Program-made: the position numbers and the translations under genes | DNA from: an uncultured delta proteobacterium | GTDB lineage: Bacteria > Desulfobacterota > Desulfobulbia > Desulfobulbales > Desulfocapsaceae | Assembly (NCBI GenBank): GCA_963796255.1 | Contig: CAWCLE010000010.1 | Coordinates: forward strand, 125,765-189,764 | DNA: 64,000 nt | Reading direction: 5' to 3' | Notes under the pieces: generated by a model | Databases searched by the model: none | Seen by the model: only the letters and a program-made list of their open reading frames with translations | What the model was told of the DNA's origin: nothing | Shown: positions 1 to 64,000 of the stretch, one piece after another | How the letters are laid out: each line of letters begins with the position of its first letter | How positions within the stretch are numbered: the stretch's first letter is position 1

Positions 1-489
1 TCTTTGTTCCTGCTGCAACTTCAATTTAATGATCGAGAGCTGATTATAATCGAAACGCGGAGTAAATGTAGACTGTCCGAGCTGGCCTGGAAGCTCCTCA
101 AGCTCCTTCGAGATTTTGGCGAATGTATTTGGCGTATCGATGTTTTTCAGAGATTTAATCCCGTATTCAAAGTCAATAAGCCGCATGGAGACATCGGTGA
201 GATAATCAACAAGATCTGACAGTTTCCGCTCGGTCTTCGGGATTGGTATCGTTGGCGGCGAGGAGGTGGCTGTTTTGGGGTCTTCAACTCCCATCGCCGG
301 CGGCACGAGTAGGCAGACGAGCGCGAGAATCACTGCCGCTGTTCTAACCCTGGAATAGAGATCAAATACCAGGCTTCTTTTCTCGTAATTAAAATGAAAA
401 AGCAGCTGTACCCTGCTGAGAATTGAGAGGTATGCCGAACGCTTACAGATCCAGGTTATTCGTTTATCCATGACTTTCTGGTGAGCCAT
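1..489 (-). CDS. Hypothetical exported or membrane-anchored protein, N-terminal 163 codons; the ORF runs off the window start
   Basis: My own minus-strand translation from the ATG at 489-487 gives MAHQKVMDKRITW...AAVILALVCLLVPPAMG, a hydrophobic signal or anchor, followed by a helical region ...AKISKELEELPGQLGQ. There is no stop before position 1. The start overlaps the stop of the upstream gene (TAATG), which suggests translational coupling. Confidence 0.4.
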   Translation of the reverse strand, partial: MAHQKVMDKRITWICKRSAYLSILSRVQLLFHFNYEKRSLVFDLYSRVRTAAVILALVCLLVPPAMGVEDPKTATSSPPTIPIPKTERKLSDLVDYLTDVSMRLIDFEYGIKSLKNIDTPNTFAKISKELEELPGQLGQSTFTPRFDYNQLSIIKLKLQQEQR

Positions 490-1607
490 TACCTTCCCGT
501 TATTAATGCGCTTTTATACGATAATGCGTCGAGCAGTTCAATACATCCTCCAGTCAGTGATGTCAGCGCATTCTTCTGGAGCCTTTCAGTCAGACTATGA
601 AGCTCACTCCCTTCCTGCAGATACTGCGAGTGAAGTTTTTCAGAACCTTTGCCACATATCGAGATCTGGGTGTCGGAAAAATTGGTGTTTAATAATGCCT
701 GCGCACTGTTGTCCGTTGTAACAGCAACCGTAGATGGCTCCACATTACCTCGGATTAAAAAATCACTCAAGAGAGCATAGTCACAAAGGGTATCAGTTTT
801 CCAAATCAACCAAAGAGGGCGGGCACCAACAGTGAAGATTCGTCTCCATTCCGGCGAAATGTACAGATCGCGTGCTGCCTCATATATTTTCCTTGCCATG
901 CCAATTGCCATAGGCGAGGACGTATCGGTTGCAGTTTCCGCTGAAAATACAGTGACAAGACGGCTGAAAGAAATTCGCGCAAAAGAAGTCACAACGGGAT
1001 CTAATCTCGAAATAATACGTCGCTCAACTCCCCGCAGATAAGCCTTGGCGGCAGCGAGAAGCTGTTCGGGTGAGAGAAGAAAAGCAAGAGTAATCGGGAT
1101 TCCCAAAAAAATTGCCTCCTCAAAGGCTTCAAGCCATTCGGGCAGGCCTGGAATGGTTATGATAATATTAGCTCGAGGGGCCTTTGCATAGAGCACTGAA
1201 ATCGCTGTTATCATAGAGACGGTATCAGTTATCGACATGGGAAAAATCGTCAGCGCAACCCACCCGTCAATACCGTTGGATTGGTCAAAAACGGATCGCA
1301 AAAGATCACAGGCATAACACGCATCCTCAATGATGAGTTCGAGAGCCAAAGGTTCTCCGAACAATCCTTCCTTAAGCCTTTTCCGAATTGCGTTGTCATA
1401 AACCCCTGTGGTCCGAAGAGCATGAGCACATGCCCTTGGATTAACTGATATTCCTTTTATTTTTATCGAGCCTTCCTGCAAATACTCTAAAAGCAATCCG
1501 TTTTCAAGCTGTACTCGAGTAATGTTCTCCAGCCACAGACTATGATTGTTATTGAGCAGGTTTGAAAGGCTGTTCAAAGTGCACTCCCTTAGACATTCTC
1601 TCTTCAT
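489..1607 (-). CDS. Transaldolase-family protein with substituted catalytic residues, probably non-catalytic
   Basis: 372-aa ORF. By eye it aligns to long-form transaldolases: SLWLENITR ~ SVWLDDLSR; KGISVNP ~ GVTTNP; DGWVALTIFP ~ DGxVSIEVDP; NIIITIPGL ~ NLFIKIPAT; RPLWLIW ~ RPLWAST. The Schiff-base Lys position and the Glu/Asp positions are Thr, Thr and Phe. Confidence 0.6.
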   Translation of the reverse strand: MKRECLRECTLNSLSNLLNNNHSLWLENITRVQLENGLLLEYLQEGSIKIKGISVNPRACAHALRTTGVYDNAIRKRLKEGLFGEPLALELIIEDACYACDLLRSVFDQSNGIDGWVALTIFPMSITDTVSMITAISVLYAKAPRANIIITIPGLPEWLEAFEEAIFLGIPITLAFLLSPEQLLAAAKAYLRGVERRIISRLDPVVTSFARISFSRLVTVFSAETATDTSSPMAIGMARKIYEAARDLYISPEWRRIFTVGARPLWLIWKTDTLCDYALLSDFLIRGNVEPSTVAVTTDNSAQALLNTNFSDTQISICGKGSEKLHSQYLQEGSELHSLTERLQKNALTSLTGGCIELLDALSYKSALITGR

Positions 1608-1689
1608 TAAAGAAAATACGACCGGTTGTTTTCATGACCATAGAATGAAGCAAGATTTTTACAACAAAAATATTGTGTTTTTTTTATCA

Positions 1690-1705
1690 GCAAGAAAAAG
1701 ACCAG
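1690..1705 (-). promoter_or_regulatory. Candidate sigma-54 promoter facing the transaldolase-like gene
   Basis: The minus strand reads CTGGTCTTTTTCTTGC, with GG-N10-GC spacing and TTGC at -12. It lies about 85 nt upstream of the start at 1607. The identical 16-mer occurs at 4099-4114 on the plus strand. Confidence 0.45.
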
Positions 1706-1846
1706 GAAAGGCCAAAAACTTGCCAAAGGGTAGTAAGATGTGTAATTTCAATAGACTTGTAATTATTGTAAGGTGCACCCGACGGGACCTGGCAAGCGAC
1801 GCCGTCCTCAACATTTTGAGGTTCTGCTAATGGTTGAGGCAATTAA
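1690..1846. repeat. Left arm of a ~155-bp imperfect inverted duplication flanking the activator gene
   Basis: The reverse complement of 3961-4117 aligns along the whole arm. Two blocks are identical: GCAAGAAAAAGACCAG (1690-1705) and the 33-nt core CCTCAACATTTTGAGGTTCTGCTAATGGTTGAG (1806-1838). Shorter shared blocks include AATTTCAAT, TAATTATT and CCGAC. Confidence 0.85.
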
Positions 1847-1952
1847 CAGCAGTCTTTTTTAATTGATACCAGCCCGCAATCAGTGGTATTCATTGTGGTA
1901 AATAAAACTACTTGATGCAACACCATTCATTCCAGCTTCAAACCTATACTTT

Positions 1953-3911
1953 ATGCTCAAAAATGACCATCAATCCCCCGATCGGCAATCTTTCGAGACG
2001 CTGCTGCTGGATATATCCACACAATTCATCAACCTCCCAATTGATCAGATTGATGCTTTAATTGAAGACACCCAGAGAAGAATCTGCGATTTTTTTGGTT
2101 ACGATATGTCGGGTTTATGGCAGTGGACAGCTGAGGAACCACGCTTTATGCACCTGACGCACCTCTGCAGTCCAGCCGATGGACCAAAGCGTCCTGCCCA
2201 TATAAACGCAGAACTGGCTTTTCCATGGACATTACGAACGCTGCTCAAAGGACAATCAACGGTTGTTCATACAGAAAAAATGCCGAAAAATTCTGCTCTT
2301 GAGCAGCATACTCGTCGTCATTACGGTATCAAGTCGTCTGCTGTATTCCCTCTTTTGACGGGCGGCAAATCTGTTTTCGGCATAATAAGTTTCGACAATC
2401 TGCGCCAGGAACATGCCTCAAGCCCAAAGTGCTTGAGCAGACTAAAGCTGGTCACCCAGATTTTCAGTAATGCATTGGCCCGAAAAATTGATGATGAAAG
2501 TCTGCGAGAAAGCGCGGATCGTCTCAATTTGGCCACGAATTCTGCTGGTGCAGGTATATGGGATTATGATTGTCGAACACAAATATTTTGGGTCACAGAG
2601 CAGATCCGATTGATGTTTTCTTATGATGAACATGAGCAGATCAGTCTTGCCCGTTTCGAACGTTCTATCTATCCCACGGATCTCCCGCGCGTGCGACAGG
2701 CCTTGGCTCAAGCCCTTGCAACGGCAACTCCCATTGAGGTCGATTACCGCGTCCGGATCGGCAACGATGAACTGAAGTGGATTCACTCAAAAGGTCAACT
2801 CTGTTCAGACAGCGACGGAAACGCTGTGCGGATATTAGGTGTGTCCATAGACATAAGTGAACAAAAGCGCCTGGAAAATGAACTGAAAGAGCACATCAAG
2901 ACAGTTGAATCACTTAAAAAGCAACTCGAAGGTGAGAATATCTATCTCCGTGAAGAGCTTCAGAGAGAGCAGGGATTCGAACAGATAATCGGCACCAGCA
3001 AACCGCTGGAAAAAGTGCTTACGGCTGCCAGACAGGTCGCAGCAACAGATGCAACCGCTCTCCTGTATGGTGAAACTGGAACCGGCAAGGGAGTTCTGGC
3101 GAATGCAATTCATAAAATGAGTTCTCGCAGTGAGCAGCCGTTTGTCATCGTAAACTGCGCGGCTCTGCCGGCTAATCTTATCGAGAGTGAGCTCTTCGGC
3201 AGAGAAAAAGGGGCCTTTACAGGAGCTCATGCCCGGCAGTTGGGACGCTTCGAGATTGCCAACCGGGGCACGATTTTTCTCGATGAGATCGGAGAATTGC
3301 CGCTGGAGCTGCAAGCCAAACTTCTGCGTGTGCTGCAAGACGGTGAATTCGAAAGACTCGGCAGTGGCAAAACGGTGAAAGTTGATATCAGAGTAATAGC
3401 AGCAACAGCGCGAGATCTCAGTCAAGAGGTTCATAACCACCAATTTCGCCAGGACCTTTTTTACCGACTCAACGTTTTTCCAATTACTCTCCCGCCATTG
3501 CGGCTGCGGGGCCAGGATATTGTCCTACTGGCCGAATACTTTGTCAAAAAATATAGCCGCAAGATGAACAAGGATATTCAAAGTATACCTAAAAACTCCA
3601 TCGACAAAATGCTGCGGTACAGTTGGCCGGGCAACGTAAGAGAACTCGAACATCTCATTGAGCGAAGTGTGATCATCAGCCCGGAAAATTCATTTCTGCT
3701 GGCCGACGAATCCAGGTCCCTGTCCGCCACGAGCCTGGCCAGCTGTAATGATAAAGATCTGGCGTCTATCGAACGTAATTATATCAAGAAAATACTGAAT
3801 AAAACGGAATGGAGAATCGATGGACCCGGCGGCGCGGCTGCCGTTCTTGACCTCAATCCGAGCACCCTGCGCTTCCGGATGAAAAAACTTGGCATCCAGC
3901 GGCCCGTATAA
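1953..3911 (+). CDS. Sigma-54-dependent transcriptional activator (GAF-like + PAS-like sensor, AAA+ core, C-terminal HTH)
   Basis: 652 aa. It carries Walker A GETGTGKG, the GAFTGA sigma-54 contact loop, ESELFG, and a Fis-type HTH ([21 protein letters not shown]). There is no receiver domain. Confidence 0.9.
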
Positions 3912-3979
3912 GAATATTTAATTTCCTCCCATAATACGCTTAAACAAGGCGCAGCAGCATTTATTGTCTCAACCATTAG

Positions 3980-4014
3980 CAGAACCTCAAAATGTTGAGG
4001 TCTGCTTTTCTTTG
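3980..4014 (+). terminator. Possible weak intrinsic terminator of the activator gene, overlapping the repeat-core dyad
   Basis: CAGAACCTCAA-aatg-TTGAGGTCTG forms a stem with one bulge and is followed by CTTTTCTTTG. The same dyad may instead be a protein-binding site. Confidence 0.3.
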
Positions 4015-4098
4015 CGTATCTTGTCGGTTGGACCCTAAAATAATTATAAATACATTGAAATTGCACACTTTACCGCCGTTGGCATTTTTGGGTCACTG

Positions 4099-4114
4099 CT
4101 GGTCTTTTTCTTGC
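4099..4114 (+). promoter_or_regulatory. Candidate sigma-54 promoter for the DUF1254/DUF1214 cluster
   Basis: CTGGTCTTTTTCTTGC has GG-N10-GC spacing and TTGCT at -12. It lies about 100 bp downstream of the dyad CCTCAA-N4-TTGAGG and about 205 bp upstream of the ATG at 4322. Confidence 0.5.
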
Positions 4115-4321
4115 TTTATGATTATAAAGGTGGGTTACGGGAAACAGGAGATGAATTTCAGGTGCAGGCTTTTTATAGCGAGGAAGCTCTGGATGGCGGC
4201 GCAGACTGGAGCCTGCGGCTTCAGTTGCAACTCCTTTTTCCGAACTCAATGCTCAAAGCGGTAAAAATGCTGGAGCAGTAAATGGCTTCAATAAATCTCC
4301 TTTAATATCCACAATCAGAGG

Positions 4322-5839
4322 ATGAAAATGAAAATACATAATTCACTCACAATCACGATCGCCGCTGTTGGTATAGCCCTGTCGGGCATATCGATCGGCC
4401 AAGCGGAAGTCACTCAAGAAACCCTCGAATCAATCTCCATTCCCGATAAGGTCGAGACAAGCATAGGTACCCTCGAGTTTTTCGATGGTGTTCCTTCCGA
4501 CGCCACCATCGACAAGGTCTATAACAACCTCGACCGCATGCGCGGCGTCGTGGCCTATCTTGACAACGTGGGTGGCGTCTCCATCCAGAGCGTCCTCGAC
4601 GGGCTTGCCCGTGAAGGTGCCGATGCACCCAACAAGATCGCCCTGTTTGGCGCGCTGATGAATTCCAAAACCCTGGTGGTCACCGCCAACACCTCGACTA
4701 TGTACGCCTATGCCGGCACGGATCTAGCCAATGACGGGCCCACGGTTATCGAGATTCCACCGGGTATGCTCGGCTTCCTCGACGATGCGTGGCAGCGATT
4801 TGTCGGAAATATGGGCGTGACCGGACCGGACAAGGGGAAGGGCGGCAAGTATCTGGTGGTGCCGCCAGGTTACACCAGCGATATCCCGGATGGATATTTC
4901 CTGCTGCAGCCACCGACCAACCGCAACTTCTTGTTTCTGCGCGGCTCGATTGCGAAAGGCCTTGATCCCGCGCTCAAGAACATCACTTCCGGGCTTAAAA
5001 TCTATCCGTTGAAAGACGCAGCTAAGCCGGCGCAAACTGAGTTTGTCAACATGTCGGACAAGGCATTCAACACGGTTTTTCCCAACGACCTGCAGTATTT
5101 CGAAATCCTCAACGCCATGATCCAGCGCGAGCCAATCGAGGCGATCGGGCCTGAGATGCGCGGCACCCTCGCCGCAATTGGTATCGTCAAGGGCAAGCCG
5201 TTCGCCCCCGATGCACGCATGAAGAAATTGTTGACCGAGGCGGCCACGATCGGCAACGCCACCGGACGCGCCATCAGCTACCAGCCACGCATCGACGGGG
5301 TGTTCATTTACCCGGATACTAACAGCGCCTGGAGCACGGCCTACGCCAACCACAACACGTCGTTCGAGGCCGACGGCACGATGGGCCTGGATGCGCGGGT
5401 ACTGTTCTATTTCAACGCTGGTGGTGTGACGCCGGCGATGGCGACCAGTCATGTGGGTCAGGGATCGGATTACGGGCTGGCCATGCTCGACGCCAACAAG
5501 AAGCCGTTCGACGGCTCCAAGACCTACAAACTGCATCTGCCACCCAATGTCCCGGTGAACGATTTCTGGGCATTGACGATGTATGACACCCAGACCCGCT
5601 CTATGCTGCAGACCAGCCAGCTGTTCCCGACCGTCGGCAGCCAGTCGAAGGGTATTCAGAAAAATGCCGACGGCTCTTTTGACATCTATTTCGGCCCGAC
5701 GGCACCGGCAGGCAAAGAGGGCAACTGGCTGGCAACGGTGCCGGGTAAAAGCTGGTTCACCATACTGAGAATGTATGGTCCGCTGGAGCCCTGGATTAAG
5801 AAAACCTGGCGGCCCAGTGAAATCGAACTGGTCAAGTAA
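4322..5839 (+). CDS. Secreted DUF1254/DUF1214 domain protein, paralogue 1
   Basis: 505 aa with a signal peptide (AAVGIALSGISIGQA). The C-terminal half has DUF1214-type motifs (DFWALTMYD, WFTILRMYGP). By eye it is very similar to 7544-9049. The ATG at 4328 is better spaced from the AGAGGA Shine-Dalgarno sequence. Confidence 0.8.
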   Translation: MKMKIHNSLTITIAAVGIALSGISIGQAEVTQETLESISIPDKVETSIGTLEFFDGVPSDATIDKVYNNLDRMRGVVAYLDNVGGVSIQSVLDGLAREGADAPNKIALFGALMNSKTLVVTANTSTMYAYAGTDLANDGPTVIEIPPGMLGFLDDAWQRFVGNMGVTGPDKGKGGKYLVVPPGYTSDIPDGYFLLQPPTNRNFLFLRGSIAKGLDPALKNITSGLKIYPLKDAAKPAQTEFVNMSDKAFNTVFPNDLQYFEILNAMIQREPIEAIGPEMRGTLAAIGIVKGKPFAPDARMKKLLTEAATIGNATGRAISYQPRIDGVFIYPDTNSAWSTAYANHNTSFEADGTMGLDARVLFYFNAGGVTPAMATSHVGQGSDYGLAMLDANKKPFDGSKTYKLHLPPNVPVNDFWALTMYDTQTRSMLQTSQLFPTVGSQSKGIQKNADGSFDIYFGPTAPAGKEGNWLATVPGKSWFTILRMYGPLEPWIKKTWRPSEIELVK

Positions 5840-5975
5840 AGCGCGTTTACAATCGGATCGAAACCGGGCCTTCCGTGTCTGCGGATAAAGAAGGCCCGAT
5901 CAATCATTAGCGTTGAACCGGATCAGGCACGATCCGGGACAGCGCGGACAAAACCATGAATCAGGAGCAATCACC

Positions 5976-7439
5976 ATGACCAAATTCTCCCGTACCACCA
6001 TCAGGCTGGCACTTGCAGGCGTGTTTTCGCTTGTCCTGCTGTCGCCCTGCAACAAGGTTGCAGCCCAGACATCCGCTGCACCGGCGGATGGACTGACTAC
6101 CGAGCAGTTCAAAGCTATCGCCGAAGATGGCTTTATTTACGGCCTGCCGCTGGTGATGAACTACGCGATCATGAACGAATATGCGGTCGACCCGCATTCG
6201 AGTCAGTTCAAGGCACCGTTCAATCACATCAAGAACCTCGCGCGCGTGTTCACCTACAAGGATACCGCGGTCGTCACCGCCAACAGCGACACGCCGTATT
6301 CGTTCCTGTGGCTGGACCTGCGTGCCGAGCCGATGGTGATCTCGGTACCGGCCGTATCCAAGGACCGTTACTACTCGGTAATGCTGGCCGACGGCCACAC
6401 CTACAATTACGGCTATATCGGCAGCCGTGCCACCGGCGACAAGGCCGGCAAATACATGGTTGCCGGTCCCGACTGGAAAGGCGAGAAACCAGCCGGCATC
6501 GATAAGATGTTCCAATCGCTCACACCGTTCAGTCTCGCCGCGTTCCGCACCCAGTTAATCGATCCCGCGGACATGCCTAACGTGGAGAAAGTCCAGGCCC
6601 AGTACAAGGCCGAGCCACTGTCGGCTTTCCTGGGCCAGCCGGCACCGGCTGCGGCCCCTGATCCCGACTTCCTCCCGGCTACCACCGCCGGTATCAAGGC
6701 GAACTTCTGGACCTACCTCGGCGCGGCGCTCAAGTACCTCCCGGAGGCTGACGAAGACAAGGACATCCGCGCCAAGCTGGCCCAGATCGGTGTTGGCCCC
6801 GGCAAGACCTTCGACATAAAATCGCTGTCGCCCGAGCGTCAGGAAGCCATGGTCGAGGCAATGAAGGCCGGTGAAGCGAAGGTGGCCAAATATGTGTCCT
6901 CCGGCTTGACCGATGTCAACGGCTGGCAGGTCGGCTCGCTGCCGGGTGACCGGGCGCATTACAACGGCGACTGGGTCATGCGTGCAGCCACCGCCAAGGC
7001 GGGCATCTATGGCAACGATGCCGCCGAAGCCATGTATCCGCTGAGCCCGGTGGATTCGAACGGCAACACCATCGATACCAGCAAGCACAACTACACGCTC
7101 ACCTTCGCCGCCGGGCAACTGCCGCCGGTGAACTCGTTCTGGTCGGTGACTATGTACGACGGCAAGTCGCAGCTCTTGATCAAGAATCCGATTAATCGCT
7201 ATCTGGTCAATACGGCGATGGTGTCAGACATGAAGAAGAACGCGGACGGATCCGTGACCATCTATATCCAGAAGGATTCGCCGGGCAAGGCCAAGGAAGC
7301 CAACTGGCTGCCTGCGCCGAACGACACCGTCTACCTGGTCATGCGCCTGTACTGGCCGAAACCGGCCACCGAGCCACTTTCGATCCTTCCAGCCGGCAAA
7401 GGTACCTGGAAGCCACCGAGCATTGTGGTCGCCGACTGA
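5976..7439 (+). CDS. Secreted DUF1254/DUF1214 domain protein, divergent paralogue 2
   Basis: The ORF track starts it at 5913. I prefer the ATG at 5976 (MTKFSRTTIRLALAGVFSLVLL, a signal peptide), which is preceded by CAGGAG. Motifs include DTPYSFLWLDL, SFWSVTMYD and VMRLYWP. Confidence 0.75.
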   Translation: MTKFSRTTIRLALAGVFSLVLLSPCNKVAAQTSAAPADGLTTEQFKAIAEDGFIYGLPLVMNYAIMNEYAVDPHSSQFKAPFNHIKNLARVFTYKDTAVVTANSDTPYSFLWLDLRAEPMVISVPAVSKDRYYSVMLADGHTYNYGYIGSRATGDKAGKYMVAGPDWKGEKPAGIDKMFQSLTPFSLAAFRTQLIDPADMPNVEKVQAQYKAEPLSAFLGQPAPAAAPDPDFLPATTAGIKANFWTYLGAALKYLPEADEDKDIRAKLAQIGVGPGKTFDIKSLSPERQEAMVEAMKAGEAKVAKYVSSGLTDVNGWQVGSLPGDRAHYNGDWVMRAATAKAGIYGNDAAEAMYPLSPVDSNGNTIDTSKHNYTLTFAAGQLPPVNSFWSVTMYDGKSQLLIKNPINRYLVNTAMVSDMKKNADGSVTIYIQKDSPGKAKEANWLPAPNDTVYLVMRLYWPKPATEPLSILPAGKGTWKPPSIVVAD

Positions 7440-7543
7440 TCGAGCGACTGCCCGAAGTGACAAGAATACAACAGTAACCGCGACGCGTACAAGGGGTCGC
7501 CTGAAGCGCCCCCTTGGTCGTCCATTCTATAGGAACTACCGCC

Positions 7544-9049
7544 ATGAATCTACGCCCTCTAAGTTTTGCCGTTATTGCGGCTCTCATCATGCTGCCGCTG
7601 TTACACACTGCCTCCGCTGAAGTCAGCAAGGCCGAACTGGAATCGATTTCGATCCCGGATCGGATCGACACGCCGATTGGCGAATTGCAGTTCTTTGACG
7701 GCGTGCCCACCGACGCTACCATCAACAAGGTCTATGATAACCTCGACCGCATGCGGGGGGTTCGGGCGTATCTTGACAACTCGGGCGCCGCATCGTTGTA
7801 CGGGATGCGCATGGGCAACGCCGGCATCGGCGCGACGGCGAACACAGTCAGCATCACCGAACAACTGCTCAAGCCGGAATCCCTGTACCTGACCGGCAAC
7901 ACCAGCACCTTGTATGCGCTGACTTATCTCGATGTAAAGACTGACAGTCCACTGGTGGTAGAACTGCCACCGGGCATGCTCGGGTTTCTCGACGATGCCT
8001 GGTTCCGCTTTATCGAGAACATGGGTGTGGTTGGCCCGGATCGCGGCAAGGGCGGCAAATACCTGCTGCTGCCTCCGGGTTACGCGGGCGCTGTGCCCGA
8101 GGGCTATTTTGTGGTCAAGATGCCCACCTATCACAACCTGATGTTCCTCCGCGGCTCGATCGCTAAAGGTCTGGCGCCGGCAGTCGAGAACATCAAGTCC
8201 GGGCTGAAGATCTATCCGCTAGCGAAGGCTGACAATCCACCGGCGACGCAGTTCATCAATTTCTCCGGCAAAAGCTACAACACGGTTGTGACCAGGGGCC
8301 TGAAGTTCTATGAAGGTCTCAATCAGATCGTGCAGGAAGAACCGATCGATGCTATCGGACCGGAGATGCGCGGCAACCTGGCTGCCATCGGCATCGTCAA
8401 GGGACAGTCGTTCAAGCCCGATGCACGCATGCAGAAGCTGCTGATCGAGGCTGCGGACATCGGTGCTGCCACAGCGCGTGCCATTACCTACCAGCCGCGC
8501 ATCAGCGGTGTGGAAATCTATCCCGATACCCACAGTGCCTGGACCATGGGTTACGCCAACAAGAACACTTCGTTCACTTCTGATGGCGCGATGAACCTGG
8601 ATGCGCGAGTGTTGTTTTATTACAACGCCACCGGCGTCACTCCGGCCATGGCGATGACGCGAGCGGGAGCCGGCTCCGATTACGGCATTGCCTACCTGGA
8701 CGCCAACAAGAAGGCGTTCGACGGCTCCAAAACTTACAAGCTGCACCTGCCTCCCCACGTGCCCGTGAACAATTTCTGGGCGGTCACTCTTTATGACACC
8801 CAGACACGTTCGCTGCTGCAGACGGATCAACCTTTCCCGACCCTTGGCAGCCAGAGCAAGGGTTTCGAAAAGAGTGCCGATGGTTCCTACGACCTGTATT
8901 TCGCACCAAAAGCGCCAAAGGGCAATGAAGGCAACTGGCTGCAGACCATACCGGGCAAGAGCTGGTTCACGATCCTGCGCATGTACGGCCCGCTGGAGCC
9001 GTGGATCAACAAGAGCTGGCGGCCAAGCGAGATTGAACTGGTCAAGTAG
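7544..9049 (+). CDS. Secreted DUF1254/DUF1214 domain protein, paralogue 3 (close copy of paralogue 1)
   Basis: The preferred start is the ATG at 7544 (MNLRPLSFAVIAALIMLPLL). Long stretches are nearly identical to 4322-5839, for example LESISIPD, FFDGVP.DATI.KVY.NLDRMRGV and KSWFTILRMYGPLEPWI.K.WRPSEIELVK. Confidence 0.8.
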   Translation: MNLRPLSFAVIAALIMLPLLHTASAEVSKAELESISIPDRIDTPIGELQFFDGVPTDATINKVYDNLDRMRGVRAYLDNSGAASLYGMRMGNAGIGATANTVSITEQLLKPESLYLTGNTSTLYALTYLDVKTDSPLVVELPPGMLGFLDDAWFRFIENMGVVGPDRGKGGKYLLLPPGYAGAVPEGYFVVKMPTYHNLMFLRGSIAKGLAPAVENIKSGLKIYPLAKADNPPATQFINFSGKSYNTVVTRGLKFYEGLNQIVQEEPIDAIGPEMRGNLAAIGIVKGQSFKPDARMQKLLIEAADIGAATARAITYQPRISGVEIYPDTHSAWTMGYANKNTSFTSDGAMNLDARVLFYYNATGVTPAMAMTRAGAGSDYGIAYLDANKKAFDGSKTYKLHLPPHVPVNNFWAVTLYDTQTRSLLQTDQPFPTLGSQSKGFEKSADGSYDLYFAPKAPKGNEGNWLQTIPGKSWFTILRMYGPLEPWINKSWRPSEIELVK

Positions 9050-9094
9050 ATCACCCATTTCTTCACAAACATCCAAACCTGGGAGACTTCGATT

Positions 9095-10144
9095 ATGAAA
9101 ACATTTTTTTCCCGTACCGCATTCGTACTGGCATGTGGGCTTGTCTGCGTCCCGCTGGCGGCAACAGCCAATGATGTAACGACCATGGCCGACGGTGCCG
9201 TTGTCGTCAATGTCGACAATTTCAACAAGGCGCAAACCGATCGCGAGTTTGCCGGCACCCTGAAGATGTCCGGCGGCATCAACAAGCTGGTCAACAACCG
9301 CGCACCAACCCCGATCGACAAGCAGAATGTCATCCGTATGAACCGCGATACGCTTTACAGCATGGCTGTGGTCGATATTTCCAAAGGCGCGACCGTCACC
9401 CTGCCGGATTCCGGCAAGCGCTACATGTCATTGATGGTCGTCAACAATGACGGCTACATCAACAAGGTGTTTTACGGCGGCGGTACTTACCAGCTGACAA
9501 CGGACCAGTTCGATACGCCGTTTGTCTTCGTGGCCGTTCGCACACTCGCCAACTCCGAAGATCAGGCGGATCTGGCTGCAGCCCACAAGCTCCAGGACCA
9601 GATCAAGATCGAAGCCGGCTCCGCACAAGCGTTTGTCATGCCGCACTATGACGAGGCCAGCTACAAGGCAACGCTCGAGCCCATTCTCGCCCTGGCCAAG
9701 GGCCTGAAGCGGTATACCCACACTTTCGGCTCCAAAGCCGAGGTTAATCCAGTTCACTTTATGATCGGCAGCGCTTCCGCCTGGGGCGGTCTGCCGGACA
9801 ACGACGCTCAGTATTACAACATTCAGCCCAACCTGCCGGTCGGCAAGTACGAACTGACGGTCAAGGATGTTCCGGTCAAGGGTTTTTGGTCGATCAGCCT
9901 GTACAACGAGAAAGGCTATTTCCAGGAAAATGACCTGCACGCATACAACCTGAACAATCTGATCGCAAAGCCAAACAGCGATGGATCGTACACAGTGCGA
10001 TTTGGCGGCTGCACTGCCACCACGGAAAACTGCCTGCCGATCATGGACGGCTGGAACTACAGCGTGCGCATGTATGAGCCGAGCAAGGCGATCGTTGACG
10101 GGAGCTGGGTATTTCCTGGCCCACCGACGCCACGCAAGGATTGA
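9095..10144 (+). CDS. Secreted shorter DUF1254/DUF1214-related protein, paralogue 4
   Basis: 349 aa with a signal peptide (VCVPLAATA). Motifs include RMNRDTLYSMAVVD, GFWSISLYN and YSVRMYEP. Confidence 0.7.
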   Translation: MKTFFSRTAFVLACGLVCVPLAATANDVTTMADGAVVVNVDNFNKAQTDREFAGTLKMSGGINKLVNNRAPTPIDKQNVIRMNRDTLYSMAVVDISKGATVTLPDSGKRYMSLMVVNNDGYINKVFYGGGTYQLTTDQFDTPFVFVAVRTLANSEDQADLAAAHKLQDQIKIEAGSAQAFVMPHYDEASYKATLEPILALAKGLKRYTHTFGSKAEVNPVHFMIGSASAWGGLPDNDAQYYNIQPNLPVGKYELTVKDVPVKGFWSISLYNEKGYFQENDLHAYNLNNLIAKPNSDGSYTVRFGGCTATTENCLPIMDGWNYSVRMYEPSKAIVDGSWVFPGPPTPRKD

Positions 10145-10269
10145 TTGGCGCTCTGGATTGGCGATAAGAAAGCCAGGTTTTTCATCTTCCGTCTTATGGG
10201 GAGCAAGACGTCTGGACCCAAATAATAGCCAATGATTAAAGAGGGGCTAAAAGGGGAGCTAATGAAGCT

Positions 10270-11247
10270 ATGACTTTGCAAACCATGAGAAATCCAGGAC
10301 TGTTTCTGGGCTTGGCGGTTCTGTTTGTGGCCAATCCGGTTTTAGCCGACGAGGGCGGGGTTGCGTTCTGGTTCTCGGGCCAGTACGCGAGCCTCGCTGC
10401 TGTCCCGGCAACGCCGGGTTGGGTATTACCGCTACAGGGTTACTATTACAACGGCAGTGCTTCCAAGAGTAAGTCGTTCACCGGTGGCGACAGTGTGACG
10501 CTCGGTCTCGAATCGCGAGTGCCACTTCTCTTGGTTCAACCGTCCTATGCGCCAAAGACGAAGCTGTTCGGCGGTCAGGCGTTAATCGGGCTTGGGTTCG
10601 GCTATGGCGAGAACACGACTGAGGCCGATCTCTCGATTTCCTCACGCGGCACCGTGGTTGATAGAAGCGACTCAACGACCGGATTTACTGATCTGTATCC
10701 GGTCGCCAGTCTCGCATGGAATAAAGGCGTCCATAATTGGATGACGTACGTGACCGGCGACATACCGACAGGCGACTACGACTCAAAGCGGCTCGCCAAT
10801 ATCGGCATCGGCCATGCAGCAATCGACGCCGGCGCCGGCTACACCTATTTGAATGAGCAGAGCGGACTTGAGTTCTCCGGGGTCGCCGGGCTTACGTATA
10901 ACTGGGAGAATGATGACACCGACTATCAGAACGGCATCGACTCTCATATCGACTTGGGTGTCTCCCAGTTCCTGTCCGCACATTGGCAGGTGGGTATTGC
11001 CGGCTATGTCTACTATCAGCTCACCGGTGACAGCGGCACTGGCGCAAAGCTCGGTTCCTTCGAATCGGAGGTTGCTGCTGTCGGGCCGCAGGTCGGTTAC
11101 CTCTTTTCCATCAATGGCTTGCCGGCGTATGTTAACGTGCGTGGCTACAAGGAGTTCTCGGCCGAGAATCGGGTCGAAGGCTATTCGGTGTTCGCCACGC
11201 TGGCGATTCCGCTCGGTCCAAACAATAACAAAACCAAGACCAAATGA
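10270..11247 (+). CDS. Outer-membrane beta-barrel channel, MetA-pathway-of-phenol-degradation-like family (assigned from memory)
   Basis: 325 aa with a signal peptide ending VLADEG. It shows alternating amphipathic strands, the motif IGHAAIDAGAGYTYL, and aromatic-rich C-terminal strands. Confidence 0.6.
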   Translation: MTLQTMRNPGLFLGLAVLFVANPVLADEGGVAFWFSGQYASLAAVPATPGWVLPLQGYYYNGSASKSKSFTGGDSVTLGLESRVPLLLVQPSYAPKTKLFGGQALIGLGFGYGENTTEADLSISSRGTVVDRSDSTTGFTDLYPVASLAWNKGVHNWMTYVTGDIPTGDYDSKRLANIGIGHAAIDAGAGYTYLNEQSGLEFSGVAGLTYNWENDDTDYQNGIDSHIDLGVSQFLSAHWQVGIAGYVYYQLTGDSGTGAKLGSFESEVAAVGPQVGYLFSINGLPAYVNVRGYKEFSAENRVEGYSVFATLAIPLGPNNNKTKTK

Positions 11248-11536
11248 TTGATGCGCCCATGATCGCAGCAATGGCGACCGATTAAACTAATAAGCTGAAG
11301 CATAGGCATGCAGTATCAGCTGAGCGATAATTCTTCCTTTGGTGCAGCGTTTGAATATTTAACGAGTGAGGATGCAAGCGTATCCTCACCCGCTGTGCTA
11401 TCAACAATGTTCCACTGGGTTTATTCAAGGCGAAACAAAATGAGTTCTTCTTTGGGGACCATGTTGCGCCGTGACTTGTTCCGGCATCCGCGTATCACTC
11501 ATGCTGAGATGCTCAAGAAGAATTCGGCGGACCTCC

Positions 11537-12046
11537 TCAATGGTAAAAGGATTCTCTGAAACGGATATCGTAAGCGGAAGGTAAAGCCTCACGTCCTTCG
11601 CCAAGCAGAAAAAGATAGGCATAGACGGCCGATTGCAAAAAAGCATCCGGGGCAAGGCGATTGCTCTCCCAATTCGAACTTTCCCTCATCTTCGTACCAT
11701 AGAGATAGCTCACTTCTGCAATGGCAAAGAGAAGATCGCGACGATCGTCTCGAACAATGAGCTCATGGAGAATCTGGAGGGTCTTTGGCAAGCCGGCAGT
11801 AGATGTATTCTGGAGATTATACCGATGCAGTACGGCCATGGAACTGTTACTGAGTTCCTCCTCACTCATCGGGTTGACGATAATATCCTGATAGGATTCC
11901 TGTGGCGAGACACGAATGACACCCACTGGATTTGCACAACCTGAGAGCAGAACGAGAAAAAATAGGCCCATCACGGAAAAACCGAGCAAGCCGGAGCAGT
12001 AAAACGGCTTTTTCTTCTTTGGATATCTGATGGTAATTTTATTCAT
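11537..12046 (-). CDS. Lipoprotein of unknown function, possibly a truncated gene
   Basis: 169 aa with lipobox LLSGC. It overlaps the stop of the upstream DUF4105 gene by 4 nt. It ends abruptly next to the G+C-richer block. Confidence 0.5.
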   Translation of the reverse strand: MNKITIRYPKKKKPFYCSGLLGFSVMGLFFLVLLSGCANPVGVIRVSPQESYQDIIVNPMSEEELSNSSMAVLHRYNLQNTSTAGLPKTLQILHELIVRDDRRDLLFAIAEVSYLYGTKMRESSNWESNRLAPDAFLQSAVYAYLFLLGEGREALPSAYDIRFRESFYH

Positions 12047-13098
12047 TCGTTTATACCAGGGATTCCTTGACGAATAAGGAGCGAAAAATCCTGGTCCCGG
12101 GATATCCCCTGGGCTTTTGGGTTGATATAACTCAGTTGTTTCAGTTCGGCAAAGGGCAGGTTATCGACGACAAATCCTCGCTGATAGATCATTTCATCGA
12201 GATAGCCGTTGACGATAAGCCGCCAGTCAAATTTCGCATCGGGATTATAGGGTACGCTGTGCCGACGCATGCTGGTCGTGCAGTTGGCGGTCAGCGCGTT
12301 ATACCACTCCGGCGTGGTATTGAGCGAGTTGACCGAACGGAGATAATCGAGGAAAACCCTTCGCGCAATGGTCGGTGAGATCTGCAGGCGGTACAGGTAG
12401 ACATCTTCTTTGCGAAAGTTGGTCCGCAGCCGGACGACATCCCGCTCATCGGCGACAATATACATCTGCTCGTACTGGCGAAAAAAACCTTTGACAGTTG
12501 AATAATCTTCTCCCTTTTCCTTACGCGTTTCAATCGAGAAACATATATAACTGCCGTCGGCGAAACCAAAGCTTAACATGGTGTGGGCGATACTCGGCGA
12601 CCCCCAATAAACCAGAAAGAGATCCACGGTCTGCAGCGAAGCCAGCGATACGGTCTTGTCATAGTAACGGCAGGTAAAATCGGTTTCACTGCGGTAGTCG
12701 CAAAAGCGGATATTGCGCACAGTTATCGAATCGCCGTTAATCTGAGCCGAGGCGAGCACCGCCGCATCGGCTTGCCAGTCCCGGGTGTTGGAGGGAGGGA
12801 GCCGTAAAAACCAGCCGACAACCAGCAAAAAAAGCACCAAGAAAGCCATGAATCCGTAGCGACGAGGACGAATAACCAGCGGTAAGAGCAGTGACACCAG
12901 ACCAAAAGCGACGATTATCGGCATTCGGATGCTATTGTGCGGTAAGGTAAAAAAAAGCGTCAAGATGGCCCATAACAGCATGCCCGCGAAAAGAACAAAA
13001 AGTACTGTCCAGCCGACAATAGTGACTTTTGATCTTCGAGTCTTTGATCGTAATGTTAAATTTTTCATTTCAGGCAGCGTCCGACAAAGACGCATCAA
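12043..13098 (-). CDS. DUF4105 (Lnb-like N-terminal) domain membrane protein
   Basis: 351 aa. The N-terminus has TM helices. It is followed by HTMLSFGF and YSTVKGFFRQYEQMYIVADERDVVRLRTNFRKEDVYLYRL, a pattern typical of DUF4105. Confidence 0.7.
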   Translation of the reverse strand: MMRLCRTLPEMKNLTLRSKTRRSKVTIVGWTVLFVLFAGMLLWAILTLFFTLPHNSIRMPIIVAFGLVSLLLPLVIRPRRYGFMAFLVLFLLVVGWFLRLPPSNTRDWQADAAVLASAQINGDSITVRNIRFCDYRSETDFTCRYYDKTVSLASLQTVDLFLVYWGSPSIAHTMLSFGFADGSYICFSIETRKEKGEDYSTVKGFFRQYEQMYIVADERDVVRLRTNFRKEDVYLYRLQISPTIARRVFLDYLRSVNSLNTTPEWYNALTANCTTSMRRHSVPYNPDAKFDWRLIVNGYLDEMIYQRGFVVDNLPFAELKQLSYINPKAQGISRDQDFSLLIRQGIPGINE

Positions 13099-15566
13099 CT
13101 CGATGGGTTAGGGTTTTCTGCTGCGCTCTTTGTTTCTTTAGAAGAAGGTGAATTTCCCCACATGCGCTCGGCTGCAGCTTCATCCACCGAACGAAGATGC
13201 AGATCGGTCTGCGGAAAGGGTATTTCAATTTTATGGATGGAGAACTCATTTTCAATATCCTGGTTCAGATCACTTAAGACCTGCATCTTATCGAGAAATT
13301 CCGAAATCCACACCCGAAGCTCAAAATCCAGCGAACTGGCGCCAAAAGCCAGAAAAAACGCCTTCGGTTTGGGGGTACTGAGCACTACCGGATTGGCATT
13401 GGCGCACGCTTCCAGAATACTGATAATCTGCGCCACGTCGCTTCCATAGGCCACACCGACCGGGATTCTGATCCGTACCCTGCGTTCGGCCAGGGTCCAG
13501 TTAGTGACCTGGCCGGTGATCAGATCGGAATTCGGTACAACAATTTCGGCGTTATCAAAGGTCTGGATGATGGTAGCGCGCAAGCCGAGATTCTTGACCT
13601 CGCCGATTTCGGTACCGATCTGGATGGTATCGCCGACCTTGATCGGTCTTTCAAACAATAAAATCAATCCGCTGGCAAAATTATTGACAATGGCCTGCAG
13701 ACCAAAACCAATACCGACACCTAGTGCGCCGCCGAGTAGAGCGAGTTGGTTGAGCTGAAAACCCAGCACCCGGAGCATGATCACAAAGCTGATCGTCAAA
13801 ATGGCATAATGGGCCAGTCGAGTGATCGACAGCTGAACTCCTTTTTCCGCGCCATATCTCGGCAATACCTTGTTTAACAGAATGGTCTGGATGGCTTTTG
13901 AGGTAAGCAGAGCGGCATAAATGACAAAGATGACCGTAAATAGAAATCGAGGGGAAATATGTAGATCGGAAAAAATAAAACCCAGGTTAAAAATACCGGC
14001 AAGGGCCTCATTGAGGTTGGGGAAATAATCCCAGATAACCGCCTGGACGGCAATCAACAGTATTATCTGCATCCAGGCGACAATCGGCTGCAGGCTGTGC
14101 ACAATAATTTCCCGGTTTTCACTCAGCAGTGTAGAAGGTTGCACGGTGATAACCAGATCGATAACACCCAGAAAAAACAGGTAAAAAATCCACACAATAA
14201 GGCAGGCGGTGATAGCCGACAGCACTGTCGAAAAAAGAATCACCGCGAATTGATCGTACCCGGAAATACCCAATACTAAAATCACCGCCGGAAAAATGCC
14301 CAGCAACCGGGTGAGCCAGGCTTTGAAGTCGGTTCTGCCTCTGATACCGGCAAGTTGATAAAAATAATAGACCAGAGCCAGCACCGACACATAGAAAACA
14401 TAGAGCAGGATCAGCATCTGCGGCAAATTCAAAACGACCATAAACATCGCCACAGCCATAAAAATTATCAGCCGGATAAGCAACTGCCGCCGCCGCTTGT
14501 CTTCTATAAGGTCTTTGGTCAGGCGGGTTGCGGCCAGCATAGTCAGGATATGCAGCAACGCTTCCCACTGCGGAGGCAGATCGTATTTGACCGGCATCAT
14601 GGCCATTGACGTGTTGACGCTCGAAGCGATAAAAACGGTGGTAGCCAGTGGATTGACAGCGAAGGGATACCAGCGTGACGAGGCCGGAACGAGAGTTTTC
14701 GTGCGATATACGCCATAATATATCAGGCAAAAGGCAAACAGACTGAACAGGATGAATTTTCTGTTTTTCTGCAGACTTTTAAGCTGACTTACGACAAACT
14801 TCATGGTGTTTGCATAACTTTGCTTAAACAGTTCAAAGTTAATCCTCGTATAAAACGCACCGGAAAGTATCGAGGGTGAGGTCTGTTTGATGGAAATCGA
14901 GCGCAATCGCGCATCCATCGCCTGTAAATCGCCGTTCGTCGAATAAAGCAGAACCTGGAGATCGCCGATTACCTTCCCGACCGCCAACACTTTTTTAAGC
15001 CGATCGCCGATGAGCTGCAGCGCCTTGTCAATAGTTCCCAGCAGTTCTTTTTCCTGCTCTTTGGCCAGCGCCAGCGACAGGATCTCTTTCTTGTCAAAAT
15101 CCGATATCTGATCCTTCTTGGCCTGCCATATTTTTCTTTTGGCCGAAAGATTGGTCATGGCGGCAGTAATCGGCTCGCTGATGTTTTTCAGCCGCGTCGA
15201 AATTTTGTAATTCCTGGCTTGAAAGTCAGCTACCAGAGATGTCTGTAGCTCAGATGCCTTTTGCGCCTTGGTAATATCGGCGCGCAGTTTTTTTGCCTCC
15301 TCGGTGAGAGTAGTAACTTCTGTATCAATGGCAGCGATCTCATTCCCTTTGCTCAGAGCGTTTTGCAGGTCAATCAACTCCTTAGGCAGGATAGTTGCCC
15401 AGGAATAAATCTGGATAAGCGTCGGCTTTTGTTCTTGGGCCGGCGGGGCGGCGGTGGTGCCATCCTTGGGTTTTTCTTCGGCGAACAGGGAAAAAGGCAG
15501 GAGACTGAGACTTAAAAATACCAGCAACACCCTGAAAAAATAAGGAAATGTGCAATAAACCGGCAT
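13095..15566 (-). CDS. Large mechanosensitive channel, MscK/KefA-like MscS family
   Basis: 823 aa. It has a signal peptide, a long helical periplasmic region, many TM helices and an MscS core (GFGLQAIVNNFASGLILLFERPIKVGDTI; VVPNSDLITGQVTNWT). Confidence 0.85.
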   Translation of the reverse strand: MPVYCTFPYFFRVLLVFLSLSLLPFSLFAEEKPKDGTTAAPPAQEQKPTLIQIYSWATILPKELIDLQNALSKGNEIAAIDTEVTTLTEEAKKLRADITKAQKASELQTSLVADFQARNYKISTRLKNISEPITAAMTNLSAKRKIWQAKKDQISDFDKKEILSLALAKEQEKELLGTIDKALQLIGDRLKKVLAVGKVIGDLQVLLYSTNGDLQAMDARLRSISIKQTSPSILSGAFYTRINFELFKQSYANTMKFVVSQLKSLQKNRKFILFSLFAFCLIYYGVYRTKTLVPASSRWYPFAVNPLATTVFIASSVNTSMAMMPVKYDLPPQWEALLHILTMLAATRLTKDLIEDKRRRQLLIRLIIFMAVAMFMVVLNLPQMLILLYVFYVSVLALVYYFYQLAGIRGRTDFKAWLTRLLGIFPAVILVLGISGYDQFAVILFSTVLSAITACLIVWIFYLFFLGVIDLVITVQPSTLLSENREIIVHSLQPIVAWMQIILLIAVQAVIWDYFPNLNEALAGIFNLGFIFSDLHISPRFLFTVIFVIYAALLTSKAIQTILLNKVLPRYGAEKGVQLSITRLAHYAILTISFVIMLRVLGFQLNQLALLGGALGVGIGFGLQAIVNNFASGLILLFERPIKVGDTIQIGTEIGEVKNLGLRATIIQTFDNAEIVVPNSDLITGQVTNWTLAERRVRIRIPVGVAYGSDVAQIISILEACANANPVVLSTPKPKAFFLAFGASSLDFELRVWISEFLDKMQVLSDLNQDIENEFSIHKIEIPFPQTDLHLRSVDEAAAERMWGNSPSSKETKSAAENPNPSS

Positions 15567-15605
15567 ATAACAAAAGATCCTAGAAAAAAGATGATATGGT
15601 AATCA

Positions 15606-17318
15606 ATGGGTATGCAATATGTAAGAGCCCACTATCCTAGCTTACTTTCCGGCAACTTGACAACCTTTTCCATCGACTCTATGATGGCAGATCATTTTTC
15701 TGCCGCTAATCAAATTGTAAGAGGTTTTATTGCTCCCTCTTCTCATTCTGGTATAATACGCTCCATGAAGACCAACTGGAACTATAAACATATCATTGAC
15801 CTGGAATACTTCCGGCATCAGGACACAGATATTGATGAGCTTACTCTACACCAGCGCGACAGAAATATTTTTCTCGACACCCATAAGCAACAGGAAATCA
15901 CCGGCAATGTGTCCAACAACCAGTTGATCAGAGCGTGGCTGCAAAAAAGAATCGCCGAGAATTTCCCCCCGCCTGAACAGAAAAGCCCGGGCACGCTTTT
16001 TGCCGACGCCTATTTTCTCATCAGGAGTCTGGCAATTATTTTTGGCATCTTGACTGGTTTGACGGCTGGGTTTTCATTTTTTACCTACACCGGCACCACC
16101 CCGGTCAACGTTTTTCATTTTCTGCTTCTTTTTGTGGTCTCGCAACTGGCCCTTGTCGGCCTGCTTCTCGGCACCCTGCTCCTTCACTTTTTGCTGCCCG
16201 GCTTAAAAATACCGTCTTTTTATTCTCTGCTTCTGCGCAAAATGATCGGCAGAATGATGGCCTTTTTCCATAAGCAGTGGCTACGCACGGCAACGCCGGA
16301 AAAAAGGGCCAGTGCCAACCACGCCTTAGGCATAATGGTGGCCCGCAGCACGGTCTACGGTTCGCTTTTCTACTGGCCGATTTTTGCGCTCAGCCAGCTT
16401 TTTGCCATCGGTTTCAATATCGGTCTACTCGCGGCAACCCTTATTAAAATCTCCACCAGCGATCTAGCATTCGGCTGGCAATCAACCATTCAGTTCAGTG
16501 CTGCGGCTATCCATAAATTTGTCATACTTGCCGCCATGCCATGGTCGTGGTTTGTTTCCCAGGCCACCAGTTATCCCAGTCTTGCCGAGATAGAGGGCAG
16601 CCGGATCATCCTCAAGGAAGGAATATACCATCTGACCACCGGTAACCTGATCGCCTGGTGGCCTTTTCTGGTCTTCTGCCTGCTCTTTTACGGTCTCTTG
16701 GTCCGGCTGATTCTTTTTCTGCTGGGTAAGTTGTTTGAGGCACGCTCCCTGCAAAGCCTTAAACTCGACACCCCGGACTACCTGGCCCTTATCAGGCGCA
16801 TGCAGACTCCTCTGGTAAGCTCGCAGGCAGCACCGGAGAAAAAGAGTGTGGCACCGGCAGGCAATCACCGGGGTCTGCCGCAGCCGGTACCTGCCCCTGC
16901 CCTCCATCTGGCACCACAGGTGGTGCTTATTCCAGATGAGATCTACTCTCTTTGCCCGCCGGAAAAACTTGCGCCACTGTTGCAGCAAAAAGGATTGACC
17001 ATAAAAGAATCGCACCGCTTTATGGTCAGCTACGACACTGACCAGCAGCTGCAAGAACTCCTCGCAGAACGTTCCTGGCATGCGGGCGAAGGAATCTTTA
17101 TTTTGATGGAAGGATGGATGGTGCCGTTGGTGGATTTTCTCACGTACCTCAAAGAACTGCGCACAATTCTCCCGGCAAAAAGCATCATCCATGTGGGATT
17201 GACGGGACGCCCCGAGGGGGCGGGATTATCCCCGACGACATCGTCCGACTTACGCATCTGGCGCCGGAAAATAGAGGCCCTCGGTGATCCCTATCTCACC
17301 CTCTTTTCGCTCATTTGA
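15606..17318 (+). CDS. DUF2868-like membrane protein, partner of the DUF3482 GTPase
   Basis: 570-aa ORF with central TM helices. The family call is from memory of the conserved DUF2868/DUF3482 gene pair. The true start may be an internal Met. Confidence 0.55.
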   Translation: MGMQYVRAHYPSLLSGNLTTFSIDSMMADHFSAANQIVRGFIAPSSHSGIIRSMKTNWNYKHIIDLEYFRHQDTDIDELTLHQRDRNIFLDTHKQQEITGNVSNNQLIRAWLQKRIAENFPPPEQKSPGTLFADAYFLIRSLAIIFGILTGLTAGFSFFTYTGTTPVNVFHFLLLFVVSQLALVGLLLGTLLLHFLLPGLKIPSFYSLLLRKMIGRMMAFFHKQWLRTATPEKRASANHALGIMVARSTVYGSLFYWPIFALSQLFAIGFNIGLLAATLIKISTSDLAFGWQSTIQFSAAAIHKFVILAAMPWSWFVSQATSYPSLAEIEGSRIILKEGIYHLTTGNLIAWWPFLVFCLLFYGLLVRLILFLLGKLFEARSLQSLKLDTPDYLALIRRMQTPLVSSQAAPEKKSVAPAGNHRGLPQPVPAPALHLAPQVVLIPDEIYSLCPPEKLAPLLQQKGLTIKESHRFMVSYDTDQQLQELLAERSWHAGEGIFILMEGWMVPLVDFLTYLKELRTILPAKSIIHVGLTGRPEGAGLSPTTSSDLRIWRRKIEALGDPYLTLFSLI

Positions 17319-17332
17319 GCACAGGAAAACCT

Positions 17333-18751
17333 ATGACACCGGAATTCGCCATCCTGGGCCACCCCAATGAAGGTAAATCTTCCGTCCTCTCCACCCTGGC
17401 TGAAGACGATTCGGTACGGGTCAGCTCGACTCCGGGCGAGACCATTGAATGCCGCACCTTCCCGGTGGTGATTGATGGCCGGGAAGTGCTCCGCTTCACC
17501 GACACCCCCGGCTTTCAAAATCCGGCCAGGGTTCTCAGTGAACTGAAAAAACGGACTCTCACCGACGAGAATCCGCTCACCACATTCAGGGCCTATGCCG
17601 CAACCATCCCGGAACTGCACGATGACTGCGAGCTGCTGGGCCCGGTGGAAAGAGGCGCAGGAATCATCTATGTGGTCGATGGTTCACGACCGGTCCGCAA
17701 TGTCGATCGAGCGGAGATGGAGATCCTGCGCCTAACCGGAAAGCCCCGGATGGCAATCATCAACTGCAAAGAAGACGGGGACAACTATCTCGAAGCCTGG
17801 AAAACCGAGTTCCGCAAGAACTTTAATTCCAACCGGGTGTTCAATGCCCACCGGGCCACTTATGCCGAACGGATTCTTCTTCTTACGGCCCTTGAATCAA
17901 TTGACCAGGACTGGCACGAGGCATTGTCCGAGGTGGTTGCTGCTTTCAAAAAAGACTGGGTGGCTCGTAACAGCGCCACGGCCGATACTATCCTGGGACT
18001 ATTGACCGACAGCCTGTCTCTGCAGTTGTCCGACAATATCGGTGCCGAAAAAGAGGCGGAGGAAGCTCGACGAAAACTGTTTATCTCCTACAGCGAGTCC
18101 ATCAGTCGGATGGAGCAGAAAGCCCATCAGCGCATCCGCAATCTTTATAAGCACAATATTTTCAATTATGACCTGCCGCCGCATTCGATCCTTAACAAAG
18201 ACCTGTTCGATGAGCAGACCTGGCAGCTCCTGGGTCTTACCCGGCAGCAGGTCATCATTGCCGGAGGACTTGGCGGAGCGGCCATCGGCGCCGGTCTGGA
18301 AATGGCCGCTTTCGGCCATGGCCTTGGCCTGTTCACTGCCGTCGGCACCCTGGCCGGGGCACTCGGCGCGATGTTTGGCGGCGAAAATCTTTCCGATAAG
18401 ATAAAGTTTTTGGGCCTGCCGCTAGGCGGCAAAAAAGTGCAGATCGGTCCGGCCAAATCCATCGATCTGCTTTTTATTCTGCTCAATCGTTCCCTGCTCT
18501 ATTATCAGCATACCATCAACTGGGCGCACGGCCGCAGGAACTCTAAAAAAGATCAGCCGTCGGAGATGCCACAGCCATACAATAAGTCACCCCAGGGGTT
18601 TACCCAGAACTGGTCGGCTGGAAATATCAAAATTTGTCATGATTTTTTCAAGGCAATCCGCAACGAGAAAGTTGCGCAAGGCCAAAAAACGGTCGAAAAA
18701 TTCCGCGAGCTTCTTCTGAAAACAATGCAGCAGATATCCGAGAGTGAGTAG
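17333..18751 (+). CDS. GTPase with a DUF3482-like membrane-associated C-terminus
   Basis: The preferred ATG is at 17333, after AGGAAA. Motifs are G1 GHPNEGKSS, G3 DTPGF and a G4-like INCKED, followed by a Gly-rich hydrophobic segment (IIAGGLGGAAIGAGLEMAAFG). Confidence 0.7.
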   Translation: MTPEFAILGHPNEGKSSVLSTLAEDDSVRVSSTPGETIECRTFPVVIDGREVLRFTDTPGFQNPARVLSELKKRTLTDENPLTTFRAYAATIPELHDDCELLGPVERGAGIIYVVDGSRPVRNVDRAEMEILRLTGKPRMAIINCKEDGDNYLEAWKTEFRKNFNSNRVFNAHRATYAERILLLTALESIDQDWHEALSEVVAAFKKDWVARNSATADTILGLLTDSLSLQLSDNIGAEKEAEEARRKLFISYSESISRMEQKAHQRIRNLYKHNIFNYDLPPHSILNKDLFDEQTWQLLGLTRQQVIIAGGLGGAAIGAGLEMAAFGHGLGLFTAVGTLAGALGAMFGGENLSDKIKFLGLPLGGKKVQIGPAKSIDLLFILLNRSLLYYQHTINWAHGRRNSKKDQPSEMPQPYNKSPQGFTQNWSAGNIKICHDFFKAIRNEKVAQGQKTVEKFRELLLKTMQQISESE

Positions 18752-18863
18752 AAGAAGAGTGCGCTGGTTTTTTGGGTCTGCTCCTAGTCAGGCTCCGGTT
18801 CCTGCATTAGTGTGTCACCAGCAGAGATTTCGGTTAAATAAAAAAAATGCCCATGGAGGAACA

Positions 18864-19499
18864 ATGGCCCCGGTGATAAAAGGTATCTTCCCGCAAAGCA
18901 CGAAAACCGACCACGAAGCCAAAAAAGATGAGAAGCAGGTTCCCAGCTATGTTTTGCATATTTCCATAACTTTTTCCGACCCGCTCATCTGGCGACGCGT
19001 CCAGGTACCGGGGACATTTACCCTGGCGCAACTCCACGACACCATCCAACAGAGTATGGGCTGGAGCGATTCCCATGTCCATCAGTTTCTGGTCGGCAAG
19101 ATCAGCTATGAACCAGCCATGAAAACCAAGTCCCCCCGAGAAACAAAGCGATTCGACGAATACAAATATAAGCTGTACACCCTGGAGGAAGGAATGCGGT
19201 TCATGTTTTCCTACCTCTATGGCGCCGGGGAAGGATGGGAGCATGAAATTCATCTGGAGGAGATTGTCCCGCCGACCAGACAGCTCAGCCACCCGATCCT
19301 GCTCGCCGGTGTAATGGCCTGTCCGCCGGAGACAATTGGCGACATTCATCAATACCAGAAGTTTTTATCCGATCTCGAATCGTCGGACAAAAAGATAGAT
19401 GAGAATCTGCTGGAGCTTACCGGCCGCCCCGATTTTGATCCGAATTATTTTGATCTGGAAGCGGCCAGGAAAAGAGTGGCGGCATGCGCTGCAAAGTGA
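18864..19499 (+). CDS. pRiA4b ORF-3-like family protein
   Basis: The preferred ATG is at 18864, after GGAGGA. The hallmark sequence is YVLHISITFSDPLIWRRVQVPGTFTLAQLHDTIQQSMGWSDSHVHQF. Confidence 0.7.
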   Translation: MAPVIKGIFPQSTKTDHEAKKDEKQVPSYVLHISITFSDPLIWRRVQVPGTFTLAQLHDTIQQSMGWSDSHVHQFLVGKISYEPAMKTKSPRETKRFDEYKYKLYTLEEGMRFMFSYLYGAGEGWEHEIHLEEIVPPTRQLSHPILLAGVMACPPETIGDIHQYQKFLSDLESSDKKIDENLLELTGRPDFDPNYFDLEAARKRVAACAAK

Positions 19500-19526
19500 C
19501 AATCCGGCGATGGCCGGCGGCAACGC

Positions 19527-20912
19527 TCACTTGCCGCTTTCACCCTCCGTTTCTCTCCCCGCCAGGCGGTATAATTTGATCTTGCGCCAGAGAGTTGTCC
19601 GGGGAATCCCAAGAATCTGGGCAGTCACGCCCCTATTGTAGCCTGTCCGCCTGAGCACTTTCATAATATATCTCTGTTCCATTTCGGCAAGCGAAGGAAA
19701 ACCGTCGCCCGCCAGGGTATCGAATTCCAGATGCTGCAGATCCTTGGGCAGATCCTGCGGGCCGATCTCCTCTCTTTCAGTCAGGGCCAGGGCCCGTTCA
19801 ATGATGTTTTCCAGCTCGCGAACATTACCCGGAAAGCTATACTGCAGCAGGATATTGAGTGCCGGCTCCTGAATTCTGGTGACCTGTTTATGAAAGGCCA
19901 GGCTGTATTTCTTGATAAAATGGCGGGTCAGCAGCGGGATATCCTCGCGCCTGGCTGACAGGGACGGGACGGCAATGGACACCACGTTCAGACGAAAAAA
20001 CAAATCTTCGCGAAAGGTGCCTGCCTCCACCTCATGCTTGAGTTCTTTGTTGGTCGCGGTGATAATCCGGATATCGAGATCGATCGATCGGGTACCACCG
20101 ACGCGGAAAATCTGCCGCTCCTGGATGACATGAAGGAGTTTTACCTGCAGGTTGAGCGGCATTTCCCCGATTTCATCGAGAAATACAGTGCCACCGGCGG
20201 CCGATTCGAGCAGTCCTATCTTGGTCGTCACGGCACCGGTGAAAGCCCCTTTTTCATGGCCGAAGAGTTCACTGTTGATAAGCTCATCGGTGAACCCGCC
20301 GCAGTTGAAGGTGACAAAGGGGTGGTTTTTTTTGGGGCTGAGCTGGTGGATCGCCTTGGCCACCAGTGCTTTTCCGGTGCCGCTTGCGCCCTGGATAAGC
20401 ACGTTGCAGTCAACCGGCGCCACCTTGCGAATCAGGGTGAACAGCTCCTGGATTAGCGGGCTGTTGCCGATAATCGAGGCGAGGCCGGAATCCCCCTTCA
20501 GTGCCTCTCTGAGGCGCAGATTTTCCAGCCGCATGGAAATTTTATCCCTGGCGCTCTGGGCCAGCAGACGAATCTCCGCGAGATTGACCGGCTTGGCGAC
20601 ATAGTGATAGGCTCCGTTACGCATGGCCTCGACGGCGGTTTCGACGCTTTTATGCCCGGTGATGATGATCACCTCGGTTTCCGGATGCAGCCCCTTTACC
20701 CTGGACAGTATTTCCAGGCCGTCGAGATCAGGCAGGCGCATGTCTAAAAAGACGATATCAAAGGCTTGCTGCACCATTCGTTCAAGAAAAGAACGGCCCA
20801 TAATGAAGGCCTCGACGGCATAGTCCTCGCGGGACAGGACTTGACTCAGCCGACGGCAGACAATTTCTTCATCATCGACAATCGCAAGGCGTAATTTCAT
20901 CCGATACTCCAT
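19527..20912 (-). CDS. NtrC-family sigma-54-dependent response regulator (REC-AAA+-HTH), cassette A
   Basis: REC domain (LAIVDDEEIV...DIVFLDMRLPDLDG), Walker A GASGTGKA, the GAFTGA loop and an HTH (GVTAQILGIPRTTLWRKIK). Confidence 0.9.
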   Translation of the reverse strand: MEYRMKLRLAIVDDEEIVCRRLSQVLSREDYAVEAFIMGRSFLERMVQQAFDIVFLDMRLPDLDGLEILSRVKGLHPETEVIIITGHKSVETAVEAMRNGAYHYVAKPVNLAEIRLLAQSARDKISMRLENLRLREALKGDSGLASIIGNSPLIQELFTLIRKVAPVDCNVLIQGASGTGKALVAKAIHQLSPKKNHPFVTFNCGGFTDELINSELFGHEKGAFTGAVTTKIGLLESAAGGTVFLDEIGEMPLNLQVKLLHVIQERQIFRVGGTRSIDLDIRIITATNKELKHEVEAGTFREDLFFRLNVVSIAVPSLSARREDIPLLTRHFIKKYSLAFHKQVTRIQEPALNILLQYSFPGNVRELENIIERALALTEREEIGPQDLPKDLQHLEFDTLAGDGFPSLAEMEQRYIMKVLRRTGYNRGVTAQILGIPRTTLWRKIKLYRLAGRETEGESGK

Positions 20913-22420
20913 CCGGCAAAATCATTGATAATCGCCGGCAACAGGACAGAGATCTTCGTTCCCCGGTCAGGCGCGCTGACCACCTCGATTCGGCCGCCAT
21001 GGCGCTTGACTATGGCAAAACTGACCGCCAGACCAAGCCCCGTTCCTTTGCCGACTTCCTTGGTTGAAAAAAACGGTTCGAAGATCTTTTCCTGAATGTC
21101 CGGCGGGATGCCGGCACCATTATCTTCCACGGTAAATTTAATAAAGCCGGCAATATTGGCCAAGCCCGCGTGGATGCCGATTTTTCCGCCGGCAGGTGTC
21201 GCCTGTATCGCATTGACCAGCAAATTGGTCAGGACCTGTTGCAGGTTGCCCAGATTGCCTTTTATCTCCGGCAGATTGTCTGTGCAGGTCGTTTCCAGCT
21301 GCAAGTCGGCCATCTTGAACTGGTTTTTAATGAGATTGACGGTGCTGGACAGGATAAGCGAAGGGGCAAGGTGGGAGAATTTCGGATTTTCCGTGCGGGA
21401 GAAATCGAGGAGATTCTTGACGATGTCCGCAGCGCGTTCCGCCTGGCTTTGAATATCCCCAAGCATTTCCGCGCAATTCTCATCGATGTCCTTACCGTAC
21501 TCTTCACTTAAGGCTTCTGCGGTGAGGGCAATATTATTGATCGGGTTGTTCAACTCATGGGCAATACCGGCAGTAAAAGTGCCTATCGCAGCGATTTTTC
21601 GCGTCTGGATCAGATCTTCCTGGTTTGTTTCCAGTTCTGCAGCCATACGATTGAAGGCCTCGATAAGACAGGAAATCTCCTCGAGGCGGACGCCGTGATA
21701 ATCAATGGGACTGAAATCTCCCCGGCCGACCGAGCGGGTTGTTTCCATCACCACATCAAGAGGGGTGAGCAGGCCTTGAGAGATAATTCGGAAAACCAGC
21801 ACCATCAGACCGAGAAGAATAACCAGCACAAAGAAGGGGATAGTCAGGATTCGGACAATGGTCGCATGGATACGTTTTCGCTTGATCAGGCGAAAATGGT
21901 CGGCGGCATCGGTGAGCGTCTTGCCGAGATTGCGGATTTTTTCCGGCGGGAGACTCTCTCCCACGCTGACGCGATCGATAAACCGGCGATAGTCGACCAG
22001 ATGGCTCTGGAAATTCTGATAGGCCAATCTGCCGTCAAGCAGTGGCAGATCCAGGGCAAGATCGGTAAGTAACACATCAATACGATTGAGATATTCCCTG
22101 CTTTCGGCGAGGCTCTCTTTGTCGGCATAAATCAAATAATTCTTCTCGAACCTGCGTACTTCTAAAATATTGTTCAACAAATCGTCATACCTCTCACTGA
22201 GCTCGAGGCGTGTTTTCAGCGTTGACAGGTTCCAATAAGCTAAAGCGGTCAGGACTCCGATTAAGATAAAGGTCAGGGCAAAAACGACCAGGATCTTGCC
22301 TTTTATTGATCCCAGGTGCAGCCCCTTGCCCTTCAACTGAGACAGTTGCCGAAAATAAAAGGTGGCAGGTTTATCGTTCATCATGCGACTCCGATAGATG
22401 GAATTTCGACAATATTTCAT
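20897..22420 (-). CDS. Sensor histidine kinase (2 TM with extracytoplasmic helical sensor, HAMP, HisKA, HATPase), cassette A
   Basis: H-box AGIAHELNNPINNI, N box LLVNAIQAT, and G boxes DNGAGIP and GTGLGLA. The gene overlaps the downstream RR gene by 16 nt. Confidence 0.85.
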   Translation of the reverse strand: MKYCRNSIYRSRMMNDKPATFYFRQLSQLKGKGLHLGSIKGKILVVFALTFILIGVLTALAYWNLSTLKTRLELSERYDDLLNNILEVRRFEKNYLIYADKESLAESREYLNRIDVLLTDLALDLPLLDGRLAYQNFQSHLVDYRRFIDRVSVGESLPPEKIRNLGKTLTDAADHFRLIKRKRIHATIVRILTIPFFVLVILLGLMVLVFRIISQGLLTPLDVVMETTRSVGRGDFSPIDYHGVRLEEISCLIEAFNRMAAELETNQEDLIQTRKIAAIGTFTAGIAHELNNPINNIALTAEALSEEYGKDIDENCAEMLGDIQSQAERAADIVKNLLDFSRTENPKFSHLAPSLILSSTVNLIKNQFKMADLQLETTCTDNLPEIKGNLGNLQQVLTNLLVNAIQATPAGGKIGIHAGLANIAGFIKFTVEDNGAGIPPDIQEKIFEPFFSTKEVGKGTGLGLAVSFAIVKRHGGRIEVVSAPDRGTKISVLLPAIINDFAGWSIG

Positions 22421-22470
22421 ATTGAAACATTTTTTATCGATTATAACCAGTTATGTTTCAATATGAAATA
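22413..22470. promoter_or_regulatory. Candidate activator-binding UAS: a perfect 18-bp inverted repeat with a 22-bp spacer
   Basis: TATTTCATATTGAAACAT (22413-22430) and ATGTTTCAATATGAAATA (22453-22470). Each arm contains the dyad TTTCA-N3-TGAAA. The UAS ends 73 bp upstream of the sigma-54 -24 element. Confidence 0.55.
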
Positions 22471-22542
22471 GAAAAGAAACAGGATAGCCGCAACAATCAT
22501 CGCATATTATTGGAATAATAGATTTTATCATTTCAAGCAACC

Positions 22543-22558
22543 TGGCATTCGATTTGCT
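22543..22558 (+). promoter_or_regulatory. Sigma-54 promoter of cassette A
   Basis: TGGCAT-TCGAT-TTGCT is a near-consensus -24/-12 element. It lies 25 nt upstream of the ATG at 22583, and the AAGGAG Shine-Dalgarno sequence sits between them. Confidence 0.75.
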
Positions 22559-22582
22559 TTAAGAGATAAACGAAGGAGATCA

Positions 22583-23002
22583 ATGGAAAAGATACTTGTA
22601 GCAATCGACAGCAGACGCGGCGCATGGGAGGCACTGTCCCATGCATGTTCCCTGGCCGGGAGAATAGATGCCGTTGTCAACGTCCTTCTGGTTTCTCCAC
22701 CCCACAGCACAAGACCCAGCGCTGAGTCCAGGGAAGTGGAAGAGGCAATCAAGAAAAGACTGCTGCTGCTTATCGAGGCGGCCCAGGCCAGGGGGGTAAA
22801 AATACATTATTTCATCACGGAGGGTGGATATGAACAGGAGGTGATAACTTTTATCAACAAGTACAAGATTTCGCTTTTTATATATGAGGCTGATGCCGGC
22901 AAGATTCGCCCCGGCGGGAAGGATCAGGCTTATTCCAGCTCTCTTCCTCACCGGATTTCATGTACGGTGGAAAGAGTTTTTACCAAGAAAAAAACAGCGT
23001 AA
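22583..23002 (+). CDS. Universal-stress-protein-like small alpha/beta protein
   Basis: 139 aa, with KILVAIDSRRGAWEALSHA at the N-terminus. I saw no clear G-2x-G-9x-G(S/T) ATP motif. Confidence 0.6.
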   Translation: MEKILVAIDSRRGAWEALSHACSLAGRIDAVVNVLLVSPPHSTRPSAESREVEEAIKKRLLLLIEAAQARGVKIHYFITEGGYEQEVITFINKYKISLFIYEADAGKIRPGGKDQAYSSSLPHRISCTVERVFTKKKTA

Positions 23003-23018
23003 ACAACGAGAGGATTCC

Positions 23019-23957
23019 ATGAGTTTTTCAATGAATTTGTATCTTCCCATTGCCGGCAACAGTATCAATTGCGTGGCGATACTGGGCCTCGGTGGAGTTG
23101 TCGGTCTGTTATCCGGCATCTTCGGCGTCGGTGGGGGTTTTCTAATGACCCCTCTACTTATCATGATGGGTATTCCCCCGACGGTGGCGGCCGCTTCCGA
23201 TTCCAATCAAATTGTCGGGGCGTCGACGTCCGGGACGCTGGCCCACTTTCGGATGGGCAATGTCGACATTAAAATGGGTCTGCTTTTACTGGTCGGCGGG
23301 ATAGCCGGCGGCACGGTCGGCGTGCAGATTATCAAAATTCTCCGCCAGCTCGGCAATGCCGATTTCCTGATCAGCGTCACCTACGTCCTTATGCTCGGCT
23401 TTGTCGGGGGATATATGTTTCTTGAAAGCCTGCAGGCCATGCGCAAGGCAAAGCAACCGTCCCCAATCGAGACCGCTCCCCGGAAAGAATCTGCTTACGC
23501 AAAAATGATGCGCAGCCTTCCCTTCCAGATGGATTTCCAGCGTTCCGGCATTCGCATGTCGCTGGTCATGCCTTTGGTGCTCGGCACCATGGTCGGTGTG
23601 CTTGCAGCCATCATGGGGGTTGGCGGCGGCTTCGTCATGGTCCCGGTGATGGTCTATCTGTTGCGTATGCCGATGCATGTGGTGGTTGGAACCAGCCTCT
23701 TTCAGATCCTCTTCACCTGTATCAATGTGACGATAATGCAGGCCTCCCAGAATCATACCGTGGATTTCATTCTTGCCCTGCTGCTGCTGATCGGTTCCGC
23801 CCTCGGGGCCCAGGTCGGGGCAAAGGTCGGCAAGAAACTCGGCGGCGAACAATTGAAAATCGCCCTTGCTTCCCTGGTTCTGGTGGTAATGTTTAAGATG
23901 CTCTATGACCTGCTGGCCAGACCGGATATCTTGCTCAGCTATATGGGAGGACATTGA
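23019..23957 (+). CDS. TauE/SafE (TSUP) family anion permease
   Basis: The preferred ATG is at 23019 (MSFSMNLYLPIAG). The protein has about 8 TM helices and a duplicated motif (GIFGVGGGFLMTPLL and IMGVGGGFVMVPVM). Confidence 0.8.
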   Translation: MSFSMNLYLPIAGNSINCVAILGLGGVVGLLSGIFGVGGGFLMTPLLIMMGIPPTVAAASDSNQIVGASTSGTLAHFRMGNVDIKMGLLLLVGGIAGGTVGVQIIKILRQLGNADFLISVTYVLMLGFVGGYMFLESLQAMRKAKQPSPIETAPRKESAYAKMMRSLPFQMDFQRSGIRMSLVMPLVLGTMVGVLAAIMGVGGGFVMVPVMVYLLRMPMHVVVGTSLFQILFTCINVTIMQASQNHTVDFILALLLLIGSALGAQVGAKVGKKLGGEQLKIALASLVLVVMFKMLYDLLARPDILLSYMGGH

Positions 23958-23958
23958 G

Positions 23959-24723
23959 ATGACATTTCTGCGCTATCTGCCCATGCCGGCCCTGCTGCTT
24001 CTCGTTCTTCTGCCCGGCCCGGCTCATGCAGCCGCTCCTCTATCTATGACCGTCGCCCCGGCAAACATCCATATGGGCGCCCGTTTTGACGGCACCACCC
24101 TGACAGTATCCGGAACGGTCCCTGCCGGCAGCGACGTCATCTTACGTTTCACCGGTGCACCGGAAGATCTCCATCTCCGCCAAAAGGGCAAGGTCTTTGG
24201 CCTGTTATGGATGAATACCGGCACGGTGCACCTGAAAAACGTGCCCAAAATCTGCCTTCTTGACTCGTCACGTCCTCTCACCGAACTGGGCGCTGCCGGG
24301 ACTTCCCTGGAGCTTGCCGGCCTCAAGTCCGATATTGCCGTGGAAAAAGGCGGCAACGCTGAAGAGAGCGAGGTGATCCATGAACTGCTGCTGCTGAAGA
24401 AACACGATCACCTGTACAGCGAAAGGACCAACAGCGTCGTTCTTGGTCCGGATACCGCAGACGGTCGCACCTTTACCGCCGGGATACGCATTCCTTCCGC
24501 GGTCGCTCCGGCCCACTACACCCTGGAACTTTTTGCCGTGCACGACGGGGCAATAAGCAGTCGACAGACAACCGATGTAACCGCGGAACTGACCGGCTTT
24601 CCCAGGTGGCTCAGCACACTGGCCTTTTCCAACGGCCTGCTCTATGGCATACTGGCGACTATCATCGCCGTTGTCAGCGGGCTGGCGATCGGCCTGGTAT
24701 TTCAAAGCAAGGGGGCACATTGA
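23959..24723 (+). CDS. TIGR02186-like (Alph_Pro_TM) exported protein with a C-terminal TM anchor
   Basis: The ATG at 23959 sits immediately after the TauE stop codon. It has a signal peptide ending PAHA. Motifs are KGKVFGLLWMN, LLLLKKHDHLYSE, APAHYTLELFAVHDG and a C-terminal TM helix (LLYGILATIIAVVSGLAIGLVF). This family is commonly paired with TauE-type genes, from memory. Confidence 0.6.
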   Translation: MTFLRYLPMPALLLLVLLPGPAHAAAPLSMTVAPANIHMGARFDGTTLTVSGTVPAGSDVILRFTGAPEDLHLRQKGKVFGLLWMNTGTVHLKNVPKICLLDSSRPLTELGAAGTSLELAGLKSDIAVEKGGNAEESEVIHELLLLKKHDHLYSERTNSVVLGPDTADGRTFTAGIRIPSAVAPAHYTLELFAVHDGAISSRQTTDVTAELTGFPRWLSTLAFSNGLLYGILATIIAVVSGLAIGLVFQSKGAH

Positions 24724-24737
24724 AAACGTGAACTCTT

Positions 24738-27308
24738 ATGTCTGCTCTCAATAAGGTCATCCAGAAACTGCTCGCTTACCCACGGCGCCGTAAACAGGTA
24801 TTGCCGTTTACGGTGCTTTTTAAAAAGTTCCAGTCCATCCTGGAAAGCAACAACCAGGTCCTTGAGCTGATGGCTGATATGGGCGATAAACTGGGAGGAG
24901 AGTATGTTTTTGACCGGCGGTATATTGAGGATGCGGCAGAAAAGGTCGGCGACCATGTTTTTAAGCTGATTTCCGGCCTCAGCATCCTCACCCAGCGCAA
25001 GAATGTCGAACTTTTTGTGGCTTTTGAGCGTATCCGGCAGGCAATCCAAGGCGAGTTGTCGGGCAACCATTATCTGCCAACCGGCAATCTGGTCCTGCCG
25101 CTTGGGGAACTAAATTCGGAAATGAGTGAGCAGGCGGGCGATAAAATGGCCAAGCTCGGTGATATCAGCAATCGCCTGGGACTCACAACATCTGAAGGTT
25201 TCGTGATAACCACCCAGGCTTTTTTTGAGTTCATGAAGAAAACAGGCCTGCTGGAAAAAGCCACCCAGGCACCACAGTTCCATCAAAAAGGCGACGATGC
25301 AGCCTTTCAACAGCTTGCCGAGACCATGCAGCAAAGTATTCTCGACACGCCGGTGCCGCGGCACCTGAAGGCCCAGATTTCTGCCCAGTTCGATGCTCTT
25401 GCCGAACGGATGCAGCGCCCGCAGTTGACCATGGCCGTTCGAAGCAGCGGCTGGGGCGAAGGAGAAGACACCAGTTTTGCCGGGCAGTACACCACCCTGT
25501 TGAACGTGTCGCCCGATCAGCTTATCGACTGCTACCGGCGGGTCGTCGCCGGTGCCTATTCGTTCAAGGCGTGGAGTTATCGCCTGCACAAGGGCTATCT
25601 GGAGCATGAGACAGCCATGGCCGTCGGTTGCCAGGTGATGGTCGACAGCCGGGTCAGTGGTGTCCTCCACACCTATGCCCCGGATGCGGCTGATGGGGCC
25701 ATGCTGGTCAACGGCATGTGGGGCCTCTGCGCCCCGGTAGTCGAAGGCAGTAGACGAACCGACACGATAATTCTCGATCGGCGCCCGCCTTACGCCGTCC
25801 TCACCGAGACCGTGGCGGCAAAACCGCAGCGGCTGGTCCTTGCCCGGGCTGGCGGCACGGTGTGGGAAGATACCCCGTCTGCGCTGCGCGACATACCCTG
25901 CCTGACCGGCAGCCAGCTAGAGGAACTCGCCCGGACCTCCATGCGCATCGAGCGCTACTATAAGAGACCCCAGGAGATTGAGTGGACGTTTGACGCTCAC
26001 GGCCGCTTACTCATCCTCCAGGCGCGGCCGCTGCGTTTTCGGGAAACGCCGTCCATTCCCAAGGCCCAACTGCTCGAGGCCACCCGCGATGCGGAGATCA
26101 TTCTCTCCGATCGGGGTTTAGTCGCCCAGCGTGGCATCGGCATCGGCAAAATCTTTCGTGTGGACAATGATACCGACCTGAAAAACTTCCCTTACGGCGC
26201 AATTATGCTGGCCAAATATACCTCCCCACGTTATTCGTCGATCATGCACAAGGCGCGGGGAATCATTACCGATGTTGGTTCCCCCACCGGCCATATGGCA
26301 TCCCTGGCCCGGGAATTCAGAGTGCCGACGATTGTCGATACGGAGGTGGCGACGTCTCTTTTGCACACCGGTGATGAAATCACCCTCGATGCCACCCAAA
26401 ACATTGTCTATCGCGGCAGTATCATCGCTCTGGCTCGTTTTGATTTGATTGAAGACGAGGTCTTTGAAGATTTTTATGAATATCGTCTGCTGCGCCGGCT
26501 GCTTAAATTTATCAGCCCTCTACACCTCCTGGATCCGCAAGGTGATAACTTTACCCCGGCCGCCTGTCGCACCTATCATGATATCGCCCGGTATATTCAT
26601 GAAAAAGCGGTTGAAGAGCTTATTAACCTGAGCGAAAAAAAAGAGGCGCAGTTTCTCTCCGCCCCGAAGCGACTGGTGGCCGACCTGCCGCTCGGGCTAA
26701 TGGTTATCGATGCGGGTGCGGGCACCAGTTGCGCACCGGATGCCCGGGTGGTCATGCCGGAGCAGATACTCTCTGTGCCCCTCCGTGATTTTTTAAACGG
26801 CCTCGATGAATCGGGCATGTGGGTGACCACTCCTGTTCCCGTCAATCTAGGCAGTTTCATGGCGAGCCTCACCCGTACTTCCATGGCCGGGCCAAAGGAC
26901 CTCGGCCGCAACCTCGCAGTCGTCCTGGAAAATTATATGAATATAAATATGCGGCTTGGCTATCATTTTACGGTAATAGATGCCTATATTTCAGATACAA
27001 TCAACGACAATTCCATCTATTTCAGGTTTCTCGGCGGGGTAACTGAATTTATCCGCCGCTCACGACGGGCGAAATTTATCGCTCAGGTCCTGGCCCATTT
27101 CGATTTCAGGGTTGAGGTACACGGCGATCTGGTGATCGGCCGGGTGAAAAAAATGTCCCGGCCGCGTATGTCCGAACGTATGCGTATCCTCGGCGGACTT
27201 GTCGGTTACACCCGGCAGCTCGACGCCCAGATGCACTCGGACAAAGATGTAACTCTGCACGCGCAACAGTTCATCGATGCCGTGCATAATGTGATGGGAG
27301 AAAAATAA
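24738..27308 (+). CDS. PEP-synthase-like phosphotransferase P1 (N-helical domain, intact PPDK_N ATP-grasp, phosphohistidine swivel, unassigned C-terminal domain; no TIM barrel)
   Basis: 856 aa. Motifs are AGDKMAKLGDI...EGFVITT, AVRSSGWGEGEDTSFAGQYTTLLNV, PQEIEWTF...LILQARPL, the swivel His in GSPTGHMASLAREFRVPTIV, and the C-terminal MRLGYHFTVIDAY...IYFRFLGG. Confidence 0.8.
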   Translation: MSALNKVIQKLLAYPRRRKQVLPFTVLFKKFQSILESNNQVLELMADMGDKLGGEYVFDRRYIEDAAEKVGDHVFKLISGLSILTQRKNVELFVAFERIRQAIQGELSGNHYLPTGNLVLPLGELNSEMSEQAGDKMAKLGDISNRLGLTTSEGFVITTQAFFEFMKKTGLLEKATQAPQFHQKGDDAAFQQLAETMQQSILDTPVPRHLKAQISAQFDALAERMQRPQLTMAVRSSGWGEGEDTSFAGQYTTLLNVSPDQLIDCYRRVVAGAYSFKAWSYRLHKGYLEHETAMAVGCQVMVDSRVSGVLHTYAPDAADGAMLVNGMWGLCAPVVEGSRRTDTIILDRRPPYAVLTETVAAKPQRLVLARAGGTVWEDTPSALRDIPCLTGSQLEELARTSMRIERYYKRPQEIEWTFDAHGRLLILQARPLRFRETPSIPKAQLLEATRDAEIILSDRGLVAQRGIGIGKIFRVDNDTDLKNFPYGAIMLAKYTSPRYSSIMHKARGIITDVGSPTGHMASLAREFRVPTIVDTEVATSLLHTGDEITLDATQNIVYRGSIIALARFDLIEDEVFEDFYEYRLLRRLLKFISPLHLLDPQGDNFTPAACRTYHDIARYIHEKAVEELINLSEKKEAQFLSAPKRLVADLPLGLMVIDAGAGTSCAPDARVVMPEQILSVPLRDFLNGLDESGMWVTTPVPVNLGSFMASLTRTSMAGPKDLGRNLAVVLENYMNINMRLGYHFTVIDAYISDTINDNSIYFRFLGGVTEFIRRSRRAKFIAQVLAHFDFRVEVHGDLVIGRVKKMSRPRMSERMRILGGLVGYTRQLDAQMHSDKDVTLHAQQFIDAVHNVMGEK

Positions 27309-27712
27309 TGCAACAGGACGACAACCAGAAATCATCGCGACTGCGCATCCTTATCTTAGATGATGAGCCTATCGTCTGTAAACGGTTGAAACCGGCTTTC
27401 GAAAAAAGAGGTTATGCCGTCGAAACCTATACGGAAAGCGCTTCAGCCCTTGCCCGCTTAGAAGAAATGGCGTTTGATATCGTCATCACCGACCTGAAAA
27501 TGGAAGGGGTCGACGGGATGCAGATCCTGACCCAGGCCAAAAAAACCGGCGAAAATACCCGCGTTATTATCATTACCGGCTTCGCTACTTTAGAAACGGC
27601 ACGGGAATCCTATCGCCTGGGGGCTTTTGATTTTGTCGCCAAACCATTTAAATTACGGGATATATTGGACTGTGTCAAAAAGGTCGAAGAGCAATTGCGG
27701 GCCGGACAATAA
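27308..27712 (+). CDS. Single-domain response regulator (CheY-like REC)
   Basis: 134 aa, with ILILDDEPIV...DIVITDLKMEGVDG...VIIITG...AKPF. Its ATG overlaps the P1 stop codon (TAATG). Confidence 0.85.
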   Translation: MQQDDNQKSSRLRILILDDEPIVCKRLKPAFEKRGYAVETYTESASALARLEEMAFDIVITDLKMEGVDGMQILTQAKKTGENTRVIIITGFATLETARESYRLGAFDFVAKPFKLRDILDCVKKVEEQLRAGQ

Positions 27713-27766
27713 CAGTCAATCAAGGTCATAAGAAGATTTTCCATATCATCCGGCGGAGACATAAAA

Positions 27767-30367
27767 ATGTGGTGGCAGAAGCTATTTGGCAGACGGCGTC
27801 CGGCAACAAAGGACACGGCTGAAATAAATATCTGGCGCCTCCAGTCTCTGTTTAATAATTTCAAGAGAATCCTCCAGTTAAACAACGCCGTCCTGGCCGA
27901 TATGGCCCGGATGGAACAGGCTCTCGGCGGCGAGTATATCTACGACCGGGCCTTTCTGGAAACGACGGTCCGGACGATTGCCTCCCATGTTCACCATGTG
28001 ACGTACAACCTCAACGCCTTGACCGGCAATGCCTATATATCCCTGTATGACCGGTATCAGGATATCCATACCATCCTCGACGACATCCTCTCCGGCAATA
28101 CCCGCGCCCTCGCCTGTCCACCGGTGCTCCCGTTGGCCGATATCGGCTGGGAAATGGAGCCGCTGGTCGGTATCGACCTGGTCTGCCTGGCCGAGCTGCA
28201 GCACCACCCGGGCATCCATGGTCCAGCCGGCTTTGTCATTACTTCTGAAGGAACCCGGGCACTGACCGGTCGGCTCAGTCATGACGGTTCAGAAACGGTC
28301 CAGATATCCGGCGAAAGGGTACGGACGGGTCTTGCCGAACAGCTGGAAATTCTGCTGCCGAACTGCGCTATCGGAAGGTTAACCGTCGTTGTTACCCAGA
28401 TCGACGATAATGAGGAAATAGCCAGGGAGCTTGGCAGGTTCACGGTCATGCCGACCGCGGACCGGTCGGTTTTGAGCATTATCGGAGATACAAGGCATCC
28501 CGCAGAACCTGATACCGGCAAGAATATCACCGATCTGCCGATTGAGGAAGATGAAACCGTCACTGCGGCGCCAAGTCGAGATCAGGGAAAATCCATCCAC
28601 CTCTATGTCCGTTGTCTGGAGCGTATTATCCATACTATCTTTGTCCGTATGCAGAAAGCAGGAGCAGACAGAGTCGTACAGTATGCGGTATTCGTCCGGT
28701 GCTGCCCCAATGTCGCAACCACCGGGCTGGTCCAGAGCCGCACAGCGACCACCAATTCTCATGACGTGCTGTCGATCACTGCGAATCATACCGAAGAGGA
28801 ATACGATACCTACCTCCTCAATCGCACCTATCCTTTCGATCTGATCCAGTCAGAGATTTCCGCCCATCCCGGTGCCGGGAATCTTTCCGTCGGCGGTCAT
28901 AGCCGCAGGTCGGCAATCCTCACCAATAAGCAACAAAAAGCATTGGCCGAAACCGCCATGACCCTGGAACGGATGCTGGGCATCCCTCTTGTCCTCACCT
29001 GGGAAATGCTCCCTGAAGCGAAGTGCAATATCACGCGCCTTATTCCCCTGCAGCAGACACCCCGGGAAATTTCCGTCGAAGAACAGCTCAATGAACAGGA
29101 CAATGCGAAAATTCTTTACCGGGGCGGCCAGTTGGTCCAGTCGGGTGTCGCAGCCGGCCACGTCGTGCATGTTACCGATACTATGGCTGCGACGGATTTT
29201 CCGGCAGGAGCCGTGGCGGTGGCCAGAACCGCATCGCCACAGTTGACCCCGATCCTCCAGCGCGCTGCGGCAATACTGACCGAATACGGCAGCCCCGCCG
29301 GCCATCTGGCCACGGTGGCCAGAGAACTGCGCCTGCCGGCCGTCTTTGCCATACCGGAGGTGTTGACCCTGCTGCCGCCGGGTACGGAAGTGACGGTCAA
29401 CGCAGGAGAAACGACGATCTATCAGGGTATTCTGCATACCATGCTGCAGCATGGCGGCGCGGACATGGAACTCACCCCGAACGATCCGGAATACCGGACC
29501 TTGCGGCGACTGTTACGGTTTATCATGCCTCTCCATCTGATTGATCCGGAGGCCGCCGATTTTACTCCCGAAGGCTGCCGCAGTTTTCATGATATCATTC
29601 ATTTCTGTCACGAACGGGCGGTTGAAGAACTGGCCCATTTCCAGGAGCGTCGACCGGGCCTTGGCTCAATCCGCACCAAACGAATGCGCCTCAAGGTGCC
29701 GATGGATATCCGCGTTCTCGATACCGGTGGAGGAATGATCAAAGATGCCGCAGAGGAACCGACCGGCGCCGATATCCTATCCGAACCCTTCGCAATATTC
29801 CTGGACGGACTGCTCCAACCCGAAGCCTGGACTGCCGAGACACCCTCTCTCGGCCTGCGCGACATCATCTCCGGCATGCCGCACAGCACGAACATTCTGG
29901 CCGTCCCAGCCGAGCAACTGGGGAAAAACCTGGCGATAATAAGCAGCGATTATATGAACATCAGCCTGCGCCTGGGCTATCATTTCAGCGTCATCGATGC
30001 CCATCTGGGCAGTGATGAACAGCGTAATTATGTCTATTTTCGCTTTGCCGGCGGCCTCGCCGACCCCGAGCGAAGAAAACGTAGAGCCACATTTATCAAA
30101 GATGTCCTTGAGGCAATGGCCTTCAAGGTATCGGTCAACGGCGACCTGGTCATAGGCCGGCTGAAACTGGTGGAAACAGAGCTGTTGCACTCAGCGATCT
30201 TTATTCTTGGCGCACTGACCGCTTTTTCCCGGCAACGCGATACCGGGCTCTATACCGATGCCGACACAAAGGTGCTGTTCAATACCTTTGCCGCCGCTTT
30301 TCTCAACCGTTTTGACTGGGACCTCAGCAGTACTTGCTCGCGCAGCCAAGGCCCTGCAGAGATCTGA
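27767..30367 (+). CDS. PEP-synthase-like protein P2 with a degenerate ATP-grasp and a retained swivel His and C-terminal domain
   Basis: 866 aa. The N-terminal region closely resembles P4. PLVGIDLVCLAEL replaces the GGKAANL motif. The VRSS...SFAGQ motif is absent. The swivel motif is YGSPAGHLATVARELRLPAVF. The C-terminal motif is LRLGYHFSVIDAH...YVYFRFAGG. Confidence 0.75.
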   Translation: MWWQKLFGRRRPATKDTAEINIWRLQSLFNNFKRILQLNNAVLADMARMEQALGGEYIYDRAFLETTVRTIASHVHHVTYNLNALTGNAYISLYDRYQDIHTILDDILSGNTRALACPPVLPLADIGWEMEPLVGIDLVCLAELQHHPGIHGPAGFVITSEGTRALTGRLSHDGSETVQISGERVRTGLAEQLEILLPNCAIGRLTVVVTQIDDNEEIARELGRFTVMPTADRSVLSIIGDTRHPAEPDTGKNITDLPIEEDETVTAAPSRDQGKSIHLYVRCLERIIHTIFVRMQKAGADRVVQYAVFVRCCPNVATTGLVQSRTATTNSHDVLSITANHTEEEYDTYLLNRTYPFDLIQSEISAHPGAGNLSVGGHSRRSAILTNKQQKALAETAMTLERMLGIPLVLTWEMLPEAKCNITRLIPLQQTPREISVEEQLNEQDNAKILYRGGQLVQSGVAAGHVVHVTDTMAATDFPAGAVAVARTASPQLTPILQRAAAILTEYGSPAGHLATVARELRLPAVFAIPEVLTLLPPGTEVTVNAGETTIYQGILHTMLQHGGADMELTPNDPEYRTLRRLLRFIMPLHLIDPEAADFTPEGCRSFHDIIHFCHERAVEELAHFQERRPGLGSIRTKRMRLKVPMDIRVLDTGGGMIKDAAEEPTGADILSEPFAIFLDGLLQPEAWTAETPSLGLRDIISGMPHSTNILAVPAEQLGKNLAIISSDYMNISLRLGYHFSVIDAHLGSDEQRNYVYFRFAGGLADPERRKRRATFIKDVLEAMAFKVSVNGDLVIGRLKLVETELLHSAIFILGALTAFSRQRDTGLYTDADTKVLFNTFAAAFLNRFDWDLSSTCSRSQGPAEI

Positions 30368-30475
30368 GTCAATCCTGGCCTGGACCTCACTGCATGGCAC
30401 TAGTATAATCATGACCTATCCAATATAGAGCCGCCAATCCATCGATAAATCTCTTACCAATCGTGCAATTGTAAA

Positions 30476-30742
30476 ATGGTTATGATCAGATCAGCAAATA
30501 ACAACGAGGCAGATGTATTAACAAAAATATCTTTTGCGTCAAAAGGCTATTGGAACTACCCAGAGAAATATTTCGAGGTATGGAAGAATGAAACAGTAAC
30601 CGTTCACCAGCACTTCATTTTCGTCCGATCAGGCCCCCTTCACATAGCCAACTATAGCTCGCAGGCCTGCTTGAACGAAACTGGAGCACTGGTTGAACGT
30701 TTACAGATCCGGGTTCTTTGGTCACTTACTGCGGTCCGGTGA
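30476..30742 (+). pseudogene. GNAT acetyltransferase remnant, N-terminal fragment only
   Basis: The first ~40 codons (IRSANNNEADVLTKISFASKGYWNYPEKYFEVWKNE) resemble GNAT N-termini. The similarity then stops, and no acetyl-CoA binding motif follows. Confidence 0.4.
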
Positions 30743-31125
30743 ACTATTACGACAAACACATAAAGTGATGAAGGACCTTCAAATTAAAGGGTTTGGGCCA
30801 TAACCAGCAATAGCATCAAAACAGCGAACAAGCCGTTTTACCGGAAAAATCCCTCCACCATCCGTCACACCACCTCGCATGCGGGTCTACCCCAAGGGCA
30901 CTTCCGATGGCCGTGCGCCAGGCGGTTCTCAAATGCCTCAAACTCGAACAATTTATCGCCGATACATGGATTGTCCAATAACTTTTCGAGAACCTTGATT
31001 CAAAGGTTGCACGATATGGGCGGCCGTCTCCATGTCTTAACATAACGATCTTGATTTTATCTTGAAATATTCAAACGTGTGTTTTATATACATGTTTAAA
31101 TCATACGTTTTTTTTGGGAGGCGCC

Positions 31126-31791
31126 ATGTCCGAGCAAACAATCCCAACCAAGCAACGAATTCTTCATGCGGCCGGCATCATATTTGGCAAAAACGGCTAT
31201 AAAGATGCCACTATCCGCATGATCGCCCAGGCGGCGCGGGTAAATATTGCCGCCATCAATTATCATTTTCAGGGTAAAGAAGGCTTGTATGGGGCTGTTC
31301 TTGAAGATGTTTTTCACAACGGTTTCCACCGTTTCCCAGCCACCCTGGAAGTCGGCGCTGATGCCGACCCAAAGCAGCGGCTCCGGGCGTTTATCAGGGC
31401 AATGTTCTATCGCCTGCAGAGCCGGGAGGGCTGGGGCGGCATGGCCGGCCAGGGGCGGCTGATCGCCAGGGAACTTATAGATCCGAGCCCCGCTTTTACC
31501 TTGATTCTCGATAAATATGTGCAACCGCATAAAGACCTGCTGCTCACCATCATTGGCGATATCATGCGGATTCATCCCGGTCCGGACAAACTTAAGGCCT
31601 GCGCCGTATCCATTATCGGCCAGTGCATCTACTACGCCCTGGCGTCAACGGTTATCCGCAGAGTCTTTGCCGATACCTCGCCCGCAGACGACGATCTCGA
31701 GCTCCCGGCAGATTCCGTCTGGCTCTTTTCTCTTGGTGGCATTGCCCGGATCAAAGAGGAATACCTTTTATCATCAAAGGCTGAATCATGA
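31126..31791 (+). CDS. TetR/AcrR-family repressor (CecR/YbiH-like position)
   Basis: The preferred ATG is at 31126, after GGGAGG. The HTH is TKQRILHAAGIIFGKNGYKDATIRMIAQAARVNIAAINYHFQGKEGLY. The gene overlaps the next gene by 4 nt. Confidence 0.85.
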   Translation: MSEQTIPTKQRILHAAGIIFGKNGYKDATIRMIAQAARVNIAAINYHFQGKEGLYGAVLEDVFHNGFHRFPATLEVGADADPKQRLRAFIRAMFYRLQSREGWGGMAGQGRLIARELIDPSPAFTLILDKYVQPHKDLLLTIIGDIMRIHPGPDKLKACAVSIIGQCIYYALASTVIRRVFADTSPADDDLELPADSVWLFSLGGIARIKEEYLLSSKAES

Positions 31792-32978
31792 AAAAAAGAT
31801 TGCGCATCATTCTCCCGCTTCTTGTTCTCATCATTATCGGCGTTGTGGTCTTCAAAGTTTTCAGGCACCACGAAGAAAGTTCTTCGCTGCGGTTTTCCGG
31901 CAATATCGAGGTTACTGAAACCCAGATGAGCTTCAGAATCCCTGGTCGCCTGCAGGAGCGGCTGGTGGAAGAAGGTGATACGGTCATAGCCCTGCAGCCG
32001 ATTGCCAGGCTCGATAAAAGAGATCAGACCATTGCTCTCGCTCAGGCTGAGGCGAATCTGGCCTACACCCGTTCAATCCTGGCGGAACTGGAAGCGGGCA
32101 GCCGCAAGGAGGATATAGCCCGGGCCGAGGCGGCTGCCATACAGGCTCGCCAGAGTCTGACGGAACTGCAGAACGGCAGCCGGATCCAGGACATCGAAAA
32201 GGCCCGGGCTGCTCTTGACAGCGCGAAAGCAGCTGAGAGGTCGGCTCTGGTCGAGTTGAACCAGGCAAAAATCGACCAAGACCGGTATATTATTCTCTAT
32301 AAGGAGAACAGTATCAGCAAAAATACCCTGGAAACATTCCAGACCAGGTATAAGACCGCCGATAACCGGGCAAAGGAAGCAACCGCCCAGACCAAAGCAG
32401 CGGGCCAGCAGCTTGAGCTGCTCAAGATCGGGCCACGCATCGAACAGCTGCATAAAGCCGAGGCAGCCCTGCAGCAGGCCGAGGCGGAGTATGCCCTGAT
32501 CAAGGCGGGTCCACGACAAGAAACCATCGACCAAGCGCGAGCCAAAATGCGGGTCGCCGAGGAAACAGTCAAGCAGGCCGAGCAGCAGCTCGACTATACC
32601 GAACTTATTGCGCCTATGGACGCGGTGGTGCTCAGCACCTCGGCAGAAGCCGGAGAATACCTCAACCCCGCTTCGCCGGTATTGACCCTTGGACAGATGG
32701 ATAAACCGTGGCTGCGCGCCTATATTAATGAAACAGATCTCGGCCGAATCAAGCTCGGCCAAGAGGTTCAGGTGAGTACCGATACCTTTCCCGACAAGAC
32801 CTATTTGGGCCGGATAAGCTATATCAGCTCACAGGCCGAATTCACTCCCAAGACGGTCCAGACTTTCGAAGAACGGGTCAAGCTGATGTACCGGATCAAG
32901 GTCATGCTTGACAATATCGATCATGAACTCAAACCCGGCATGCCCGCCGACGGATATATCGATATAGGCGGCCGGTAA
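31788..32978 (+). CDS. HlyD-family periplasmic adaptor (YbhG-like)
   Basis: 396 aa with an N-terminal TM helix, a long coiled-coil hairpin (repeated AEA/QQ segments) and a beta-barrel C-terminus (ELKPGMPADGYI). Confidence 0.85.
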   Translation: MKKRLRIILPLLVLIIIGVVVFKVFRHHEESSSLRFSGNIEVTETQMSFRIPGRLQERLVEEGDTVIALQPIARLDKRDQTIALAQAEANLAYTRSILAELEAGSRKEDIARAEAAAIQARQSLTELQNGSRIQDIEKARAALDSAKAAERSALVELNQAKIDQDRYIILYKENSISKNTLETFQTRYKTADNRAKEATAQTKAAGQQLELLKIGPRIEQLHKAEAALQQAEAEYALIKAGPRQETIDQARAKMRVAEETVKQAEQQLDYTELIAPMDAVVLSTSAEAGEYLNPASPVLTLGQMDKPWLRAYINETDLGRIKLGQEVQVSTDTFPDKTYLGRISYISSQAEFTPKTVQTFEERVKLMYRIKVMLDNIDHELKPGMPADGYIDIGGR

Positions 32979-32979
32979 A

Positions 32980-34938
32980 ATGCCCTCCCCTGCTATTGCC
33001 GCGGAAGGTCTGACGAAGAAATTTGGTACCCTCACTGCGGTTAATCAGTTGCAGCTCACGGTCTATCCCGGTGAGATATTCGGCCTGGTAGGCCCGGACG
33101 GTGCGGGCAAATCGACCAGCCTGCGCATGCTGGCCACCATCATGGATGCAGATTCGGGTACGGCGCGGATCGCCGGGTTTGATACTGCAAAAGAAGCGGC
33201 AGAGGTTAAAGACCATCTGGCCTATATGAGCCAGAAATTCGGGCTCTACCAGGACCTCACCGTCGGCGAAAATATCGATTTTTATGCCGATCTCTACGGC
33301 ATGAGTCGCAAAGGCCGGCAGCAGCGCATTGGGAAACTGCTCGATTTCAGTCATATGCGGCCCTTTATAAAGCGCCGGGCCGGGGATCTGTCCGGCGGCA
33401 TGAAACAAAAGCTCCAGCTGGTCTGCGCCCTTATCCATACTCCGCAAGTCCTGTTGCTGGACGAGCCGACCAATGGCGTTGACCCGGTGAGCCGCCGGGA
33501 TTTCTGGCGAATCCTCAATCAACTGCGCGAACAGCAGGTGGCGGTACTCCTCACCACCGCCTACCTCGATGAAGCCGAACGCTGCGACCGGGTCGGCCTG
33601 ATCGATAAGGGCAAGCTGATGGCCACCGGCACTCCGGCGGAGATGAAAAAGCTGATGGATGGCCGGATACTGGCGATCAGCTCCCGGCAGGCGAGAAAAA
33701 TCGTCGCCTTGCTGAAAGACCAGCCTTTTACCAAAAACGTCAATCTCTTTGGTGCAAAAGTCCACCTGGTCTGCCGTGACAGCAAAGAAACAGAAAAGCA
33801 GGTTATTGGTCTTCTCCAGCACGAAAAAATCGACTATGACCAGATACGGGAGATACAACCGTCCCTGGAAGATGTTTTTGTCAGCCTGCTCGACAAAAAC
33901 GATCAGGCCGTTCCGGATACCAAAAAAACCACTCAGATCACTACGGATTCGGCCACGGACCTTGCCGCTACAGCGGTTATAGCAGATCATTTAACCCGCA
34001 AATTCGGCACGTTCACCGCCGTCGACGATATCGGTTTTAAAGTAAAGAAAGGGGAGATTTTTGGTTTTCTCGGCCCGAATGGCGCAGGCAAAAGCACCAC
34101 CATCCGCATGCTCTGCGGCCTGCTCAGTCCTACTTCCGGCACCGGAACAGTGGCCGGTTTTGATATCCTTAGTCAAACCGAGCAGATCAAGCACCATATC
34201 GGCTATATGAGCCAGAAGTTTTCTCTTTATGAAGATCTAACCGTTACCGAAAACATCAGCTTTTACGGCGGCATCTACGGTCTTGCCGGCAAACAGCTGG
34301 CAGAACGCCTCGACTGGGCGGTGGCCATGGCCGGCCTGCAGGATTATCGCACCAGCCTGACCACTATTCTTAGCGGCGGTTGGAAGCAGCGGCTGGCCCT
34401 GGCCTGCGCCATCCTCCATGAACCGCCGATTATTTTCCTTGACGAACCGACCAGCGGCGTCGATCCTTTGAGTCGCAGACAATTCTGGGACCTTATTTAC
34501 TCGATGGCCGATCAAGGCATCACCATCTTTGTTACCACCCATTATATGGAAGAGGCGGAGTACTGCGACCGCATCGCCCTTATCTATGATGGCAAGATGA
34601 TCGCCTCCGGCTCCCCCATGGAGTTGAAAACCAGGTTCATGCAGGATACGATCATCGATCTGCACTGTCCCGACCCACAGTCCCTGATCGCCCCGCTTAA
34701 AAATTTGCCTGAAGTCCGGGATGCGGCGCTTTTTGGCTCCGGTCTGCATATCGTCGCCACAGACGATAAGGCCGCGACAATCGCCATCAGAAAGCTTCTG
34801 AGCGATCGAGGCCAGGATAACTGCACCATGGAGACCATTCTGCCCAGCATGGAGGATGTCTTTATCTCGCTTATCGAAGAGGTCGACAGGAAGAAACAAA
34901 CCAGCAACAATGATGCGCAAAAGGCGGACCAGTCATGA
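32980..34938 (+). CDS. Fused double ABC ATPase (YbhF-like)
   Basis: 652 aa. It has two Walker A motifs (GPDGAGKST, GPNGAGKST), two signature motifs (LSGGMKQK, LSGGWKQR) and two Walker B motifs (LLLDEPT, IFLDEPT). Confidence 0.9.
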   Translation: MPSPAIAAEGLTKKFGTLTAVNQLQLTVYPGEIFGLVGPDGAGKSTSLRMLATIMDADSGTARIAGFDTAKEAAEVKDHLAYMSQKFGLYQDLTVGENIDFYADLYGMSRKGRQQRIGKLLDFSHMRPFIKRRAGDLSGGMKQKLQLVCALIHTPQVLLLDEPTNGVDPVSRRDFWRILNQLREQQVAVLLTTAYLDEAERCDRVGLIDKGKLMATGTPAEMKKLMDGRILAISSRQARKIVALLKDQPFTKNVNLFGAKVHLVCRDSKETEKQVIGLLQHEKIDYDQIREIQPSLEDVFVSLLDKNDQAVPDTKKTTQITTDSATDLAATAVIADHLTRKFGTFTAVDDIGFKVKKGEIFGFLGPNGAGKSTTIRMLCGLLSPTSGTGTVAGFDILSQTEQIKHHIGYMSQKFSLYEDLTVTENISFYGGIYGLAGKQLAERLDWAVAMAGLQDYRTSLTTILSGGWKQRLALACAILHEPPIIFLDEPTSGVDPLSRRQFWDLIYSMADQGITIFVTTHYMEEAEYCDRIALIYDGKMIASGSPMELKTRFMQDTIIDLHCPDPQSLIAPLKNLPEVRDAALFGSGLHIVATDDKAATIAIRKLLSDRGQDNCTMETILPSMEDVFISLIEEVDRKKQTSNNDAQKADQS

Positions 34939-36068
34939 ATTTAATGCGTCTCACCGCGGTCGCCCGCAAAGAATCCCTGCACCTGCTGCGTGACTGGCGC
35001 AGCCTGACCCTGGCCCTGGCTATTCCGTTAATTCTTATCCTGCTCTATGGCTACGCCCTCACTCTGGATCTGCGCCTGGTGCCGACTGTGGTCTGGGATC
35101 AGTCCCGCACGCCCGAGAGTCGAGAGATGCTCAGCCTCTTTGAAAGTTCCCCCTATTTTGCCGTTAAGGGCCACTATAGCAATTACGATGGCCTGCAACA
35201 GCAACTCGATCGGGGCAGCGCCATGATCGCCCTGGTTATCCCCGGCGATTTCGCCGCCAAGGTGCAGGCCGCAAAGCCCGTAAAAATACAGATTATCGGC
35301 GACGGAAGTGATGCCAACACCTCCCGGTTGGCCATGAACTATGCCGCAAATATCACCACCATCTATGCGCTGGAGATCGCCTCAAACCAGATGCAAAACA
35401 AGGGCCGCGGCGAGTTGAAACAGCCGATGGCCTTGATCCAGCGCTCCTGGTACAACCCCGATCTGCGCAGTCAGAACGTGCTTATCCCCGGCATCATTGC
35501 CCTCGTCATGATCGTCGTCGCCGCGCTGTTGACCAGCACCACCATTGCCAAGGAATGGGAAACGGGCACCATGGAACAGTTGATCAGCACCCCTCTACGC
35601 GGCCCCGAGCTTATTTTCGGCAAAGTTATTCCCTATTTCTGTATCGGCCTGATCGATGTGGCCATGGCGGTGCTGATCGGCAAATGGATTTTCGATGTGG
35701 CGATCGTCGGCAACACCGCACTGCTCTTTGCTCTGTCCGCGGTCTTTCTGACCGGCGCTTTATTTCTTGGCATGACGCTCAGCATCAAGCTTAAATCCCA
35801 GGTTCTGGCCAATCAGCTGGCGATTATCATCGGTTTTCTGCCGACTCTTATCCTGAGCGGTTTTGTCTTTGCCATCGAAAATATGCCGGTGCCTTTACAG
35901 TTTCTCACCTATATTGTCCCCGCTAGGTATTTCATCGCCATTTTGCGCGGCATCTACTTAAAAGGCATCGGCCTGGAAATACTCTGGCTTGACGCTTTGT
36001 TGCTGGCAATCTTTGCGCTGTTGATGATGGTCCTTGCCCATCGTAATTTTTCCTTCAAACTGGAGTAA
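34935..36068 (+). CDS. ABC-2 type permease (YbhS-like)
   Basis: 377 aa with an N-terminal TM helix, a large periplasmic loop and then 5 TM helices. The gene overlaps the ATPase gene by 4 nt. Confidence 0.85.
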   Translation: MNLMRLTAVARKESLHLLRDWRSLTLALAIPLILILLYGYALTLDLRLVPTVVWDQSRTPESREMLSLFESSPYFAVKGHYSNYDGLQQQLDRGSAMIALVIPGDFAAKVQAAKPVKIQIIGDGSDANTSRLAMNYAANITTIYALEIASNQMQNKGRGELKQPMALIQRSWYNPDLRSQNVLIPGIIALVMIVVAALLTSTTIAKEWETGTMEQLISTPLRGPELIFGKVIPYFCIGLIDVAMAVLIGKWIFDVAIVGNTALLFALSAVFLTGALFLGMTLSIKLKSQVLANQLAIIIGFLPTLILSGFVFAIENMPVPLQFLTYIVPARYFIAILRGIYLKGIGLEILWLDALLLAIFALLMMVLAHRNFSFKLE

Positions 36069-36071
36069 TCG

Positions 36072-37199
36072 ATGCTGCAACGCCTGTACCGTATGCTCAT
36101 CAAGGAATTTTTACAGATGCTTCGTGATCCGCGGATGCGGGTAGTTATTTTCGGCATGCCGGTTATTCAGTTGACCATCATGGCCTTTGCATTAACCACC
36201 GATGTCAACAATATCCGCCTGGCGGTCCTCGATATGGACCGAACACCTATGTCAAGAGAGCTGATCAGCACCTTTACCGGCTCCAACTATTTCCGTATCT
36301 CCTACTCTCTGTCCTCACAAAAAGAGATCACGCCCCTGCTTGACCGCGGCGACGTCCGGGCGGTGCTGCATATCCCAACAGGGTTCAGTAAAGATATTCT
36401 CCATGAGCGCACTGCCGAGGTGCAGCTTATTACCGACGGTACCGACAGCAACAGCACCTCCATCGTCCTCGGCTATGCCGGGATGATCGTCAGTGACTAC
36501 AACGACAGGCAGCAAAAAGAACGACTGGGCAGAAAAGGGACGACCATCTCGCCGATCCAGATCACCACCGAAAGCCGTGCCTGGTATAATACCAACCAGG
36601 AGAGTAAATTCTATTATGTCCCTTCGCTGATCGCCACCATGCTCTATATCTTCAGCCTGCTGCTGACCAGTATCGGCATCGTCAGGGAAAAGGAAATCGG
36701 CACCATCGAGCAGGTAATGGTCACCCCGATCCGCGGCTTCGAATTCATCCTCGGTAAAACCATTCCCTATATGATCACCGGCTATATCACCATGACCTTT
36801 ATGCTGATAGTCGCCTATCTGCTCTTCGACGTTCATGTAAAGGGCAGCCTGCTCCTGCTCTATGGTCTGACCGGGATCTATCTTGCCGGCAACATGGGTA
36901 TTGCCCTGCTCATCAGCGGCAGTGCCGCGACCCAGCAGCAGGCCCTGCTGACCAGTTTTCTGATTTTGATGCCCTCGGTCATGCTGAGCGGCTTTTTGTT
37001 CCCGATCAGCAATATGCCCGATCCGGTCCGCTATGCCACCGTCATCAACCCAATGCGTTGGTATTTAGATATCCTCCGCGGCATTGTTATGAAGGATGTG
37101 GGGGTTTTCGCCCTCTGGCCGGCAATTCTCGCTCAAAGCGTGCTGGCGGTCACCTTTCTGGCGCTGGCTATAGGTCGCTTTAAAAAAACTCTATCATAA
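36072..37199 (+). CDS. ABC-2 type permease (YbhR-like)
   Basis: 375 aa with the same topology as the preceding permease. Shared pattern: EKE.GT.EQ...TP. Confidence 0.85.
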   Translation: MLQRLYRMLIKEFLQMLRDPRMRVVIFGMPVIQLTIMAFALTTDVNNIRLAVLDMDRTPMSRELISTFTGSNYFRISYSLSSQKEITPLLDRGDVRAVLHIPTGFSKDILHERTAEVQLITDGTDSNSTSIVLGYAGMIVSDYNDRQQKERLGRKGTTISPIQITTESRAWYNTNQESKFYYVPSLIATMLYIFSLLLTSIGIVREKEIGTIEQVMVTPIRGFEFILGKTIPYMITGYITMTFMLIVAYLLFDVHVKGSLLLLYGLTGIYLAGNMGIALLISGSAATQQQALLTSFLILMPSVMLSGFLFPISNMPDPVRYATVINPMRWYLDILRGIVMKDVGVFALWPAILAQSVLAVTFLALAIGRFKKTLS

Positions 37200-37200
37200 A

Positions 37201-37258
37201 TGGTGGCGTAAAAACTCTTCATCTGAAGTCTGCACTTTTCTGCTTCCTGGTTGCGAAT
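37201..37258 (+). repeat. 58-bp intergenic repeat, copy A
   Basis: TGGTGGCGTAAAAACTCTTCATCTGAAGTCTGCACTTTTCTGCTTCCTGGTTGCGAAT matches 40294-40351 at 50 of 58 positions, in the same orientation and without gaps. Confidence 0.8.
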
Positions 37259-37261
37259 ATC

Positions 37262-38518
37262 ATGCAAAAATATACCGGCTGGATCATATTGGCGACGCTT
37301 GTCCTGTACCTCGTGAGTGCGGCGGCTCCGGTGGTGCTGCCCGTCCCTGCGCTTCTGGCGTGGCTGGTCTGCCTGCTTACCTCGCGCGGCCTCGCCCGAA
37401 ATGCGGCTCGACAGGCGCTGGTGCTGCTCTTAAGCGGTCTTGCGGCGCTGCTGTTTGCCGGCATTCAGGGCGTCTATCTTGGCTGGAAAGAGATTCTTGC
37501 CGTCAACCTGCCCCTGCTCGCCATGTTCGTTGCCGTCGCTTTTCTTACACTGACCAATCGAGGCCTTGAAGACCCGGATCTGCCCCACGGCAACAAGGCA
37601 GTGATCATAACCGCGCTTGGCACCCATTTGCTCGGCGCCGTGATCAACCTGTCGGTGCTGTTTGTCTTTGGCGACCGACTGCAGAGAAATGGCACCTTGA
37701 GCAGGGAGCAGATGATTATTCTGGCCCGGTCTTTTTGCGCCGCGGCGTGGTGGTCACCATTTTTCATCGCCACTGGAGTTGCCCTCACCTATGCTCCAGG
37801 CATGTACTGGCGCGAGACCCTGATTCCCGGAGCTTGCATGAGCGCTGTCGCCATAACCTATTCTGTCGTTGAAGTGTGCTGCATACGGAAAAAAGAATTC
37901 TCCGGCTATCCCCTCAAGCTGGAAAGCCTGACGATTCCTTTTTTTTTAGCTGCAGCGGTGATTTTGACGCATCATTTTCGACAAGATATCAAGGTGCTGG
38001 ATCTGATCTGTATAGTTTCACCACTAGGCGGGCTTCTCTTCATGAAAGGCAGGCCAAGGCTTGCGACGCTGGATGATTTTGTCGTCAATCGGATATCCTC
38101 TGTCAGCAGTCAGTTTACTCTGTTTCTCGCAGCCGGAGTATTTTCGAGTGGCATAAAATCAATTATTCTCGTCTATCCCAGTGTATTCAACCTTGCCGCT
38201 TCAACCTTTACGCCGTTATTATTTGCTGCTTTGCTGGCGGTGATGATTATCGTCGGCATTATGGGCGTGCACCCCATCGTCAGCATAGCAATAGCCAGTC
38301 CTCTGCTGCTGCCGCTGCATCCGGATCAGTCACAACTGGGCTTTCTGTTTCTATCCAGCTGGGCCATCTCCACCGGCAGCAGCCCCTTATCGGGAGTCGG
38401 CTTGGCGCTGATGAGCCGATATCACGCGTCACCGCGAATCATACTGCACAGCAACTGGCATTATGCACTTGTAATGTGGGCAGGCGCCTCGCTAATGAAT
38501 ATGGTATTTTTTGCCTGA
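37262..38518 (+). CDS. Polytopic membrane protein of unknown function, transporter-like
   Basis: 418 aa and hydrophobic throughout, with roughly 11-12 TM helices. I recognised no family motif, and no Shine-Dalgarno sequence is visible. Confidence 0.55.
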   Translation: MQKYTGWIILATLVLYLVSAAAPVVLPVPALLAWLVCLLTSRGLARNAARQALVLLLSGLAALLFAGIQGVYLGWKEILAVNLPLLAMFVAVAFLTLTNRGLEDPDLPHGNKAVIITALGTHLLGAVINLSVLFVFGDRLQRNGTLSREQMIILARSFCAAAWWSPFFIATGVALTYAPGMYWRETLIPGACMSAVAITYSVVEVCCIRKKEFSGYPLKLESLTIPFFLAAAVILTHHFRQDIKVLDLICIVSPLGGLLFMKGRPRLATLDDFVVNRISSVSSQFTLFLAAGVFSSGIKSIILVYPSVFNLAASTFTPLLFAALLAVMIIVGIMGVHPIVSIAIASPLLLPLHPDQSQLGFLFLSSWAISTGSSPLSGVGLALMSRYHASPRIILHSNWHYALVMWAGASLMNMVFFA

Positions 38519-38560
38519 CGGGGAGGAGGTATTGATGATCAGAAAAGCCGGAACAAGCTA

Positions 38561-39202
38561 TCAGGGGGCCAAACGTTCGATGACCCATTCTTTTGACTGG
38601 GTCTGCCTGGTATAGAGGAAGCGGTCGTGCAGACGGTTTTGTCTGCCCTGCCAGAACTCGATCTCCAGCGGTTCAACCCGGTAGCCACCCCAGAATGATG
38701 GCAGCGGCACTTTGCCTGCGCCGATTTTTCTCTTCATCTCGTCAAATTTTTGCAGCAGCATCTGCCTTGACGATAAAACATGGCTCTGACTCGAGACCCA
38801 GGCGGCCATCTGACTTTCTTTCGGCCTGGTCATAAAATACCTGGCCGATTCAGCAGCCGATACCTTGACGGCAGTGCCGTTAATCATCACCTGGCGTTCC
38901 AGATCTAACCAGACAAAGAGCAGACTGACTCTGGCATTATCCTTTATCTCCTGGGCTTTTCTACTCTCGTAATTGGTAAAAAAGACAAATCCCTTCTCGT
39001 CATAGTATTTCAACAATACGGTTCTCTGGTGCGGCTGGCCACCATTACCGACGGTAGCCAGAACCATAGCCGTTGGATCCGCTATTTCAATTTTTTGCGC
39101 CTGTTCAAACCACTCGGTAAACTGCAAGACCGGGTCACTTTTGAGGTTGGAACGAGAGAGGCCTCCTTTTAGATATTCCCGGCGAAACTGACTTAGATCC
39201 AC
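38561..39202 (-). CDS. pdxH: Pyridoxamine 5'-phosphate oxidase
   Basis: 213 aa. The full-length PdxH pattern is present: FRREYLKGGL, DPTAMVLATV, RTVLLKYYDEKGFVFFTNYESRKA, WVSSQS, PSFWGGYRV, EFWQGRQNRLHDRF. Confidence 0.9.
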   Translation of the reverse strand: MDLSQFRREYLKGGLSRSNLKSDPVLQFTEWFEQAQKIEIADPTAMVLATVGNGGQPHQRTVLLKYYDEKGFVFFTNYESRKAQEIKDNARVSLLFVWLDLERQVMINGTAVKVSAAESARYFMTRPKESQMAAWVSSQSHVLSSRQMLLQKFDEMKRKIGAGKVPLPSFWGGYRVEPLEIEFWQGRQNRLHDRFLYTRQTQSKEWVIERLAP

Positions 39203-39283
39203 GAACTCCCACTCCTATAAAAACGTGATTTTCAAAATTGCGCCGTAAAGGCACACCTCTGTGTGCCCTTCTGAAATTTACAG

Positions 39284-39312
39284 AAAAAAAAGGGCACACT
39301 AAGGTGTGCCCC
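39284..39312 (-). terminator. Rho-independent terminator of the Tim44-like gene
   Basis: The minus strand reads GGGGCACACCTTAGTGTGCCC followed by TTTTTTTT. Confidence 0.7.
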
Positions 39313-39347
39313 TACGGCGGTTGTAAGGAAGAGGTTTTACGAGGCCA

Positions 39348-40265
39348 TTAAACTTCCTTGATACCCTCCAGTTTCCAATCATCCGTGCCAACCGGTCTAG
39401 CCCATGTCCATTCTTCATCGAACTTGACCGGCTCAGTCATACTCCCCTCAATTAACTCACCGCTTTTATCGTCAACGGTGTAGTCAAGCAGGTTGGCCGA
39501 AAAATGGACAGTGACAAAATCTTCCCCACCATCACTTCCTGCCTGGACAATCTCCAGATTGCGAATAGCTATGGATTCGAGTTTATTGATATGCCCTTTA
39601 CTTAGCATTTCCGTGAAGTGCCCGGCATATTCTTCCGCCAGCTGCCCGCCCAACAAATGTCTATAGGATTCGAGATCCCGGCGCATCCATCCGGCCTGAA
39701 CCTTAAAGAATACGTCGGAGGCCACCTCAATGAAATATTTGGGGTCAAAATTTCGGTCATGCTCTCGAATCTGGTCAAATCCCTCGCCCAACAGATTGCC
39801 GCCAATATCCGGCGTGGCAGGAGGAGGCTGAGCGCTATTGCCGAATGCCCCGCTGAACATATTCGACGGACTCTGCTGCCCCGGATTTTGCTGATACGTC
39901 TGATAGCCATTTTGCCGTGGTCTGGTCGAAAATCTTTTATACAGAAAATAAGCTAGCCCGCCCAGAATCAGCAGCGGCAGTATGCCCATGCCTGAGCCAC
40001 CAGCGCCGAACATGGACCCAAAAAGCATGCCGCCCAGTGCGCCACCAAGGAGCCCCCCGGCCAAACCACGCCCAAATCCCCCACCACTATTGGTTGATTT
40101 GGTCGGCTGCATACTCTTGCTTGGTGCCTTGGGAGCCATCTTAAAGGACCTGCCGCCGCGAAATGACCGGGCATCAGCGTAATCCACCGTCAATCCAGCT
40201 TCAAGCAAGGTAAAAGCCATAAACAACATGACGATCGGGGCTAATGTTTTCAAAAGTTTCATCAT
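39348..40265 (-). CDS. Tim44-like domain protein (signal/TM, Gly-rich linker, C-terminal Tim44-like fold)
   Basis: 305 aa. The C-terminal region FDPKYFIEVASDVFFKVQAGWMRRDLESYRHLL...FVTVHFSANLLDYTVD...WTWARP is typical of bacterial Tim44-like proteins. Confidence 0.7.
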   Translation of the reverse strand: MMKLLKTLAPIVMLFMAFTLLEAGLTVDYADARSFRGGRSFKMAPKAPSKSMQPTKSTNSGGGFGRGLAGGLLGGALGGMLFGSMFGAGGSGMGILPLLILGGLAYFLYKRFSTRPRQNGYQTYQQNPGQQSPSNMFSGAFGNSAQPPPATPDIGGNLLGEGFDQIREHDRNFDPKYFIEVASDVFFKVQAGWMRRDLESYRHLLGGQLAEEYAGHFTEMLSKGHINKLESIAIRNLEIVQAGSDGGEDFVTVHFSANLLDYTVDDKSGELIEGSMTEPVKFDEEWTWARPVGTDDWKLEGIKEV

Positions 40266-40293
40266 AATTCACATCCAGTTGATTTTTTATTGA

Positions 40294-40460
40294 TGGTGTC
40301 GTAAAAATTCTTCATCCGAAGTCTGCGCTTATCTGCTTCGTTGTAGCGAATTTCAATATTATTACGACGTACTCTAGTACGCCGAAATAATAGTGAAATT
40401 CACACGCCTCGAACAGGAAGCTTTTTACTTAACCATCGCAAAACTTAGTTTTTACGAAGT
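40294..40460 (+). repeat. Palindromic intergenic element (repeat copy B plus a long hairpin), MITE-like or a structured RNA
   Basis: 40294-40351 matches 37201-37258. 40348-40372 pairs with 40377-40401 at 22 of 25 positions around a TCTA loop. The outer TCGTAAAAA (40299-40307) is complementary to TTTTTACGA (40449-40457). Confidence 0.6.
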
Positions 40461-40558
40461 TGTCTTTATTAACAATTATTTATAAGCTGACTTTCCATTA
40501 TAGTACACCTTGAAGAAGAAGCTAGAAAAAGTGAAAATTATTAATAGAGGTATTTGCC

Positions 40559-42064
40559 ATGCTGCTTGTCCACCCACCACTGACCAAGCCCTGCGAACCG
40601 CCGGCAGCACTGGCCTACCTCTCTGCTGCCCTTACCGCCCATGGCCACTTGTGTACGATCTGCGATATGAATATCGAAGGTCTGCATTTCCTCTTCAAGA
40701 CGGCTCAGCCGGCTGAAGACACGTGGTCGAAACGAGCGTATAAACATCTGCAAAAGAATATTTCGGCACTTAAGAGCAGAAAAACCTATAACAATGCCGA
40801 TAAATATCGCCGGGCAGTAGCGGATACCAACCGCATCCTGGAAATGGCAGGAAAAGGATTTGGCGTCCAGCTGTCGCTGGCCAACTATCAAGATGAAAGT
40901 AAATCTCCTTTACAAAGCGATGATCTGCGTCTGGCCGCCGAGACATATGCAACCAATATTTTTTTCCCTTACTTCAGTAAAAGGCTCGATGAGCTGCAGG
41001 CAACCGACAATTCCGGCTACATTGGTTTTTCTCTGAATTATCTCAGCCAGGCATTGTGCACCTTCGCCATGATCGGATATCTGAAAGCACAATATCCGAG
41101 AATGAAAATCATTGTCGGTGGTGGTCTAATCACCACCTGGTTGAGCCAGCTCAAAGGGCACAATCCTTTTGTTGGGCTGATAGATCATCTTATCGGCGGT
41201 CGCGGGGAACAGCCTTTGCTGCAGTTACTGGGAACCCCACAAAAATTGACACATGTGCAGCCCGATTTCACTCTTTTGAAGAGCAACAGCTATCTTGCTC
41301 CGGGGTTCATCCTTCCCTACGCCAGCTCCTTTGGCTGTTTCTGGAAAAAATGCAGCTTCTGCCCGGAAACCAGTGAGGACAACCCTTATCAGCATGTCGC
41401 AGCGGGCACCACCATAGCCGATCTGCACGCCTTGACCGCCGAAACCTCTCCTGCCCTGCTGCATCTGCTCGATAATGCAATCAGTCCGTCAACCCTGCAT
41501 GCCGTGGTCGATAATCCCCCTCCGGTACCGTGGTATGGCTTTGCCCGCATCGAAAAACTTTTGGCTGACCGAAATTTTTGTCGCCGCCTGCATAATTCCG
41601 GCTGCAGGATGCTCAAACTCGGTCTTGAATCAGGCGATCAGGAAGTGTTAAACAAGATGCATAAAGGAATCGATCTGCAGCTTGCCGCACAGATACTAAA
41701 AAACCTGCATGACGCAGGTATTGCTACCTATGTCTATCTGCTGTTTGGTACCCCGGCCGAGAGTCATCAGCAGGCTCTGCGCACGCAGTCATTTGTGGAA
41801 GAACATCACCAGACGATCGATTTTCTTAACCTGGCGATCTTTAATCTGCCTGCCGGTAGTCAGGAAATTGCAAGTCTGGAAATCGCTGATTTTTATGAGG
41901 GAGATCTGTCAATGTATCGCAGTTTCAACCATCCGAAGGGCTGGAACCGGGGTGAGGTGCGGCGTTTTCTGGACAGTTCGTTCAAACGATCCCCTGACAT
42001 AGCTGCTATCCTGCGCCGCGACCCCCCTTTTTTTACTTCAAACCATGCGCCGTTTTTCTCTTAG
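40559..42064 (+). CDS. Radical SAM protein with a B12-binding-like N-terminal domain and a CX4CX2C cluster motif
   Basis: 501 aa. The N-terminus MLLVHPPLTKPCEPPAALAYLSAAL resembles class B radical SAM enzymes. The cluster motif is FGCFWKKCSFCPE. The core motif is LKLGLESGDQEVLNKMHKG. Confidence 0.7.
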   Translation: MLLVHPPLTKPCEPPAALAYLSAALTAHGHLCTICDMNIEGLHFLFKTAQPAEDTWSKRAYKHLQKNISALKSRKTYNNADKYRRAVADTNRILEMAGKGFGVQLSLANYQDESKSPLQSDDLRLAAETYATNIFFPYFSKRLDELQATDNSGYIGFSLNYLSQALCTFAMIGYLKAQYPRMKIIVGGGLITTWLSQLKGHNPFVGLIDHLIGGRGEQPLLQLLGTPQKLTHVQPDFTLLKSNSYLAPGFILPYASSFGCFWKKCSFCPETSEDNPYQHVAAGTTIADLHALTAETSPALLHLLDNAISPSTLHAVVDNPPPVPWYGFARIEKLLADRNFCRRLHNSGCRMLKLGLESGDQEVLNKMHKGIDLQLAAQILKNLHDAGIATYVYLLFGTPAESHQQALRTQSFVEEHHQTIDFLNLAIFNLPAGSQEIASLEIADFYEGDLSMYRSFNHPKGWNRGEVRRFLDSSFKRSPDIAAILRRDPPFFTSNHAPFFS

Positions 42065-42078
42065 TTGCATTGAGCAAC
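42064..42078. promoter_or_regulatory. Dyad GTTGCATTGAGCAAC, the same motif class as the three dyads at 58170-58461
   Basis: The arms GTTGC/GCAAC are perfect with a 5-nt spacer. The dyad lies 113 bp upstream of the REC-Lon ATG. Confidence 0.4.
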
Positions 42079-42190
42079 CCGTGCGTATCCCTATTTTCCT
42101 CACAACTTAAAGGGTACTTTTTCTGGGCAATGTGGTAGAGAGAAAAGAAAACAACAACGGTTTACCCCAACAGACGAGGACACCCCAACT

Positions 42191-44242
42191 ATGTTATTTA
42201 GGAAAAAAACCAGCCCCGACGCTCCCCCTCCCGAGCAGGCAGAAAAAGAAGAGACACCTCTTGACAAGCTGCGTCAAAAGATCGATGCGGCCAATCTCCC
42301 CCAGCATGCCCTTGATGCCGCCAATAAAGAACTGGATAAACTGACCACCACCGATGCGGCGGTCGCCGAATATTCCGTCGGTCTCAATTACATCGAACTG
42401 ATCAGTTCACTGCCCTGGAATATTTCTACCAAGGGAACCCTCGATATGGCCCGGGTCCAGTCCATTCTTGATGGTCGCCACTGCGGGCTAGGCCAGGTAA
42501 AACAGCGCATTCTTGAATTTCTGGCAGCAAAAACCCTGCGCGGCAGTGCCAGACAGAACATCCTTATCGTCGATGATGAAGATATTGCCAGGACGAATAT
42601 GGCCCACGTCCTGAGCAAAGACGGCTATGGCTGCAAAACCGCCGAAAATGGGATAGTTGCGTTGAAGGTACTGGCGGAAGAGGATATTGATCTGATCATC
42701 AGCGATCTGAAAATGGACCATATGGATGGTCTGGAACTGCTGCATGAGGTCAATCACAGCTATCCGGAAATTCCGGTCATCGTGGTGACCGGCTTTGCCA
42801 CGATCAATTCGGCGGTGCAAGCGATGAAAAGCGGTGCCGCGCATTATCTCGGCAAACCTGTCAATCTGGATGAATTGCGCAAAACCGTTCGCGAGGTTCT
42901 AGACCAGAAACTTACCAGTGAAATGGGTAAAGGCCCGATTCTCTGCTTCACCGGCCCTCCGGGTACCGGCAAGACCTCGGTGGGCAGGGCAATCGCCGAG
43001 GCCCTACAGCTCCAGTTTATCAGGGTATCCCTGGCGGGGCTGCGCGATGAGGCGGAACTCCGCGGTCACCGACGGACCTATGTAGGTGCCATGCCCGGAC
43101 GGGTGATCATGGAACTCAAAAGAGCGGCGGTGAACAACCCGGTCTTTATGCTCGATGAGATCGATAAGATCGGCCAGGATTTTCGCGGCGACCCGGCGTC
43201 GGTCATGCTTGAAGTCCTCGATCCCGAGCAGAACGTTAAATTTATGGATTCCTATCTGGATATTCCTTTTAACCTGTCGCGGATCATGTTTATCGCCACC
43301 GCCAATGATGTATCGCTGTTACCCGGACCGCTACTTGACAGGATGGAACTCATTGAGTTTACTGGCTATACCGAAAAGGAAAAATGTCAAATTGCCCGGG
43401 ATTTCATTCTCCCCCGACAGCTCAAAGCGGCCGGCTTGAACACCCTCGGCATTGTGTTTTCCGACGCAGCCCTGTCACGGATTATTGGTGATTACACCAG
43501 AGAATCGGGCTTGCGCAACCTGGAAAGAGAAATTGCCAATGTCTGCCGGAAACTGGCGCTTATCTATCTCGACTCGAAAAAAACCGTGCTCGACACCAAA
43601 GTTGAAGCGAGCACCATTACCACGCTTCTTGGTCCGCGAAGGTTTATCAGAAATATTGCCCAAAGCGAACCAAAGGTGGGGATAACCACCGGCCTGGTCT
43701 GGTCGACCATCGGCGGCGAGATCATCAGCGTTGAAACAGCGTCCATGGAAGGCTCCGGTAACCTGTTACTTACCGGTTCTTTGGGCGAGGTATTGCAGGA
43801 ATCGGCTCAAGCGGCTTTAAGTCTTATCAGGAGCAGATCGGCTGAGTTCGGCATAAAAGAATATTTTTTTAAGGACATGGATATTCACATCCATTTTCCG
43901 GCCGGTGGCATTGCCAAAGACGGTCCTTCCGCTGGAATCACCATCTTTGCCGCGCTGCTTTCCCTGCTGACCAACCGACCCGCACGAAGAGATATCGCCA
44001 TGACCGGAGAAATGACGCTGAGCGGACGAATCCTGCCTATCGGTGGTATCAGGGAAAAACTGCTGGCGGCGCAGCGGGCAGGTATAAAGACGGTTCTTTT
44101 ACCCCTGGCCAATAAAGAAGAGGTGGAGATACTGCCACCCGATGTGCTGGAAAATCTCGAGATAGTGCTGGTGGAAAATGCCGACGAGGTGATTCCCCGG
44201 GTATTGCTCGGAGCAGAGCAGGCGGCAAGAAAAAAAGAATGA
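42191..44242 (+). CDS. LonA-type protease lacking the N-terminal substrate domain, with a REC receiver inserted before the AAA+ module
   Basis: 683 aa. A Lon helical segment ([12 protein letters not shown]...[18 protein letters not shown]) is followed by a REC domain ([10 protein letters not shown]...[14 protein letters not shown]...VIVVTG...GKPV). Next come [30 protein letters not shown] and DEIDK. The protease catalytic Ser (KDGPSAG) and Lys ([10 protein letters not shown]) motifs are present. Confidence 0.85.
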
Positions 44243-44243
44243 T

Positions 44244-45605
44244 TTACGACTCCGGATCGTCCAGACCATAGCGCTTAATCTTGCGCCATAAAGAAACGCG
44301 GTCGATATTCAATATTTTGGCCGCTTGGGATTTATTGCCTTCGGTCTCATCGAGGACCTCGAGGATATAGTTTTTCTCGTGTTCTTCAAGCGACGGCCAG
44401 GATTGCTGTGCTACCCGGGAAGGGGACACGGAACTGCTGTGCAGATCCTCAACAAGATGGGATGCTTCAATAAGCTCGCCGTCACACTGGAGCAGCAGCC
44501 GCTGGGCAATATTCTCCAGTTCCCGGACATTGCCCGGATATTCGTATTGCTTCAGGTGCTGCACCACTTCCGGGGACAACCGCGGAATAGTTGCCGAAGG
44601 CGGGGAATGTTTGGCCAAAAAATGGTTGACCAGGATGGGGATATCCTCTTTTCGCTCGGTGAGCGAGGGCACCTTTATGGTTAACACATCAAGCCGGTAA
44701 AAAAGATCCAGCCGAAAGGCGCCGCTTTCAGCCTCCTTTTTCAAGTCCTTATTGGTGGCGGCGAGTATACGGATATCAATGGGAATTTCTTCGGTACCGC
44801 CGACCCGCATCAGGGTACGTTCCTGGAGAACTCTGAGCAGTTTCACCTGCATCGACAGGGAAAGCTCCCCGACCTCGTCAAAAAATACCGTGCCACCTTC
44901 AGCCAGCTCGAGCAGCCCTTTTTTTATTTGTGAGGCACCGGTAAACGCCCCTTTTTCATGGCCGAAAAGCTCGCTGGAAATCAGCTCTTCGGTAAAAGCA
45001 CCGCAGTTAAAAGCGACAAAGCGGTGGTTTGATCGGGGGCTGAGCTCATGGATTGTCCGGGCCACCAATTCTTTACCGGTCCCCGTTTCCCCCTGAATCA
45101 ATACGTTGCAGTCCAGCTGGGCGACCTGCATGATGCTCTCGCGCAGCAGTTGAATCTTCAGACTCTTACCGAGGATTTTGGTTGCGCCGGTGGTCGAGGA
45201 GACCTGTCTTCTCAGTTCAATAACTTCTTTGCTGAGCGTCCTTTTTTCCAGGGCTTTTTCAACCAGCGCCAGCATCTCTTCTTTTTTGACCGGCTTGGCC
45301 AGATAATGATAGGCTCCTTTTTGGATTGCCTCGACCGCGGTGTCGACACTGGCATACCCGGTAATGACAATCACTTCAGTTTGCGGCCATAATTCTTTGC
45401 AGACGCCCAGCACCGCCATGCCGTCCTGACCCTTCATGCGCAGATCAGTCAAGACCAGATCGACTTCCCGGTTCTCCAGCAGGACAATCGCCTCCTGCCC
45501 ATTGGCGGCGGTAAAAACTTCGTAGCCTCCTTTTTTCAGGATATACTCGACATTGTCGCGGGCAATCGCCTCGTCATCGACGACCAGAATGCGTTTTCCG
45601 CTCAT
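44244..45605 (-). CDS. NtrC-family sigma-54-dependent response regulator, cassette B
   Basis: REC domain ([10 protein letters not shown]...[14 protein letters not shown]), Walker A GETGTGKE, the GAFTGA loop and an HTH ([22 protein letters not shown]). Confidence 0.9.
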
Positions 45606-45654
45606 GACAGCCCTCCATTGTCATGAGGCCACCCAGATGAGGAGAAATTGCCCA

Positions 45655-47121
45655 TCAGCCAACTCCTATCCACGGCGTTTCTCCCTTTTCCTGGTCCGGC
45701 TCTATCGGCAGATGAATAAAAAAGGATGCCCCCTTACCGGCCACACTTGTAACCACTATCCTGCCATTATGCTTCTGGATAATGCCATAGGCGATAGACA
45801 GGCCCAGCCCGGTGCCCTGCCCTTCTTCCTTGGTCGTGTAAAAGGGATCAAAAAGCCGATCTTTAATCTCATCAGCAATCCCAACGCCGGTGTCGGTAAT
45901 TTCAATTATTGCCGCATTGTGCTCCTTATTAAGCGAAGCTGAAAGCGAGATCTTACCTTCACCGACGATAGCCTGGGACGCGTTGATGATCATAATAATC
46001 AACACTTCCTGTATCTTCTGCACATCCATTGGGACAAACAGATTGTTTGGTATATCGACAGTTATATGTATTGCCGAAGAGACATGACTCTTCACCAGTT
46101 TTACCGATCGGTTCACCACATCCTGCAGGTTGGCCGGATGCAGCTCGAACTCCTTGACCCGGGAAAATTCCAGCAGCCCCTGAACAACATCTCTGGCCCG
46201 ATAGGTTTCCTGCTCGATGTTCTGCAACATCTTTTTGATAAACGCCGGATCGCCGGTATCAAAATCATCGACGGCTATCTGACACGAGGTCGAGATATTA
46301 TTTAGCGGATTATTTAACTGATGGGCAATGCCGGCGGTAAGGGTACCGATTGATGAGAGTTTTTGCGACTGCACCAGTTGGTCCTGGCGACGCTCCAGTT
46401 CCCTCACCATGGTATTGAAAGCCTCCATTACCTGCTGCATTTCATCCCTGGTATCCAGGACCTCAACTTTGCTGAAACGACCAAGGGCGATATCCTCGGT
46501 TGCCTCTTTAATGATGCGCAGCGGCTTAAAGATACGAAAAGACATGATGAGTGGAATAAAAATGCCCACCGCAATCGCCACCATAGACCAGACAACAAGA
46601 CGGGATACCAGCTCATCGAGAATAATGCGGATCTGGTTATGTTCAAAACTGACCAGCTCCTTGCTGAGCTCGGTCATTTCCTGTCCCTGGTAGCGAATTT
46701 GATCTGCCGGTTCGCCGTGCACTGCATCCCGGTTGACCAACCATTTTTCCGACAGGCCGGCCATGCCTTCCTGGTAGGCAACAGTCAGGTTTTTGAGTTT
46801 TATGAGCAAGGGTTGGACTTTAAATTTGGCGGTCCGCTCGGAAATGATCGCCATTGTCTGCAGGGCCAGGGTCAATTGCCTGCTGTTTTCTTCCAGAGCT
46901 TCTTTCGTTCCGTAGAGGAAAAAATTCTTCTCATAGCGGCGGACTTCAAGAGTAATACTGTTGAGGGTATAGGCGAGTTCCAGGGTTTCCAATTTTTCTT
47001 TAGCCGTATTCAGGTCTTCCTGAGAAACAATGAACATGGCTAGAATACCGAAGATATAACATCCCAGGATGAAGAGGATCTTATAACTTAAACTCATCGA
47101 TGGTATTGTAAACTTGCTCAT
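45655..47121 (-). CDS. Sensor histidine kinase, cassette B (paralogue of 20897-22420)
   Basis: H-box AGIAHQLNNPLNNI and G boxes DTGVGIA and GTGLGLS. The sensor motif EVRRYEKNFFLY corresponds to EVRRFEKNYLIY in the cassette A kinase. Confidence 0.85.
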   Translation of the reverse strand: MSKFTIPSMSLSYKILFILGCYIFGILAMFIVSQEDLNTAKEKLETLELAYTLNSITLEVRRYEKNFFLYGTKEALEENSRQLTLALQTMAIISERTAKFKVQPLLIKLKNLTVAYQEGMAGLSEKWLVNRDAVHGEPADQIRYQGQEMTELSKELVSFEHNQIRIILDELVSRLVVWSMVAIAVGIFIPLIMSFRIFKPLRIIKEATEDIALGRFSKVEVLDTRDEMQQVMEAFNTMVRELERRQDQLVQSQKLSSIGTLTAGIAHQLNNPLNNISTSCQIAVDDFDTGDPAFIKKMLQNIEQETYRARDVVQGLLEFSRVKEFELHPANLQDVVNRSVKLVKSHVSSAIHITVDIPNNLFVPMDVQKIQEVLIIMIINASQAIVGEGKISLSASLNKEHNAAIIEITDTGVGIADEIKDRLFDPFYTTKEEGQGTGLGLSIAYGIIQKHNGRIVVTSVAGKGASFFIHLPIEPDQEKGETPWIGVG

Positions 47122-47490
47122 TTTTCACTCCACATACCATTTCTCCAAGGCCTTTCCCGCAAGGCAGGGGAGCGAGCCCCGCCGGGTTAATAATTAACGT
47201 TTTTCACCATATACCAAGACGATGGCGAACACAACCAAATCGTTGTCGCAAAAGTCTCCGTCCGAAGGGCCGCTCCTACAAAAAGGTGCCGCAATATTGT
47301 TGCGCCGCAACTCGGCCGCGGCATAGCCCTAAATCGTAGTAATTAATCTATATATCGATTGTCTTCATAAGAAAATGCATTATTAGTGTTGCACAAGATC
47401 GGAGCATTTCAATCTGCTGCCAGGTTTGCTGGAGATTCCATCTCTTCTTTATTGGCCCCGCTCTGTCGATAATTCTTTAGAATCGTTGAG

Positions 47491-47510
47491 CTGGAAACCA
47501 TATTTTCCAG
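47491..47510. promoter_or_regulatory. Palindrome CTGGAAA-N6-TTTCCAG, candidate UAS of cassette B
   Basis: The 7-bp arms are perfect. The palindrome ends about 80 bp upstream of the sigma-54 -24 element at 47589. Confidence 0.35.
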
Positions 47511-47588
47511 GGATCACCGGGCACTTGCGGCTTGGTGCACTTGCCGACGGAGGAAAAGCTGGGTGATTCGACAATCGGTTATTTTTTT

Positions 47589-47604
47589 TGGCATAGAGGT
47601 TGCT
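47589..47604 (+). promoter_or_regulatory. Sigma-54 promoter of cassette B
   Basis: TGGCAT-AGAGG-TTGCT is near consensus. It is followed by a leader of about 165 nt before the ATG at 47770. Confidence 0.7.
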
Positions 47605-47769
47605 ATTACAAGATGGCACCTTGCGCGTAGACGGGATAATGAATTTTTCACTTATTTGACAGGTCGATGCAGGCTTTTATGGAAGGAGGGTGACAAGTAG
47701 GCAATGGAAGCAGGACGGTAATTTTAATGTCCAATATTAATTAATTATTTTTAATTCATGAGGGGTGTA

Positions 47770-48921
47770 ATGACAAAGAATCAACGGATTTTTTTGTTTG
47801 CAGCGTTGATGGTCCTGACCATTGGCATATGGCTTGAACCGGCCTGGGCCGGTAAACTGCAGGACGCTATTGCGTCGGTTCCGGAAGGGACCGGCAGTGG
47901 GCAGATTGACCCCACTCAACCGGCCGGTTTTCTTGGTATTCCCGGCGGCCCCCAGGTAAATCTGATTCTTGCATTCTTCTGGGCGGTATGGGTGGGCTGG
48001 ATTTTTTCTACCGTGGGTGCCTTTGGCGGCGTTATGGCCGGTGTCGGTCACATGAGTATTTTCGGTCTTGGTGGCTACGCTAAATCTTTCAAGGAAACCG
48101 CTCCTTCCCTGAATAAAGCAATCACCGACTCCATTCGCGGCTCGAACCAGTATCTGGTCGGGCTGTCGGCTCTTATCTCGTCTTTCAACTATTACCGCAT
48201 GGGCCGCCTCGTCGTACCCCTGGCCGTATCTTTAGGACTAGGCTCCATTCTTGGTGCCTGGGGTTCCGTAACCCTCTCCGCCGGCAAAATCTCCTTTTCC
48301 CAATATCAGGGGTATTTCGGTCTTTTTGTTTTGGCTCTCGGTATCTATCTCTTCTACGAGACCTCCTCTAAAGGGCAAGCCAGCAAGAAAAAAGCCAAAT
48401 CGGCCGCCCAGGCCTTCGAGGCCACGGTAAAAAAACAAAAAAGCGGTGAGAAAATCGATACCGCTGCACTCGGCGTTAAAGTAACCAAGTTTTCCCTGAC
48501 GGAAGTTTTGTTCACATTTTATGGGGTTGAGTTCCGGTTTAATCCATTAATTCCTTTTGTCGGTGGTATCGTCATTTCCGCAGTCGCGGCCTTTCTAGGC
48601 GTGGGCGGCGGTTTTCTCCTGGTCCCCTTCCTGACCAGTGTTGCCGAACTGCCGATGTATCTGGCTGCTGGAACCTCGGCTCTTGCCGTACTGATCAGCA
48701 TGATCACCAGTATAATCACCCTTATCTCCAAGGGGGTTCAGTTCGATTGGATGCTGATCGGCCTGGAACTCGTCGGTATCGCTGTTGGTTCTATTATCGG
48801 GCCCAGAACATCGAAATATTTCTCCGATCTCTGGCTCAAGCGCTTATTTATTGTCCTCGCTTTGTACGTAGGTATTGACTATGTTCTGAGAGGTTTCTTT
48901 AACTACAGAATATTCGGTTAA
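47770..48921 (+). CDS. TauE/SafE (TSUP) family permease with an N-terminal extension
   Basis: The preferred ATG is at 47770, after GAGGGG (the ORF track starts it at 47758). Motifs are GAFGGVMAGVGHMSIFGLGG and FLGVGGGFLLVPFL. Confidence 0.8.
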   Translation: MTKNQRIFLFAALMVLTIGIWLEPAWAGKLQDAIASVPEGTGSGQIDPTQPAGFLGIPGGPQVNLILAFFWAVWVGWIFSTVGAFGGVMAGVGHMSIFGLGGYAKSFKETAPSLNKAITDSIRGSNQYLVGLSALISSFNYYRMGRLVVPLAVSLGLGSILGAWGSVTLSAGKISFSQYQGYFGLFVLALGIYLFYETSSKGQASKKKAKSAAQAFEATVKKQKSGEKIDTAALGVKVTKFSLTEVLFTFYGVEFRFNPLIPFVGGIVISAVAAFLGVGGGFLLVPFLTSVAELPMYLAAGTSALAVLISMITSIITLISKGVQFDWMLIGLELVGIAVGSIIGPRTSKYFSDLWLKRLFIVLALYVGIDYVLRGFFNYRIFG

Positions 48922-48945
48922 GCAGTAAATCATCTTGGCTTCAAA

Positions 48946-48969
48946 GGCTCCGGGCTAATCCCCGGAGCC
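48946..48969 (+). other. Intercistronic GC-rich stem-loop
   Basis: GGCTCCGGG-ctaatc-CCCGGAGCC has a perfect 9-bp stem. It lies between the TauE stop (48921) and the next start (48976), and no clear T-tract follows. Confidence 0.5.
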
Positions 48970-48975
48970 TCTATT

Positions 48976-49539
48976 ATGAACTCATTCAGCCCGTTTTTCC
49001 TTGTGCTTGACCCCTGGCTCATCGCGCCCTTTCGCTGGCTGCCATCAGCTACTGCCGGATACCTCCTGGGAGTCGTCGTACTCGCCCTGTACTGCATCAT
49101 TGTCGGCGATCTCTCCGCGACGGTGGTTACTTATTTCAACACTAAATATATCAGAAAGATCCAGGGGAAAATGGATCACCATCACCATCTCTCGGAGCAA
49201 GCCCTGATGATGGGCGACAAAGAGAGCTATAAAGCGGTCAACAGCCAGGCCCTTGATGCTTTTGGCCACTCTTTTTCGCTTGGCGCGGCAATCTTTTGTG
49301 TCTCCATCTGGCCTATGCCTTTCGCTCTCGCCTGGTTGAATCTACGCTTTGCCGATGCCCCATTGGAACTTCCAGTCCATCTGCCGTTTCTTGGCAACAC
49401 GATCGAATATTTTCCCTCGTTTCTCCTCCTCTATATTGCAACCAGAATGATCTACTCCTTTATAATGCGCAAATTTACCTGGTATTCCGGGACCAAAGCA
49501 AGACTCTCCGGGCAGACTGCCCCTGAGGTTCTTTCTTAA
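48976..49539 (+). CDS. Membrane protein of unknown function
   Basis: 187 aa with about 4 hydrophobic helices and a central His run (KMDHHHHLSEQ). I recognised no family. Confidence 0.5.
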   Translation: MNSFSPFFLVLDPWLIAPFRWLPSATAGYLLGVVVLALYCIIVGDLSATVVTYFNTKYIRKIQGKMDHHHHLSEQALMMGDKESYKAVNSQALDAFGHSFSLGAAIFCVSIWPMPFALAWLNLRFADAPLELPVHLPFLGNTIEYFPSFLLLYIATRMIYSFIMRKFTWYSGTKARLSGQTAPEVLS

Positions 49540-49546
49540 CGTATCA

Positions 49547-52009
49547 ATGAGTAGCTCTTCGCCAGCAAAAAAGGATTCGATCGGCTTGAGTTGCCTCTGG
49601 CGATATCGTTTGATGGAGATTTTTGCACCGGGGAAACTGCTTCGCCATAAATATGCCGCTTTTCGCCAGGTGCTGCGTCTCGACAGTCGGGCCCTGGATC
49701 TTCTGGCCGATCTGGAAGCACATATCTTCGGTCAGAACCCTGCCGATCCTTATCGAATTCGCCTGCTCTGCCGGCAAATCACCGATACGGTCGGTGCCAT
49801 GGCGGACCAGCTCCAGGCCATGAACCCGCCGGCTTACCGGCAATTATTTGAAAAACATGCGGCATTAAGCATCGCAATCAAGGCCCTGCTGGCAGCAGCC
49901 AGCCCGCAAAGCACTCCGCCCTATATTCTTACACTCCAGGAAGCTGCCGATTATCCGGAGCTGGCCGGCGGTAAAGCGGCCAACCTGTCGGCCGCCGGTC
50001 GTGTCGGAGTGCCTATTCCCCGCGGTTTTGTTATTACTTCGCGCGCCTTTCAGCGTTTTATCTCTGATAATTCCCTGGAAAAGGAACTCGAGGCGCGGTT
50101 CCAGTTGGTCCAGGCCGATGACAATGCCACGATTATCCAGATCACCGGCGAACTGCAGGAGCTTATCCTGGATGCCGAGGTTCCGGCTGATATTGCCGCC
50201 CAGATAGAACAGCAGGTCAAAGCCCTGCAGCCCGTCGAGCGGCTCGCCGTTCGATCCAGTGCCCTGGCCGAGGACGGCCAGGTGTCATTTGCCGGCCAGT
50301 ATGCCAGTGAACTCAACGTTGATCCTGCAGAAATCATCGCCGCCTACAAAAGAGTCATCGCCGGAAAGTATTGCCCCCGCGCCATAAGCTACCGCATCCG
50401 CCATGGTTTAAGCGATGCTGATACCGCCATGGCAGTGCTGGTCATACCGATGATCCAGCCGCACACCTCCGGGGTGATCTATACCCTTGATCCAGGAACC
50501 ACGACGGCCAGAGACTTGGTTGGAATTTATGCGGTGGCGGGTTTGGCGGAAGGTCTGGTCGATGGGTCAAGAACGCCAGCCAGATACCATCTACCGCGAT
50601 CAGATGAACTCATTTCCCCACTACAGTCTGCGGCATCTGCGGATCTTCTGCTTAGTCTGAACGAATTGCAGCAATTAAGACGCTGGGGATTGCGGCTTGA
50701 GGCACTTTTTGGCTGTCCGCAGGATGTTGAATGGACCCTTGATGATGGCGGCTTGACTGTTCTGCAGAGTCGGCGCCTGCATCAGAAAAAGGATCCGCCT
50801 CCGGCAGCAGTTCAGGCCGTCGACCTTACTCGCCTGTTGCATAGCGATTTGCATTGTGCTTCGGCAGGAATTGCCTGTGGTCCGGTTTTTCATGCGCCAA
50901 CCGGTGGAAGCTTTGCGAAAATTCCCGCCGGATCGGTGGTTGTTACCACGACACTTCGCCCGGCCCTGTCCCAGTTTCTTGACCGGGTGGTCGGCGTCAT
51001 TGCCGAGAGCGGCAGCCGGGCCAGCCATTTTTCCTCGGTGGCTCGAGAGCGAAACATTCCGGTACTGGTCGGTAGTGGGATAAGTCTTGAAGAAAATCAG
51101 GTGGTCACCGTCGACGCTGCCTCGGGCAGGATATTCAACGGCTGTGTCAATGCCGTACTGCACATTGGCAGCCTCAACCCCAATAAGGATTTTCCGCAAG
51201 AAAAGTATGTGGGACTGGCCAGCCATATAACGCATCTGCATCTTACCGATCCGGACAGCGACAATTTCACGCCGTCGCACTGCCAGTCGATGCATGACAT
51301 CGTACGTTTCTGTCATGAAAAAAGCGTCCAGGAGATGTTTCGCCTCATAGGACGAAAGGGCAGAGGCTTAGGTAAAGCCCAAAAACTGGTCACCGATCTG
51401 CCCTTGGTCCTCTATGTTCTCGATCTCGAACCGAGCTCGACTGCCCGGGCAGGCACCACGATCACCCTGGATGAGCTGAGCAGTCTGCCCATGCGAGCCT
51501 GCTGGCAGGGGATGTCAGATCCACGAATAAACTGGGACACCAGCCAACACCATGTCGATTGGGAAGGCTTTGATCAACTCAGCGGCGGCATTTTTTCCCT
51601 CGATTCTCGGCTCTTGGCCAGCTATGCTATAGTTTCTCAGGAATACCTGCATCTCAATATTCGTTTTGGCTACCATTTCTCCATCGTCGATGCCATCTGT
51701 AGCGAACAGGCCGGCACCAACTATTTGAATTTTCGATTCAAGGGTGGCGGTGCCGCAGAACAGCAAAAAGCTTTCCGTATCGAGTTCATCGATCGGGTCC
51801 TTACCACTTTTGGTTTTGAAACCTCCAGCCGAGGCGACATGCTCGATGCCGCCTTCGCCCGCGCGCCTCTGGCCGAGACTACACGCGCCCTCAGCCAACT
51901 CGGCATGCTGCTTGCCGCCACTCGATTGATGGACGTGCGCCTGACCAGCACCCGACAGGTCGCCGAAGAAGTTGAAAATTTTATCAGTCTTGCCGGCAAA
52001 ACAACCTGA
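49547..52009 (+). CDS. PEP-synthase-like phosphotransferase P3 (intact ATP-grasp, swivel His, same C-terminal domain)
   Basis: 820 aa. Motifs are AGGKAANLSAAG...RGFVITS, AVRSSALAEDGQVSFAGQYASELNV, PQDVEWTL...VLQSRRL, SGSRASHFSSVARERNIPVLV and IRFGYHFSIVDAI...YLNFRFKGG. Confidence 0.8.
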   Translation: MSSSSPAKKDSIGLSCLWRYRLMEIFAPGKLLRHKYAAFRQVLRLDSRALDLLADLEAHIFGQNPADPYRIRLLCRQITDTVGAMADQLQAMNPPAYRQLFEKHAALSIAIKALLAAASPQSTPPYILTLQEAADYPELAGGKAANLSAAGRVGVPIPRGFVITSRAFQRFISDNSLEKELEARFQLVQADDNATIIQITGELQELILDAEVPADIAAQIEQQVKALQPVERLAVRSSALAEDGQVSFAGQYASELNVDPAEIIAAYKRVIAGKYCPRAISYRIRHGLSDADTAMAVLVIPMIQPHTSGVIYTLDPGTTTARDLVGIYAVAGLAEGLVDGSRTPARYHLPRSDELISPLQSAASADLLLSLNELQQLRRWGLRLEALFGCPQDVEWTLDDGGLTVLQSRRLHQKKDPPPAAVQAVDLTRLLHSDLHCASAGIACGPVFHAPTGGSFAKIPAGSVVVTTTLRPALSQFLDRVVGVIAESGSRASHFSSVARERNIPVLVGSGISLEENQVVTVDAASGRIFNGCVNAVLHIGSLNPNKDFPQEKYVGLASHITHLHLTDPDSDNFTPSHCQSMHDIVRFCHEKSVQEMFRLIGRKGRGLGKAQKLVTDLPLVLYVLDLEPSSTARAGTTITLDELSSLPMRACWQGMSDPRINWDTSQHHVDWEGFDQLSGGIFSLDSRLLASYAIVSQEYLHLNIRFGYHFSIVDAICSEQAGTNYLNFRFKGGGAAEQQKAFRIEFIDRVLTTFGFETSSRGDMLDAAFARAPLAETTRALSQLGMLLAATRLMDVRLTSTRQVAEEVENFISLAGKTT

Positions 52010-52151
52010 CCACTGCTGCAAAATGTAGTTTTCCTTGTAATTTCTAGACAATTCCTGACTTTTTTTAAAAAATCTGGACAAAAACAGCAAAATAAAGATA
52101 CCATATTTAGTAACCGTTATGCTGTCGAAGAAAAATTTAATGAGGATTACT

Positions 52152-52763
52152 ATGAACAAAATGTCCCCCCCGTTGCCCCTTTATCGGCTTATACCAGCAG
52201 TGGTTCTTTGCTCTTTTCTGATCGCCGGATGTGCATCTTCACCCACGGAAGTCAGATATGATGACCGGATGAAAACAACTACAGCCAACCAGTACGAAAA
52301 AGTGTCCGCCCGCTATATCCTCCGTCCGGGGGATCGGCCTGATTTCAAACCACAGGCAAAACAGGCGGCAGCTGACTGCGGTCAGGTAACTGCTCAGCCG
52401 GCTGCTGCACCACAGCGTATCGATTTACAACTCGTCCTCGAGGCATCAGACATCCTGTTTGCATTCGATAAATGGGTTATTCGAGCCGAAGTCGTCCCCG
52501 AGTTAGACCAGTGGGCCAACTACTTCCAGCATAATCCCCAGGAAACGGCTAAAATTGACGGCTATACCGACAGTATAGGTTCAACTGGGTATAACCAGAC
52601 CCTCTCCGAGCGACGGGCCGAAGCGGTGAAGAATTATCTGATCAAAAAAGGGGTTGACCCAAAAAGATTTGTCACTAGAGGCTTTGGCGAGACTCAACCG
52701 GTAGCATCGAACACCACCGCCGAAGGACGACAAAAGAACCGGCGGGTTGAGCTGAAGTTCTAG
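52152..52763 (+). CDS. OmpA-family (Pal-like) lipoprotein
   Basis: The preferred ATG is at 52152, after GAGGA. The lipobox is LIAGC. The OmpA_C motif is FAFDKWVIR...IDGYTDSIGSTGYNQTLSERRAEAV...NRRVEL. Confidence 0.8.
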   Translation: MNKMSPPLPLYRLIPAVVLCSFLIAGCASSPTEVRYDDRMKTTTANQYEKVSARYILRPGDRPDFKPQAKQAAADCGQVTAQPAAAPQRIDLQLVLEASDILFAFDKWVIRAEVVPELDQWANYFQHNPQETAKIDGYTDSIGSTGYNQTLSERRAEAVKNYLIKKGVDPKRFVTRGFGETQPVASNTTAEGRQKNRRVELKF

Positions 52764-52770
52764 GCGAACT

Positions 52771-52801
52771 GTCGGATTACGCCCTTTTTGCCTAATCCGA
52801 C
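52771..52801. terminator. Hairpin between convergent genes, possibly a bidirectional terminator
   Basis: GTCGGATTA-(13 nt, T-rich loop)-TAATCCGAC has a perfect 9-bp stem. Confidence 0.45.
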
Positions 52802-52826
52802 AGGCTCTTGATATAGAGAAGGTTTG

Positions 52827-53567
52827 TCAAGCATGAAAGAATCGGCGCGCGGGTAACTCTACTGCTGTCAGCATATTGCCGTACACAGCACCAGTATCTA
52901 TACCAATACGGTCGGCCAGAACCAGGGGTGAAGCGAAGGGAATATGCCCAAAAACAATAACGATATCGATATCAGTCGTCTGTTCCTGGGCTAACCGTCT
53001 ACTGGAAAGCAACCCCGTCTCCATAATATAGCGCTGCATCCTCCCCTCCGACTCCTTCATAGGGCAGCTTAGCATCTTTTTGTTAATATCGGCGTGAATA
53101 AAAAGATAGTCATCCTGAAGATGGAAAAACTTAAGAGAATGGAGAAATTCCCGATGCTCCAGCGGGAAACAAGCAAGCCCTGCGAGGGAATGTACCCTGG
53201 CGCCATAGCTCTCAACCGTTGCCTCAACTCCCATCCCCCGAAGCGCCCGCAGGGAGTCCATATGACCGGAGGCACTGTATTCAAGGAGCTCTTGTTCGTG
53301 GTTACCCTTGAGAAAATGGATATCTGCACAGCTCTCTTTCAGCTCAAGCAGAATATCGAGCACAGCTCTTGAGTCCGAACCACGGTTAATATAATCTCCA
53401 AGAAAGATCAGCGTATCACTTTTTCGGTCGTAGGGTATGCGACCAAGCAGTGTGGAAAGTTGTGCAGCGCAACCATGAATATCGCCTACGGCAAAGATTT
53501 TTCGTTGGACTACACTCTTTTTACCTGATAAGCAATTGTTATCCGTTTTGCCCGACATATCAGCCAT
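52827..53567 (-). CDS. PPP-family metallophosphoesterase (Ser/Thr protein phosphatase / ApaH-like)
   Basis: Motifs are GDIHG, GDYINRG and GNHE. The ORF track starts it at 53612. An internal Met (53567 or 53558) avoids a long overlap with the upstream gene. Confidence 0.8.
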   Translation of the reverse strand: MADMSGKTDNNCLSGKKSVVQRKIFAVGDIHGCAAQLSTLLGRIPYDRKSDTLIFLGDYINRGSDSRAVLDILLELKESCADIHFLKGNHEQELLEYSASGHMDSLRALRGMGVEATVESYGARVHSLAGLACFPLEHREFLHSLKFFHLQDDYLFIHADINKKMLSCPMKESEGRMQRYIMETGLLSSRRLAQEQTTDIDIVIVFGHIPFASPLVLADRIGIDTGAVYGNMLTAVELPARRFFHA

Positions 53568-53961
53568 AAGGAGCTTTCGAATGGCGCTCTGAGTACTCAA
53601 TAAACGCCTCATATTCTGCCTTTATCAAGCCTCTTCTCATTGCTTCCACCTGAGCGCAATATATCTCAATTGCAGGATGATTTGAACGGAGTTCTGCAAG
53701 CTTTTCACGATGGGGCCGGTAGAGCTTTTTATAGGCTTGCAGCCGGTTCCCGAACCAGGTGATACCCAAGGATGACCCAACCAGAGTGCCAATTGCCCAA
53801 TTGTCCAAATTCTTGTAATGATGCGAGCCAAAATAGACAGTAAATACTGCAACACCCACACTGACACATGCCCACGCCAGGAAGAAAGCAAACCAGAGAG
53901 CATATTTTTTCCTGTCACGAAAAATGTCCGGATCAGGGGGCTCTGAAATTTTAATTTTCAT
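53560..53961 (-). CDS. Small two-TM membrane protein, unknown function
   Basis: The ORF spans 53560-54003. I prefer the Met at 53961 (MKIKISEPPD), downstream of AGGAGG. It has two hydrophobic helices. Confidence 0.45.
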   Translation of the reverse strand: MKIKISEPPDPDIFRDRKKYALWFAFFLAWACVSVGVAVFTVYFGSHHYKNLDNWAIGTLVGSSLGITWFGNRLQAYKKLYRPHREKLAELRSNHPAIEIYCAQVEAMRRGLIKAEYEAFIEYSERHSKAPYG

Positions 53962-54485
53962 TTCAGTCACTAACCTCCTTGAGTTGCATGGAAAAGAACC
54001 CATTTCAACGCAGGAGTGTACTACAACTTCCCTGAAATTACAGGACTAAAAGGGGAAACAGTCTGAAATTTATTGGTGCCCTGGATTTAACTCTAGTCTC
54101 GTGCCTTTCTCCTGAAAGCTTGACATAAAACCCTAGGCTCTCAAGGTTGGTCTCTGGTCACGACCAGACCTTGCTTTATCAGCAGGCTGTATAGCTTGAC
54201 TCTGTTTTTTCTTCGGCTCTTTTCCGTAGAGATCCGAGCAACGAAAGAAAACATACCAATCGCTTCGAACAGTTTTTTTAACCAGGTTTCCTGAGGTGGT
54301 ACGTTGCCCAGGACTGCTCTTTGCCCGCCATTTAGCGACGCGCTCCGATGCCATCCCAACAAGGTGAACAGCACACATGCCTAATATAAATTCAGCAAAC
54401 AATATTGAAGGTTCCATAATTCACTCCTATTCTGTAAGAATTCTCTGAACCTCTCACTCGGTTCACTTTCCGTTTCCGTTCTCTT

Positions 54486-55361
54486 TCAGGCAATGCTTTT
54501 AACTACCTGTACCGGGCAGGTTGCAAGAGCAGCGACCCGCTCGACCACACTGCCTAAAAGGCTATCACTCACACCGGAATAGCCGCCTTTTGAGCCCAAA
54601 ATAATATGCTGAATATCGTTTTTTTGAGCATAGCCTGTCAGACATTTTCCGGGAGAGGCTTCCTGTAACTCGGTCACGACACGTAATCCGAGCCGCTCTC
54701 CCTCCCTGGTGAGAGCCTCCAGAGCTTTGAACCCCTTTTGTCTGGCGTCTTTTAACACGCCGTAACGGAAACTCTGCTCCGTAGATACATCGATAGCCGT
54801 AACGGCATGAACCTCACTGCCGTAGCTTCCGGCCAGGTCGAGTGCTCGCAGTCCTGCTGCTTTACTTGCAGGAGTTCCATTAATACCAACGAGGATTTTC
54901 CCAAAGCGAATTTCCGATATTTCCGGCACAAGCATGACGTCGCAGGGACTGCCGGCAATTACTTTCGAGCTCAAACCCCCGAACAACACCAGTTCGACCT
55001 TCGACCGCTTGGCATTGCCAAGAACAATCAGGTCAACGCCTCGTTCCGCTGCCACCTCAACTATTTCCTCACTCGGTTCACCTGTCCTATGGATGGTCTG
55101 AACTTCGAATCCTAAGGACGCTGCATAGGATGCTACATCCTCAACACTCTTTCGAAACGGTTCACTGAGTTGTCTATTTGCATCTTCAATTTTCAGACGG
55201 CTCATATTCCCTTCATATTTGGGGGTCACACCGACAACCAACAATTTTGCACGCATCGATGACGACAATGCCAGGGCCTGTTTGAAAGCTGATCGACTGA
55301 CATGGGAAACATCGACAGCTACCAGTATTGACTCCATCATCGCACACATATTTGCACACAT
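54486..55361 (-). CDS. Tandem universal stress protein (two USP domains)
   Basis: 291 aa with two repeats of the USP pattern (ILVAVDVSHVS...; ILVGINGTPAS...). The C-terminal repeat has an ATP-loop-like GSKGG...LLGSVVERV. The start is ambiguous among M1, M8 and M9. Confidence 0.8.
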   Translation of the reverse strand: MCANMCAMMESILVAVDVSHVSRSAFKQALALSSSMRAKLLVVGVTPKYEGNMSRLKIEDANRQLSEPFRKSVEDVASYAASLGFEVQTIHRTGEPSEEIVEVAAERGVDLIVLGNAKRSKVELVLFGGLSSKVIAGSPCDVMLVPEISEIRFGKILVGINGTPASKAAGLRALDLAGSYGSEVHAVTAIDVSTEQSFRYGVLKDARQKGFKALEALTREGERLGLRVVTELQEASPGKCLTGYAQKNDIQHIILGSKGGYSGVSDSLLGSVVERVAALATCPVQVVKSIA

Positions 55362-55513
55362 GTTTGCCCCTGCTTCTGTGCTCTTGCAAGGGAGTTCACT
55401 TCACTCTCCGCGCTGAACATATTCACCAGGATTATCGCAGCTTTCGTCATAATTTGTTTATTCTCAGCTAAAAGTCCGTGCATAATTTTCTTCTCCTGTA
55501 GTGCGGCGAAACC

Positions 55514-56233
55514 TTATGCTCCTGTTTGAACCCGTGACTTGCTATCCGAACGTTTATCAACAACTGTAGATTCTTCAAACTTTGTCACAACAGGAGCCTT
55601 TGAGCCAACGATCCCAAGAGCAGACCACAAATTATTAACGAGGGTTTTCATCCAATAGCTTTTTTTGTTTGCCGATGCAGTGTGTCTTTCTTCCAGTAAC
55701 TTTTTGTTTGCCTCGCGATTGTCAATCATCTCTCCCGTTCGCGAATCAGTGCAAACGATGTTGAAGACCGGAACAGGTGAACCAAAAGCCGCCTCTTCAA
55801 TTTTTATTCCCTGATCAATAAGAACGAACTCAATTCTCTTTACAATACGGCATAATCTGCTGATTATTTTACTTATTTTTCCTGATTCCTGGACATACTC
55901 AAAGTCCACTCCTCTGACAACTGCTTTCTCCTTAAATTCTATGGCGTTCTGCTCAATTGCTGAGGCAAATTGTTTGTGATACAAGTCGCCGTTGCCAAAA
56001 AGTGGCGAAGTATTTACATAGGTGGCCAGTATCTTGCATTTCATTCGATCAGCTACGTTGACCGCATAGTCCATTACCGGTTCGGCCAGACGACTCCCCC
56101 TGGTCACCAGGAGGATGCAGGACTGTTTGGCCAGACTGCACTGTTGCGAAAAATCGTCGGCGTGGTCGATCTTAGACTTATGCAAAACCGTTAGTGGTGT
56201 AACGTTGCGATGTATTTTCTGATCCATAACCAA
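55514..56233 (-). CDS. Hypothetical protein, possibly a divergent USP/adenine-nucleotide-alpha-hydrolase-like fold
   Basis: 239 aa. CILLVTRGSRLAEPVMDYAVNVA...KILATYV resembles a USP beta-alpha start, but no ATP motif is present. The call is weak. Confidence 0.35.
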   Translation of the reverse strand: MVMDQKIHRNVTPLTVLHKSKIDHADDFSQQCSLAKQSCILLVTRGSRLAEPVMDYAVNVADRMKCKILATYVNTSPLFGNGDLYHKQFASAIEQNAIEFKEKAVVRGVDFEYVQESGKISKIISRLCRIVKRIEFVLIDQGIKIEEAAFGSPVPVFNIVCTDSRTGEMIDNREANKKLLEERHTASANKKSYWMKTLVNNLWSALGIVGSKAPVVTKFEESTVVDKRSDSKSRVQTGA

Positions 56234-56263
56234 CCTTTTGCCTCATCCACTCATCCTATTTTA

Positions 56264-57598
56264 TCAACCGACGGCATCATTTACGGCTTGCCCCTGTCTT
56301 TCTGTTCGATCCAGAAGCATACCTTTAACCATAGCGGCAGTAATTATAATACCAGCCACTCCCAGAGCCACCATCAATGCCCAGAAACTTACGCCATCGA
56401 GCACAGCAAAGAGTTGCTGCTTCAAGCGAGGAATAAGATCCAGATCAGCGAGATAAATCGGTACTTTTGCCCCCCGCGATACAGCGACAATCAGCATAAC
56501 CGCTGCCATGACCAGCTTAATCGTATAATCTTTGACATAGGTCGTCCCAAGTGCCCCCAATTGTACGCCGATCAGTGATCCCGCCAGAATGAGCAAAGTC
56601 ATGCGAATATCGATAAGACCGGCTATTCCCCACTGGATGGAACCAAAAGCGCCCATGACAAAGGCAACAACCAGCTCGGTAGCACTGGCAACCATGGCCG
56701 ATGCACCAACCACATAAATCATTCCCGGCACGCCGATAAAGCCGCCCACCGCAATAGTTGCTGCCAGCATTCCGGTAAAGAGACCAACGGGAACCGTTAT
56801 CCAGGCAGAGATACGCACTCTCGCCACTTTAAACTCCATCATGGGCCAGAGCTCAATTTTTTGCAGTCTCAAGGCGAGGTTCGATGTTTTGGCCTCGGTT
56901 GCTCCTTTAGTCATCGTTAAAGCATCACGCAGAATGTATCCACCAACAATGGCCAGAACCAGAACGAAGACCACACTCACATACAGATTAGAGCCTGCAT
57001 TGCCCCAATGATTGAGGATCATCTGTTGAATTCTTATACCGATCTCAACCCCAATAATCGCGGTTACCGCCATTACTAAGCCAAGCTTTATATCGACTTG
57101 TCCGTATTTCCAGCGCTTATAGGCGCCGACCATGGCCTTGGGAAACTTATGGCACATATTACTGGCCACCGCCACCGCACCTGGGGCTCCCAGAGACATC
57201 ATCGCCGGAGTAAGAACAAACGCTCCTCCAGAGCCGATGAAGCCAGAAAGCAGACCTCCAATAAGCCCGATGATAAGCAGGGCAATAACCTTGGTGACGG
57301 TCATTTCAAAAAACATCAATGAGATGTCTTTGATCACATTTGGTCCAGCATTGGGATCAAGGCTGACCATAACTTTTTTATCAAGAACTATCTTGTCGAT
57401 GTTCACTTCCGGACCAATATTCAAAATTCTTAAATCATCATGTCCGTCAATTTTTATAGTTACCGTTTTAGCCGTTGGATCAAGCTGGGTAAATACACCT
57501 TTCATCACGTTTTTGGGTGGCGGGCCACCTGCATAGGCACTGTGTACCAGTAGGGTGCCTATCAATACTGTCATTAAAATAGTTAGAAATTTCTTCAT
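56264..57598 (-). CDS. TauE/SafE (TSUP) family permease with a signal peptide and an N-terminal periplasmic domain
   Basis: 444 aa. The signal peptide is MKKFLTILMTVLIGTLLVHSAYA, followed by a soluble segment of about 90 aa. Permease motifs are GFIGSGGAFVLTPAM and IAVGGFIGVPGMIYV. Confidence 0.8.
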   Translation of the reverse strand: MKKFLTILMTVLIGTLLVHSAYAGGPPPKNVMKGVFTQLDPTAKTVTIKIDGHDDLRILNIGPEVNIDKIVLDKKVMVSLDPNAGPNVIKDISLMFFEMTVTKVIALLIIGLIGGLLSGFIGSGGAFVLTPAMMSLGAPGAVAVASNMCHKFPKAMVGAYKRWKYGQVDIKLGLVMAVTAIIGVEIGIRIQQMILNHWGNAGSNLYVSVVFVLVLAIVGGYILRDALTMTKGATEAKTSNLALRLQKIELWPMMEFKVARVRISAWITVPVGLFTGMLAATIAVGGFIGVPGMIYVVGASAMVASATELVVAFVMGAFGSIQWGIAGLIDIRMTLLILAGSLIGVQLGALGTTYVKDYTIKLVMAAVMLIVAVSRGAKVPIYLADLDLIPRLKQQLFAVLDGVSFWALMVALGVAGIIITAAMVKGMLLDRTERQGQAVNDAVG

Positions 57599-57647
57599 GA
57601 GTTCACTTTCTCCTGCATGCGGTGATAGGTTGTGCTACCTGTTAAGA

Positions 57648-57992
57648 TCAAGCTTTCTTTGGCTCAAGCCCCAGAACACTGAGTAAATTGCTGGCGAAAG
57701 CACCGTGCACGAATGAAAACAAGAAGGCAGTACCAACGGGAAGCGCTGCGTACCATCCACCCAACGTAAAAGTATCTGTAACGAGCTTCATGTTGGATAA
57801 TAACAGGGCATAAGCACCTAAGGACATCGCTCCAAAGAGAACCATTTTACCGATTGGCTTTTTCTTGCGATAGGTAGTTTGGGTCCTTTTGGTTGTGGCA
57901 GTCGTTTTACTGACACTGCCGGTCGTCGATTTGCGAGTGGTTTGGTGAACTGACAACTGCGTTTGACGAGGATCATTTTGTCTCATTTCCAT
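57648..57992 (-). CDS. Small membrane protein (basic Thr-rich N-terminus, two TM helices)
   Basis: 114 aa. It is the first gene after the minus-strand sigma-54 promoter. I recognised no family. Confidence 0.5.
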   Translation of the reverse strand: MEMRQNDPRQTQLSVHQTTRKSTTGSVSKTTATTKRTQTTYRKKKPIGKMVLFGAMSLGAYALLLSNMKLVTDTFTLGGWYAALPVGTAFLFSFVHGAFASNLLSVLGLEPKKA

Positions 57993-58087
57993 TTCTCCTT
58001 TAGAATGAATAGTAAGTTACTTGGTATATTTTTCAGCCAACAGCTAATTATGTAGAGGAGATGATACTGAACCTTTCCTGGAAATAT

Positions 58088-58103
58088 TGCAATCTTGATG
58101 CCA
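58088..58103 (-). promoter_or_regulatory. Sigma-54 promoter of the cassette C minus-strand operon
   Basis: The minus strand reads TGGCAT-CAAGA-TTGCA, near consensus, about 95 nt upstream of the start at 57992. Confidence 0.7.
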
Positions 58104-58169
58104 ACCCTTGAAGTCAATATAATTCAATTATTACAAATATATACATGACTACCAACAAAGGTAATTTTC

Positions 58170-58184
58170 GTTGCATTATGCAAC
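58170..58184. promoter_or_regulatory. Dyad GTTGCATTATGCAAC, candidate activator site 1
   Basis: The dyad is perfect (TTGCA-N3-TGCAA inside GTTGC/GCAAC). It lies between the two divergent sigma-54 promoters. Confidence 0.5.
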
Positions 58185-58260
58185 AAAATATCGATCTACT
58201 ATCGGATATAGTACAAAATATTAGATAGTTATATTGATAATTTGTGGATTTTTCTCTGGT

Positions 58261-58275
58261 GTTGCATAAAGCAAC
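58261..58275. promoter_or_regulatory. Dyad GTTGCATAAAGCAAC, candidate activator site 2
   Basis: It has the same outer arms GTTGC/GCAAC and lies 91 bp from site 1. Confidence 0.45.
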
Positions 58276-58446
58276 CTGAGTTTATCTTTCAGGACCGGAG
58301 CCGGTAGGGATTCACCACGCTCTTTAAATGGGGAACAACGTATCTATCGTATTGTTATTATGTATTTTATTTTACACTCTTTAAGAAAAATTCTGTCCGA
58401 CATAAACTGATTACCAACTGGACACTACGTTTTACGTTTACGAGAC

Positions 58447-58461
58447 GTTACATTATGCAAC
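58447..58461. promoter_or_regulatory. Dyad GTTACATTATGCAAC, candidate activator site 3
   Basis: It differs from site 1 at one position. It lies 121 bp upstream of the plus-strand -24 element. Confidence 0.45.
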
Positions 58462-58581
58462 GGCCCCTGCAATTATCTCCGTTTATCGAAACAATATAAA
58501 TCACATAATTTCATAGAGATAAACTGTTTACTCAGGAACATTGTAACAGTGCATTGGAAAATGGAATAAAACCGTATAGAA

Positions 58582-58597
58582 TGGGCTCGTTGTTGCA
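58582..58597 (+). promoter_or_regulatory. Candidate sigma-54 promoter for P4-P5
   Basis: TGGGCT-CGTTG-TTGCA has correct GG-N10-GC spacing and a consensus -12 element. It lies about 85 nt upstream of the ATG at 58683. Confidence 0.55.
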
Positions 58598-58682
58598 ATC
58601 TCTCCGGTCCTTAAGGCTCCCTACCGCCAGAACGATGGCAGGCAGCCCGGCCAACAGACAGTAGCAGGCAGGAGAAGCAGGC

Positions 58683-61376
58683 ATGTGGCCCCACCTCTTT
58701 CGTAATAAAAAGAATCAGCCCGCGAGCGGGGCACAGGAAATTGATATCTGGCGGGTCAAGGCGCTCTTCAATAATTTCCGAAAGATCCTTCAGCTCAACA
58801 CCCTGGTATTTGAGCAGATCTCGGCCATGGACCGCGCTCTCGGTGGAGAATATATCTTCGACCGAAACTTTCTGGAAAACTCGGTCCGTACTATTGCCAG
58901 TCATGTGCACCACGTTACCTACAATCTTAATGCCCTGACCAATAATGGTTATGTACCGCTTTATGACCGGTACCAGGAGATCCGGGTGATTCTCGATGAC
59001 ATCCTTGCCGGCAACACCAAAGCTCTTTCCTGTCCTCCAGTTCTCCCCCTTGATTCCCTCAGTTGGGAACTTGAACCACTTGTAGGCATTGATCTTGTCT
59101 GCCTTGCTGAGCTGCGCCACCATCCTGGAATCAAAGCACGAGACGGCCTGGTAATTACCAGTGACGCTGTTCGGGCCATACTAAAAAAAACAACCTCCAC
59201 AGCTCCATCCGAGACGGAACTTTCCTTCGAGCTGGTAGCAGGGAGTCTCAGCAAGTCTCTGCAGCCAATGCTGACGGAACACCACAGCCCACTGCTGTCC
59301 ATCTCTGCTACCCGTCTTAATGGCCAACCGGATGACCCCCGAGATCTTGGCGAATTTTCACTCAAAGAAGACGACAATGCCAGCTTAGTTGTGTTGGCGG
59401 ATGATGCCCTTCCCCATGAACAGGCAACCGGCAGTCCCAGCCCAAGCTCCCCATCACCGCAAGAAACCATCATAAGAGATACCCAAGAGACCTCCCTTGA
59501 GGAGCTCTTCCTAAAAGGGATTATCCGGATCATCGAGATCGTCGCGGAGCGATGTCACACTCTTTACCCTGACACTGAACCTCATTTTGCGCTCTTTCTT
59601 CGGACCGCGTCCAACGCTCTTGCCCGCGGCACCATCACAACCCGAGCCACCATCAAGACTACCACACCAATGCTGACTGTCACTTCATGGCTGCCCGGTC
59701 ATCGACAGGAAATGGATATCCACCATTTACGACGCATCTTCCCCTTTGATTTCGTCTCTTCGACATTGACTCCAAAACGCCTGGAGCAGACCTTTCCTGA
59801 TGGGCTGCAGGCCACGCACCAAACCCCGCGACACCGACACTTCAGGCGTGGTTCAGCCACCATCCTGCCCCAGGAGATCCAGGCCCTTGCGGAAACAGCC
59901 ATGACCCTGGAAAGAATCATGGGGGTTCCCGTGATCATGCACTGGGAATATCTGGAAAATGAGAAATTCGTGGTTACCCGCCTTTTCCCCTTCCTGGAAA
60001 AACCTGTAGAGCCCACCCTCCTTGAACTCGAACAAGAAAAGGACAACGCCATTGTCCTTGGCAAAGGTGGCCAGGTCATCCAGTCCGGTGTTGCTGCCGG
60101 TACGGTTTTCCATGTAACCCAGGACACCAACCTCAACGATTTCCCTATCGGTGGAGTTGCAGTGGCGCCAATTGCCACCCCGCAGCTTACGCCTATTCTG
60201 CACCGGGCGTCAGCTATACTCACCGAACATGGCAACCCCATCGGCCATCTGGCTACGGTGGCGCGGGAACTCAGTTTACCGGCGCTGTTCGGTGTTCCCG
60301 GAATTCTCGAGCAACTCCCCAACGGCACAGAGGTGACTGTGGATGCGGGGAATTGCTGTGTCTACCAAGGAGTCCTCAACCATCTTCTGCAGCAGGGCAG
60401 CAGTGACAACAGCTTCTCTCCCATAGATCCTGAATATCGGGTGCTCCGCCGGTTGCTGCGATTCATATCTCCGCTCAAACTCGTCAACCCGGATGACCCT
60501 CAATTTTCAGCGCAGAACTGCCGTTCCTTTCATGACATTATTCATTACTGCCATGAAATGGCCGTTGATGAGTTAGCTCATTTCCAGGAACGACGTCCAG
60601 GATTGAGTGGCATTCGCACGACACGGCTCCATCTGCCGGCGCAGATGGATATCAACCTGCTGGATATTGGTGGCGGCCTGCCGGATGGCTCGGTGCACCA
60701 ACCGGGGCCAGAAGACATCCTCTCGGGACCTTTTGCTGTTTTTCTTGATGGCTTACTGCATCCCCAGGCTACAGGCGAGGAGTTGCCGACACTGGGCTTG
60801 CGTGATATCATCTCTGCCATTCCCAGAACATCACGACTCAGCAGCGTATCGCCCGAGATGTCTGGTAATAACCTGGCCATCATCAGCCAGGAATATATGA
60901 ATCTGAGTCTGCGACTGGGCTATCATTTCAGTGTCATTGATGCCCATCTCGCCGGCGACCGGCATCGCAATTACATCTACTTCCGGTTTATCGGCGGTCT
61001 TGCCGACCAAACCAGACGCGCGAGACGAGCTCTCTTTATCAGCGATGTGCTGGGTGCCATGGATTTCAAGGTCTTCTGGAAAGGAGATCTGGTTGTCGGC
61101 CGGATGAAATTTGAAGAAAAGGATGTCCTACGTTCGGCTCTTTTTGTCCTCGGAGCCCTGACTACCTACTCCCGACAACGGGATACCAGCCTCTATAGCG
61201 ATGCGTTGGGCCGAGAACTCTTTGATCGATTTGCCGATACCTTTCTTTTGCCCTTCAGCAAAACATCGGCGACCCACCGCAGCCTGCGCACCGCCGCCGA
61301 ATCAAATGCAGCGGCCAGACTGAAAAAATCGCCAGTCTCCATGTCGGAGGGCCGGCAAATGGGAGAAGAATCATGA
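58683..61376 (+). CDS. PEP-synthase-like protein P4 with a degenerate ATP-grasp (close paralogue of P2)
   Basis: 897 aa. The N-terminus IDIWRVKALFNNFRKILQLN...TIASHVHHVTYNLNALT is nearly identical to P2. Other motifs are PLVGIDLVCLAEL, no VRSS...SFAGQ, HGNPIGHLATVARELSLPALF and LRLGYHFSVIDAH...YIYFRFIGG. Confidence 0.75.
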   Translation: MWPHLFRNKKNQPASGAQEIDIWRVKALFNNFRKILQLNTLVFEQISAMDRALGGEYIFDRNFLENSVRTIASHVHHVTYNLNALTNNGYVPLYDRYQEIRVILDDILAGNTKALSCPPVLPLDSLSWELEPLVGIDLVCLAELRHHPGIKARDGLVITSDAVRAILKKTTSTAPSETELSFELVAGSLSKSLQPMLTEHHSPLLSISATRLNGQPDDPRDLGEFSLKEDDNASLVVLADDALPHEQATGSPSPSSPSPQETIIRDTQETSLEELFLKGIIRIIEIVAERCHTLYPDTEPHFALFLRTASNALARGTITTRATIKTTTPMLTVTSWLPGHRQEMDIHHLRRIFPFDFVSSTLTPKRLEQTFPDGLQATHQTPRHRHFRRGSATILPQEIQALAETAMTLERIMGVPVIMHWEYLENEKFVVTRLFPFLEKPVEPTLLELEQEKDNAIVLGKGGQVIQSGVAAGTVFHVTQDTNLNDFPIGGVAVAPIATPQLTPILHRASAILTEHGNPIGHLATVARELSLPALFGVPGILEQLPNGTEVTVDAGNCCVYQGVLNHLLQQGSSDNSFSPIDPEYRVLRRLLRFISPLKLVNPDDPQFSAQNCRSFHDIIHYCHEMAVDELAHFQERRPGLSGIRTTRLHLPAQMDINLLDIGGGLPDGSVHQPGPEDILSGPFAVFLDGLLHPQATGEELPTLGLRDIISAIPRTSRLSSVSPEMSGNNLAIISQEYMNLSLRLGYHFSVIDAHLAGDRHRNYIYFRFIGGLADQTRRARRALFISDVLGAMDFKVFWKGDLVVGRMKFEEKDVLRSALFVLGALTTYSRQRDTSLYSDALGRELFDRFADTFLLPFSKTSATHRSLRTAAESNAAARLKKSPVSMSEGRQMGEES

Positions 61377-64000
61377 AACTAAGCAATCCTCTCACAAAAG
61401 TCATTGAAGCGTTCCGGAATCATAAAGAAGAGAAGGAGGCATACGCCATCCATAACCTCAAGGCTCGGTACCATGCTTTTCGTATTTTTCTCGAAAATAA
61501 CGGTATTGCCCTGGAAAATATTGCCCAAATTGACACCCTGTTGATTCGGGGAGAGACCGACGAGGTGCGACGGCTGACAACAGAGCTGATCAGCACCACC
61601 GCCGAGCTGGTCGATGGCCTCAACCTCCTGTCAAACGATGCCCATTCTTCTCTCTACCGATTCCATGGTCAACTGGCGGAAAAGGCCCTTGCTCACCTTG
61701 ACCGGCTGCAGGATACAAGGCGTGATGGGTATTGTATTCCGCTTGACACCCTGCGCAGAGACGCAGCAGGAACAGCCGGAACCAAAGCTGCGAACCTGGC
61801 CCGACTGCGACGTCTGACCCTGCCGGTTCCCGATGGATTTGTCTGTACAACTGCAGGAACCAGGCGTTTTCTTGCCATGGAGACACTAGCCGCGGATATC
61901 CGCAGAATGCTCCGAGACATGGACCGAGGGCTGAGTGATCTCAATTTCGCTGCCGACCGTATCACCAGAAAAATTCTTGGTGCTCCACTGCCGGACGACC
62001 TGGCCCGGGACTTGGAAAACAACTACCGCCTCCTTAAGGACAGGATGGAGCAGCATCTGGGAAAATCGTCTTCTCCAGCTATCTCCGTGCGTAGCAGTGG
62101 GATCTCCGAAGATGGGCTGGAACGCTCTTTTGCCGGACAGTATACCTCGATTCTTAATGTCATTGGCAGCCAATCACTCCTGGTGGCCTACAAGGAGGTT
62201 ATAGCCAGCGCTTTCAGTGCCAGAGCCATTTCCTATCGAGTGAATGCGGGTCTGCCTCCTTTGGATATTGACCTCGCCGTTCTCTTCCAGCTTATGGCAG
62301 ATGTCGACTGTGCCGGAGTCCTTTTTACCGTTGACCCCTCGGAACCGGAAAACGGCAGAATGCTGATCAGCTGTGTGCCGGGCCTTGGTACCCAGGCAGT
62401 CGGCGGCTCATCACCGGCGGATCTTTACCGGCCCAGGCGCACGGTCCTGCCCATTGAAACAGAAACGATTACAGACGCGGCAAGGACGAAGACCCTCGAC
62501 ATGAACACTCTCGAAGCGGAGATCATGGACCAGGCTGAGATAGGAGTCAAAACTGTCCGCGAGGTGGCAAAACAAGAGGGCGGCGTCGAACTGGAACAAC
62601 TTTCCGCCGAGGAAGCCAATCAGCCGCTGCTGGAAGTGGCTACCATCTATGATCTGATGCGATATGGGCAACTTCTAGAAAATATCTGGGGCATGGCCCA
62701 GGATATTGAATGGGCATTTTCAAGCACCTCCGGCTTATCGCTTCTCCAGTCAAGACCTCTCAGGCTCGCCTCCAAAGGACGTCGTAATCCATCGCACGAT
62801 ACGGCGAAACGCCTGCTGTCCGGTACCTGTGCTTCCTCCGGCAAGGTCATCGGCTGTGTGCGCATTGCCCTCTCCCTGGCAGATCTTGTCGCTCTCGATA
62901 AAGAGAGGGACAATGAACTGGATCAACAGCCGACCATCCTCGTTCTCTCCCAGAGCATTGTCGATGCCTCCCATCTCTTTGCCCAGTGCAGCGGCGCCGT
63001 AGTCGACATAGGTAATCCGACGGATCATCTCTCCTGTGTGGCAAGAGAACTGGGAATCCCCATGCTCACCGGCACCCGGAACGCCTCCACAACCCTGGTC
63101 AAAAACCAGTGGATCATACTCGATGCAGACGATGGAACAGTACGCGAGGCCCCGGAATCAGTGCGCGAAGCAGCCTATCTGGCCTTTAAAAAACGAAAGG
63201 AGCTCGCCAAGGGTAAGACCACTGATCTGCTCACCAGCCTGCGGGCAGAAACCATCTCTCCTGAGCGGGAGGCCTTACGCAAGTTGATTGTCCCGCTCAA
63301 TTTAACAGATGCCTACGGTTCGACCTTCTCCCTGCTCGAATGTCGTTCCCTGCACGACATTATACGCTATTCCCATGAAATGGCCGTGATGGCCATGTTC
63401 GATACCGGGGACATGGTCATGGATTTTGCGGGCAGCTTGCTGCGCCCCCTTGACATTGGCGTCCCTTTCTCCTTTTTGGTCATCGACCTTGGTGGAGGAC
63501 TGCGTCGGACAGAAGAGAGTTTTCTCAGAAAACAACTGGCCTTCCACAAACCTCTTGGTCGGGAAGATGTCCTCTCCATTCCCCTTGCCGCACTGTGCGA
63601 CGGGCTGATGACTCCTGAGCTGAGCTGGCATTCCAGCCCTGATGGTGAGGCAATGGGCAACATCATGTCCCAGACCATGTTGAGTGGTCGAGGCCCCAGG
63701 CCGGCCGGATCATTTAATTACGCCTTGGCGGCCCGGGACTATCTCAACCTCAACGCCCGTGTTGAATTCCATTTTGCCATGCTGGATGCGATCTGCGGTC
63801 GGGATACCCATGCCAACTATATCCGTTTCCGTTTCAAAGGGGGAGGAGCAGGCCGGGAAAGGGGTCACCGCCGCGCCCTTTTCCTCCAGCACGTACTTGA
63901 GAAAAATGGGTTTTACACCAAAGTGATAGAAGACCTTATTACCGCCACTCTGACGGGGGCATCGAAGGAAATCGTCCATGAACGGCTCATTATGATCGGA
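61373..64000 (+). CDS. PEP-synthase-like phosphotransferase P5 (intact ATP-grasp), 3' end beyond the window
   Basis: This ORF is not in the ORF track because no stop falls inside the window. I translated it from the ATG at 61373, which overlaps the P4 stop (ATGA). Motifs are AGTKAANLARL...DGFVCTT, SVRSSGISEDGLERSFAGQYTSILNV, QDIEWAF...LLQSRPL, GNPTDHLSCVARELGIPMLT and ARVEFHFAMLDAI...YIRFRFKGG. The reading frame reaches position 64000 exactly. Confidence 0.8.
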   Translation, partial: MKLSNPLTKVIEAFRNHKEEKEAYAIHNLKARYHAFRIFLENNGIALENIAQIDTLLIRGETDEVRRLTTELISTTAELVDGLNLLSNDAHSSLYRFHGQLAEKALAHLDRLQDTRRDGYCIPLDTLRRDAAGTAGTKAANLARLRRLTLPVPDGFVCTTAGTRRFLAMETLAADIRRMLRDMDRGLSDLNFAADRITRKILGAPLPDDLARDLENNYRLLKDRMEQHLGKSSSPAISVRSSGISEDGLERSFAGQYTSILNVIGSQSLLVAYKEVIASAFSARAISYRVNAGLPPLDIDLAVLFQLMADVDCAGVLFTVDPSEPENGRMLISCVPGLGTQAVGGSSPADLYRPRRTVLPIETETITDAARTKTLDMNTLEAEIMDQAEIGVKTVREVAKQEGGVELEQLSAEEANQPLLEVATIYDLMRYGQLLENIWGMAQDIEWAFSSTSGLSLLQSRPLRLASKGRRNPSHDTAKRLLSGTCASSGKVIGCVRIALSLADLVALDKERDNELDQQPTILVLSQSIVDASHLFAQCSGAVVDIGNPTDHLSCVARELGIPMLTGTRNASTTLVKNQWIILDADDGTVREAPESVREAAYLAFKKRKELAKGKTTDLLTSLRAETISPEREALRKLIVPLNLTDAYGSTFSLLECRSLHDIIRYSHEMAVMAMFDTGDMVMDFAGSLLRPLDIGVPFSFLVIDLGGGLRRTEESFLRKQLAFHKPLGREDVLSIPLAALCDGLMTPELSWHSSPDGEAMGNIMSQTMLSGRGPRPAGSFNYALAARDYLNLNARVEFHFAMLDAICGRDTHANYIRFRFKGGGAGRERGHRRALFLQHVLEKNGFYTKVIEDLITATLTGASKEIVHERLIMIG

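Follow-up and report, generated by a model that had tools for sequence, protein, structure and literature searches.

The canonical sigma-54 promoter has the spacing TGG-N8-TTGC, with a consensus of the TGGCAC-N5-TTGCW type, and the classical examples of IHF-assisted enhancer-promoters are those served by NifA at nifH and by NtrC at glnAp2. The closest precedent for the locus described here is the OrpR system of D. vulgaris Hildenborough, in which OrpR (DVU2106) activates the divergent sigma-54 operons orp1 and orp2 via palindromic sites, with IHF sites between activator site and promoter and with one activator site near the activator's own promoter, where it gives negative feedback (PMC3897727; the work of Fievet et al. 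2011 on OrpR is cited in PMC3897727 and PMC4641369). On a broader scale, Kazakov et al. 2015 (PMC4641369) computationally reconstructed one-component enhancer-binding protein (EBP) regulons of the Desulfovibrionales, and for most sigma-54 promoters of D. vulgaris the closest activator site is no more than 100 nt away (PMC4641369). The locus studied here resembles those regulons in that the activator gene is co-localised with its sigma-54 targets, and often divergent from them, in that the sites are typically no farther than ~100 nt from the promoter, and in that each regulon is small and local and belongs to a particular lineage; unlike them, its lineage and activator group were not included in the Desulfovibrionales reconstruction.

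In this study we analyse a window of 64,000 nucleotides (the whole stretch of DNA, with positions counted from its first letter) from the genome of an uncultured delta proteobacterium, here called G000, together with its relatives; all genomes compared are metagenome-assembled, and the lineage is that of Desulfobulbaceae / Desulforhopalus-type MAGs. An earlier note on this DNA had described a GAF-PAS activator gene enclosed by two mirrored cassettes with outward promoters and had read the ensemble as one regulon. Orientation, spacing, the presence of rpoN, the domains of the activator, conservation in congeners and co-occurrence all support that reading, and we put at roughly 85% the probability that the two arms are the enhancer-promoter units of a small sigma-54 regulon run by the enclosed activator, rather than the ends of a mobile element. 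The design is a known, textbook mechanism, met here in an uncultured relative of sulfate reducers.

The arms, at 1689-1846 and 3960-4117, are inverted copies of each other and are 77-83% identical. A repeat finder reports an inverted pair of 121 nt at 1726-1846 and 3960-4080 (77% complementary) and a second inverted stretch of 30 nt at 1689-1718 and 4086-4115 (83%), and MAFFT aligns both arms across ~158 nt, so that the ~155-bp imperfect inverted copies described earlier around the activator gene are confirmed. The claim that two blocks are perfectly conserved while the rest has drifted holds as well: the 33-mer CCTCAACATTTTGAGGTTCTGCTAATGGTTGAG is exact at 1806-1838 (+) and 3968-4000 (-), a 17-nt block (CTGGTCTTTTTCTTGCT, flanking bases included) is exact in both arms, and beyond these two blocks the identity is only ~66%. 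With that outside identity, 50 unchanged positions far exceed the expectation of uniform drift (0.66^50, or ~1e-9, for blocks that were picked post hoc). Elsewhere in the window the 33-mer has no further match with up to 3 mismatches, and shuffles expect 0.

The inverted pair is thus real, but the cassette is not only a pair. Beyond the window there is a third copy, 79% identical and oriented like the left arm, at G000:C10:116168-116318; it is separated from the left arm by 11.3 kb on the left side and lies upstream of a 274-aa secreted-protein gene in an identical layout with a 98-nt spacer. When the genome is searched with a cross-species model of the core, only three sites are found in 4.6 Mb (E 6e-9 to 5e-8, the next match being at 0.066), and all three copies fall inside one 14-kb stretch. 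The spacers of the three copies are themselves homologous, with identities of 66-74% and z of 9.5-10.3 in a global alignment of the spacers only against shuffles, and the homology of the right promoter with the third copy extends to ~+20 (GTTACGGGAAACA). The three copies are therefore recent paralogues, spacer included, that arose when the whole unit of ~185-215 bp was duplicated or gene-converted.

Each cassette contains a promoter-like element, and in all three copies it reads TGGTCT-TTTTC-TTGCT, which has the spacing TGG-N8-TTGC (that is, GG-N10-GC) and a -24 element, TGGTCT, that deviates from the consensus TGGCAC. The sigma-54 geometry and outward direction claimed for both arms are borne out by matches to the pattern TGGTCTTTTTCTTGC at 1690-1704 on the minus strand, an exact match with its -24 GG and -12 GC pointing leftward, and at 4100-4114 on the plus strand, pointing rightward. 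The predicted leftward start lies near 1678, ~70 nt ahead of the ATG at 1607, and the predicted rightward start near 4126, with a leader of ~200 nt; for the third copy a leftward start is predicted near C10:116157.

Upstream of each promoter lies the predicted activator site (UAS). The left core at 1806-1838, an exact copy of the 33-mer and a match to the cross-species model, contains the dyad CTCAA-CATT-TTGAG at 1807-1820 and a third CTCAA half-site, and its centre precedes the predicted leftward start by ~135 nt and the activator ATG by 115 nt. The right core at 3968-4000 is the reverse complement of the left, with its dyad at 3986-3999 and its centre preceding the predicted rightward start by ~133 nt. 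The site is accordingly composite, ~33 nt long, with the further CTCAA half-site 18 nt from the dyad CTCAA-N4-TTGAG. For the distance from dyad to promoter element, which the earlier note gave as about 100 bp, we count 100 nt (right arm) and 102 nt (left arm). The left spacer of ~100 nt (1705-1805, minus strand) has an AT-rich centre (AATAATTACAAG...TTGAAATT) and may be a DNA-bending or IHF region; the IHF consensus WATCARNNNNTTR has one weak match with 1 mismatch in the right spacer and 0 matches in the left. Across species the spacer measures 94-101 nt in 10 of 11 cassettes, and the AT-rich centre is kept in all of them. As at the NifA and NtrC promoters, then, a dyad ~100-130 nt upstream of a GG-N10-GC promoter is separated from it by an AT-rich segment, and the activator combines an AAA+ domain carrying GAFTGA with a Fis-type HTH at its C-terminus; in contrast to those systems, the site has another sequence, matches to the IHF consensus are poor, and the site is a composite with a third half-site instead of two full dyads.

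The gene between the arms (1953-3911, plus strand) encodes a bacterial enhancer-binding protein of 652 aa with the Pfam domains GAF, PAS_3, AAA+ Sigma54_activat (PF00158, 2.2e-70) and HTH_8, and its translation contains the GAFTGA, Walker A/B and DEIGE motifs. The C-terminal Fis-type HTH_8 occupies residues 603-646 and is conserved in orthologs. The sigma factor itself is encoded in the genome, with a Sigma54_DBD match of 210.8 bits on G000:C22 in a 487-aa open frame. A sigma-70 scan of 1838-1952 found no promoter for the activator gene.

Orthologs of the activator are present in five congeners (G007, G013, G033, G062 and G019) at 56-71% identity, and beside these orthologous activators both site and promoter are kept, together with the distance between them: the site and a GG-N10-GC promoter adjoin the activator in 5/5 of these genomes, with a spacer of 94-97 nt in 7 of their 8 cassettes, while the remaining intergenic DNA is not alignable. 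The orthologous promoters include TGGCACTGCGATTGCT and TGGCATGTTCTTTGCT. In G007, G013, G062 and G019 the site lies 35-60 nt past the activator stop codon, as in the right arm, and in all five congeners a GG-N10-GC element at equal distance from the dyad lies upstream of the orthologous transaldolase-fold gene. A BLAST search with the whole cassette against 60 relatives returns only the 30-nt core in G013, so the conservation across species is at the level of the motif only. We conclude that both flanking positions of the cassettes are ancestral in the genus and that the extended 155-nt similarity is particular to G000, through recent duplication or gene conversion. As a history, the single inverted duplication proposed in the earlier note is too simple.

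Which regulator binds these sites is a separate question, since this genome has numerous sigma-54 activator paralogues (at least 8 matches), and the cassettes could be real while being bound by a regulator encoded elsewhere, the enclosed activator being just a neighbour or a target. A cassette-like match beside a histidine kinase on a 7-kb Syntrophaceae contig with no visible activator fits such an arrangement. The distribution of the site, however, follows the orthologs of the enclosed activator: the site pattern occurs in 6/6 genomes with an ortholog, always within 5.3 kb of it, versus 3/40 genomes without (hypergeometric p ~9e-6), and a reversed control pattern gave 0 matches in the same search. 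The recognition helix, PSTLR[F/Y][R/K], is likewise common only to the orthologs that co-occur with the site, Ser replacing the aromatic residue in the activator paralogues, and the related genome G067 lacks both activator and site. On adjacency, co-occurrence and helix signature we infer that the enclosed activator is the one acting at these sites, and consider a regulator encoded elsewhere quite improbable.

An inverted pair of 155 nt with a 33-nt perfect core around a 2.1-kb segment is also what terminal inverted repeats of a mobile element would look like, or recombination sites that flip the activator gene, an alternative already raised in the earlier note. In addition, the orientation of the activator segment does vary between congeners: activator and transaldolase-fold gene diverge in G000, G007, G013 and G062 and form a tandem in G019 and G033, from which it follows that the segment was inverted at least once in evolution. 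The two orientations, however, are fixed differences between species. No transposase, integrase or invertase is encoded between or beside the arms, in agreement with the earlier statement that no recombinase is present; of the ORFs between the arms, the activator alone has a family match, and the flanking genes encode envelope proteins. The third copy, 11 kb away, is in direct orientation and bears the same relation of promoter to gene; what is conserved is a sigma-54 promoter with a dyad at enhancer distance, an arrangement that persists in congeners whose two arms otherwise have little in common. Dispersed copies are likewise missing, with three copies only in the genome and 0 matches in a 33-mer scan of metagenome contigs, and no flanking direct repeats of the kind left by target duplication were seen at the copy boundaries. 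Moreover, if the segment flipped by recombination at the cores, both outward promoters would still have a core, and no switching effect would be obvious. Lacking recombinase, dispersed copies and target duplications, the mobile or invertible segment was rejected, and we regard it as very unlikely. The mirror symmetry is better explained by the activator gene sitting between two outward promoters.

The dyad could also act mainly in RNA, as an intrinsic terminator or a REP-like hairpin, with the arms being a repeated extragenic element. The right dyad with its flanks does form a hairpin of 11 bp with a U-rich tract behind it, just past the activator stop (GCAGAaCCUCAA-AAUG-UUGAGGUCUGC, then UUUUCUUU, at 3978-4012 on the plus strand), a terminator scan matches 3984-4001 with the tail CTGCTTTTCT, and the predicted RNA fold has -16.4 kcal/mol (z -3.1). 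Against this, only the right copy has the U-tract, no gene ends at the left and third copies, each of which precedes its promoter, and the genome contains just three copies. There is no Rfam match either, a scan of 1-9000 at a permissive threshold returning only a chance CRISPR-DR match inside the activator gene. Among 13 sites from 6 species, 13 of 38 columns are invariant, and the dyad shows no compensatory changes while 7 cells break the pairing, which argues for recognition by a protein rather than for an RNA hairpin; we take the conserved ~33-nt dyad block to be a protein-binding site, and an RNA element as the primary identity of the arms to be extremely unlikely. As a secondary role the right dyad may perhaps terminate the activator transcript; the T-run is missing from the left, third and orthologous sites, so such a role is not conserved.

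The genes downstream of the three promoters form the predicted regulon. The leftward operon begins with a transaldolase-fold gene (489-1607, minus strand; 372 aa; Pfam TAL_FSA, 2.5e-15) and continues beyond the window with an MscS-like gene, a patatin-POTRA-Omp85 gene, a DUF2092 gene, a 99-aa ORF and a second MscS-like gene. Since its ortholog adjoins the activator ortholog in G007, G062, G013, G019 and G033, the transaldolase-fold gene appears to be the conserved core target of the regulon. The rightward operon (4322-11247, plus strand) encodes, by Pfam, three full-length and one short DUF1254/DUF1214 proteins and an outer-membrane channel of the Phenol_MetA_deg type. This DUF1254/DUF1214 block has a GC content of 56-60%, versus 45-49% in its flanks and 49.3% genome-wide, and was probably acquired; the congener promoter at the position of the right arm drives other genes, SulP-STAS and PPK2 in G007 and GT28 and SulP in G062. 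A literature search for DUF1254 together with DUF1214 found no papers. The 274-aa gene headed by the third copy is 90% identical to a gene in G067, which has neither an activator ortholog nor a site, and there the upstream region is unrelated, sigma-70-like and with a palindrome. The third unit thus seems to head a gene whose counterpart in a sister species is placed behind another promoter. The targets also include a LolA-like protein, and those predicted in relatives include Lnb-like, PGAP1-like hydrolase, GT28, SulP and PPK2 genes.

We propose that each unit comprises the ~33-nt composite site, a ~100-nt spacer with an AT-rich and probably bendable centre, and the -24/-12 promoter TGGTCT-N5-TTGCT. 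The activator would receive a signal through its GAF-PAS sensor domains, assemble on the sites through its Fis-type HTH and, by DNA looping, spend ATP on opening the complexes that sigma-54 RNA polymerase forms at the three promoters. The left promoter would then drive six genes (transaldolase-fold, MscS-like, patatin-Omp85, DUF2092, the small ORF and MscS-like), the right promoter the four DUF1254/DUF1214 genes and the outer-membrane channel gene, and the third promoter, 11.3 kb further left, the 274-aa secreted protein. Binding, sigma-54 dependence and the transcription starts of the units are predictions from the sequence. By analogy with OrpR, the left site may conceivably also feed back on the expression of the activator.

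How the units came to head their present genes can be suggested only tentatively. In a reading to which we give somewhat less than even odds, a unit of ~185-215 bp, running from the site through spacer and promoter into the initial 20-50 nt of the leader, is a copyable module that was recently duplicated or homogenised by gene conversion and now heads newly arrived genes, namely the DUF1254/DUF1214 block and the secreted-protein gene. If this is so, the regulon grows by pasting ready promoter units rather than by evolving sites de novo, and it was through the inverted pair of units that the activator gene came to be inverted between the two groups of congeners.

With OrpR, orp1 and orp2 the present locus shares the proposed arrangement of one enhancer-binding protein serving two divergent operons of one gene cluster through palindromic upstream sites. 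It differs in that the activator belongs to another branch of the family, with GAF-PAS sensors and the site CTCAA-N4-TTGAG, that the targets are envelope and secreted proteins, that a third promoter lies 11 kb away, that the promoter units are paralogous over their whole length, and that the regulon here is predicted from sequence. For an otherwise uncharacterised GAF-PAS activator of uncultured Desulfobulbaceae-type bacteria, the locus offers a readable regulon of binding motif, three promoters and target genes. Added interest comes from the evidence that a complete enhancer-promoter unit has been copied inside a single genome and has come to head acquired genes. Shared control would also tie together envelope proteins of unknown function, and such common control gives a lead on what they do, perhaps in envelope or lipid remodelling.

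The studied assembly (G000; 4.6 Mb in 26 contigs, 49.3% G+C, with the window at G000:C10:125765-189764) does carry the inverted, imperfect arms described in the earlier note: a repeat finder pairs 1726-1846 with 3960-4080 (121 nt, 77%) and 1689-1718 with 4086-4115 (30 nt, 83%), and the two arms match over ~158 nt when aligned. Two blocks are exact in both arms, the 33-mer core CCTCAACATTTTGAGGTTCTGCTAATGGTTGAG at 1806-1838 (+) and 3968-4000 (-), for which the chance expectation is none, and the promoter element TGGTCTTTTTCTTGC at 1690-1704 (-) and 4100-4114 (+). Arm identity beyond these blocks is ~66%, and with 50 positions unchanged, uniform drift cannot account for them. The geometry of TGGTCTTTTTCTTGC, TGG-N8-TTGC, is canonical for sigma-54, both copies face outward, and rpoN is encoded on contig 22. 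The dyad CTCAA-N4-TTGAG ends 100 nt from the promoter element in the right arm and 102 nt in the left, close to the 100 bp originally proposed.

The inverted pair is thus real, but it is not the whole set, as the genome holds a third copy of the cassette at C10:116168-116318, outside the window and 11.3 kb left of the left arm, 79% identical and oriented as the left arm. Its 17-mer promoter block is identical to that of the arms, its core differs by one substitution and its dyad-to-promoter gap is 98 nt. Across the 4.6-Mb genome, a profile built from 13 sites in six species matches at these three positions alone (E 6e-9 to 5e-8; next match 0.066). All three copies also share a second conserved element, TTGGCA(T/A)(T/G)TTTTGG, 8-10 nt upstream of the -24 TGG (window 1705-1726 and 4078-4099; locus L004, 10186-10207), which resembles a -24 box without a GC at the right distance.

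The sole gene between the arms (1953-3911) encodes an enhancer-binding protein of 652 aa, whose domains are GAF, PAS, Sigma54_activat, AAA-lid and HTH_8 and whose translation has a DEIGE motif. The left promoter points at a gene for a 372-aa transaldolase-fold protein (489-1607, minus strand), followed past the window edge by tightly spaced MscS-like, patatin-POTRA-Omp85, DUF2092, 99-aa ORF and second MscS-like genes. The right promoter faces genes for three DUF1254/DUF1214 proteins of 505-511 aa, one of 349 aa and a Phenol_MetA_deg-type outer-membrane channel. This block (4322-11247) has a G+C content of 56-60%, against 45-49% in its flanks and 49.3% in the genome; it was probably acquired horizontally, the right-arm promoter now standing in front of it. 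The right-operon leader of ~200 nt (window 4120-4269) folds into a long closing stem, GGGUUACGGGAAACAGGAG paired with CUCCUUUUUCCGAACUC (-50.4 kcal/mol, z -2.8), and includes a Cys-rich ORF of 37 codons (4151-4264) and, at 4214-4229, a weak terminator-like hairpin; it has no Rfam match and could be an attenuator, or nothing. The third promoter faces a 274-aa ORF with a signal-peptide-like start, for which a Pfam search gave no match. A copy of this gene 90% identical at the DNA level occurs in the congener G067 (G000:C10:115179-116000, L052; G067:C8:66874-67695, L053); homology extends only 23 nt upstream of the start codon and 9 nt past the stop, and the flanks are unrelated. In place of the sigma-54 cassette, G067 has an unrelated upstream region that contains a TTGACA-like hexamer and the palindrome TTAGTACACTAGTACTAG. 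Either a gene-sized segment was exchanged or the promoter was swapped.

Orthologs of the activator are present in six of the 46 genomes of the genus, G000 included, the genome-contig matches being MAGs labelled Desulfobulbaceae, Desulforhopalus or Desulfobacterales. Sequence identity is 64% in G007, 59% in G062, 57% in G033 and 56% in G019; in G013, the one genome in which the gene is not full-length but split, it is 71% across the C-terminal 380 residues. The next-best matches (38-46%) are paralogues. In G013 (L006, G013:C11, 7210-10598) the activator is broken into 278 + 369 aa and the transaldolase-fold gene into 281 + 166 aa, either through decay of the regulon or through MAG frameshift errors. 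The transaldolase-fold gene adjoins the activator in all five congeners, and beside the activator lie the dyad (CTCAATATCCTGCGG in some sites) and a GG-N10-GC promoter, as in G033 (TGGCACTGCGATTGCT), G019 (TGGCATGTTCTTTGCT) and G007 (CGGCATGTAATTTGCT). Of 11 cassettes, 10 have a dyad-promoter spacer of 94-101 nt and one has a spacer of 82 nt. A ~33-nt block, C-C-n-n-(C/T)-A-A-C-N4-(A/G)-G-(C/T)-(A/G)-G-A-(A/T)-C-CTCAA-(A/T)-A-T-n-(T/C)-TG(A/C)GG, is common to 13 aligned sites with 13 invariant columns, and the core is therefore a real phylogenetic footprint. A site also stands directly past the activator stop codon, the right-arm position, in G007, G013 and G062, followed ~97-103 nt downstream by a promoter-like GG-N10-GC element (CGGCATG...TTTGCT) in G007 and G062 and in G013 only by a weak candidate, TGG-N8-TCAC; sites at both flanking positions in congeners make both positions ancestral. 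G007 and G013 have a further cassette 3.6-5.2 kb off, before an operon of Lnb_N and alpha/beta-hydrolase genes. There a PGAP1-like hydrolase follows Lnb_N in one operon headed by the conserved site and sigma-54 promoter (L037, 13247-16329; L006, 14419-17411); in G000 (window 11537-13098) a 169-aa ORF beside Lnb_N matches only part of the 647-aa hydrolase, which is truncated, and Lnb_N lies behind an MscS-like gene, without a site. The regulon has been rewired at these genes in G000.

Co-occurrence points to the enclosed activator as the binder of this site. The pattern RGWWCYKCAAWATNNTGMGG matches in all six ortholog-bearing genomes (15 matches, all within 5.3 kb of the activator gene) and in three of 40 ortholog-free genomes, one match each and all deviating from the consensus; the hypergeometric probability of all six falling among the nine positives is ~9e-6, and the reversed pattern has no match in any genome searched. 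The second HTH helix reads PST(L/V)R(F/Y)(R/K) in the six orthologs, with Ser at the aromatic position in the 38-46% paralogues, and G067 has no activator ortholog, no site and no close transaldolase-fold homolog (best match 28% identity). These lines are indirect but consistent with binding by the enclosed activator. The earlier suggestion that this protein serves the outward sigma-54 promoters as one regulon is supported and now extends to three promoters; judged from sequence, we put its probability at about 85%. Outside the genus, L044 (DFZJ01000009.1, Syntrophaceae UBA4059, 1411-1547) has a cassette-like match, GGTTCCTCAAAATATTGAGGG, then ~100 nt and GG-N10-GC, with a ShlB/FhaC-type gene downstream and a CHASE3-PAS histidine kinase alongside. 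Over the ~200 nt compared around it, L049 (JBAQYH010000855.1, a 'Methylobacter' bin, 150-286) matches as the reverse complement, which suggests a related regulon and mis-binning of one of the two contigs.

The constraint acts on DNA sequence: among six dyad pairs over 13 sites there are no two-sided changes and all seven departures break pairing, the pattern that a protein-binding site would show. The right arm alone has an 11-bp hairpin, built from the dyad and its flanks, with UUUUCUUU behind it, 70 nt past the activator stop (-16.4 kcal/mol, z -3.1). This hairpin may end transcription of the activator, but neither the other two copies nor the orthologous sites have the U-tract, so this role is at most local and secondary.

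The activator and transaldolase-fold genes diverge in G000, G007, G013 and G062, but in G019 and G033 the activator lies in tandem upstream of the other gene. The activator gene must therefore have undergone at least one inversion with respect to its target. Recombination between inverted sites would yield exactly this difference; as each outward promoter would still have a site afterwards, such an inversion need carry no regulatory meaning. A mobile or invertible element is not supported: no transposase or recombinase occurs in the ~35 kb examined, the profile search found no dispersed copies in the G000 genome, the copy boundaries have no target duplications, and no metagenome variants were found. 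As for the mirror similarity, the three G000 copies have homologous spacers (66-74% identity, z 9.5-10.3 against shuffles), with homology beginning 4-5 nt before the core and ending at ~+20 in the right and third copies (GTTACGGGAAACA) and ~+50 in the left and third. Across species the spacers are not alignable, save the orthologous G007/G062 pair (z 10) and, weakly, those on the transaldolase side of G013 and G019 (z 4.8); one pair inside G007 gives a weak signal (z 4.4). Whole units of ~185-215 bp were therefore duplicated or homogenised in the G000 lineage after its split from the sampled congeners; the spacer has drifted since, but the core and promoter have been kept unchanged. Of the proposed inverted duplication, the copying of units stands; the flanking positions themselves were already ancestral.

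In Desulfovibrio vulgaris Hildenborough, OrpR (DVU2106) binds palindromes and acts together with sigma-54 and IHF to synchronise two divergent operons; an overlapping site lets it repress its own sigma-70 promoter (PMC3897727). According to a reconstruction of the D. vulgaris regulome, most sigma-54 promoters lie at most 100 nt from the nearest activator site, and for 6 of 13 one-component activators the targets are transcribed divergently (PMC4641369). The G000 cassettes and activator match the OrpR design, and the mechanism is thus already known and ordinary, with an undescribed activator subgroup, site and set of targets. The regulon would comprise two to three local promoters per genome, and the cargo behind the cassettes differs between genomes: the right-arm promoter position drives SulP-STAS, PPK2, DUF3302 and HlyD genes in G007 (L037, 3915-8864) and GT28 glycosyltransferase and SulP genes in G062 (L039, 8763-11740). 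Together with the patatin, Lnb-like and PLD-like neighbours, these targets hint at a theme of phosphate, polyphosphate or membrane-lipid remodelling.

Follow-up and report, generated by a model that had tools for sequence, protein, structure and literature searches.

Three cassettes that each combine a TauE-type permease with dikinase-like P proteins lie within one stretch of a sulfate-reducer-type genome (64,000 nucleotides, hereafter the window), and the evidence supports reading them as members of a single recurrent module family, widespread in Desulfobacterota. At the core of each module stand a TSUP/TauE permease and the small membrane protein dedicated to it, at least one P enzyme, a stand-alone receiver and a phosphatase, which is of the PPP type beside P2/P5-type pairs and of the DSP type beside P3-type genes. 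An initial sequence-only reading had located all of the genes that it named, with their Pfam families, as they were found again here; it listed a receiver in cassette A only, and the stand-alone receiver and PPP or DSP phosphatase were overlooked as regular members. The features of cassettes A (19527-30367), B (44244-52763) and C (54486-64000), the last of which probably also takes in the PPP-type phosphatase at 52827-53612, are as follows.

19527-20912, minus: RR_A, NtrC-type enhancer-binding response regulator with REC, sigma-54 AAA+ and HTH_8 (Pfam, sequence)
20897-22420, minus: HK_A, sensor kinase (Pfam, TM helices, motifs)
22543-22557, plus: putative sigma-54 -24/-12 element TGGCATTCGATTTGC (motif scan)
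22583-23002, plus: USP_A, universal stress protein opening operon A (Pfam Usp, 38.6 bits)
23019-23957, plus: TauE_A, TSUP/TauE permease, 312 aa with the start as in orthologues (Pfam, 167 bits)
23959-24723, plus: TM_A, PF09608 (Alph_Pro_TM / TIGR02186-like; Pfam, 141.7 bits)
24738-27308, plus: P1, dikinase-like, with PPDK_N, swivel His519 and C-domain (Pfam, structure model)
27308-27712, plus: REC_A, stand-alone receiver (Pfam, sequence)
27767-30367, plus: P2, paralogue with degenerate ATP-grasp (Pfam, motif comparison)
42191-44242, plus: REC-AAA-Lon protease adjoining RR_B (Pfam)
44244-45605, minus: RR_B, NtrC-type enhancer-binding response regulator (Pfam, sequence)
45655-47121, minus: HK_B, paralogue of HK_A with identical architecture (Pfam, sequence)
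47589-47603, plus: putative sigma-54 -24/-12 element TGGCATAGAGGTTGC, 5' of TauE_B (motif scan)
47758-48921, plus: TauE_B, TSUP permease (Pfam, 90 bits)
48976-49539, plus: TM_B, 187-aa membrane protein, the usual partner of TauE_B-type permeases
49547-52009, plus: P3, dikinase-like, with intact ATP-grasp, swivel His and C-domain (Pfam, motifs)
52119-52763, plus: OmpA-like lipoprotein, 3' of P3 (Pfam)
52827-53612, minus: PPP-family metallophosphatase, PrpA/B- or ApaH-like (GDIHG, GDYINRG and GNHE motifs)
54486-55361, minus: USP_C, tandem universal stress protein (Pfam, 160 bits, two stretches)
55514-56233, minus: 239-aa protein with a weak, sub-threshold Usp match (Pfam)
56264-57598, minus: TauE_C, TSUP permease (Pfam, 126 bits; hydropathy)
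57648-57992, minus: TM_C, 114-aa membrane protein opening the minus-strand operon (sequence)
58089-58103, minus: putative sigma-54 -24/-12 element TGGCATCAAGATTGC (motif scan)
58170-58461, unstranded: three conserved palindromes, GTTGCATTATGCAAC, GTTGCATAAAGCAAC and GTTACATTATGCAAC (comparison with a relative)
58683-61376, plus: P4, P2 paralogue, dead at the ATP site, with swivel His and C-domain intact (Pfam, motifs)
61373-64000, plus: P5, dikinase-like, with intact ATP-grasp, running off the window end (Pfam, motifs)

The proposal that the same parts list recurs three times holds for the TauE and P proteins and fails for the small membrane proteins, TM_A, TM_B and TM_C being mutually non-homologous in pairwise comparison within the window. 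The three permeases share 27-31% identity (Pfam cut-off 32.6 bits), P1, P3 and P5 are pairwise 27-30% identical, and P2 and P4 match over their full length at 50%. Both kinases carry HAMP, HisKA and HATPase domains and are paralogues as proposed (30% identity), with the quoted motifs EVRRFEKNYLIY / EVRRYEKNFFLY and AGIAHELNNPINNI / AGIAHQLNNPLNNI present; in HK_A a helical extracytoplasmic domain of ~130 aa lies between two TM helices. RR_A and RR_B are 49% identical, and each joins REC, Sigma54_activat and HTH_8 with a GAFTGA motif. TauE_A shows the strongest conservation in the module (62-99% identity across loci). Its partner TM_A, with homologues of ~256 aa, runs from a signal peptide through two beta-sandwich domains in the periplasm to a C-terminal TM helix; the fold matches of its AF2 model (pLDDT 81.7) are only of a generic Ig/arrestin-like kind. 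TauE_B, whose true start is probably at 47770, has a signal-peptide-like N-terminal extension and a 383-aa counterpart in a relative, while TM_B belongs to no family in a Pfam scan and recurs with TauE_B in many loci. TauE_C has the periplasmic N-domain ascribed to it, a signal peptide preceding ~80 extracytoplasmic residues, and TM_C is kept in the relative. Two USP-type proteins had been assigned to cassette C; USP_C is one, and the protein at 55514-56233 falls below the cut-off (E = 0.003, 18 bits).

The pattern TGGCAT-N5-TTGC occurs at 22543(+), 47589(+) and 58089(-), each time in a divergent intergenic region and facing its own operon. Some 5.4 occurrences would be expected in the whole window, and of the 128 kb scanned the three regions account for only ~1.5 kb. 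For cassette A, where the element lies ~26 nt 5' of the USP_A start codon, 38 of 68 orthologous loci also have a strict -24/-12 motif ahead of the operon's first gene; in cassette C the GG and GC of the element are conserved in the closest relative. These sites support predicted sigma-54 control of the three divergent promoters, as the sequence-only reading had held, and sigma-54-dependent TSUP operons have already been recorded in D. vulgaris (PMC4641369). A fourth promoter, suggested on the plus strand for P4-P5, is not supported: the site at 58582 matches poorly (TGGGCT-N5-TTGC), and the closest relative does not preserve it. The window holds no cognate regulator for cassette C, whose palindromes could serve as enhancer sites for an activator encoded outside the cassette.

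P1, P3 and P5 consist of PPDK_N, a swivel-histidine (PEP-utilizers) domain and, in the position of the TIM barrel, a C-terminal domain of ~290 aa; P1 begins with a further helical region of ~120 aa ahead of its intact ATP-grasp, P3 has an alternative start at 49586, and P5, which overlaps the P4 stop codon (ATGA), has a full-length counterpart of ~919 aa in a relative. Their NCBIfam matches, to PEPS, RPH and PigC/RedH, are partial and lie far under the cut-offs (287 bits where 598 are required, under half of the equivalog thresholds), the PEPS match ending at about position 465 of 798. Relatives in the PDB cover the N-terminal two domains only; the C-domain finds nothing among PDB sequences by single sequence or profile, nothing in Pfam at E <= 10, and no fold match for its model (pLDDT 77.8; best E = 0.02, TM < 0.25). 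At 50% identity it falls into 1133 clusters, almost all of them C-terminal in proteins of 800-900 aa, with an invariant polar cluster of Cys, three His, Asp and Arg. Ordinary PEP synthases or PPDKs had been named in advance as the finding that would count against the module, and P1-P5 are not PEP synthases. That they are gluconeogenic paralogues lying near transporters by chance agrees with their database names ('pyruvate, water dikinase', 'PEP/pyruvate-binding domain-containing protein') and with the interpretation of a proteomics paper on Dissulfuribacter (PMC13490349), but the PEP/pyruvate barrel is absent, the scores are too low, the C-domain resembles no solved structure and TauE and REC accompany the P genes almost universally, so that we regard this explanation as refuted and its probability as negligible. 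The domain content instead supports PEP-synthase-like proteins, lacking the barrel, that would move phosphate from ATP to a histidine.

P2 and P4 are ATP-site-dead paralogues, a point that the sequence-only reading had missed. The swivel His, His519 in P1, is invariant in P1-P5, yet PPDK_N is undetectable by Pfam in these two and the ATP-grasp motifs are destroyed: P2 keeps a remnant, VGIDLVCLA, and the C-domain, and has lost RSS and FAGQY. Among 30 orthologues of this type, GxKxxxL and FAGQ occur in none and RSS in one, whereas the His is retained in 25 and FRFxGG in 28.

Co-localisation in related genomes, which the sequence-only reading had made its main check, is borne out. TauE_A, TM_A and P1 stand together in 64 of 65 P1-type loci, across which USP_A also keeps its position, and an RR_A orthologue adjoins the module in most. 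The co-localisation is widespread for the P3 type too, where the usual order is TauE, small membrane protein, HK, REC, P3 and dual-specificity phosphatase, and where TauE_B and TM_B lie within 7 kb in 25 of 51 loci. P2-type and P5-type genes are paired in 24 of 50 loci, 21 of those 24 with a PPP phosphatase; cassette A lacks two genes that its closest relatives carry, a third one of P5 type and the phosphatase, and the PPP gene of the window sits convergent to P3-OmpA, where the minus-strand genes of cassette C end. REC-AAA-Lon homologues flank modules at six loci, making the protease a possible accessory gene.

At least 65 of 73 loci have a receiver gene directly 3' of P1 (REC_A overlaps the P1 stop codon), and 46 of 58 have one directly 5' of P3. 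Such intimacy in both subfamilies, often with overlap, together with the canonical DD, D61, T and K residues of REC_A, could point to an ATP-driven phosphorelay, in which the swivel His~P would feed the Asp of the adjacent receiver, P acting as an unorthodox kinase whose C-domain docks it. The swivel domain is indeed homologous to the His domain of PTS Enzyme I, which passes its phosphoryl group to HPr. We think such a relay improbable, however: a conventional histidine kinase in nearly every module is the obvious donor, we know of no case of transfer from a swivel His to Asp, and cassettes B and C hold P genes with no stand-alone REC (cassette B has neither REC nor DSP). The DSP gene directly 3' of P3 in 34 of 47 loci invites another comparison, with plant glucan, water dikinase (GWD) and its SEX4, LSF2 and laforin dual-specificity phosphatases. 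A cycle in which P phosphorylates a polysaccharide or envelope component and DSP or PPP removes the phosphate would also suit the OmpA-domain proteins beside P3 here and in Desulforapulum autotrophicum; but the OmpA neighbour is kept in close relatives only, carbohydrate-binding modules and glycan enzymes are absent from every cluster, GWD has its domains in another order and the published phenotype is specific to an anion, nitrate, all of which makes such a cycle very hard to credit.

That phenotype, nitrate resistance on loss of the genes, belongs to the 'nitrate cluster' of Desulfovibrio (DVU0245-0251 / Dde_0597-0605, Korte 2014), which the P3-type module matches in gene list and order; the link of P3 to DVU0246/Dde_0604 goes through an identical list and order in Pseudodesulfovibrio. 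The sequence-only reading knew of no characterised system composed in this way, but the composition is not unknown: the cluster shares the gene list, and the phenotype of its mutants is in print. Transposon mutants of D. alaskensis G20 in the TauE permease, the adjacent hypothetical, PtxB-like, kinase, REC-only regulator, PPDK-like and DSP phosphatase genes gained fitness in 150 mM nitrate and did not in nitrite or chloride, and DvH mutants in TauE, REC and PPDK-like genes behaved towards nitrate as in G20 (PMC4001038). A mild thiosulfate defect (the authors' unpublished data) is reported there alongside the proposal of a leaky thiosulfate transporter (PMC4001038), with which a later field summary agrees (PMC9723548). 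The earlier designation of the permease as an anion exporter was an assumption; the genetics point to uptake, with thiosulfate the suspected native substrate and nitrate fortuitous. The cluster encodes no DNA-binding output, and its signalling-gene mutants share the permease-mutant phenotype, of which polar effects could be part of the cause. In G20 the effect of the DSP mutant agreed in sign with that of the kinase-side mutants; in DvH it was opposite, as was that of DVU0250 (PMC4001038), so simple antagonism of kinase and phosphatase is not cleanly supported. In Dissulfuribacter thermophilus the products of the adjacent DITHS69_1988, 1989 and 1990 were all more abundant during thiosulfate disproportionation (PMC13490349), and DITHS69_1988, for which the paper gives two locus tags, is by adjacency a candidate P1-type protein. 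The mutant phenotypes in print all come from the P3-type module of Desulfovibrio; the composition is defined by genetics, and the activities given here for the P proteins are predictions.

The domain logic of the superfamily would fit a small-molecule substrate for P equally well. PEP synthase, phenylphosphate synthase, rifampicin phosphotransferase and PigC/RedH all phosphorylate small molecules with ATP, and to our knowledge every characterised ATP-grasp and swivel-His member outside the PTS acts on a small molecule or glycan. The permease might then import a small substrate or export a small product, with P phosphorylating a small molecule or downstream metabolite, the phosphatase serving salvage or proof-reading and the two-component genes merely regulating. 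The partial NCBIfam matches, a polar cluster suited to a catalytic or substrate pocket, and the rise of the Dissulfuribacter proteins with a change of sulfur substrate all lean this way. Against it, the clusters contain no other metabolic enzyme able to use the product, PPP and DSP are protein-phosphatase families, both subfamilies couple the receiver translationally to P, and conserved ATP-site-dead paralogues are more typical of regulatory pseudoenzymes; a metabolic dikinase is the less probable account, though one that deserves to be taken seriously.

We favour, with about as much belief as doubt, a dikinase switch governed by receiver and phosphatase that controls a sulfur-oxyanion permease, with NtrC/sigma-54 control layered on top in the window. 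Judging from domain architecture, the membrane kinase would sense an extracytoplasmic signal through its helical domain and, in cassettes A and B, drive the NtrC-type activator that opens the sigma-54 promoter. By homology with PEPS-family dikinases, the ATP-grasp of P would phosphorylate its own swivel His (His519 in P1), and the histidine domain may ferry the phosphoryl group to an acceptor on the C-terminal domain, with its invariant Cys, His, Asp and Arg. P2 and P4, unable to bind ATP, may be phosphorylated in trans by an active partner (P1 and P5 are the respective candidates) or may regulate it. Synteny and the published genetics suggest that the receiver gates this phosphorylation, that the phosphatase reverses it, and that it is the switch required for permease function; the cargo would most likely be a sulfur oxyanion such as thiosulfate, with nitrate entering as a fortuitous substrate.

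The three gene clusters of the window that pair a TauE/TSUP permease with PEP-synthase-like proteins (cassettes A, B and C, with P1 and P2 in A, P3 in B, and P4 and P5 in C) are real modules: their permease, P protein, histidine kinase (HK) and NtrC-type response regulator (RR) parts are paralogous and they are conserved across orders; the three-cassette family proposed by the sequence-only reading stands. Its gene map was likewise borne out by an ORF listing together with Pfam and NCBIfam scans, and the motifs it quoted for the kinases are found in both HK sequences.

Genes of the three cassettes in the window (coordinates, strand, product)
19527-20912, minus: RR_A, response regulator, cassette A
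20897-22420, minus: HK_A, histidine kinase, cassette A
22583-23002, plus: USP_A, cassette A
23019-23957, plus: TauE_A, permease, cassette A
23959-24723, plus: TM_A, small membrane protein, PF09608/TIGR02186-like, cassette A
24738-27308, plus: P1, cassette A
27308-27712, plus: REC_A, stand-alone receiver, cassette A
27767-30367, plus: P2, cassette A
44244-45605, minus: RR_B, response regulator, cassette B
45655-47121, minus: HK_B, histidine kinase, cassette B
47758-48921, plus: TauE_B, permease, cassette B
48976-49539, plus: TM_B, small membrane protein, cassette B
49547-52009, plus: P3, cassette B
52119-52763, plus: OmpA-like protein, cassette B
57992-57648, minus: TM_C, small membrane protein, first in the gene order of cassette C
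following TM_C, minus: TauE_C, a 239-aa protein, tandem USP and two small ORFs, cassette C
53612-52827, minus: PPP-type metallophosphatase, last in the minus-strand order of cassette C and convergent to the P3-OmpA genes
58683-61376, plus: P4, cassette C
61373 to past the window end, plus: P5, cassette C

Along the plus strand of cassette A, neighbouring genes overlap or lie 1 to 54 nt apart and thus form a tight operon, and in cassette C the stop codon of P4 overlaps the start codon of P5. The three permeases score 167, 90 and 126 bits against PF01925 (cut-off 32.6) and contain at least eight hydrophobic segments, i.e. a multi-helix membrane topology. TM_A passes the cut-off of Pfam PF09608 (141.7 bits against 24.5) and misses that of NCBIfam TIGR02186 (64.9 bits against 255), and accordingly represents, within the TIGR02186/Alph_Pro_TM family, a divergent branch from Desulfobacterota; comparison of its model with known folds matched generic Ig/arrestin-like beta-sandwiches alone and gave no functional lead, and no paper on TIGR02186, PF09608 or Alph_Pro_TM turned up in the literature searches. 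Both RR_A and RR_B contain an AAA+ sigma-54 interaction domain with the GAFTGA motif. A stand-alone receiver is present in cassette A and absent from cassette B, where a divergent HK and NtrC-type regulator take its place. Directly adjoining RR_B is a REC-AAA-Lon_C protease (42191-44242, plus), homologues of which (28-69% identity) lie beside P-type modules in unrelated loci (L014, L019, L033, L042, L062 and L087); the same signalling system may include this protease as its proteolytic arm.

As enzymes the P proteins are dikinase-like, and their acceptor-side domain is novel. In PEP synthase and PPDK (EC 2.7.9.2 / 2.7.9.1), an N-terminal ATP-grasp domain (PF01326) is followed by a swivelling phospho-His domain (PF00391) with a conserved His, and the P proteins hold these elements in equal order: PF01326 scores 219-241 bits in P1, P3 and P5 (Pfam gives no match in P2 and P4), PF00391 scores 48-69 bits in all five, and the catalytic swivel His (H519 in P1) is invariant across P1-P5. 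Unlike PEP synthase and PPDK, which end in a PEP/pyruvate TIM barrel, the P proteins end in an unrelated alpha/beta domain of ~290 residues (the C-domain), and they possess an additional N-terminal helical region of ~120 residues. Alignments to PEP synthase models cover positions 1-~465 of 798, from which it follows that the barrel is absent; PF02896, the barrel model, finds no match, and relatives in the PDB (PEP synthase, rifampicin phosphotransferase and Enzyme I) align to the first two domains only. That these are ordinary PEP synthases or PPDKs, an outcome that would have refuted the sequence-only reading, is excluded by the missing barrel and by scores below model cut-offs, the best being 286.7 bits where 598 is needed (NF005057) and all other NCBIfam models remaining far from theirs.

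The C-domain itself resembles nothing of known structure. No match among PDB sequences was obtained with a single sequence or with a 16-sequence profile, and relaxed Pfam scans of this domain and the N-terminal region returned nothing (for the C-domain, none at E <= 10). Its AlphaFold model (pLDDT 77.8) is alpha/beta and matches no PDB fold (best E = 0.02, TM < 0.25); the nominal relatives RecJ/DHH, AlaRS C-Ala and DesK, all with TM < 0.25, are noise. An HD-phosphohydrolase, brought to mind by a CxxxHD...HE motif, was rejected on account of the beta-rich model and the lack of a match to any HD family. A search of 1.84 billion representative proteins recovered 1133 clusters (50% identity), in nearly all of which the domain occupies residues ~560-850 of proteins of 800-900 residues; it is thus almost confined to the P-type architecture. 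Residues invariant across the family are, in P1 numbering, C610, H614, D615, H621, H743, F764, G766, G767 and R777.

P1, P3 and P5 contain intact ATP-grasp motifs (AGxKAAxL and VRSS..ED..SFAGQY..LNV). In P2 and P4, which are 50% identical over their full length, VGIDLVCLA stands in place of AGxKAAxL, the Lys of GxKxxxL is replaced, and RSS and FAGQY are absent. The same loss recurs in 30 orthologues of the P2/P4 type, with the His and the C-domain motifs retained in most of them. Judged by these motifs P2 and P4 are ATP-site-dead, which further separates them from PEP synthase and PPDK.

Two known groups of enzymes bear on what the acceptor might be. Rifampicin phosphotransferase and PigC/RedH (PRK06241-type) share with the P proteins the ATP-grasp and swivel-His chemistry and partial NCBIfam matches, and act on a non-pyruvate substrate; by this analogy, P proteins could be small-molecule dikinases. 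The domain order of these enzymes differs, however (ATP-grasp, substrate domain, His domain, as against ATP-grasp, His domain, C-domain), and their substrate domains have no similarity in sequence or fold to the C-domain. Enzyme I of the PTS, whose swivel His domain is homologous to that of the P proteins, passes its phosphate to a protein acceptor and so provides a precedent for a protein-directed reading of P. In contrast to P, it takes phosphate from PEP via a TIM barrel and has neither an ATP-grasp domain nor the C-domain.

The company kept by P proteins in other genomes is highly regular. Scanned with the C-domain, species-representative genomes yielded at least 595 loci, the best 80 of which were annotated against the window proteins. 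TauE_A and TM_A lie beside P1 in 64 of the 65 loci with enough flank, which bears out the earlier expectation that the co-localisation would be conserved in related genomes, and in at least 65 of 73 the next gene after P1 encodes a receiver. TauE_A is the best-conserved gene of the P1-type module (62-99% identity). Four annotated genomes (Desulfovibrio subterraneus, Halodesulfovibrio aestuarii, Syntrophobacter sp. SbD1 and Desulfopila sp. IMCC35006) show an identical order, with RR and HK transcribed divergently from USP, TauE, Alph_Pro_TM, P1-type, REC, P2-type and P5-type genes, and a Metallophos gene facing these from downstream. This layout, with divergent RR/HK and with P2-type, P5-type and PPP phosphatase genes, occurs in Desulfovibrionales, Desulfobulbales and Syntrophobacterales; a second, co-directional layout (HK, RR, USP, TauE, TM, P1, REC) is that of Desulfobacterales and further orders.

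Metagenomes scanned with P3 orthologues revealed a canonical P3-type order of TauE_B, TM_B, (binding protein), HK, REC and P3, followed by a protein of ~350 residues with a CX5R dual-specificity phosphatase (DSP) domain. The receiver is directly upstream of the P3-type gene in 46 of 58 loci and the DSP phosphatase directly downstream in 34 of 47, and in 25 of 51 TauE_B and TM_B occur within 7 kb; among annotated genomes, Pseudodesulfovibrio sp. zrk46 shows this order, TauE and small membrane protein included. The window itself contains no DSP homologue detectable by tblastn. The DSP partners (L092-L151) have a conserved Cys-rich C-terminal half (CG.DH..CC ... CPL..G.C.LF..RP..CR), whose sequence points to a domain, fused to the phosphatase, that would bind a metal or Fe-S. 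A stand-alone receiver and an enzyme of protein-phosphatase type are regular companions of these modules. Less probably, the receiver could also be accommodated by an ATP-driven His-to-Asp relay or, less probably still, the phosphatase by a cycle of polymer phosphorylation like that of GWD and SEX4.

The closest relative of the window, a metagenome-assembled genome (contig CAVPXN010000007.1, 89.5% nucleotide identity), arranges cassettes B and C as the window does. At cassette A it has a third, P5-type gene after P2 (L007, 13909-16725) which the window is without, and synteny stops directly after P2 (window 30349-31100), where the window continues with an 88-aa ORF and a TetR/HlyD/ABC-2 exporter; other relatives additionally carry a PPP phosphatase here. 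Cassette A has thus apparently lost the ATP-competent partner of P2. Shortly upstream of cassette A, an overlapping gene pair (15606-18751; a DUF2868 protein and a DUF3482 GTPase) is followed by a PRiA4_ORF3-like gene (18744-19499), syntenic in Desulfopila and in the closest relative. In the stretch separating A from B (38561-42064), a pyridoxamine-phosphate oxidase gene is accompanied by genes for a Tim44-like and a B12-binding radical SAM protein, and these last two, together with REC-Lon, keep their synteny in the closest relative.

Searching the whole window for TGGCAC-N5-TTGC with at most one mismatch gave six matches, approximately the number expected by chance. Three of these are TGGCAT-N5-TTGC (22543 plus, 47589 plus and 58089 minus) and fall exactly within the three divergent intergenic regions, oriented toward the operons. 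Among 68 loci orthologous to cassette A, 38 have a strict -24/-12 motif ahead of the operon's first gene, and the minus-strand element of cassette C is kept in the closest relative. By this placement, orientation and conservation, predicted sigma-54 control of the three operons, as first proposed, is well supported; a further plus-strand promoter proposed for P4-P5 was rejected, its element not being conserved in the closest relative. Cassette C encodes no enhancer-binding protein of its own within the window, though three palindromes at 58170-58461 (GTTGCATTATGCAAC, GTTGCATAAAGCAAC and GTTACATTATGCAAC, of the form GTTGCAT-N3-(A)TGCAAC), kept in the closest relative despite variable flanks, look like candidate enhancer sites. 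Elsewhere in the window, a GAF-PAS sigma-54 activator (1953-3911), four tandem DUF1254/DUF1214 paralogues (4322-10144) and a MetA-like outer-membrane channel (10270-11247) appear to form a further sigma-54-linked paralogue array (1953-11247).

Sigma-54-driven TSUP permeases have been described before. For D. vulgaris Hildenborough (DvH), Kazakov et al. 2015 (PMC4641369) list nine sigma-54-dependent operons with genes for TSUP or PSE transporters to which no substrate is assigned, and DVU0132-0133 and DVU2957-2964 resemble the cassettes in joining such a permease to a co-localised, divergent enhancer-binding protein. Unlike for the cassettes, a PEP-synthase-like protein goes unmentioned there.

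A closer precedent, contrary to the sequence-only reading, which knew of none for this composition, is the genetically defined nitrate cluster of Desulfovibrio (Korte et al. 2014, PMC4001038; DVU0251-DVU0245 / Dde_0597-Dde_0605). Its genes encode a TauE-like permease, a conserved hypothetical protein, a PtxB-like binding protein, a PAS/HAMP histidine kinase, a REC-only regulator, a "pyruvate phosphate dikinase" (ATP-grasp and PEP-utilizing mobile domain) and a Tyr/dual-specificity phosphatase. By gene list and order this is the P3-type module gene for gene, sharing with it the permease, small hypothetical protein, HK, REC-only regulator, PPDK-like protein and phosphatase, and P3 is 48% identical to a Pseudodesulfovibrio protein encoded in exactly such an order. 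Cassette B has in common with the cluster TauE_B, TM_B and a P3 with both domains; it lacks the PtxB-like protein, the stand-alone REC and the DSP phosphatase, and has instead a divergent NtrC-type two-component pair, a sigma-54 promoter and an OmpA-like gene. An NtrC/sigma-54 layer would seem to have been added onto cassettes A and B in the source genome. Cassettes A and C belong to other subfamilies, with a TIGR02186-like partner, USP proteins, ATP-site-dead P2/P4 and a PPP phosphatase.

Transposon mutants of D. alaskensis G20 in every listed cluster gene gained fitness in 150 mM nitrate and not in nitrite or chloride salts, as did DvH mutants of the permease, REC and dikinase-like gene in nitrate (PMC4001038). 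The authors, who called the cluster poorly annotated, proposed a leaky thiosulfate transporter and mentioned a mild growth defect on thiosulfate, a reading restated by Carlson et al. 2021 (PMC9723548); their report offers a phenotype and a transport hypothesis, with the absent TIM barrel and novel C-domain unmentioned (PMC4001038). In 2026 proteomics of Dissulfuribacter thermophilus, three adjacent genes were more abundant in thiosulfate disproportionation, the first of which was interpreted as gluconeogenic (PMC13490349); this "PEP synthase" (A0A1B9F8F1) is DITHS69_1988 in Table 2 of that paper but DITHS69_1161 in its text. If the former tag is right, the gene adjoins a TauE/partner pair and, from its position, probably encodes a P1-type protein rather than a gluconeogenic enzyme. 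The family name, the unpublished thiosulfate phenotype and this one proteomic data set suggest a sulfur oxyanion as the permease substrate.

Since the module is without DNA-binding output and its signalling genes share the mutant phenotype of the permease, the most likely mode of action of the P/REC/phosphatase set on the permease system is post-translational. Beyond this, we tentatively suggest, as a possibility that may well prove wrong, that the P proteins make up a signalling enzyme class of a new kind: a dikinase derived from PEP synthase, using ATP and a His swivel, whose unique C-domain would hand phosphate on to a protein, either the TSUP permease complex or a partner, gated by the receiver and reset by PPP or DSP phosphatases, with ATP-dead P2 and P4 as trans-phosphorylated subunits.

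The cassettes are several variants of a genetically defined module; the finding is genuine and a precedent exists. What is new is how broad the family is, its novel and misannotated C-domain, the conservation of pseudo-dikinase paralogues, the alternation of PPP and DSP phosphatases, and the sigma-54/NtrC wiring. The nitrate cluster emerges as one branch of a family that is far larger, with at least 595 loci in genomes and, at 50% identity, 1133 clusters of proteins, in which receiver and phosphatase are integral parts and ATP-dead paralogues are conserved. The "PEP synthase" of these clusters is misannotated and carries a domain without known structure, and P-type genes should not be taken for gluconeogenic PEP synthases in omics, as probably happened for DITHS69_1988. 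Nitrate dosing serves souring and corrosion control, and loss of the nitrate-cluster module confers the nitrate resistance that bears on it. TSUP permeases are among the most abundant yet least understood transporters of sulfate-reducing bacteria; were the P proteins indeed signalling enzymes, they would constitute a previously unrecognised post-translational switch over sulfur-oxyanion transport in these organisms, and the nitrate-resistance phenotype would be explained too.

Follow-up and report, generated by a model that had tools for sequence, protein, structure and literature searches.

The locus analysed here, a 64,000-nucleotide stretch of DNA (the window) from an uncultured delta proteobacterium, codes for five proteins resembling phosphoenolpyruvate (PEP) synthase, and it raises the question of what such proteins do when the domain expected to hold the PEP/pyruvate TIM barrel is a different one. 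The original prediction regarded them as ATP-dependent phosphotransferases whose C-terminal domain recognises the substrate.

Five paralogues in the window

All five open reading frames were found at the predicted places on the plus strand: P1 (24738-27308, 856 aa), P2 (27767-30367, 866 aa), P3 (49547-52009, 820 aa), P4 (58683-61376, 897 aa) and P5 (61373-64000), the last of which runs past the window end and is incomplete there. Pairwise BLASTP comparisons gave E-values from 1e-36 to 0, showing that they are true paralogues. Four classes are represented, namely PPS1 (P1), PPS2* (P2 and P4, which are 50% identical), PPS3 (P5) and a fourth class (P3). The reading frames of P4 and P5 overlap by 4 nt, and P4 is translationally coupled to P5.

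The proteins share an N-terminal helical bundle, an ATP-grasp region (degenerate in P2 and P4), a swivel domain and a C-terminal domain. For P1 the bundle comprises aa 1-115 (24738-25082), the ATP-grasp approximately aa 116-445, the swivel domain approximately aa 446-564, with the phospho-histidine H519 encoded at 26292-26294, and the new C-terminal domain aa 565-856 (26430-27305). All four regions are complete in P3, and the ATP-grasp, swivel and C-terminal domains are intact in P5. P2 has kept the N-terminal domain, the swivel histidine (H513) and the C-terminal domain.

N-terminal, ATP-grasp and swivel domains

The helical character predicted for the N-terminal region was borne out by an AF2 model computed from database proteins (pLDDT 87.5), with helices at 2-12, 24-52, 60-85 and 90-107 forming a three-helix bundle. 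This extension of about 115 aa is missing from E. coli PpsA in the alignment, and a profile search of the PDB found no relatives of it. An HPt- or DHp-like phosphotransfer bundle was considered and ruled out, as no histidine is conserved and the best Foldseek match had an E-value of 1.3. Neither HisKA/DHp nor HATPase_c was detected by Pfam in P1-P5, so that they do not belong to the histidine kinases.

A PPDK_N-type ATP-grasp had been expected in all five proteins. It was present in P1, P3 and P5 (PF01326, 219-241 bits), but not in the other two: P2 gave no match and P4 reached 15.5 bits, below the cut-off of 27. On alignment with E. coli PpsA, the GGK, VRSS, SFAGQ, E-W and Q-x-R motifs were missing from both. 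The same holds for their class, in which GxK, VRSS or SFAGQ was kept in 0/29 members while the swivel histidine was kept in 29/29. P2 and P4 are, judging from their sequences, members of a conserved class stripped of every ATP-binding motif examined; since their ATP-grasp is degenerate, they would not be ATP-dependent by themselves. The prediction of ATP-dependent phosphotransferases agrees with the PpsA/PPDK-superfamily domain order (ATP-grasp, swivel histidine, C-terminal domain) and has to be restricted where the ATP-grasp is degenerate, in P2 and P4. The swivel domain was recognised in 5/5 (PF00391, 47.8-69.1 bits) with an invariant H-x4-ARE core; the longer histidine motif that had been proposed is too strict, as P3 (GSRASHFSSVARE) deviates from it at two positions.

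The C-terminal domain

The C-terminal domain is about 280-290 aa long and had no match in Pfam or NCBIfam. The predicted absence of a PEP/pyruvate TIM barrel was supported by every approach: PF02896 did not match P1-P5 at E-values up to 1, hhalign against the C-terminus of E. coli PpsA gave a probability of 0.2%, and the AF2 model (pLDDT 84.3, pTM 0.73) displayed a helix and antiparallel-sheet fold instead of a (beta-alpha)8 barrel. No TIM barrel appeared among the top 50 Foldseek matches listed for this model. A diverged barrel was thus ruled out by Pfam, hhalign, AF2 secondary structure and Foldseek. No relative was found in the PDB. A YbjN/T3SS-chaperone-like or DesK-like fold was not adopted, the Foldseek matches being weak (E 0.02-0.36, TM at most 0.34).

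Two motifs of the domain, C-x3-HD-x5-HE and [YF]HF..D...N-x3-FRF-x-GG...R-x2-R, were present in 5/5 as predicted; only the '[FT]P' prefix of the first failed, being missing in P4 and P5. The alignment of homologues proposed for the second block revealed a near-invariant cysteine, three histidines and several Asp/Glu and Arg residues, the near-invariant positions being C610, H614, D615, H621, E622, H743, N758, R763, R774, R777, D797, R826 and D829 (P1 numbering). The polar residues are 92-100% conserved across 406 distinct sequences, and the conserved positions are common to all four classes. This pattern suggests a site for catalysis or for binding a metal or anion, not a mere scaffold. Given its position and its invariant polar residues, the domain may recognise the substrate, as originally predicted.

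The domain is widespread, with 1,493 clusters at 50% identity and occurrence in at least 586 species genomes. Homologue architectures were taken from an exhaustive profile search, the first search having returned fragments of at most 511 aa. Among the best 150 profile matches, the full-length homologues (about 800-990 aa) carried the domain directly after the swivel and most ended there; in three of them (P0153, P0169 and P0187) a receiver domain continues the C-terminus. If it serves as the acceptor module, the domain would be new for the swivelling-histidine mechanism and have no solved structural relative.

Gene neighbourhood

P1 belongs to a cassette on the plus strand (cassette 1) that starts with a USP-like protein of 139 aa (22583-23002; PF00582, 38.6 bits), followed by a TauE/SafE-family (TSUP) permease (22884-23957, real start probably 23019) and an Alph_Pro_TM membrane protein (23905-24723; PF09608, 141.7 bits). 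The last scored 64.9 bits with TIGR02186, below the cut-off of 255; PF09608-type proteins go by a SEED-type annotation name, 'co-occurring with TauE'. Between P1 and P2 lies a stand-alone CheY-like receiver of 134 aa (27308-27712, plus strand; PF00072, 98 bits), the start codon of which overlaps the P1 stop. Its phospho-acceptor residues DD, D, T and K are present. Divergent from the cassette, on the minus strand, are a HAMP histidine kinase (20897-22420) and a sigma-54-dependent response regulator (19527-20912), which adjoin the PPS1 operon.

The conservation of this arrangement was evaluated in 80 related genome loci, the best 80 of at least 586 from one profile scan of genome contigs. The operon (USP)-TauE-TIGR02186-like membrane protein-PPS1-receiver was found in 80/80. 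Among the loci that extend far enough upstream, essentially all have an Alph_Pro_TM-like gene after TauE, and the receiver follows PPS1 wherever the locus sequence extends beyond it. Helix 1 of the receiver (IVCKRLKP in the consensus of 78 loci) is very conserved. At the USP position an ORF family of about 150 aa occurs in 54/80 loci, its likeness to the USP-like ORF of the window being judged by eye. A gene of the class of P2 and P4, and then PPS3, often lies downstream of the PPS1-receiver pair.

The gene for P3 lies in cassette 2, after a second TauE-family permease (47758-48921, plus strand), which shares 61% identity with its TauE counterpart in the Pseudodesulfovibrio piezophilus cluster discussed below, and a small membrane protein of 187 aa (48976-49539, plus strand) that matches no Pfam family. 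The latter resembles the P. piezophilus hypothetical protein after TauE, in the DVU0250 position (37% identity, E 2e-29). A second histidine kinase (45655-47121) and a second sigma-54 regulator (44244-45605), both on the minus strand, are divergent from this cassette. Further on, at 52827-53612 on the minus strand, a metallophosphatase of the ApaH/PrpE/PPP type is encoded, and its family occurs convergently after PPS3 in 23/80 related loci, with 56% identity. Cassette 3 (54486-57992, minus strand) is divergent from P4-P5 and comprises a small membrane ORF (57648-57992), a third TauE permease (56264-57598), a weak USP-like ORF (55514-56233) and a tandem USP (54486-55361). The small proteins encoded next to the three TauE genes do not form one family (17-18% identity), and only that at 23905-24723 matches Alph_Pro_TM.

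A scan for sigma-54 sites with at most one mismatch returned only six in the window. Three of these six best matches in 64 kb precede the TauE cassettes (3/3): TGGCAT-N5-TTGC at 22543-22557 (plus strand) for cassette 1, and -24/-12-like sites at 47589-47603 (plus strand) for cassette 2 and at 58089-58103 (minus strand) for cassette 3. The receiver gene and the context of TauE, membrane-protein, kinase and phosphatase genes are the strongest functional clues.

Relation to the Desulfovibrio nitrate cluster

Nitrate is used for the control of oil-field souring. A locus with similar gene content, the 'nitrate cluster' DVU0251-0245, comprises TauE, a hypothetical protein, a PtxB-like protein, a kinase, a receiver, a PPS-like protein (DVU0246 / Dde_0604) and a protein tyrosine phosphatase, PTP (Korte et al. 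2014, PMC4001038). Mutants in its TauE, receiver and PPS-like genes all turn nitrate-resistant, and G20 mutants of the cluster grow slightly more poorly on thiosulfate (PMC4001038). In DvH, the phosphatase and PPS-like mutants showed fitness values of opposite sign (-6.04 and +2.18); the receiver mutant still had a strong phenotype (+9.14), although the kinase gene DVU0248 is a pseudogene (PMC4001038). The study described phenotypes only, with no biochemistry and no mention of the new domains (PMC4001038). Beyond it, a literature search on the locus tags of the PPS-like genes (DVU0246, Dde_0604) and of adjacent genes yielded only one unrelated mention, and the cluster was not found in a paper on G20 phosphate limitation or in a review of sulfate transporters.

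The window module appears to match this cluster. The likeness in kind covers the TauE permease, a small hypothetical membrane protein, the kinase, the receiver, the PPS-like gene and a phosphatase; DVU0246 / Dde_0604 carry PF01326 and PF00391 without PEP-utilizers_C (InterPro entries, PMC4001038 Table 3). The link to DVU0246 is made by synteny through P. piezophilus (locus L082), which has the seven-gene order DVU0251-0245 with one inserted minus-strand gene, and whose PPS-like protein is 48% identical to P3. There the receiver beside the kinase lacks an output domain and stops 2 nt short of the PPS-like gene, and a PTP/DSP phosphatase lies downstream, as in DvH (PMC4001038). Differences were also observed: the P3 cassette of the window uses a HAMP kinase with a sigma-54 regulator and lacks an adjacent PtxB-like protein, receiver and PTP, while P1, P2, P4 and P5 represent three further classes, and the operon they occur in is larger and absent from PMC4001038. 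A further member of the P3 class, D. autotrophicum 'PpsA9', has neither a TauE neighbour nor an adjacent receiver; its lack of TauE counts against a permease-coupled reading.

Three adjacent genes of Dissulfuribacter, named 'PEP synthase', 'transmembrane protein co-occurring with TauE' and TauE, increase in concert when thiosulfate is disproportionated (PMC13490349). This 'PEP synthase', which appears to be PPS-like judging by its neighbours, was filed under carbon metabolism in the proteomics study, although it rose along with the TauE neighbours (PMC13490349). No other genetically defined locus makes Desulfovibrio nitrate-resistant when lost than the nitrate cluster, which the window module appears to match, and the phosphorylation target of the enzyme could explain both this resistance and the induction in thiosulfate disproportionation.

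Possible function of the proteins

Our leading proposal, which is a tentative one, is that these proteins are receiver-controlled phosphotransferases that pass a phosphoryl group from ATP through histidine to an acceptor and work with the permease, the acceptor being most likely the oxyanion of the permease or a close metabolite. In P1, P3 and P5 the ATP-grasp would load the swivel histidine (H519 in P1) as PEP synthase does, and we infer that the swivel would then hand the phosphoryl group to the alpha/beta C-terminal domain of about 280 aa instead of a TIM barrel. P2 and P4, which keep the histidine and the C-terminal domain while their ATP-grasp is degenerate, would therefore have to be loaded in trans (P4 being translationally coupled to P5) or act as non-catalytic subunits. 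P1-P5 would form the cytoplasmic part of a module together with the TauE/TSUP anion permease, the small membrane partner, the two-component system and a candidate sigma-54 promoter. The stand-alone or fused receiver is most likely the on/off switch of the enzyme, and the acceptor would be an oxyanion carried by the permease, probably a sulfur oxyanion, or a close metabolite. It is unusual, however, for a metabolic enzyme to be encoded as three paralogues in a single operon that share their acceptor-site residues and include a pseudo-enzyme. The regular presence of a receiver, the PPP/ApaH-like or PTP/DSP neighbours and the USP genes are no less compatible with protein phosphorylation.

Phosphotransfer to a protein, as a signalling reaction, is a serious if doubtful alternative. 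Here the swivel histidine phosphate would go to a protein, with the C-terminal domain as docking or transfer site and the neighbouring phosphatase reversing the mark. The acceptor could be the aspartate of the adjacent receiver, in a hybrid-kinase-like relay bypassing or supplementing the histidine kinase, or a hydroxyl side chain of the permease, the membrane partner or the USP. The receiver is adjacent and translationally coupled, its phospho-acceptor residues are all kept, its helix 1 is conserved, and three homologues (P0153, P0169 and P0187) carry it fused C-terminally, the position of the acceptor in hybrid kinases. However, it is not found beside the enzyme in the P3 cassette of the window or in D. 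autotrophicum. Two unrelated phosphatase families occur downstream, PPP/ApaH-like (23/80 loci and the window) and PTP/DSP (P. piezophilus and DvH), and pseudo-enzyme paralogues, like USP genes, are characteristic of signalling modules. We know of no protein phosphorylation by a PPDK_N-type enzyme, and the absence of such a precedent weighs against a protein substrate, as do the cost of ATP -> AMP + Pi for signalling and an invariant Cys/His/Asp/Arg set that exceeds the usual need of a docking surface. The opposite fitness signs of phosphatase and PPS-like mutants in DvH and the receiver phenotype despite the DVU0248 pseudogene (PMC4001038) are in favour of it. The only fold likeness of the C-terminal sheet, to the protein-binding YbjN and T3SS-chaperone folds, points the same way but is weak and not significant (E 0.02, TM 0.21-0.34). 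Somewhat more doubtful is the fuller version, a new class of protein phosphotransferases that would transfer the histidine phosphate to the receiver aspartate or a hydroxyl of the permease module, be reset by PPP or PTP phosphatases and gate TauE uptake of thiosulfate or nitrate. If true, anion uptake through TauE in sulfate reducers and sulfur disproportionators would be gated by phosphotransfer. The pairing and fusion with receivers makes a PEP-utilizer-type enzyme as output or input of a two-component system directly testable.

It is quite unlikely that the role of the C-terminal domain is confined to family-specific oligomerisation or regulation, the domain standing in for the TIM barrel in dimerisation, in which case the proteins would be regulated ATPases, autophosphorylating switches or partly decaying paralogues with no second substrate. 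The C-terminal domain of PpsA and PPDK also mediates oligomerisation, as is textbook knowledge, no ligand-binding fold was recognised in the new domain, and the members with a pseudo-ATP-grasp indicate that catalysis is partly dispensable in the family. Against such a role stands the conservation of three histidines, a cysteine, Asp/Glu and four to five arginines across four ancient classes, and the swivel histidine is kept even in the class with a dead ATP-grasp. Moreover, the genes are intact, with long reading frames, and are maintained in hundreds of species.

That the proteins are ordinary PEP synthases (pyruvate, water dikinase) is highly improbable, in spite of names given in the sources ('pyruvate, water dikinase' and 'PpsA9', for example) and of top NCBIfam matches to PEP synthase models, because these scores lie far under the equivalog cut-offs and PF02896, the hhalign result and the non-barrel fold all disagree. 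Since the barrel is swapped for a domain without known family, in the context of an anion-permease and signalling cluster that is conserved in sulfate-reducing bacteria, the PEP synthase label of P1-P5 is almost certainly wrong. Every source name inspected for the homologues was pyruvate, water dikinase, PEP-utilizing enzyme or similar, and mislabelling on the scale of the 1,493 clusters and at least 586 species genomes can distort metabolic reconstructions.

Comparison with known enzyme families

A characterised orthologue of the same architecture was not found in the PDB or in the literature searched. PpsA and PPDK share with the present proteins the PPDK_N ATP-grasp (P1, P3 and P5), the swivel with its catalytic histidine and the final position of the acceptor domain. 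The present proteins differ in that an unrelated alpha/beta domain takes the place of the TIM barrel, an N-terminal bundle is added and the ATP site is lost in P2 and P4. The best scores with PEP synthase models, those of P1, were 286.7 against a cut-off of 598 (NF005057) and 274.9 against 739.75 (TIGR01418), and the matches span model positions 1-465 only.

Rifampin phosphotransferase and the PigC/RedH prodigiosin ligases likewise combine PPDK_N and a swivel histidine with a family-specific substrate domain instead of the barrel. There the substrate domain comes after the ATP-grasp and before the swivel, which is C-terminal, whereas in P1-P5 the swivel takes the middle position and the new domain forms the C-terminus. 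The original prediction that the rifampin phosphotransferase order does not fit was therefore upheld: the swivel occupies aa ~446-564 of 856, 290 aa follow, and the models match two separate stretches. Scores with the corresponding models (NF041857, NF052631 and NF052632) were 171-194 bits, with cut-offs of 999-1350.

To our knowledge, all characterised enzymes with PPDK_N and a swivel phosphorylate or activate small molecules or glucans, which is in favour of the leading proposal. In PTS Enzyme I, a swivel histidine of this superfamily phosphorylates a protein. The Enzyme I model (TIGR01417) matched the swivel region only (27.6 bits against 341.7), and P1-P5, unlike Enzyme I, have no HPr-binding domain and no PEP-utilizers_C barrel. 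With both Enzyme I and the hybrid histidine kinases the likeness is one of working principle, a histidine on a mobile element charged from ATP or PEP; the hybrid kinases differ in having HisKA and HATPase domains, and some homologues of the present proteins share with them a C-terminal receiver.

Domain architecture of the five paralogues

The five predicted PEP-synthase-like open reading frames, all on the plus strand, were confirmed at 24738-27308 (P1), 27767-30367 (P2), 49547-52009 (P3), 58683-61376 (P4) and 61373->64000 (P5). The translations were full-length except for P5, which runs off the window end. Pairwise BLASTP gave 25-50% identity (E 1e-36 to 0) and, judged by sequence, the proteins are real paralogues. 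Four regions had been claimed as common to all, and three of them hold throughout. As expected, the PF00391 swivel domain was matched by Pfam in all five, but the PPDK_N ATP-grasp domain (PF01326) was found only in P1, P3 and P5 (219-241 bits), with no match in P2 and a sub-threshold one in P4 (15.5 bits). Alignment with E. coli PpsA, which lacks the ~115-residue N-terminal extension of the five, revealed that the ATP-grasp motifs GGK, VRSS, SFAGQ, E-W and Q-x-R are kept in P1, P3 and P5 and all lost from P2 and P4. The context of the catalytic His, H-x4-ARE-x3-P, was invariant. Some proposed motifs had been drawn too strictly: P3 has two deviating positions in its His motif, and P4 and P5 lack the '[FT]P' prefix. 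The observation behind the original prediction was largely right, while its interpretation was plausible but incomplete and left the genomic context unused.

The C- and N-terminal domains

PDB sequence matches of P1 (2ols, 8a8e, 5hv1 and others) stop at residue ~565. A search with residues 565-856, the C-domain, matched 358 proteins, either unnamed or labelled pyruvate, water dikinase or PEP-utilizing enzyme, and no Pfam family fell on this region among them. Searched exhaustively with a profile, 1.84 billion cluster representatives yielded 1,493 proteins at E ≤ 1e-3, of which 756 reached E ≤ 1e-30. The full-length proteins among the best 150 of the 1,493 comprise ~800-990 aa, with the C-domain directly after the swivel and mostly terminal. 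Against all PDB sequences the profile gave nothing at E ≤ 10.

The AF2 model of the C-domain (64 homologues) was confident (pLDDT 84.3, pTM 0.73). Helices at 16-25, 49-69, 116-127 and 140-150 come first; next are four antiparallel strands in a row (161-202), then one more helix, a hairpin and a pair of long helices, a fold that rules out a (beta-alpha)8 barrel. The claim that this region is not the PEP/pyruvate TIM barrel was also borne out by the absence of PF02896 from all five proteins, even at E = 1, and by an hhalign probability of 0.2% against the PpsA C-terminus. Foldseek detected nothing in the PDB at E ≤ 1e-3; the top match was 2plg (E 0.02, TM 0.21/0.34), with T3SS-chaperone-like proteins next.

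Residue conservation was evaluated in 406 distinct sequences (P1 numbering). H614, H743, G766, G767, R777 and D829 were 100% conserved, D615, H621 and D797 99%, D658, Y733 and R826 98%, C610 and N758 96%, R774 95%, E622 94% and R763 92%. H614 and H621 are borne by one helix, seven residues apart and shortly past C610. A Cys/His metal site and an Arg-rich anion site are a reasonable guess.

The N-terminal domain was modelled by AF2 (pLDDT 87.5) as a short helix and three long ones (24-52, 60-85 and 90-107). It is a generic helical bundle with a conserved motif, ADMGDKLGGEY[IV]FD, and no conserved His. The best Foldseek E-value was 1.3, and the PDB profile search gave nothing meaningful. Any part in sensing or oligomerisation is purely conjectural.

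Sequence classes and gene neighbourhood

When one genome per species was scanned, the C-domain was found in at least 586 genomes. The best 80 were all Desulfobacterota, bar a few whose records say just 'Proteobacteria' or 'Pseudomonadota'; among them are Desulfobulbus, Desulfovibrionaceae, Syntrophobacteraceae, Desulfobacteraceae and Desulfacinum hydrothermale. In these 80, wherever the contig reaches, the TauE permease, an Alph_Pro_TM-like protein, the first sequence class (PPS1) and a ~130-160-aa receiver occur in the same order, with a kinase and a sigma-54 regulator nearby in most loci. PPS2*, the class with a degenerate ATP-grasp, and a third paralogue, PPS3, come next in about half. An ApaH/PrpE/PPP-type metallophosphatase is convergent after PPS3 in 23 of the 80 loci, and the window metallophosphatase (52827-53612) is 56% identical to one of them. 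A ~150-aa ORF family lies 5' of TauE in 54/80 and resembles, by eye, the USP-like ORF of the window.

P1 was assigned to PPS1, P2 and P4 to PPS2*, P5 to PPS3 and P3 to a fourth class. Across loci, PPS2* retains the swivel His (29/29) and the C-domain motif C-x3-HD-x5-HE (27/29), with GxK, VRSS and SFAGQ in 0/29. This indicates an old, selected pseudo-ATP-grasp class; a decaying gene was rejected on the same retention. In the stand-alone receiver the residues DD, D, T and K are retained, and helix 1 stands out for its conservation over 78 loci. In three of the best 150 homologues (P0153, P0169 and P0187) the receiver is fused at the C-terminus.

A P3-class homologue of Desulforapulum autotrophicum HRM2 (CP001087.1, 10001-12430; locus L084), annotated 'PpsA9', adjoins a 1306-aa OmpA-domain protein and a methyltransferase/corrinoid cluster. 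No TauE was found near it, so the permease link is not universal. An OmpA-family gene (52119-52763) likewise lies 3' of P3.

Cassettes and regulation in the window

Three cassettes were found, each with a TauE/TSUP permease at its heart. A HAMP kinase and a sigma-54 regulator, both encoded on the minus strand (19527-22420), are divergent from cassette 1. The cassette carries a sigma-54 -24/-12-like site (22543-22557), then the USP-like gene (22583-23002), TauE, the gene of a membrane protein that matches PF09608 (Alph_Pro_TM; TIGR02186 only below cut-off), P1, a stand-alone 134-aa receiver (27308-27712) with its ATG overlapping the stop codon of P1, and P2. The pattern TGGCAC-N5-TTGC, with at most one mismatch, occurs just six times in the whole 64 kb, and three of these sites precede the three TauE cassettes, each correctly oriented. 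A one-mismatch sigma-54 -24/-12-like site (TGGCACTCTGGTTGG; 53777-53791, minus strand) is situated just 5' of the metallophosphatase gene, which may thus be co-regulated with the cassettes.

The longest ORF of the first TauE starts at 22884 and overlaps the USP-like gene by 119 nt; this is probably an over-call, since homologues start at the equivalent of M46 (MSFSMNLYLP, nt 23019). The third TauE (56264-57598, minus strand) is extended at its N-terminus by ~100 aa, which start with a signal-like sequence. It is preceded by a 114-aa membrane ORF without Pfam family (57648-57992, minus strand), and a sigma-54-like site (58089-58103) lies ahead of both.

A closely related locus (L001) is colinear with 18447-30349 at 89.7% nucleotide identity, the match stopping at the P2 end. 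There (compared from 11930 onward) a PPS3 gene follows, whereas in the window (30349-31114 compared) an 88-aa ORF without Pfam match (30476-30742), a TetR regulator and an ABC-2 exporter operon come next, from which it follows that cassette 1 lost its own PPS3. The diverged PPS2*-PPS3 pair P4-P5 sits 28 kb away.

Just upstream of the cassette 1 regulators, a DUF2868 protein, a DUF3482 GTPase and a PRiA4_ORF3-like protein are encoded (15606-19499, plus strand). Also on the plus strand, 1953-11247 holds a GAF-PAS sigma-54 activator, four tandem DUF1254/DUF1214 paralogues (4322-5839, 5913-7439, 7514-9049 and 9095-10144) and a Phenol_MetA_deg outer-membrane protein (10270-11247). A Lon-type protease (42191-44242, plus strand) displays an unusual response-regulator architecture, with a receiver ahead of AAA and Lon_C and ~120 N-terminal residues without assignment.

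Discussion

The architecture, new folds, conserved residues, pseudo-enzyme class, operon and receiver fusions are shown by the data. P1-P5 are members of a known superfamily, and they appear to correspond to a locus for which mutants have already been described. For the C- and N-terminal domains, the division into four classes, one of them pseudo-ATP-grasp, and the obligate pairing with a receiver there was no Pfam/PDB match, and the literature searched held no account of those domains, classes or receiver pairing.

By analogy with established PpsA/PPDK chemistry, the ATP-grasp would transfer the beta-phosphate to the swivel His, yielding AMP and Pi, and the swivel would bring the phosphoryl group to the C-domain, in the acceptor position. 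P2 and P4 would have to be loaded in trans or act as non-catalytic partners; P4 and P5 overlap by 4 nt. In Desulfovibrionaceae (P. piezophilus) the gene of a kinase-adjacent receiver without output domain ends 2 nt before the PPS-like gene, which suggests that the enzyme is either acted on by the phospho-receiver or serves as another phosphoryl donor for it.

We tentatively favour a small, permease-delivered oxyanion as acceptor, with the receiver as switch. A protein acceptor, which could be the Asp of the receiver or another protein of the module and would be reset by a PPP or PTP phosphatase, is only somewhat less likely; a non-catalytic C-domain is improbable. PEP synthase models were the best NCBIfam matches, covering only model positions ~1-470, and P1 scored 286.7 bits, far below the cut-off of 598; that P1-P5 are true PEP synthases is hardly credible. 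The remaining weight falls on something beyond these four readings.

The poorly annotated 'nitrate cluster' of Desulfovibrio (DVU0251-0245 / Dde_0597-0605) starts with TauE and a hypothetical protein, continues with a PtxB-like binding protein, a kinase and a receiver, and closes with a PPDK_N-plus-mobile-domain protein and a phosphatase of the PTP/DSP type (Korte et al. 2014, PMC4001038). Transposon mutants of the TauE, hypothetical (DVU0250), receiver and PPS-like genes were nitrate-resistant when tested singly, PtxB-like gene insertions were among the fittest in a pooled assay, and the DvH phosphatase mutant had the opposite fitness sign. Growth on thiosulfate was mildly impaired in G20 mutants, and leaky thiosulfate transport was proposed (PMC4001038). 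Both leading models fit these genetics. With an oxyanion acceptor, nitrate could be an analogue substrate of a futile or toxic reaction, worsened by phosphatase loss; with a protein acceptor, the enzyme would switch the permease on and the phosphatase oppose it.

P3 relatives in Pseudodesulfovibrio showed 48-52% identity. In P. piezophilus the order is TauE, hypothetical (196 aa), Phosphonate-bd, sCache/PAS kinase, receiver (119 aa), PPS-like and PTP/DSP, the same as in the nitrate cluster except for one additional minus-strand gene after the hypothetical. Identities of 61% for the second TauE, 37% (E 2e-29) for a 187-aa protein and 52% for the P3 C-domain match cassette 2 to the P. piezophilus cluster and, via the shared gene order, cassette 2 probably corresponds to the published nitrate cluster. 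In a Dissulfuribacter proteome, three neighbouring genes were up together in thiosulfate disproportionation (PMC13490349): TauE, a 'transmembrane protein co-occurring with TauE', and one named 'PEP synthase', which rose by a log2 fold change of 3.4; from names and adjacency only, we infer that they are of the same family as P1-P5.
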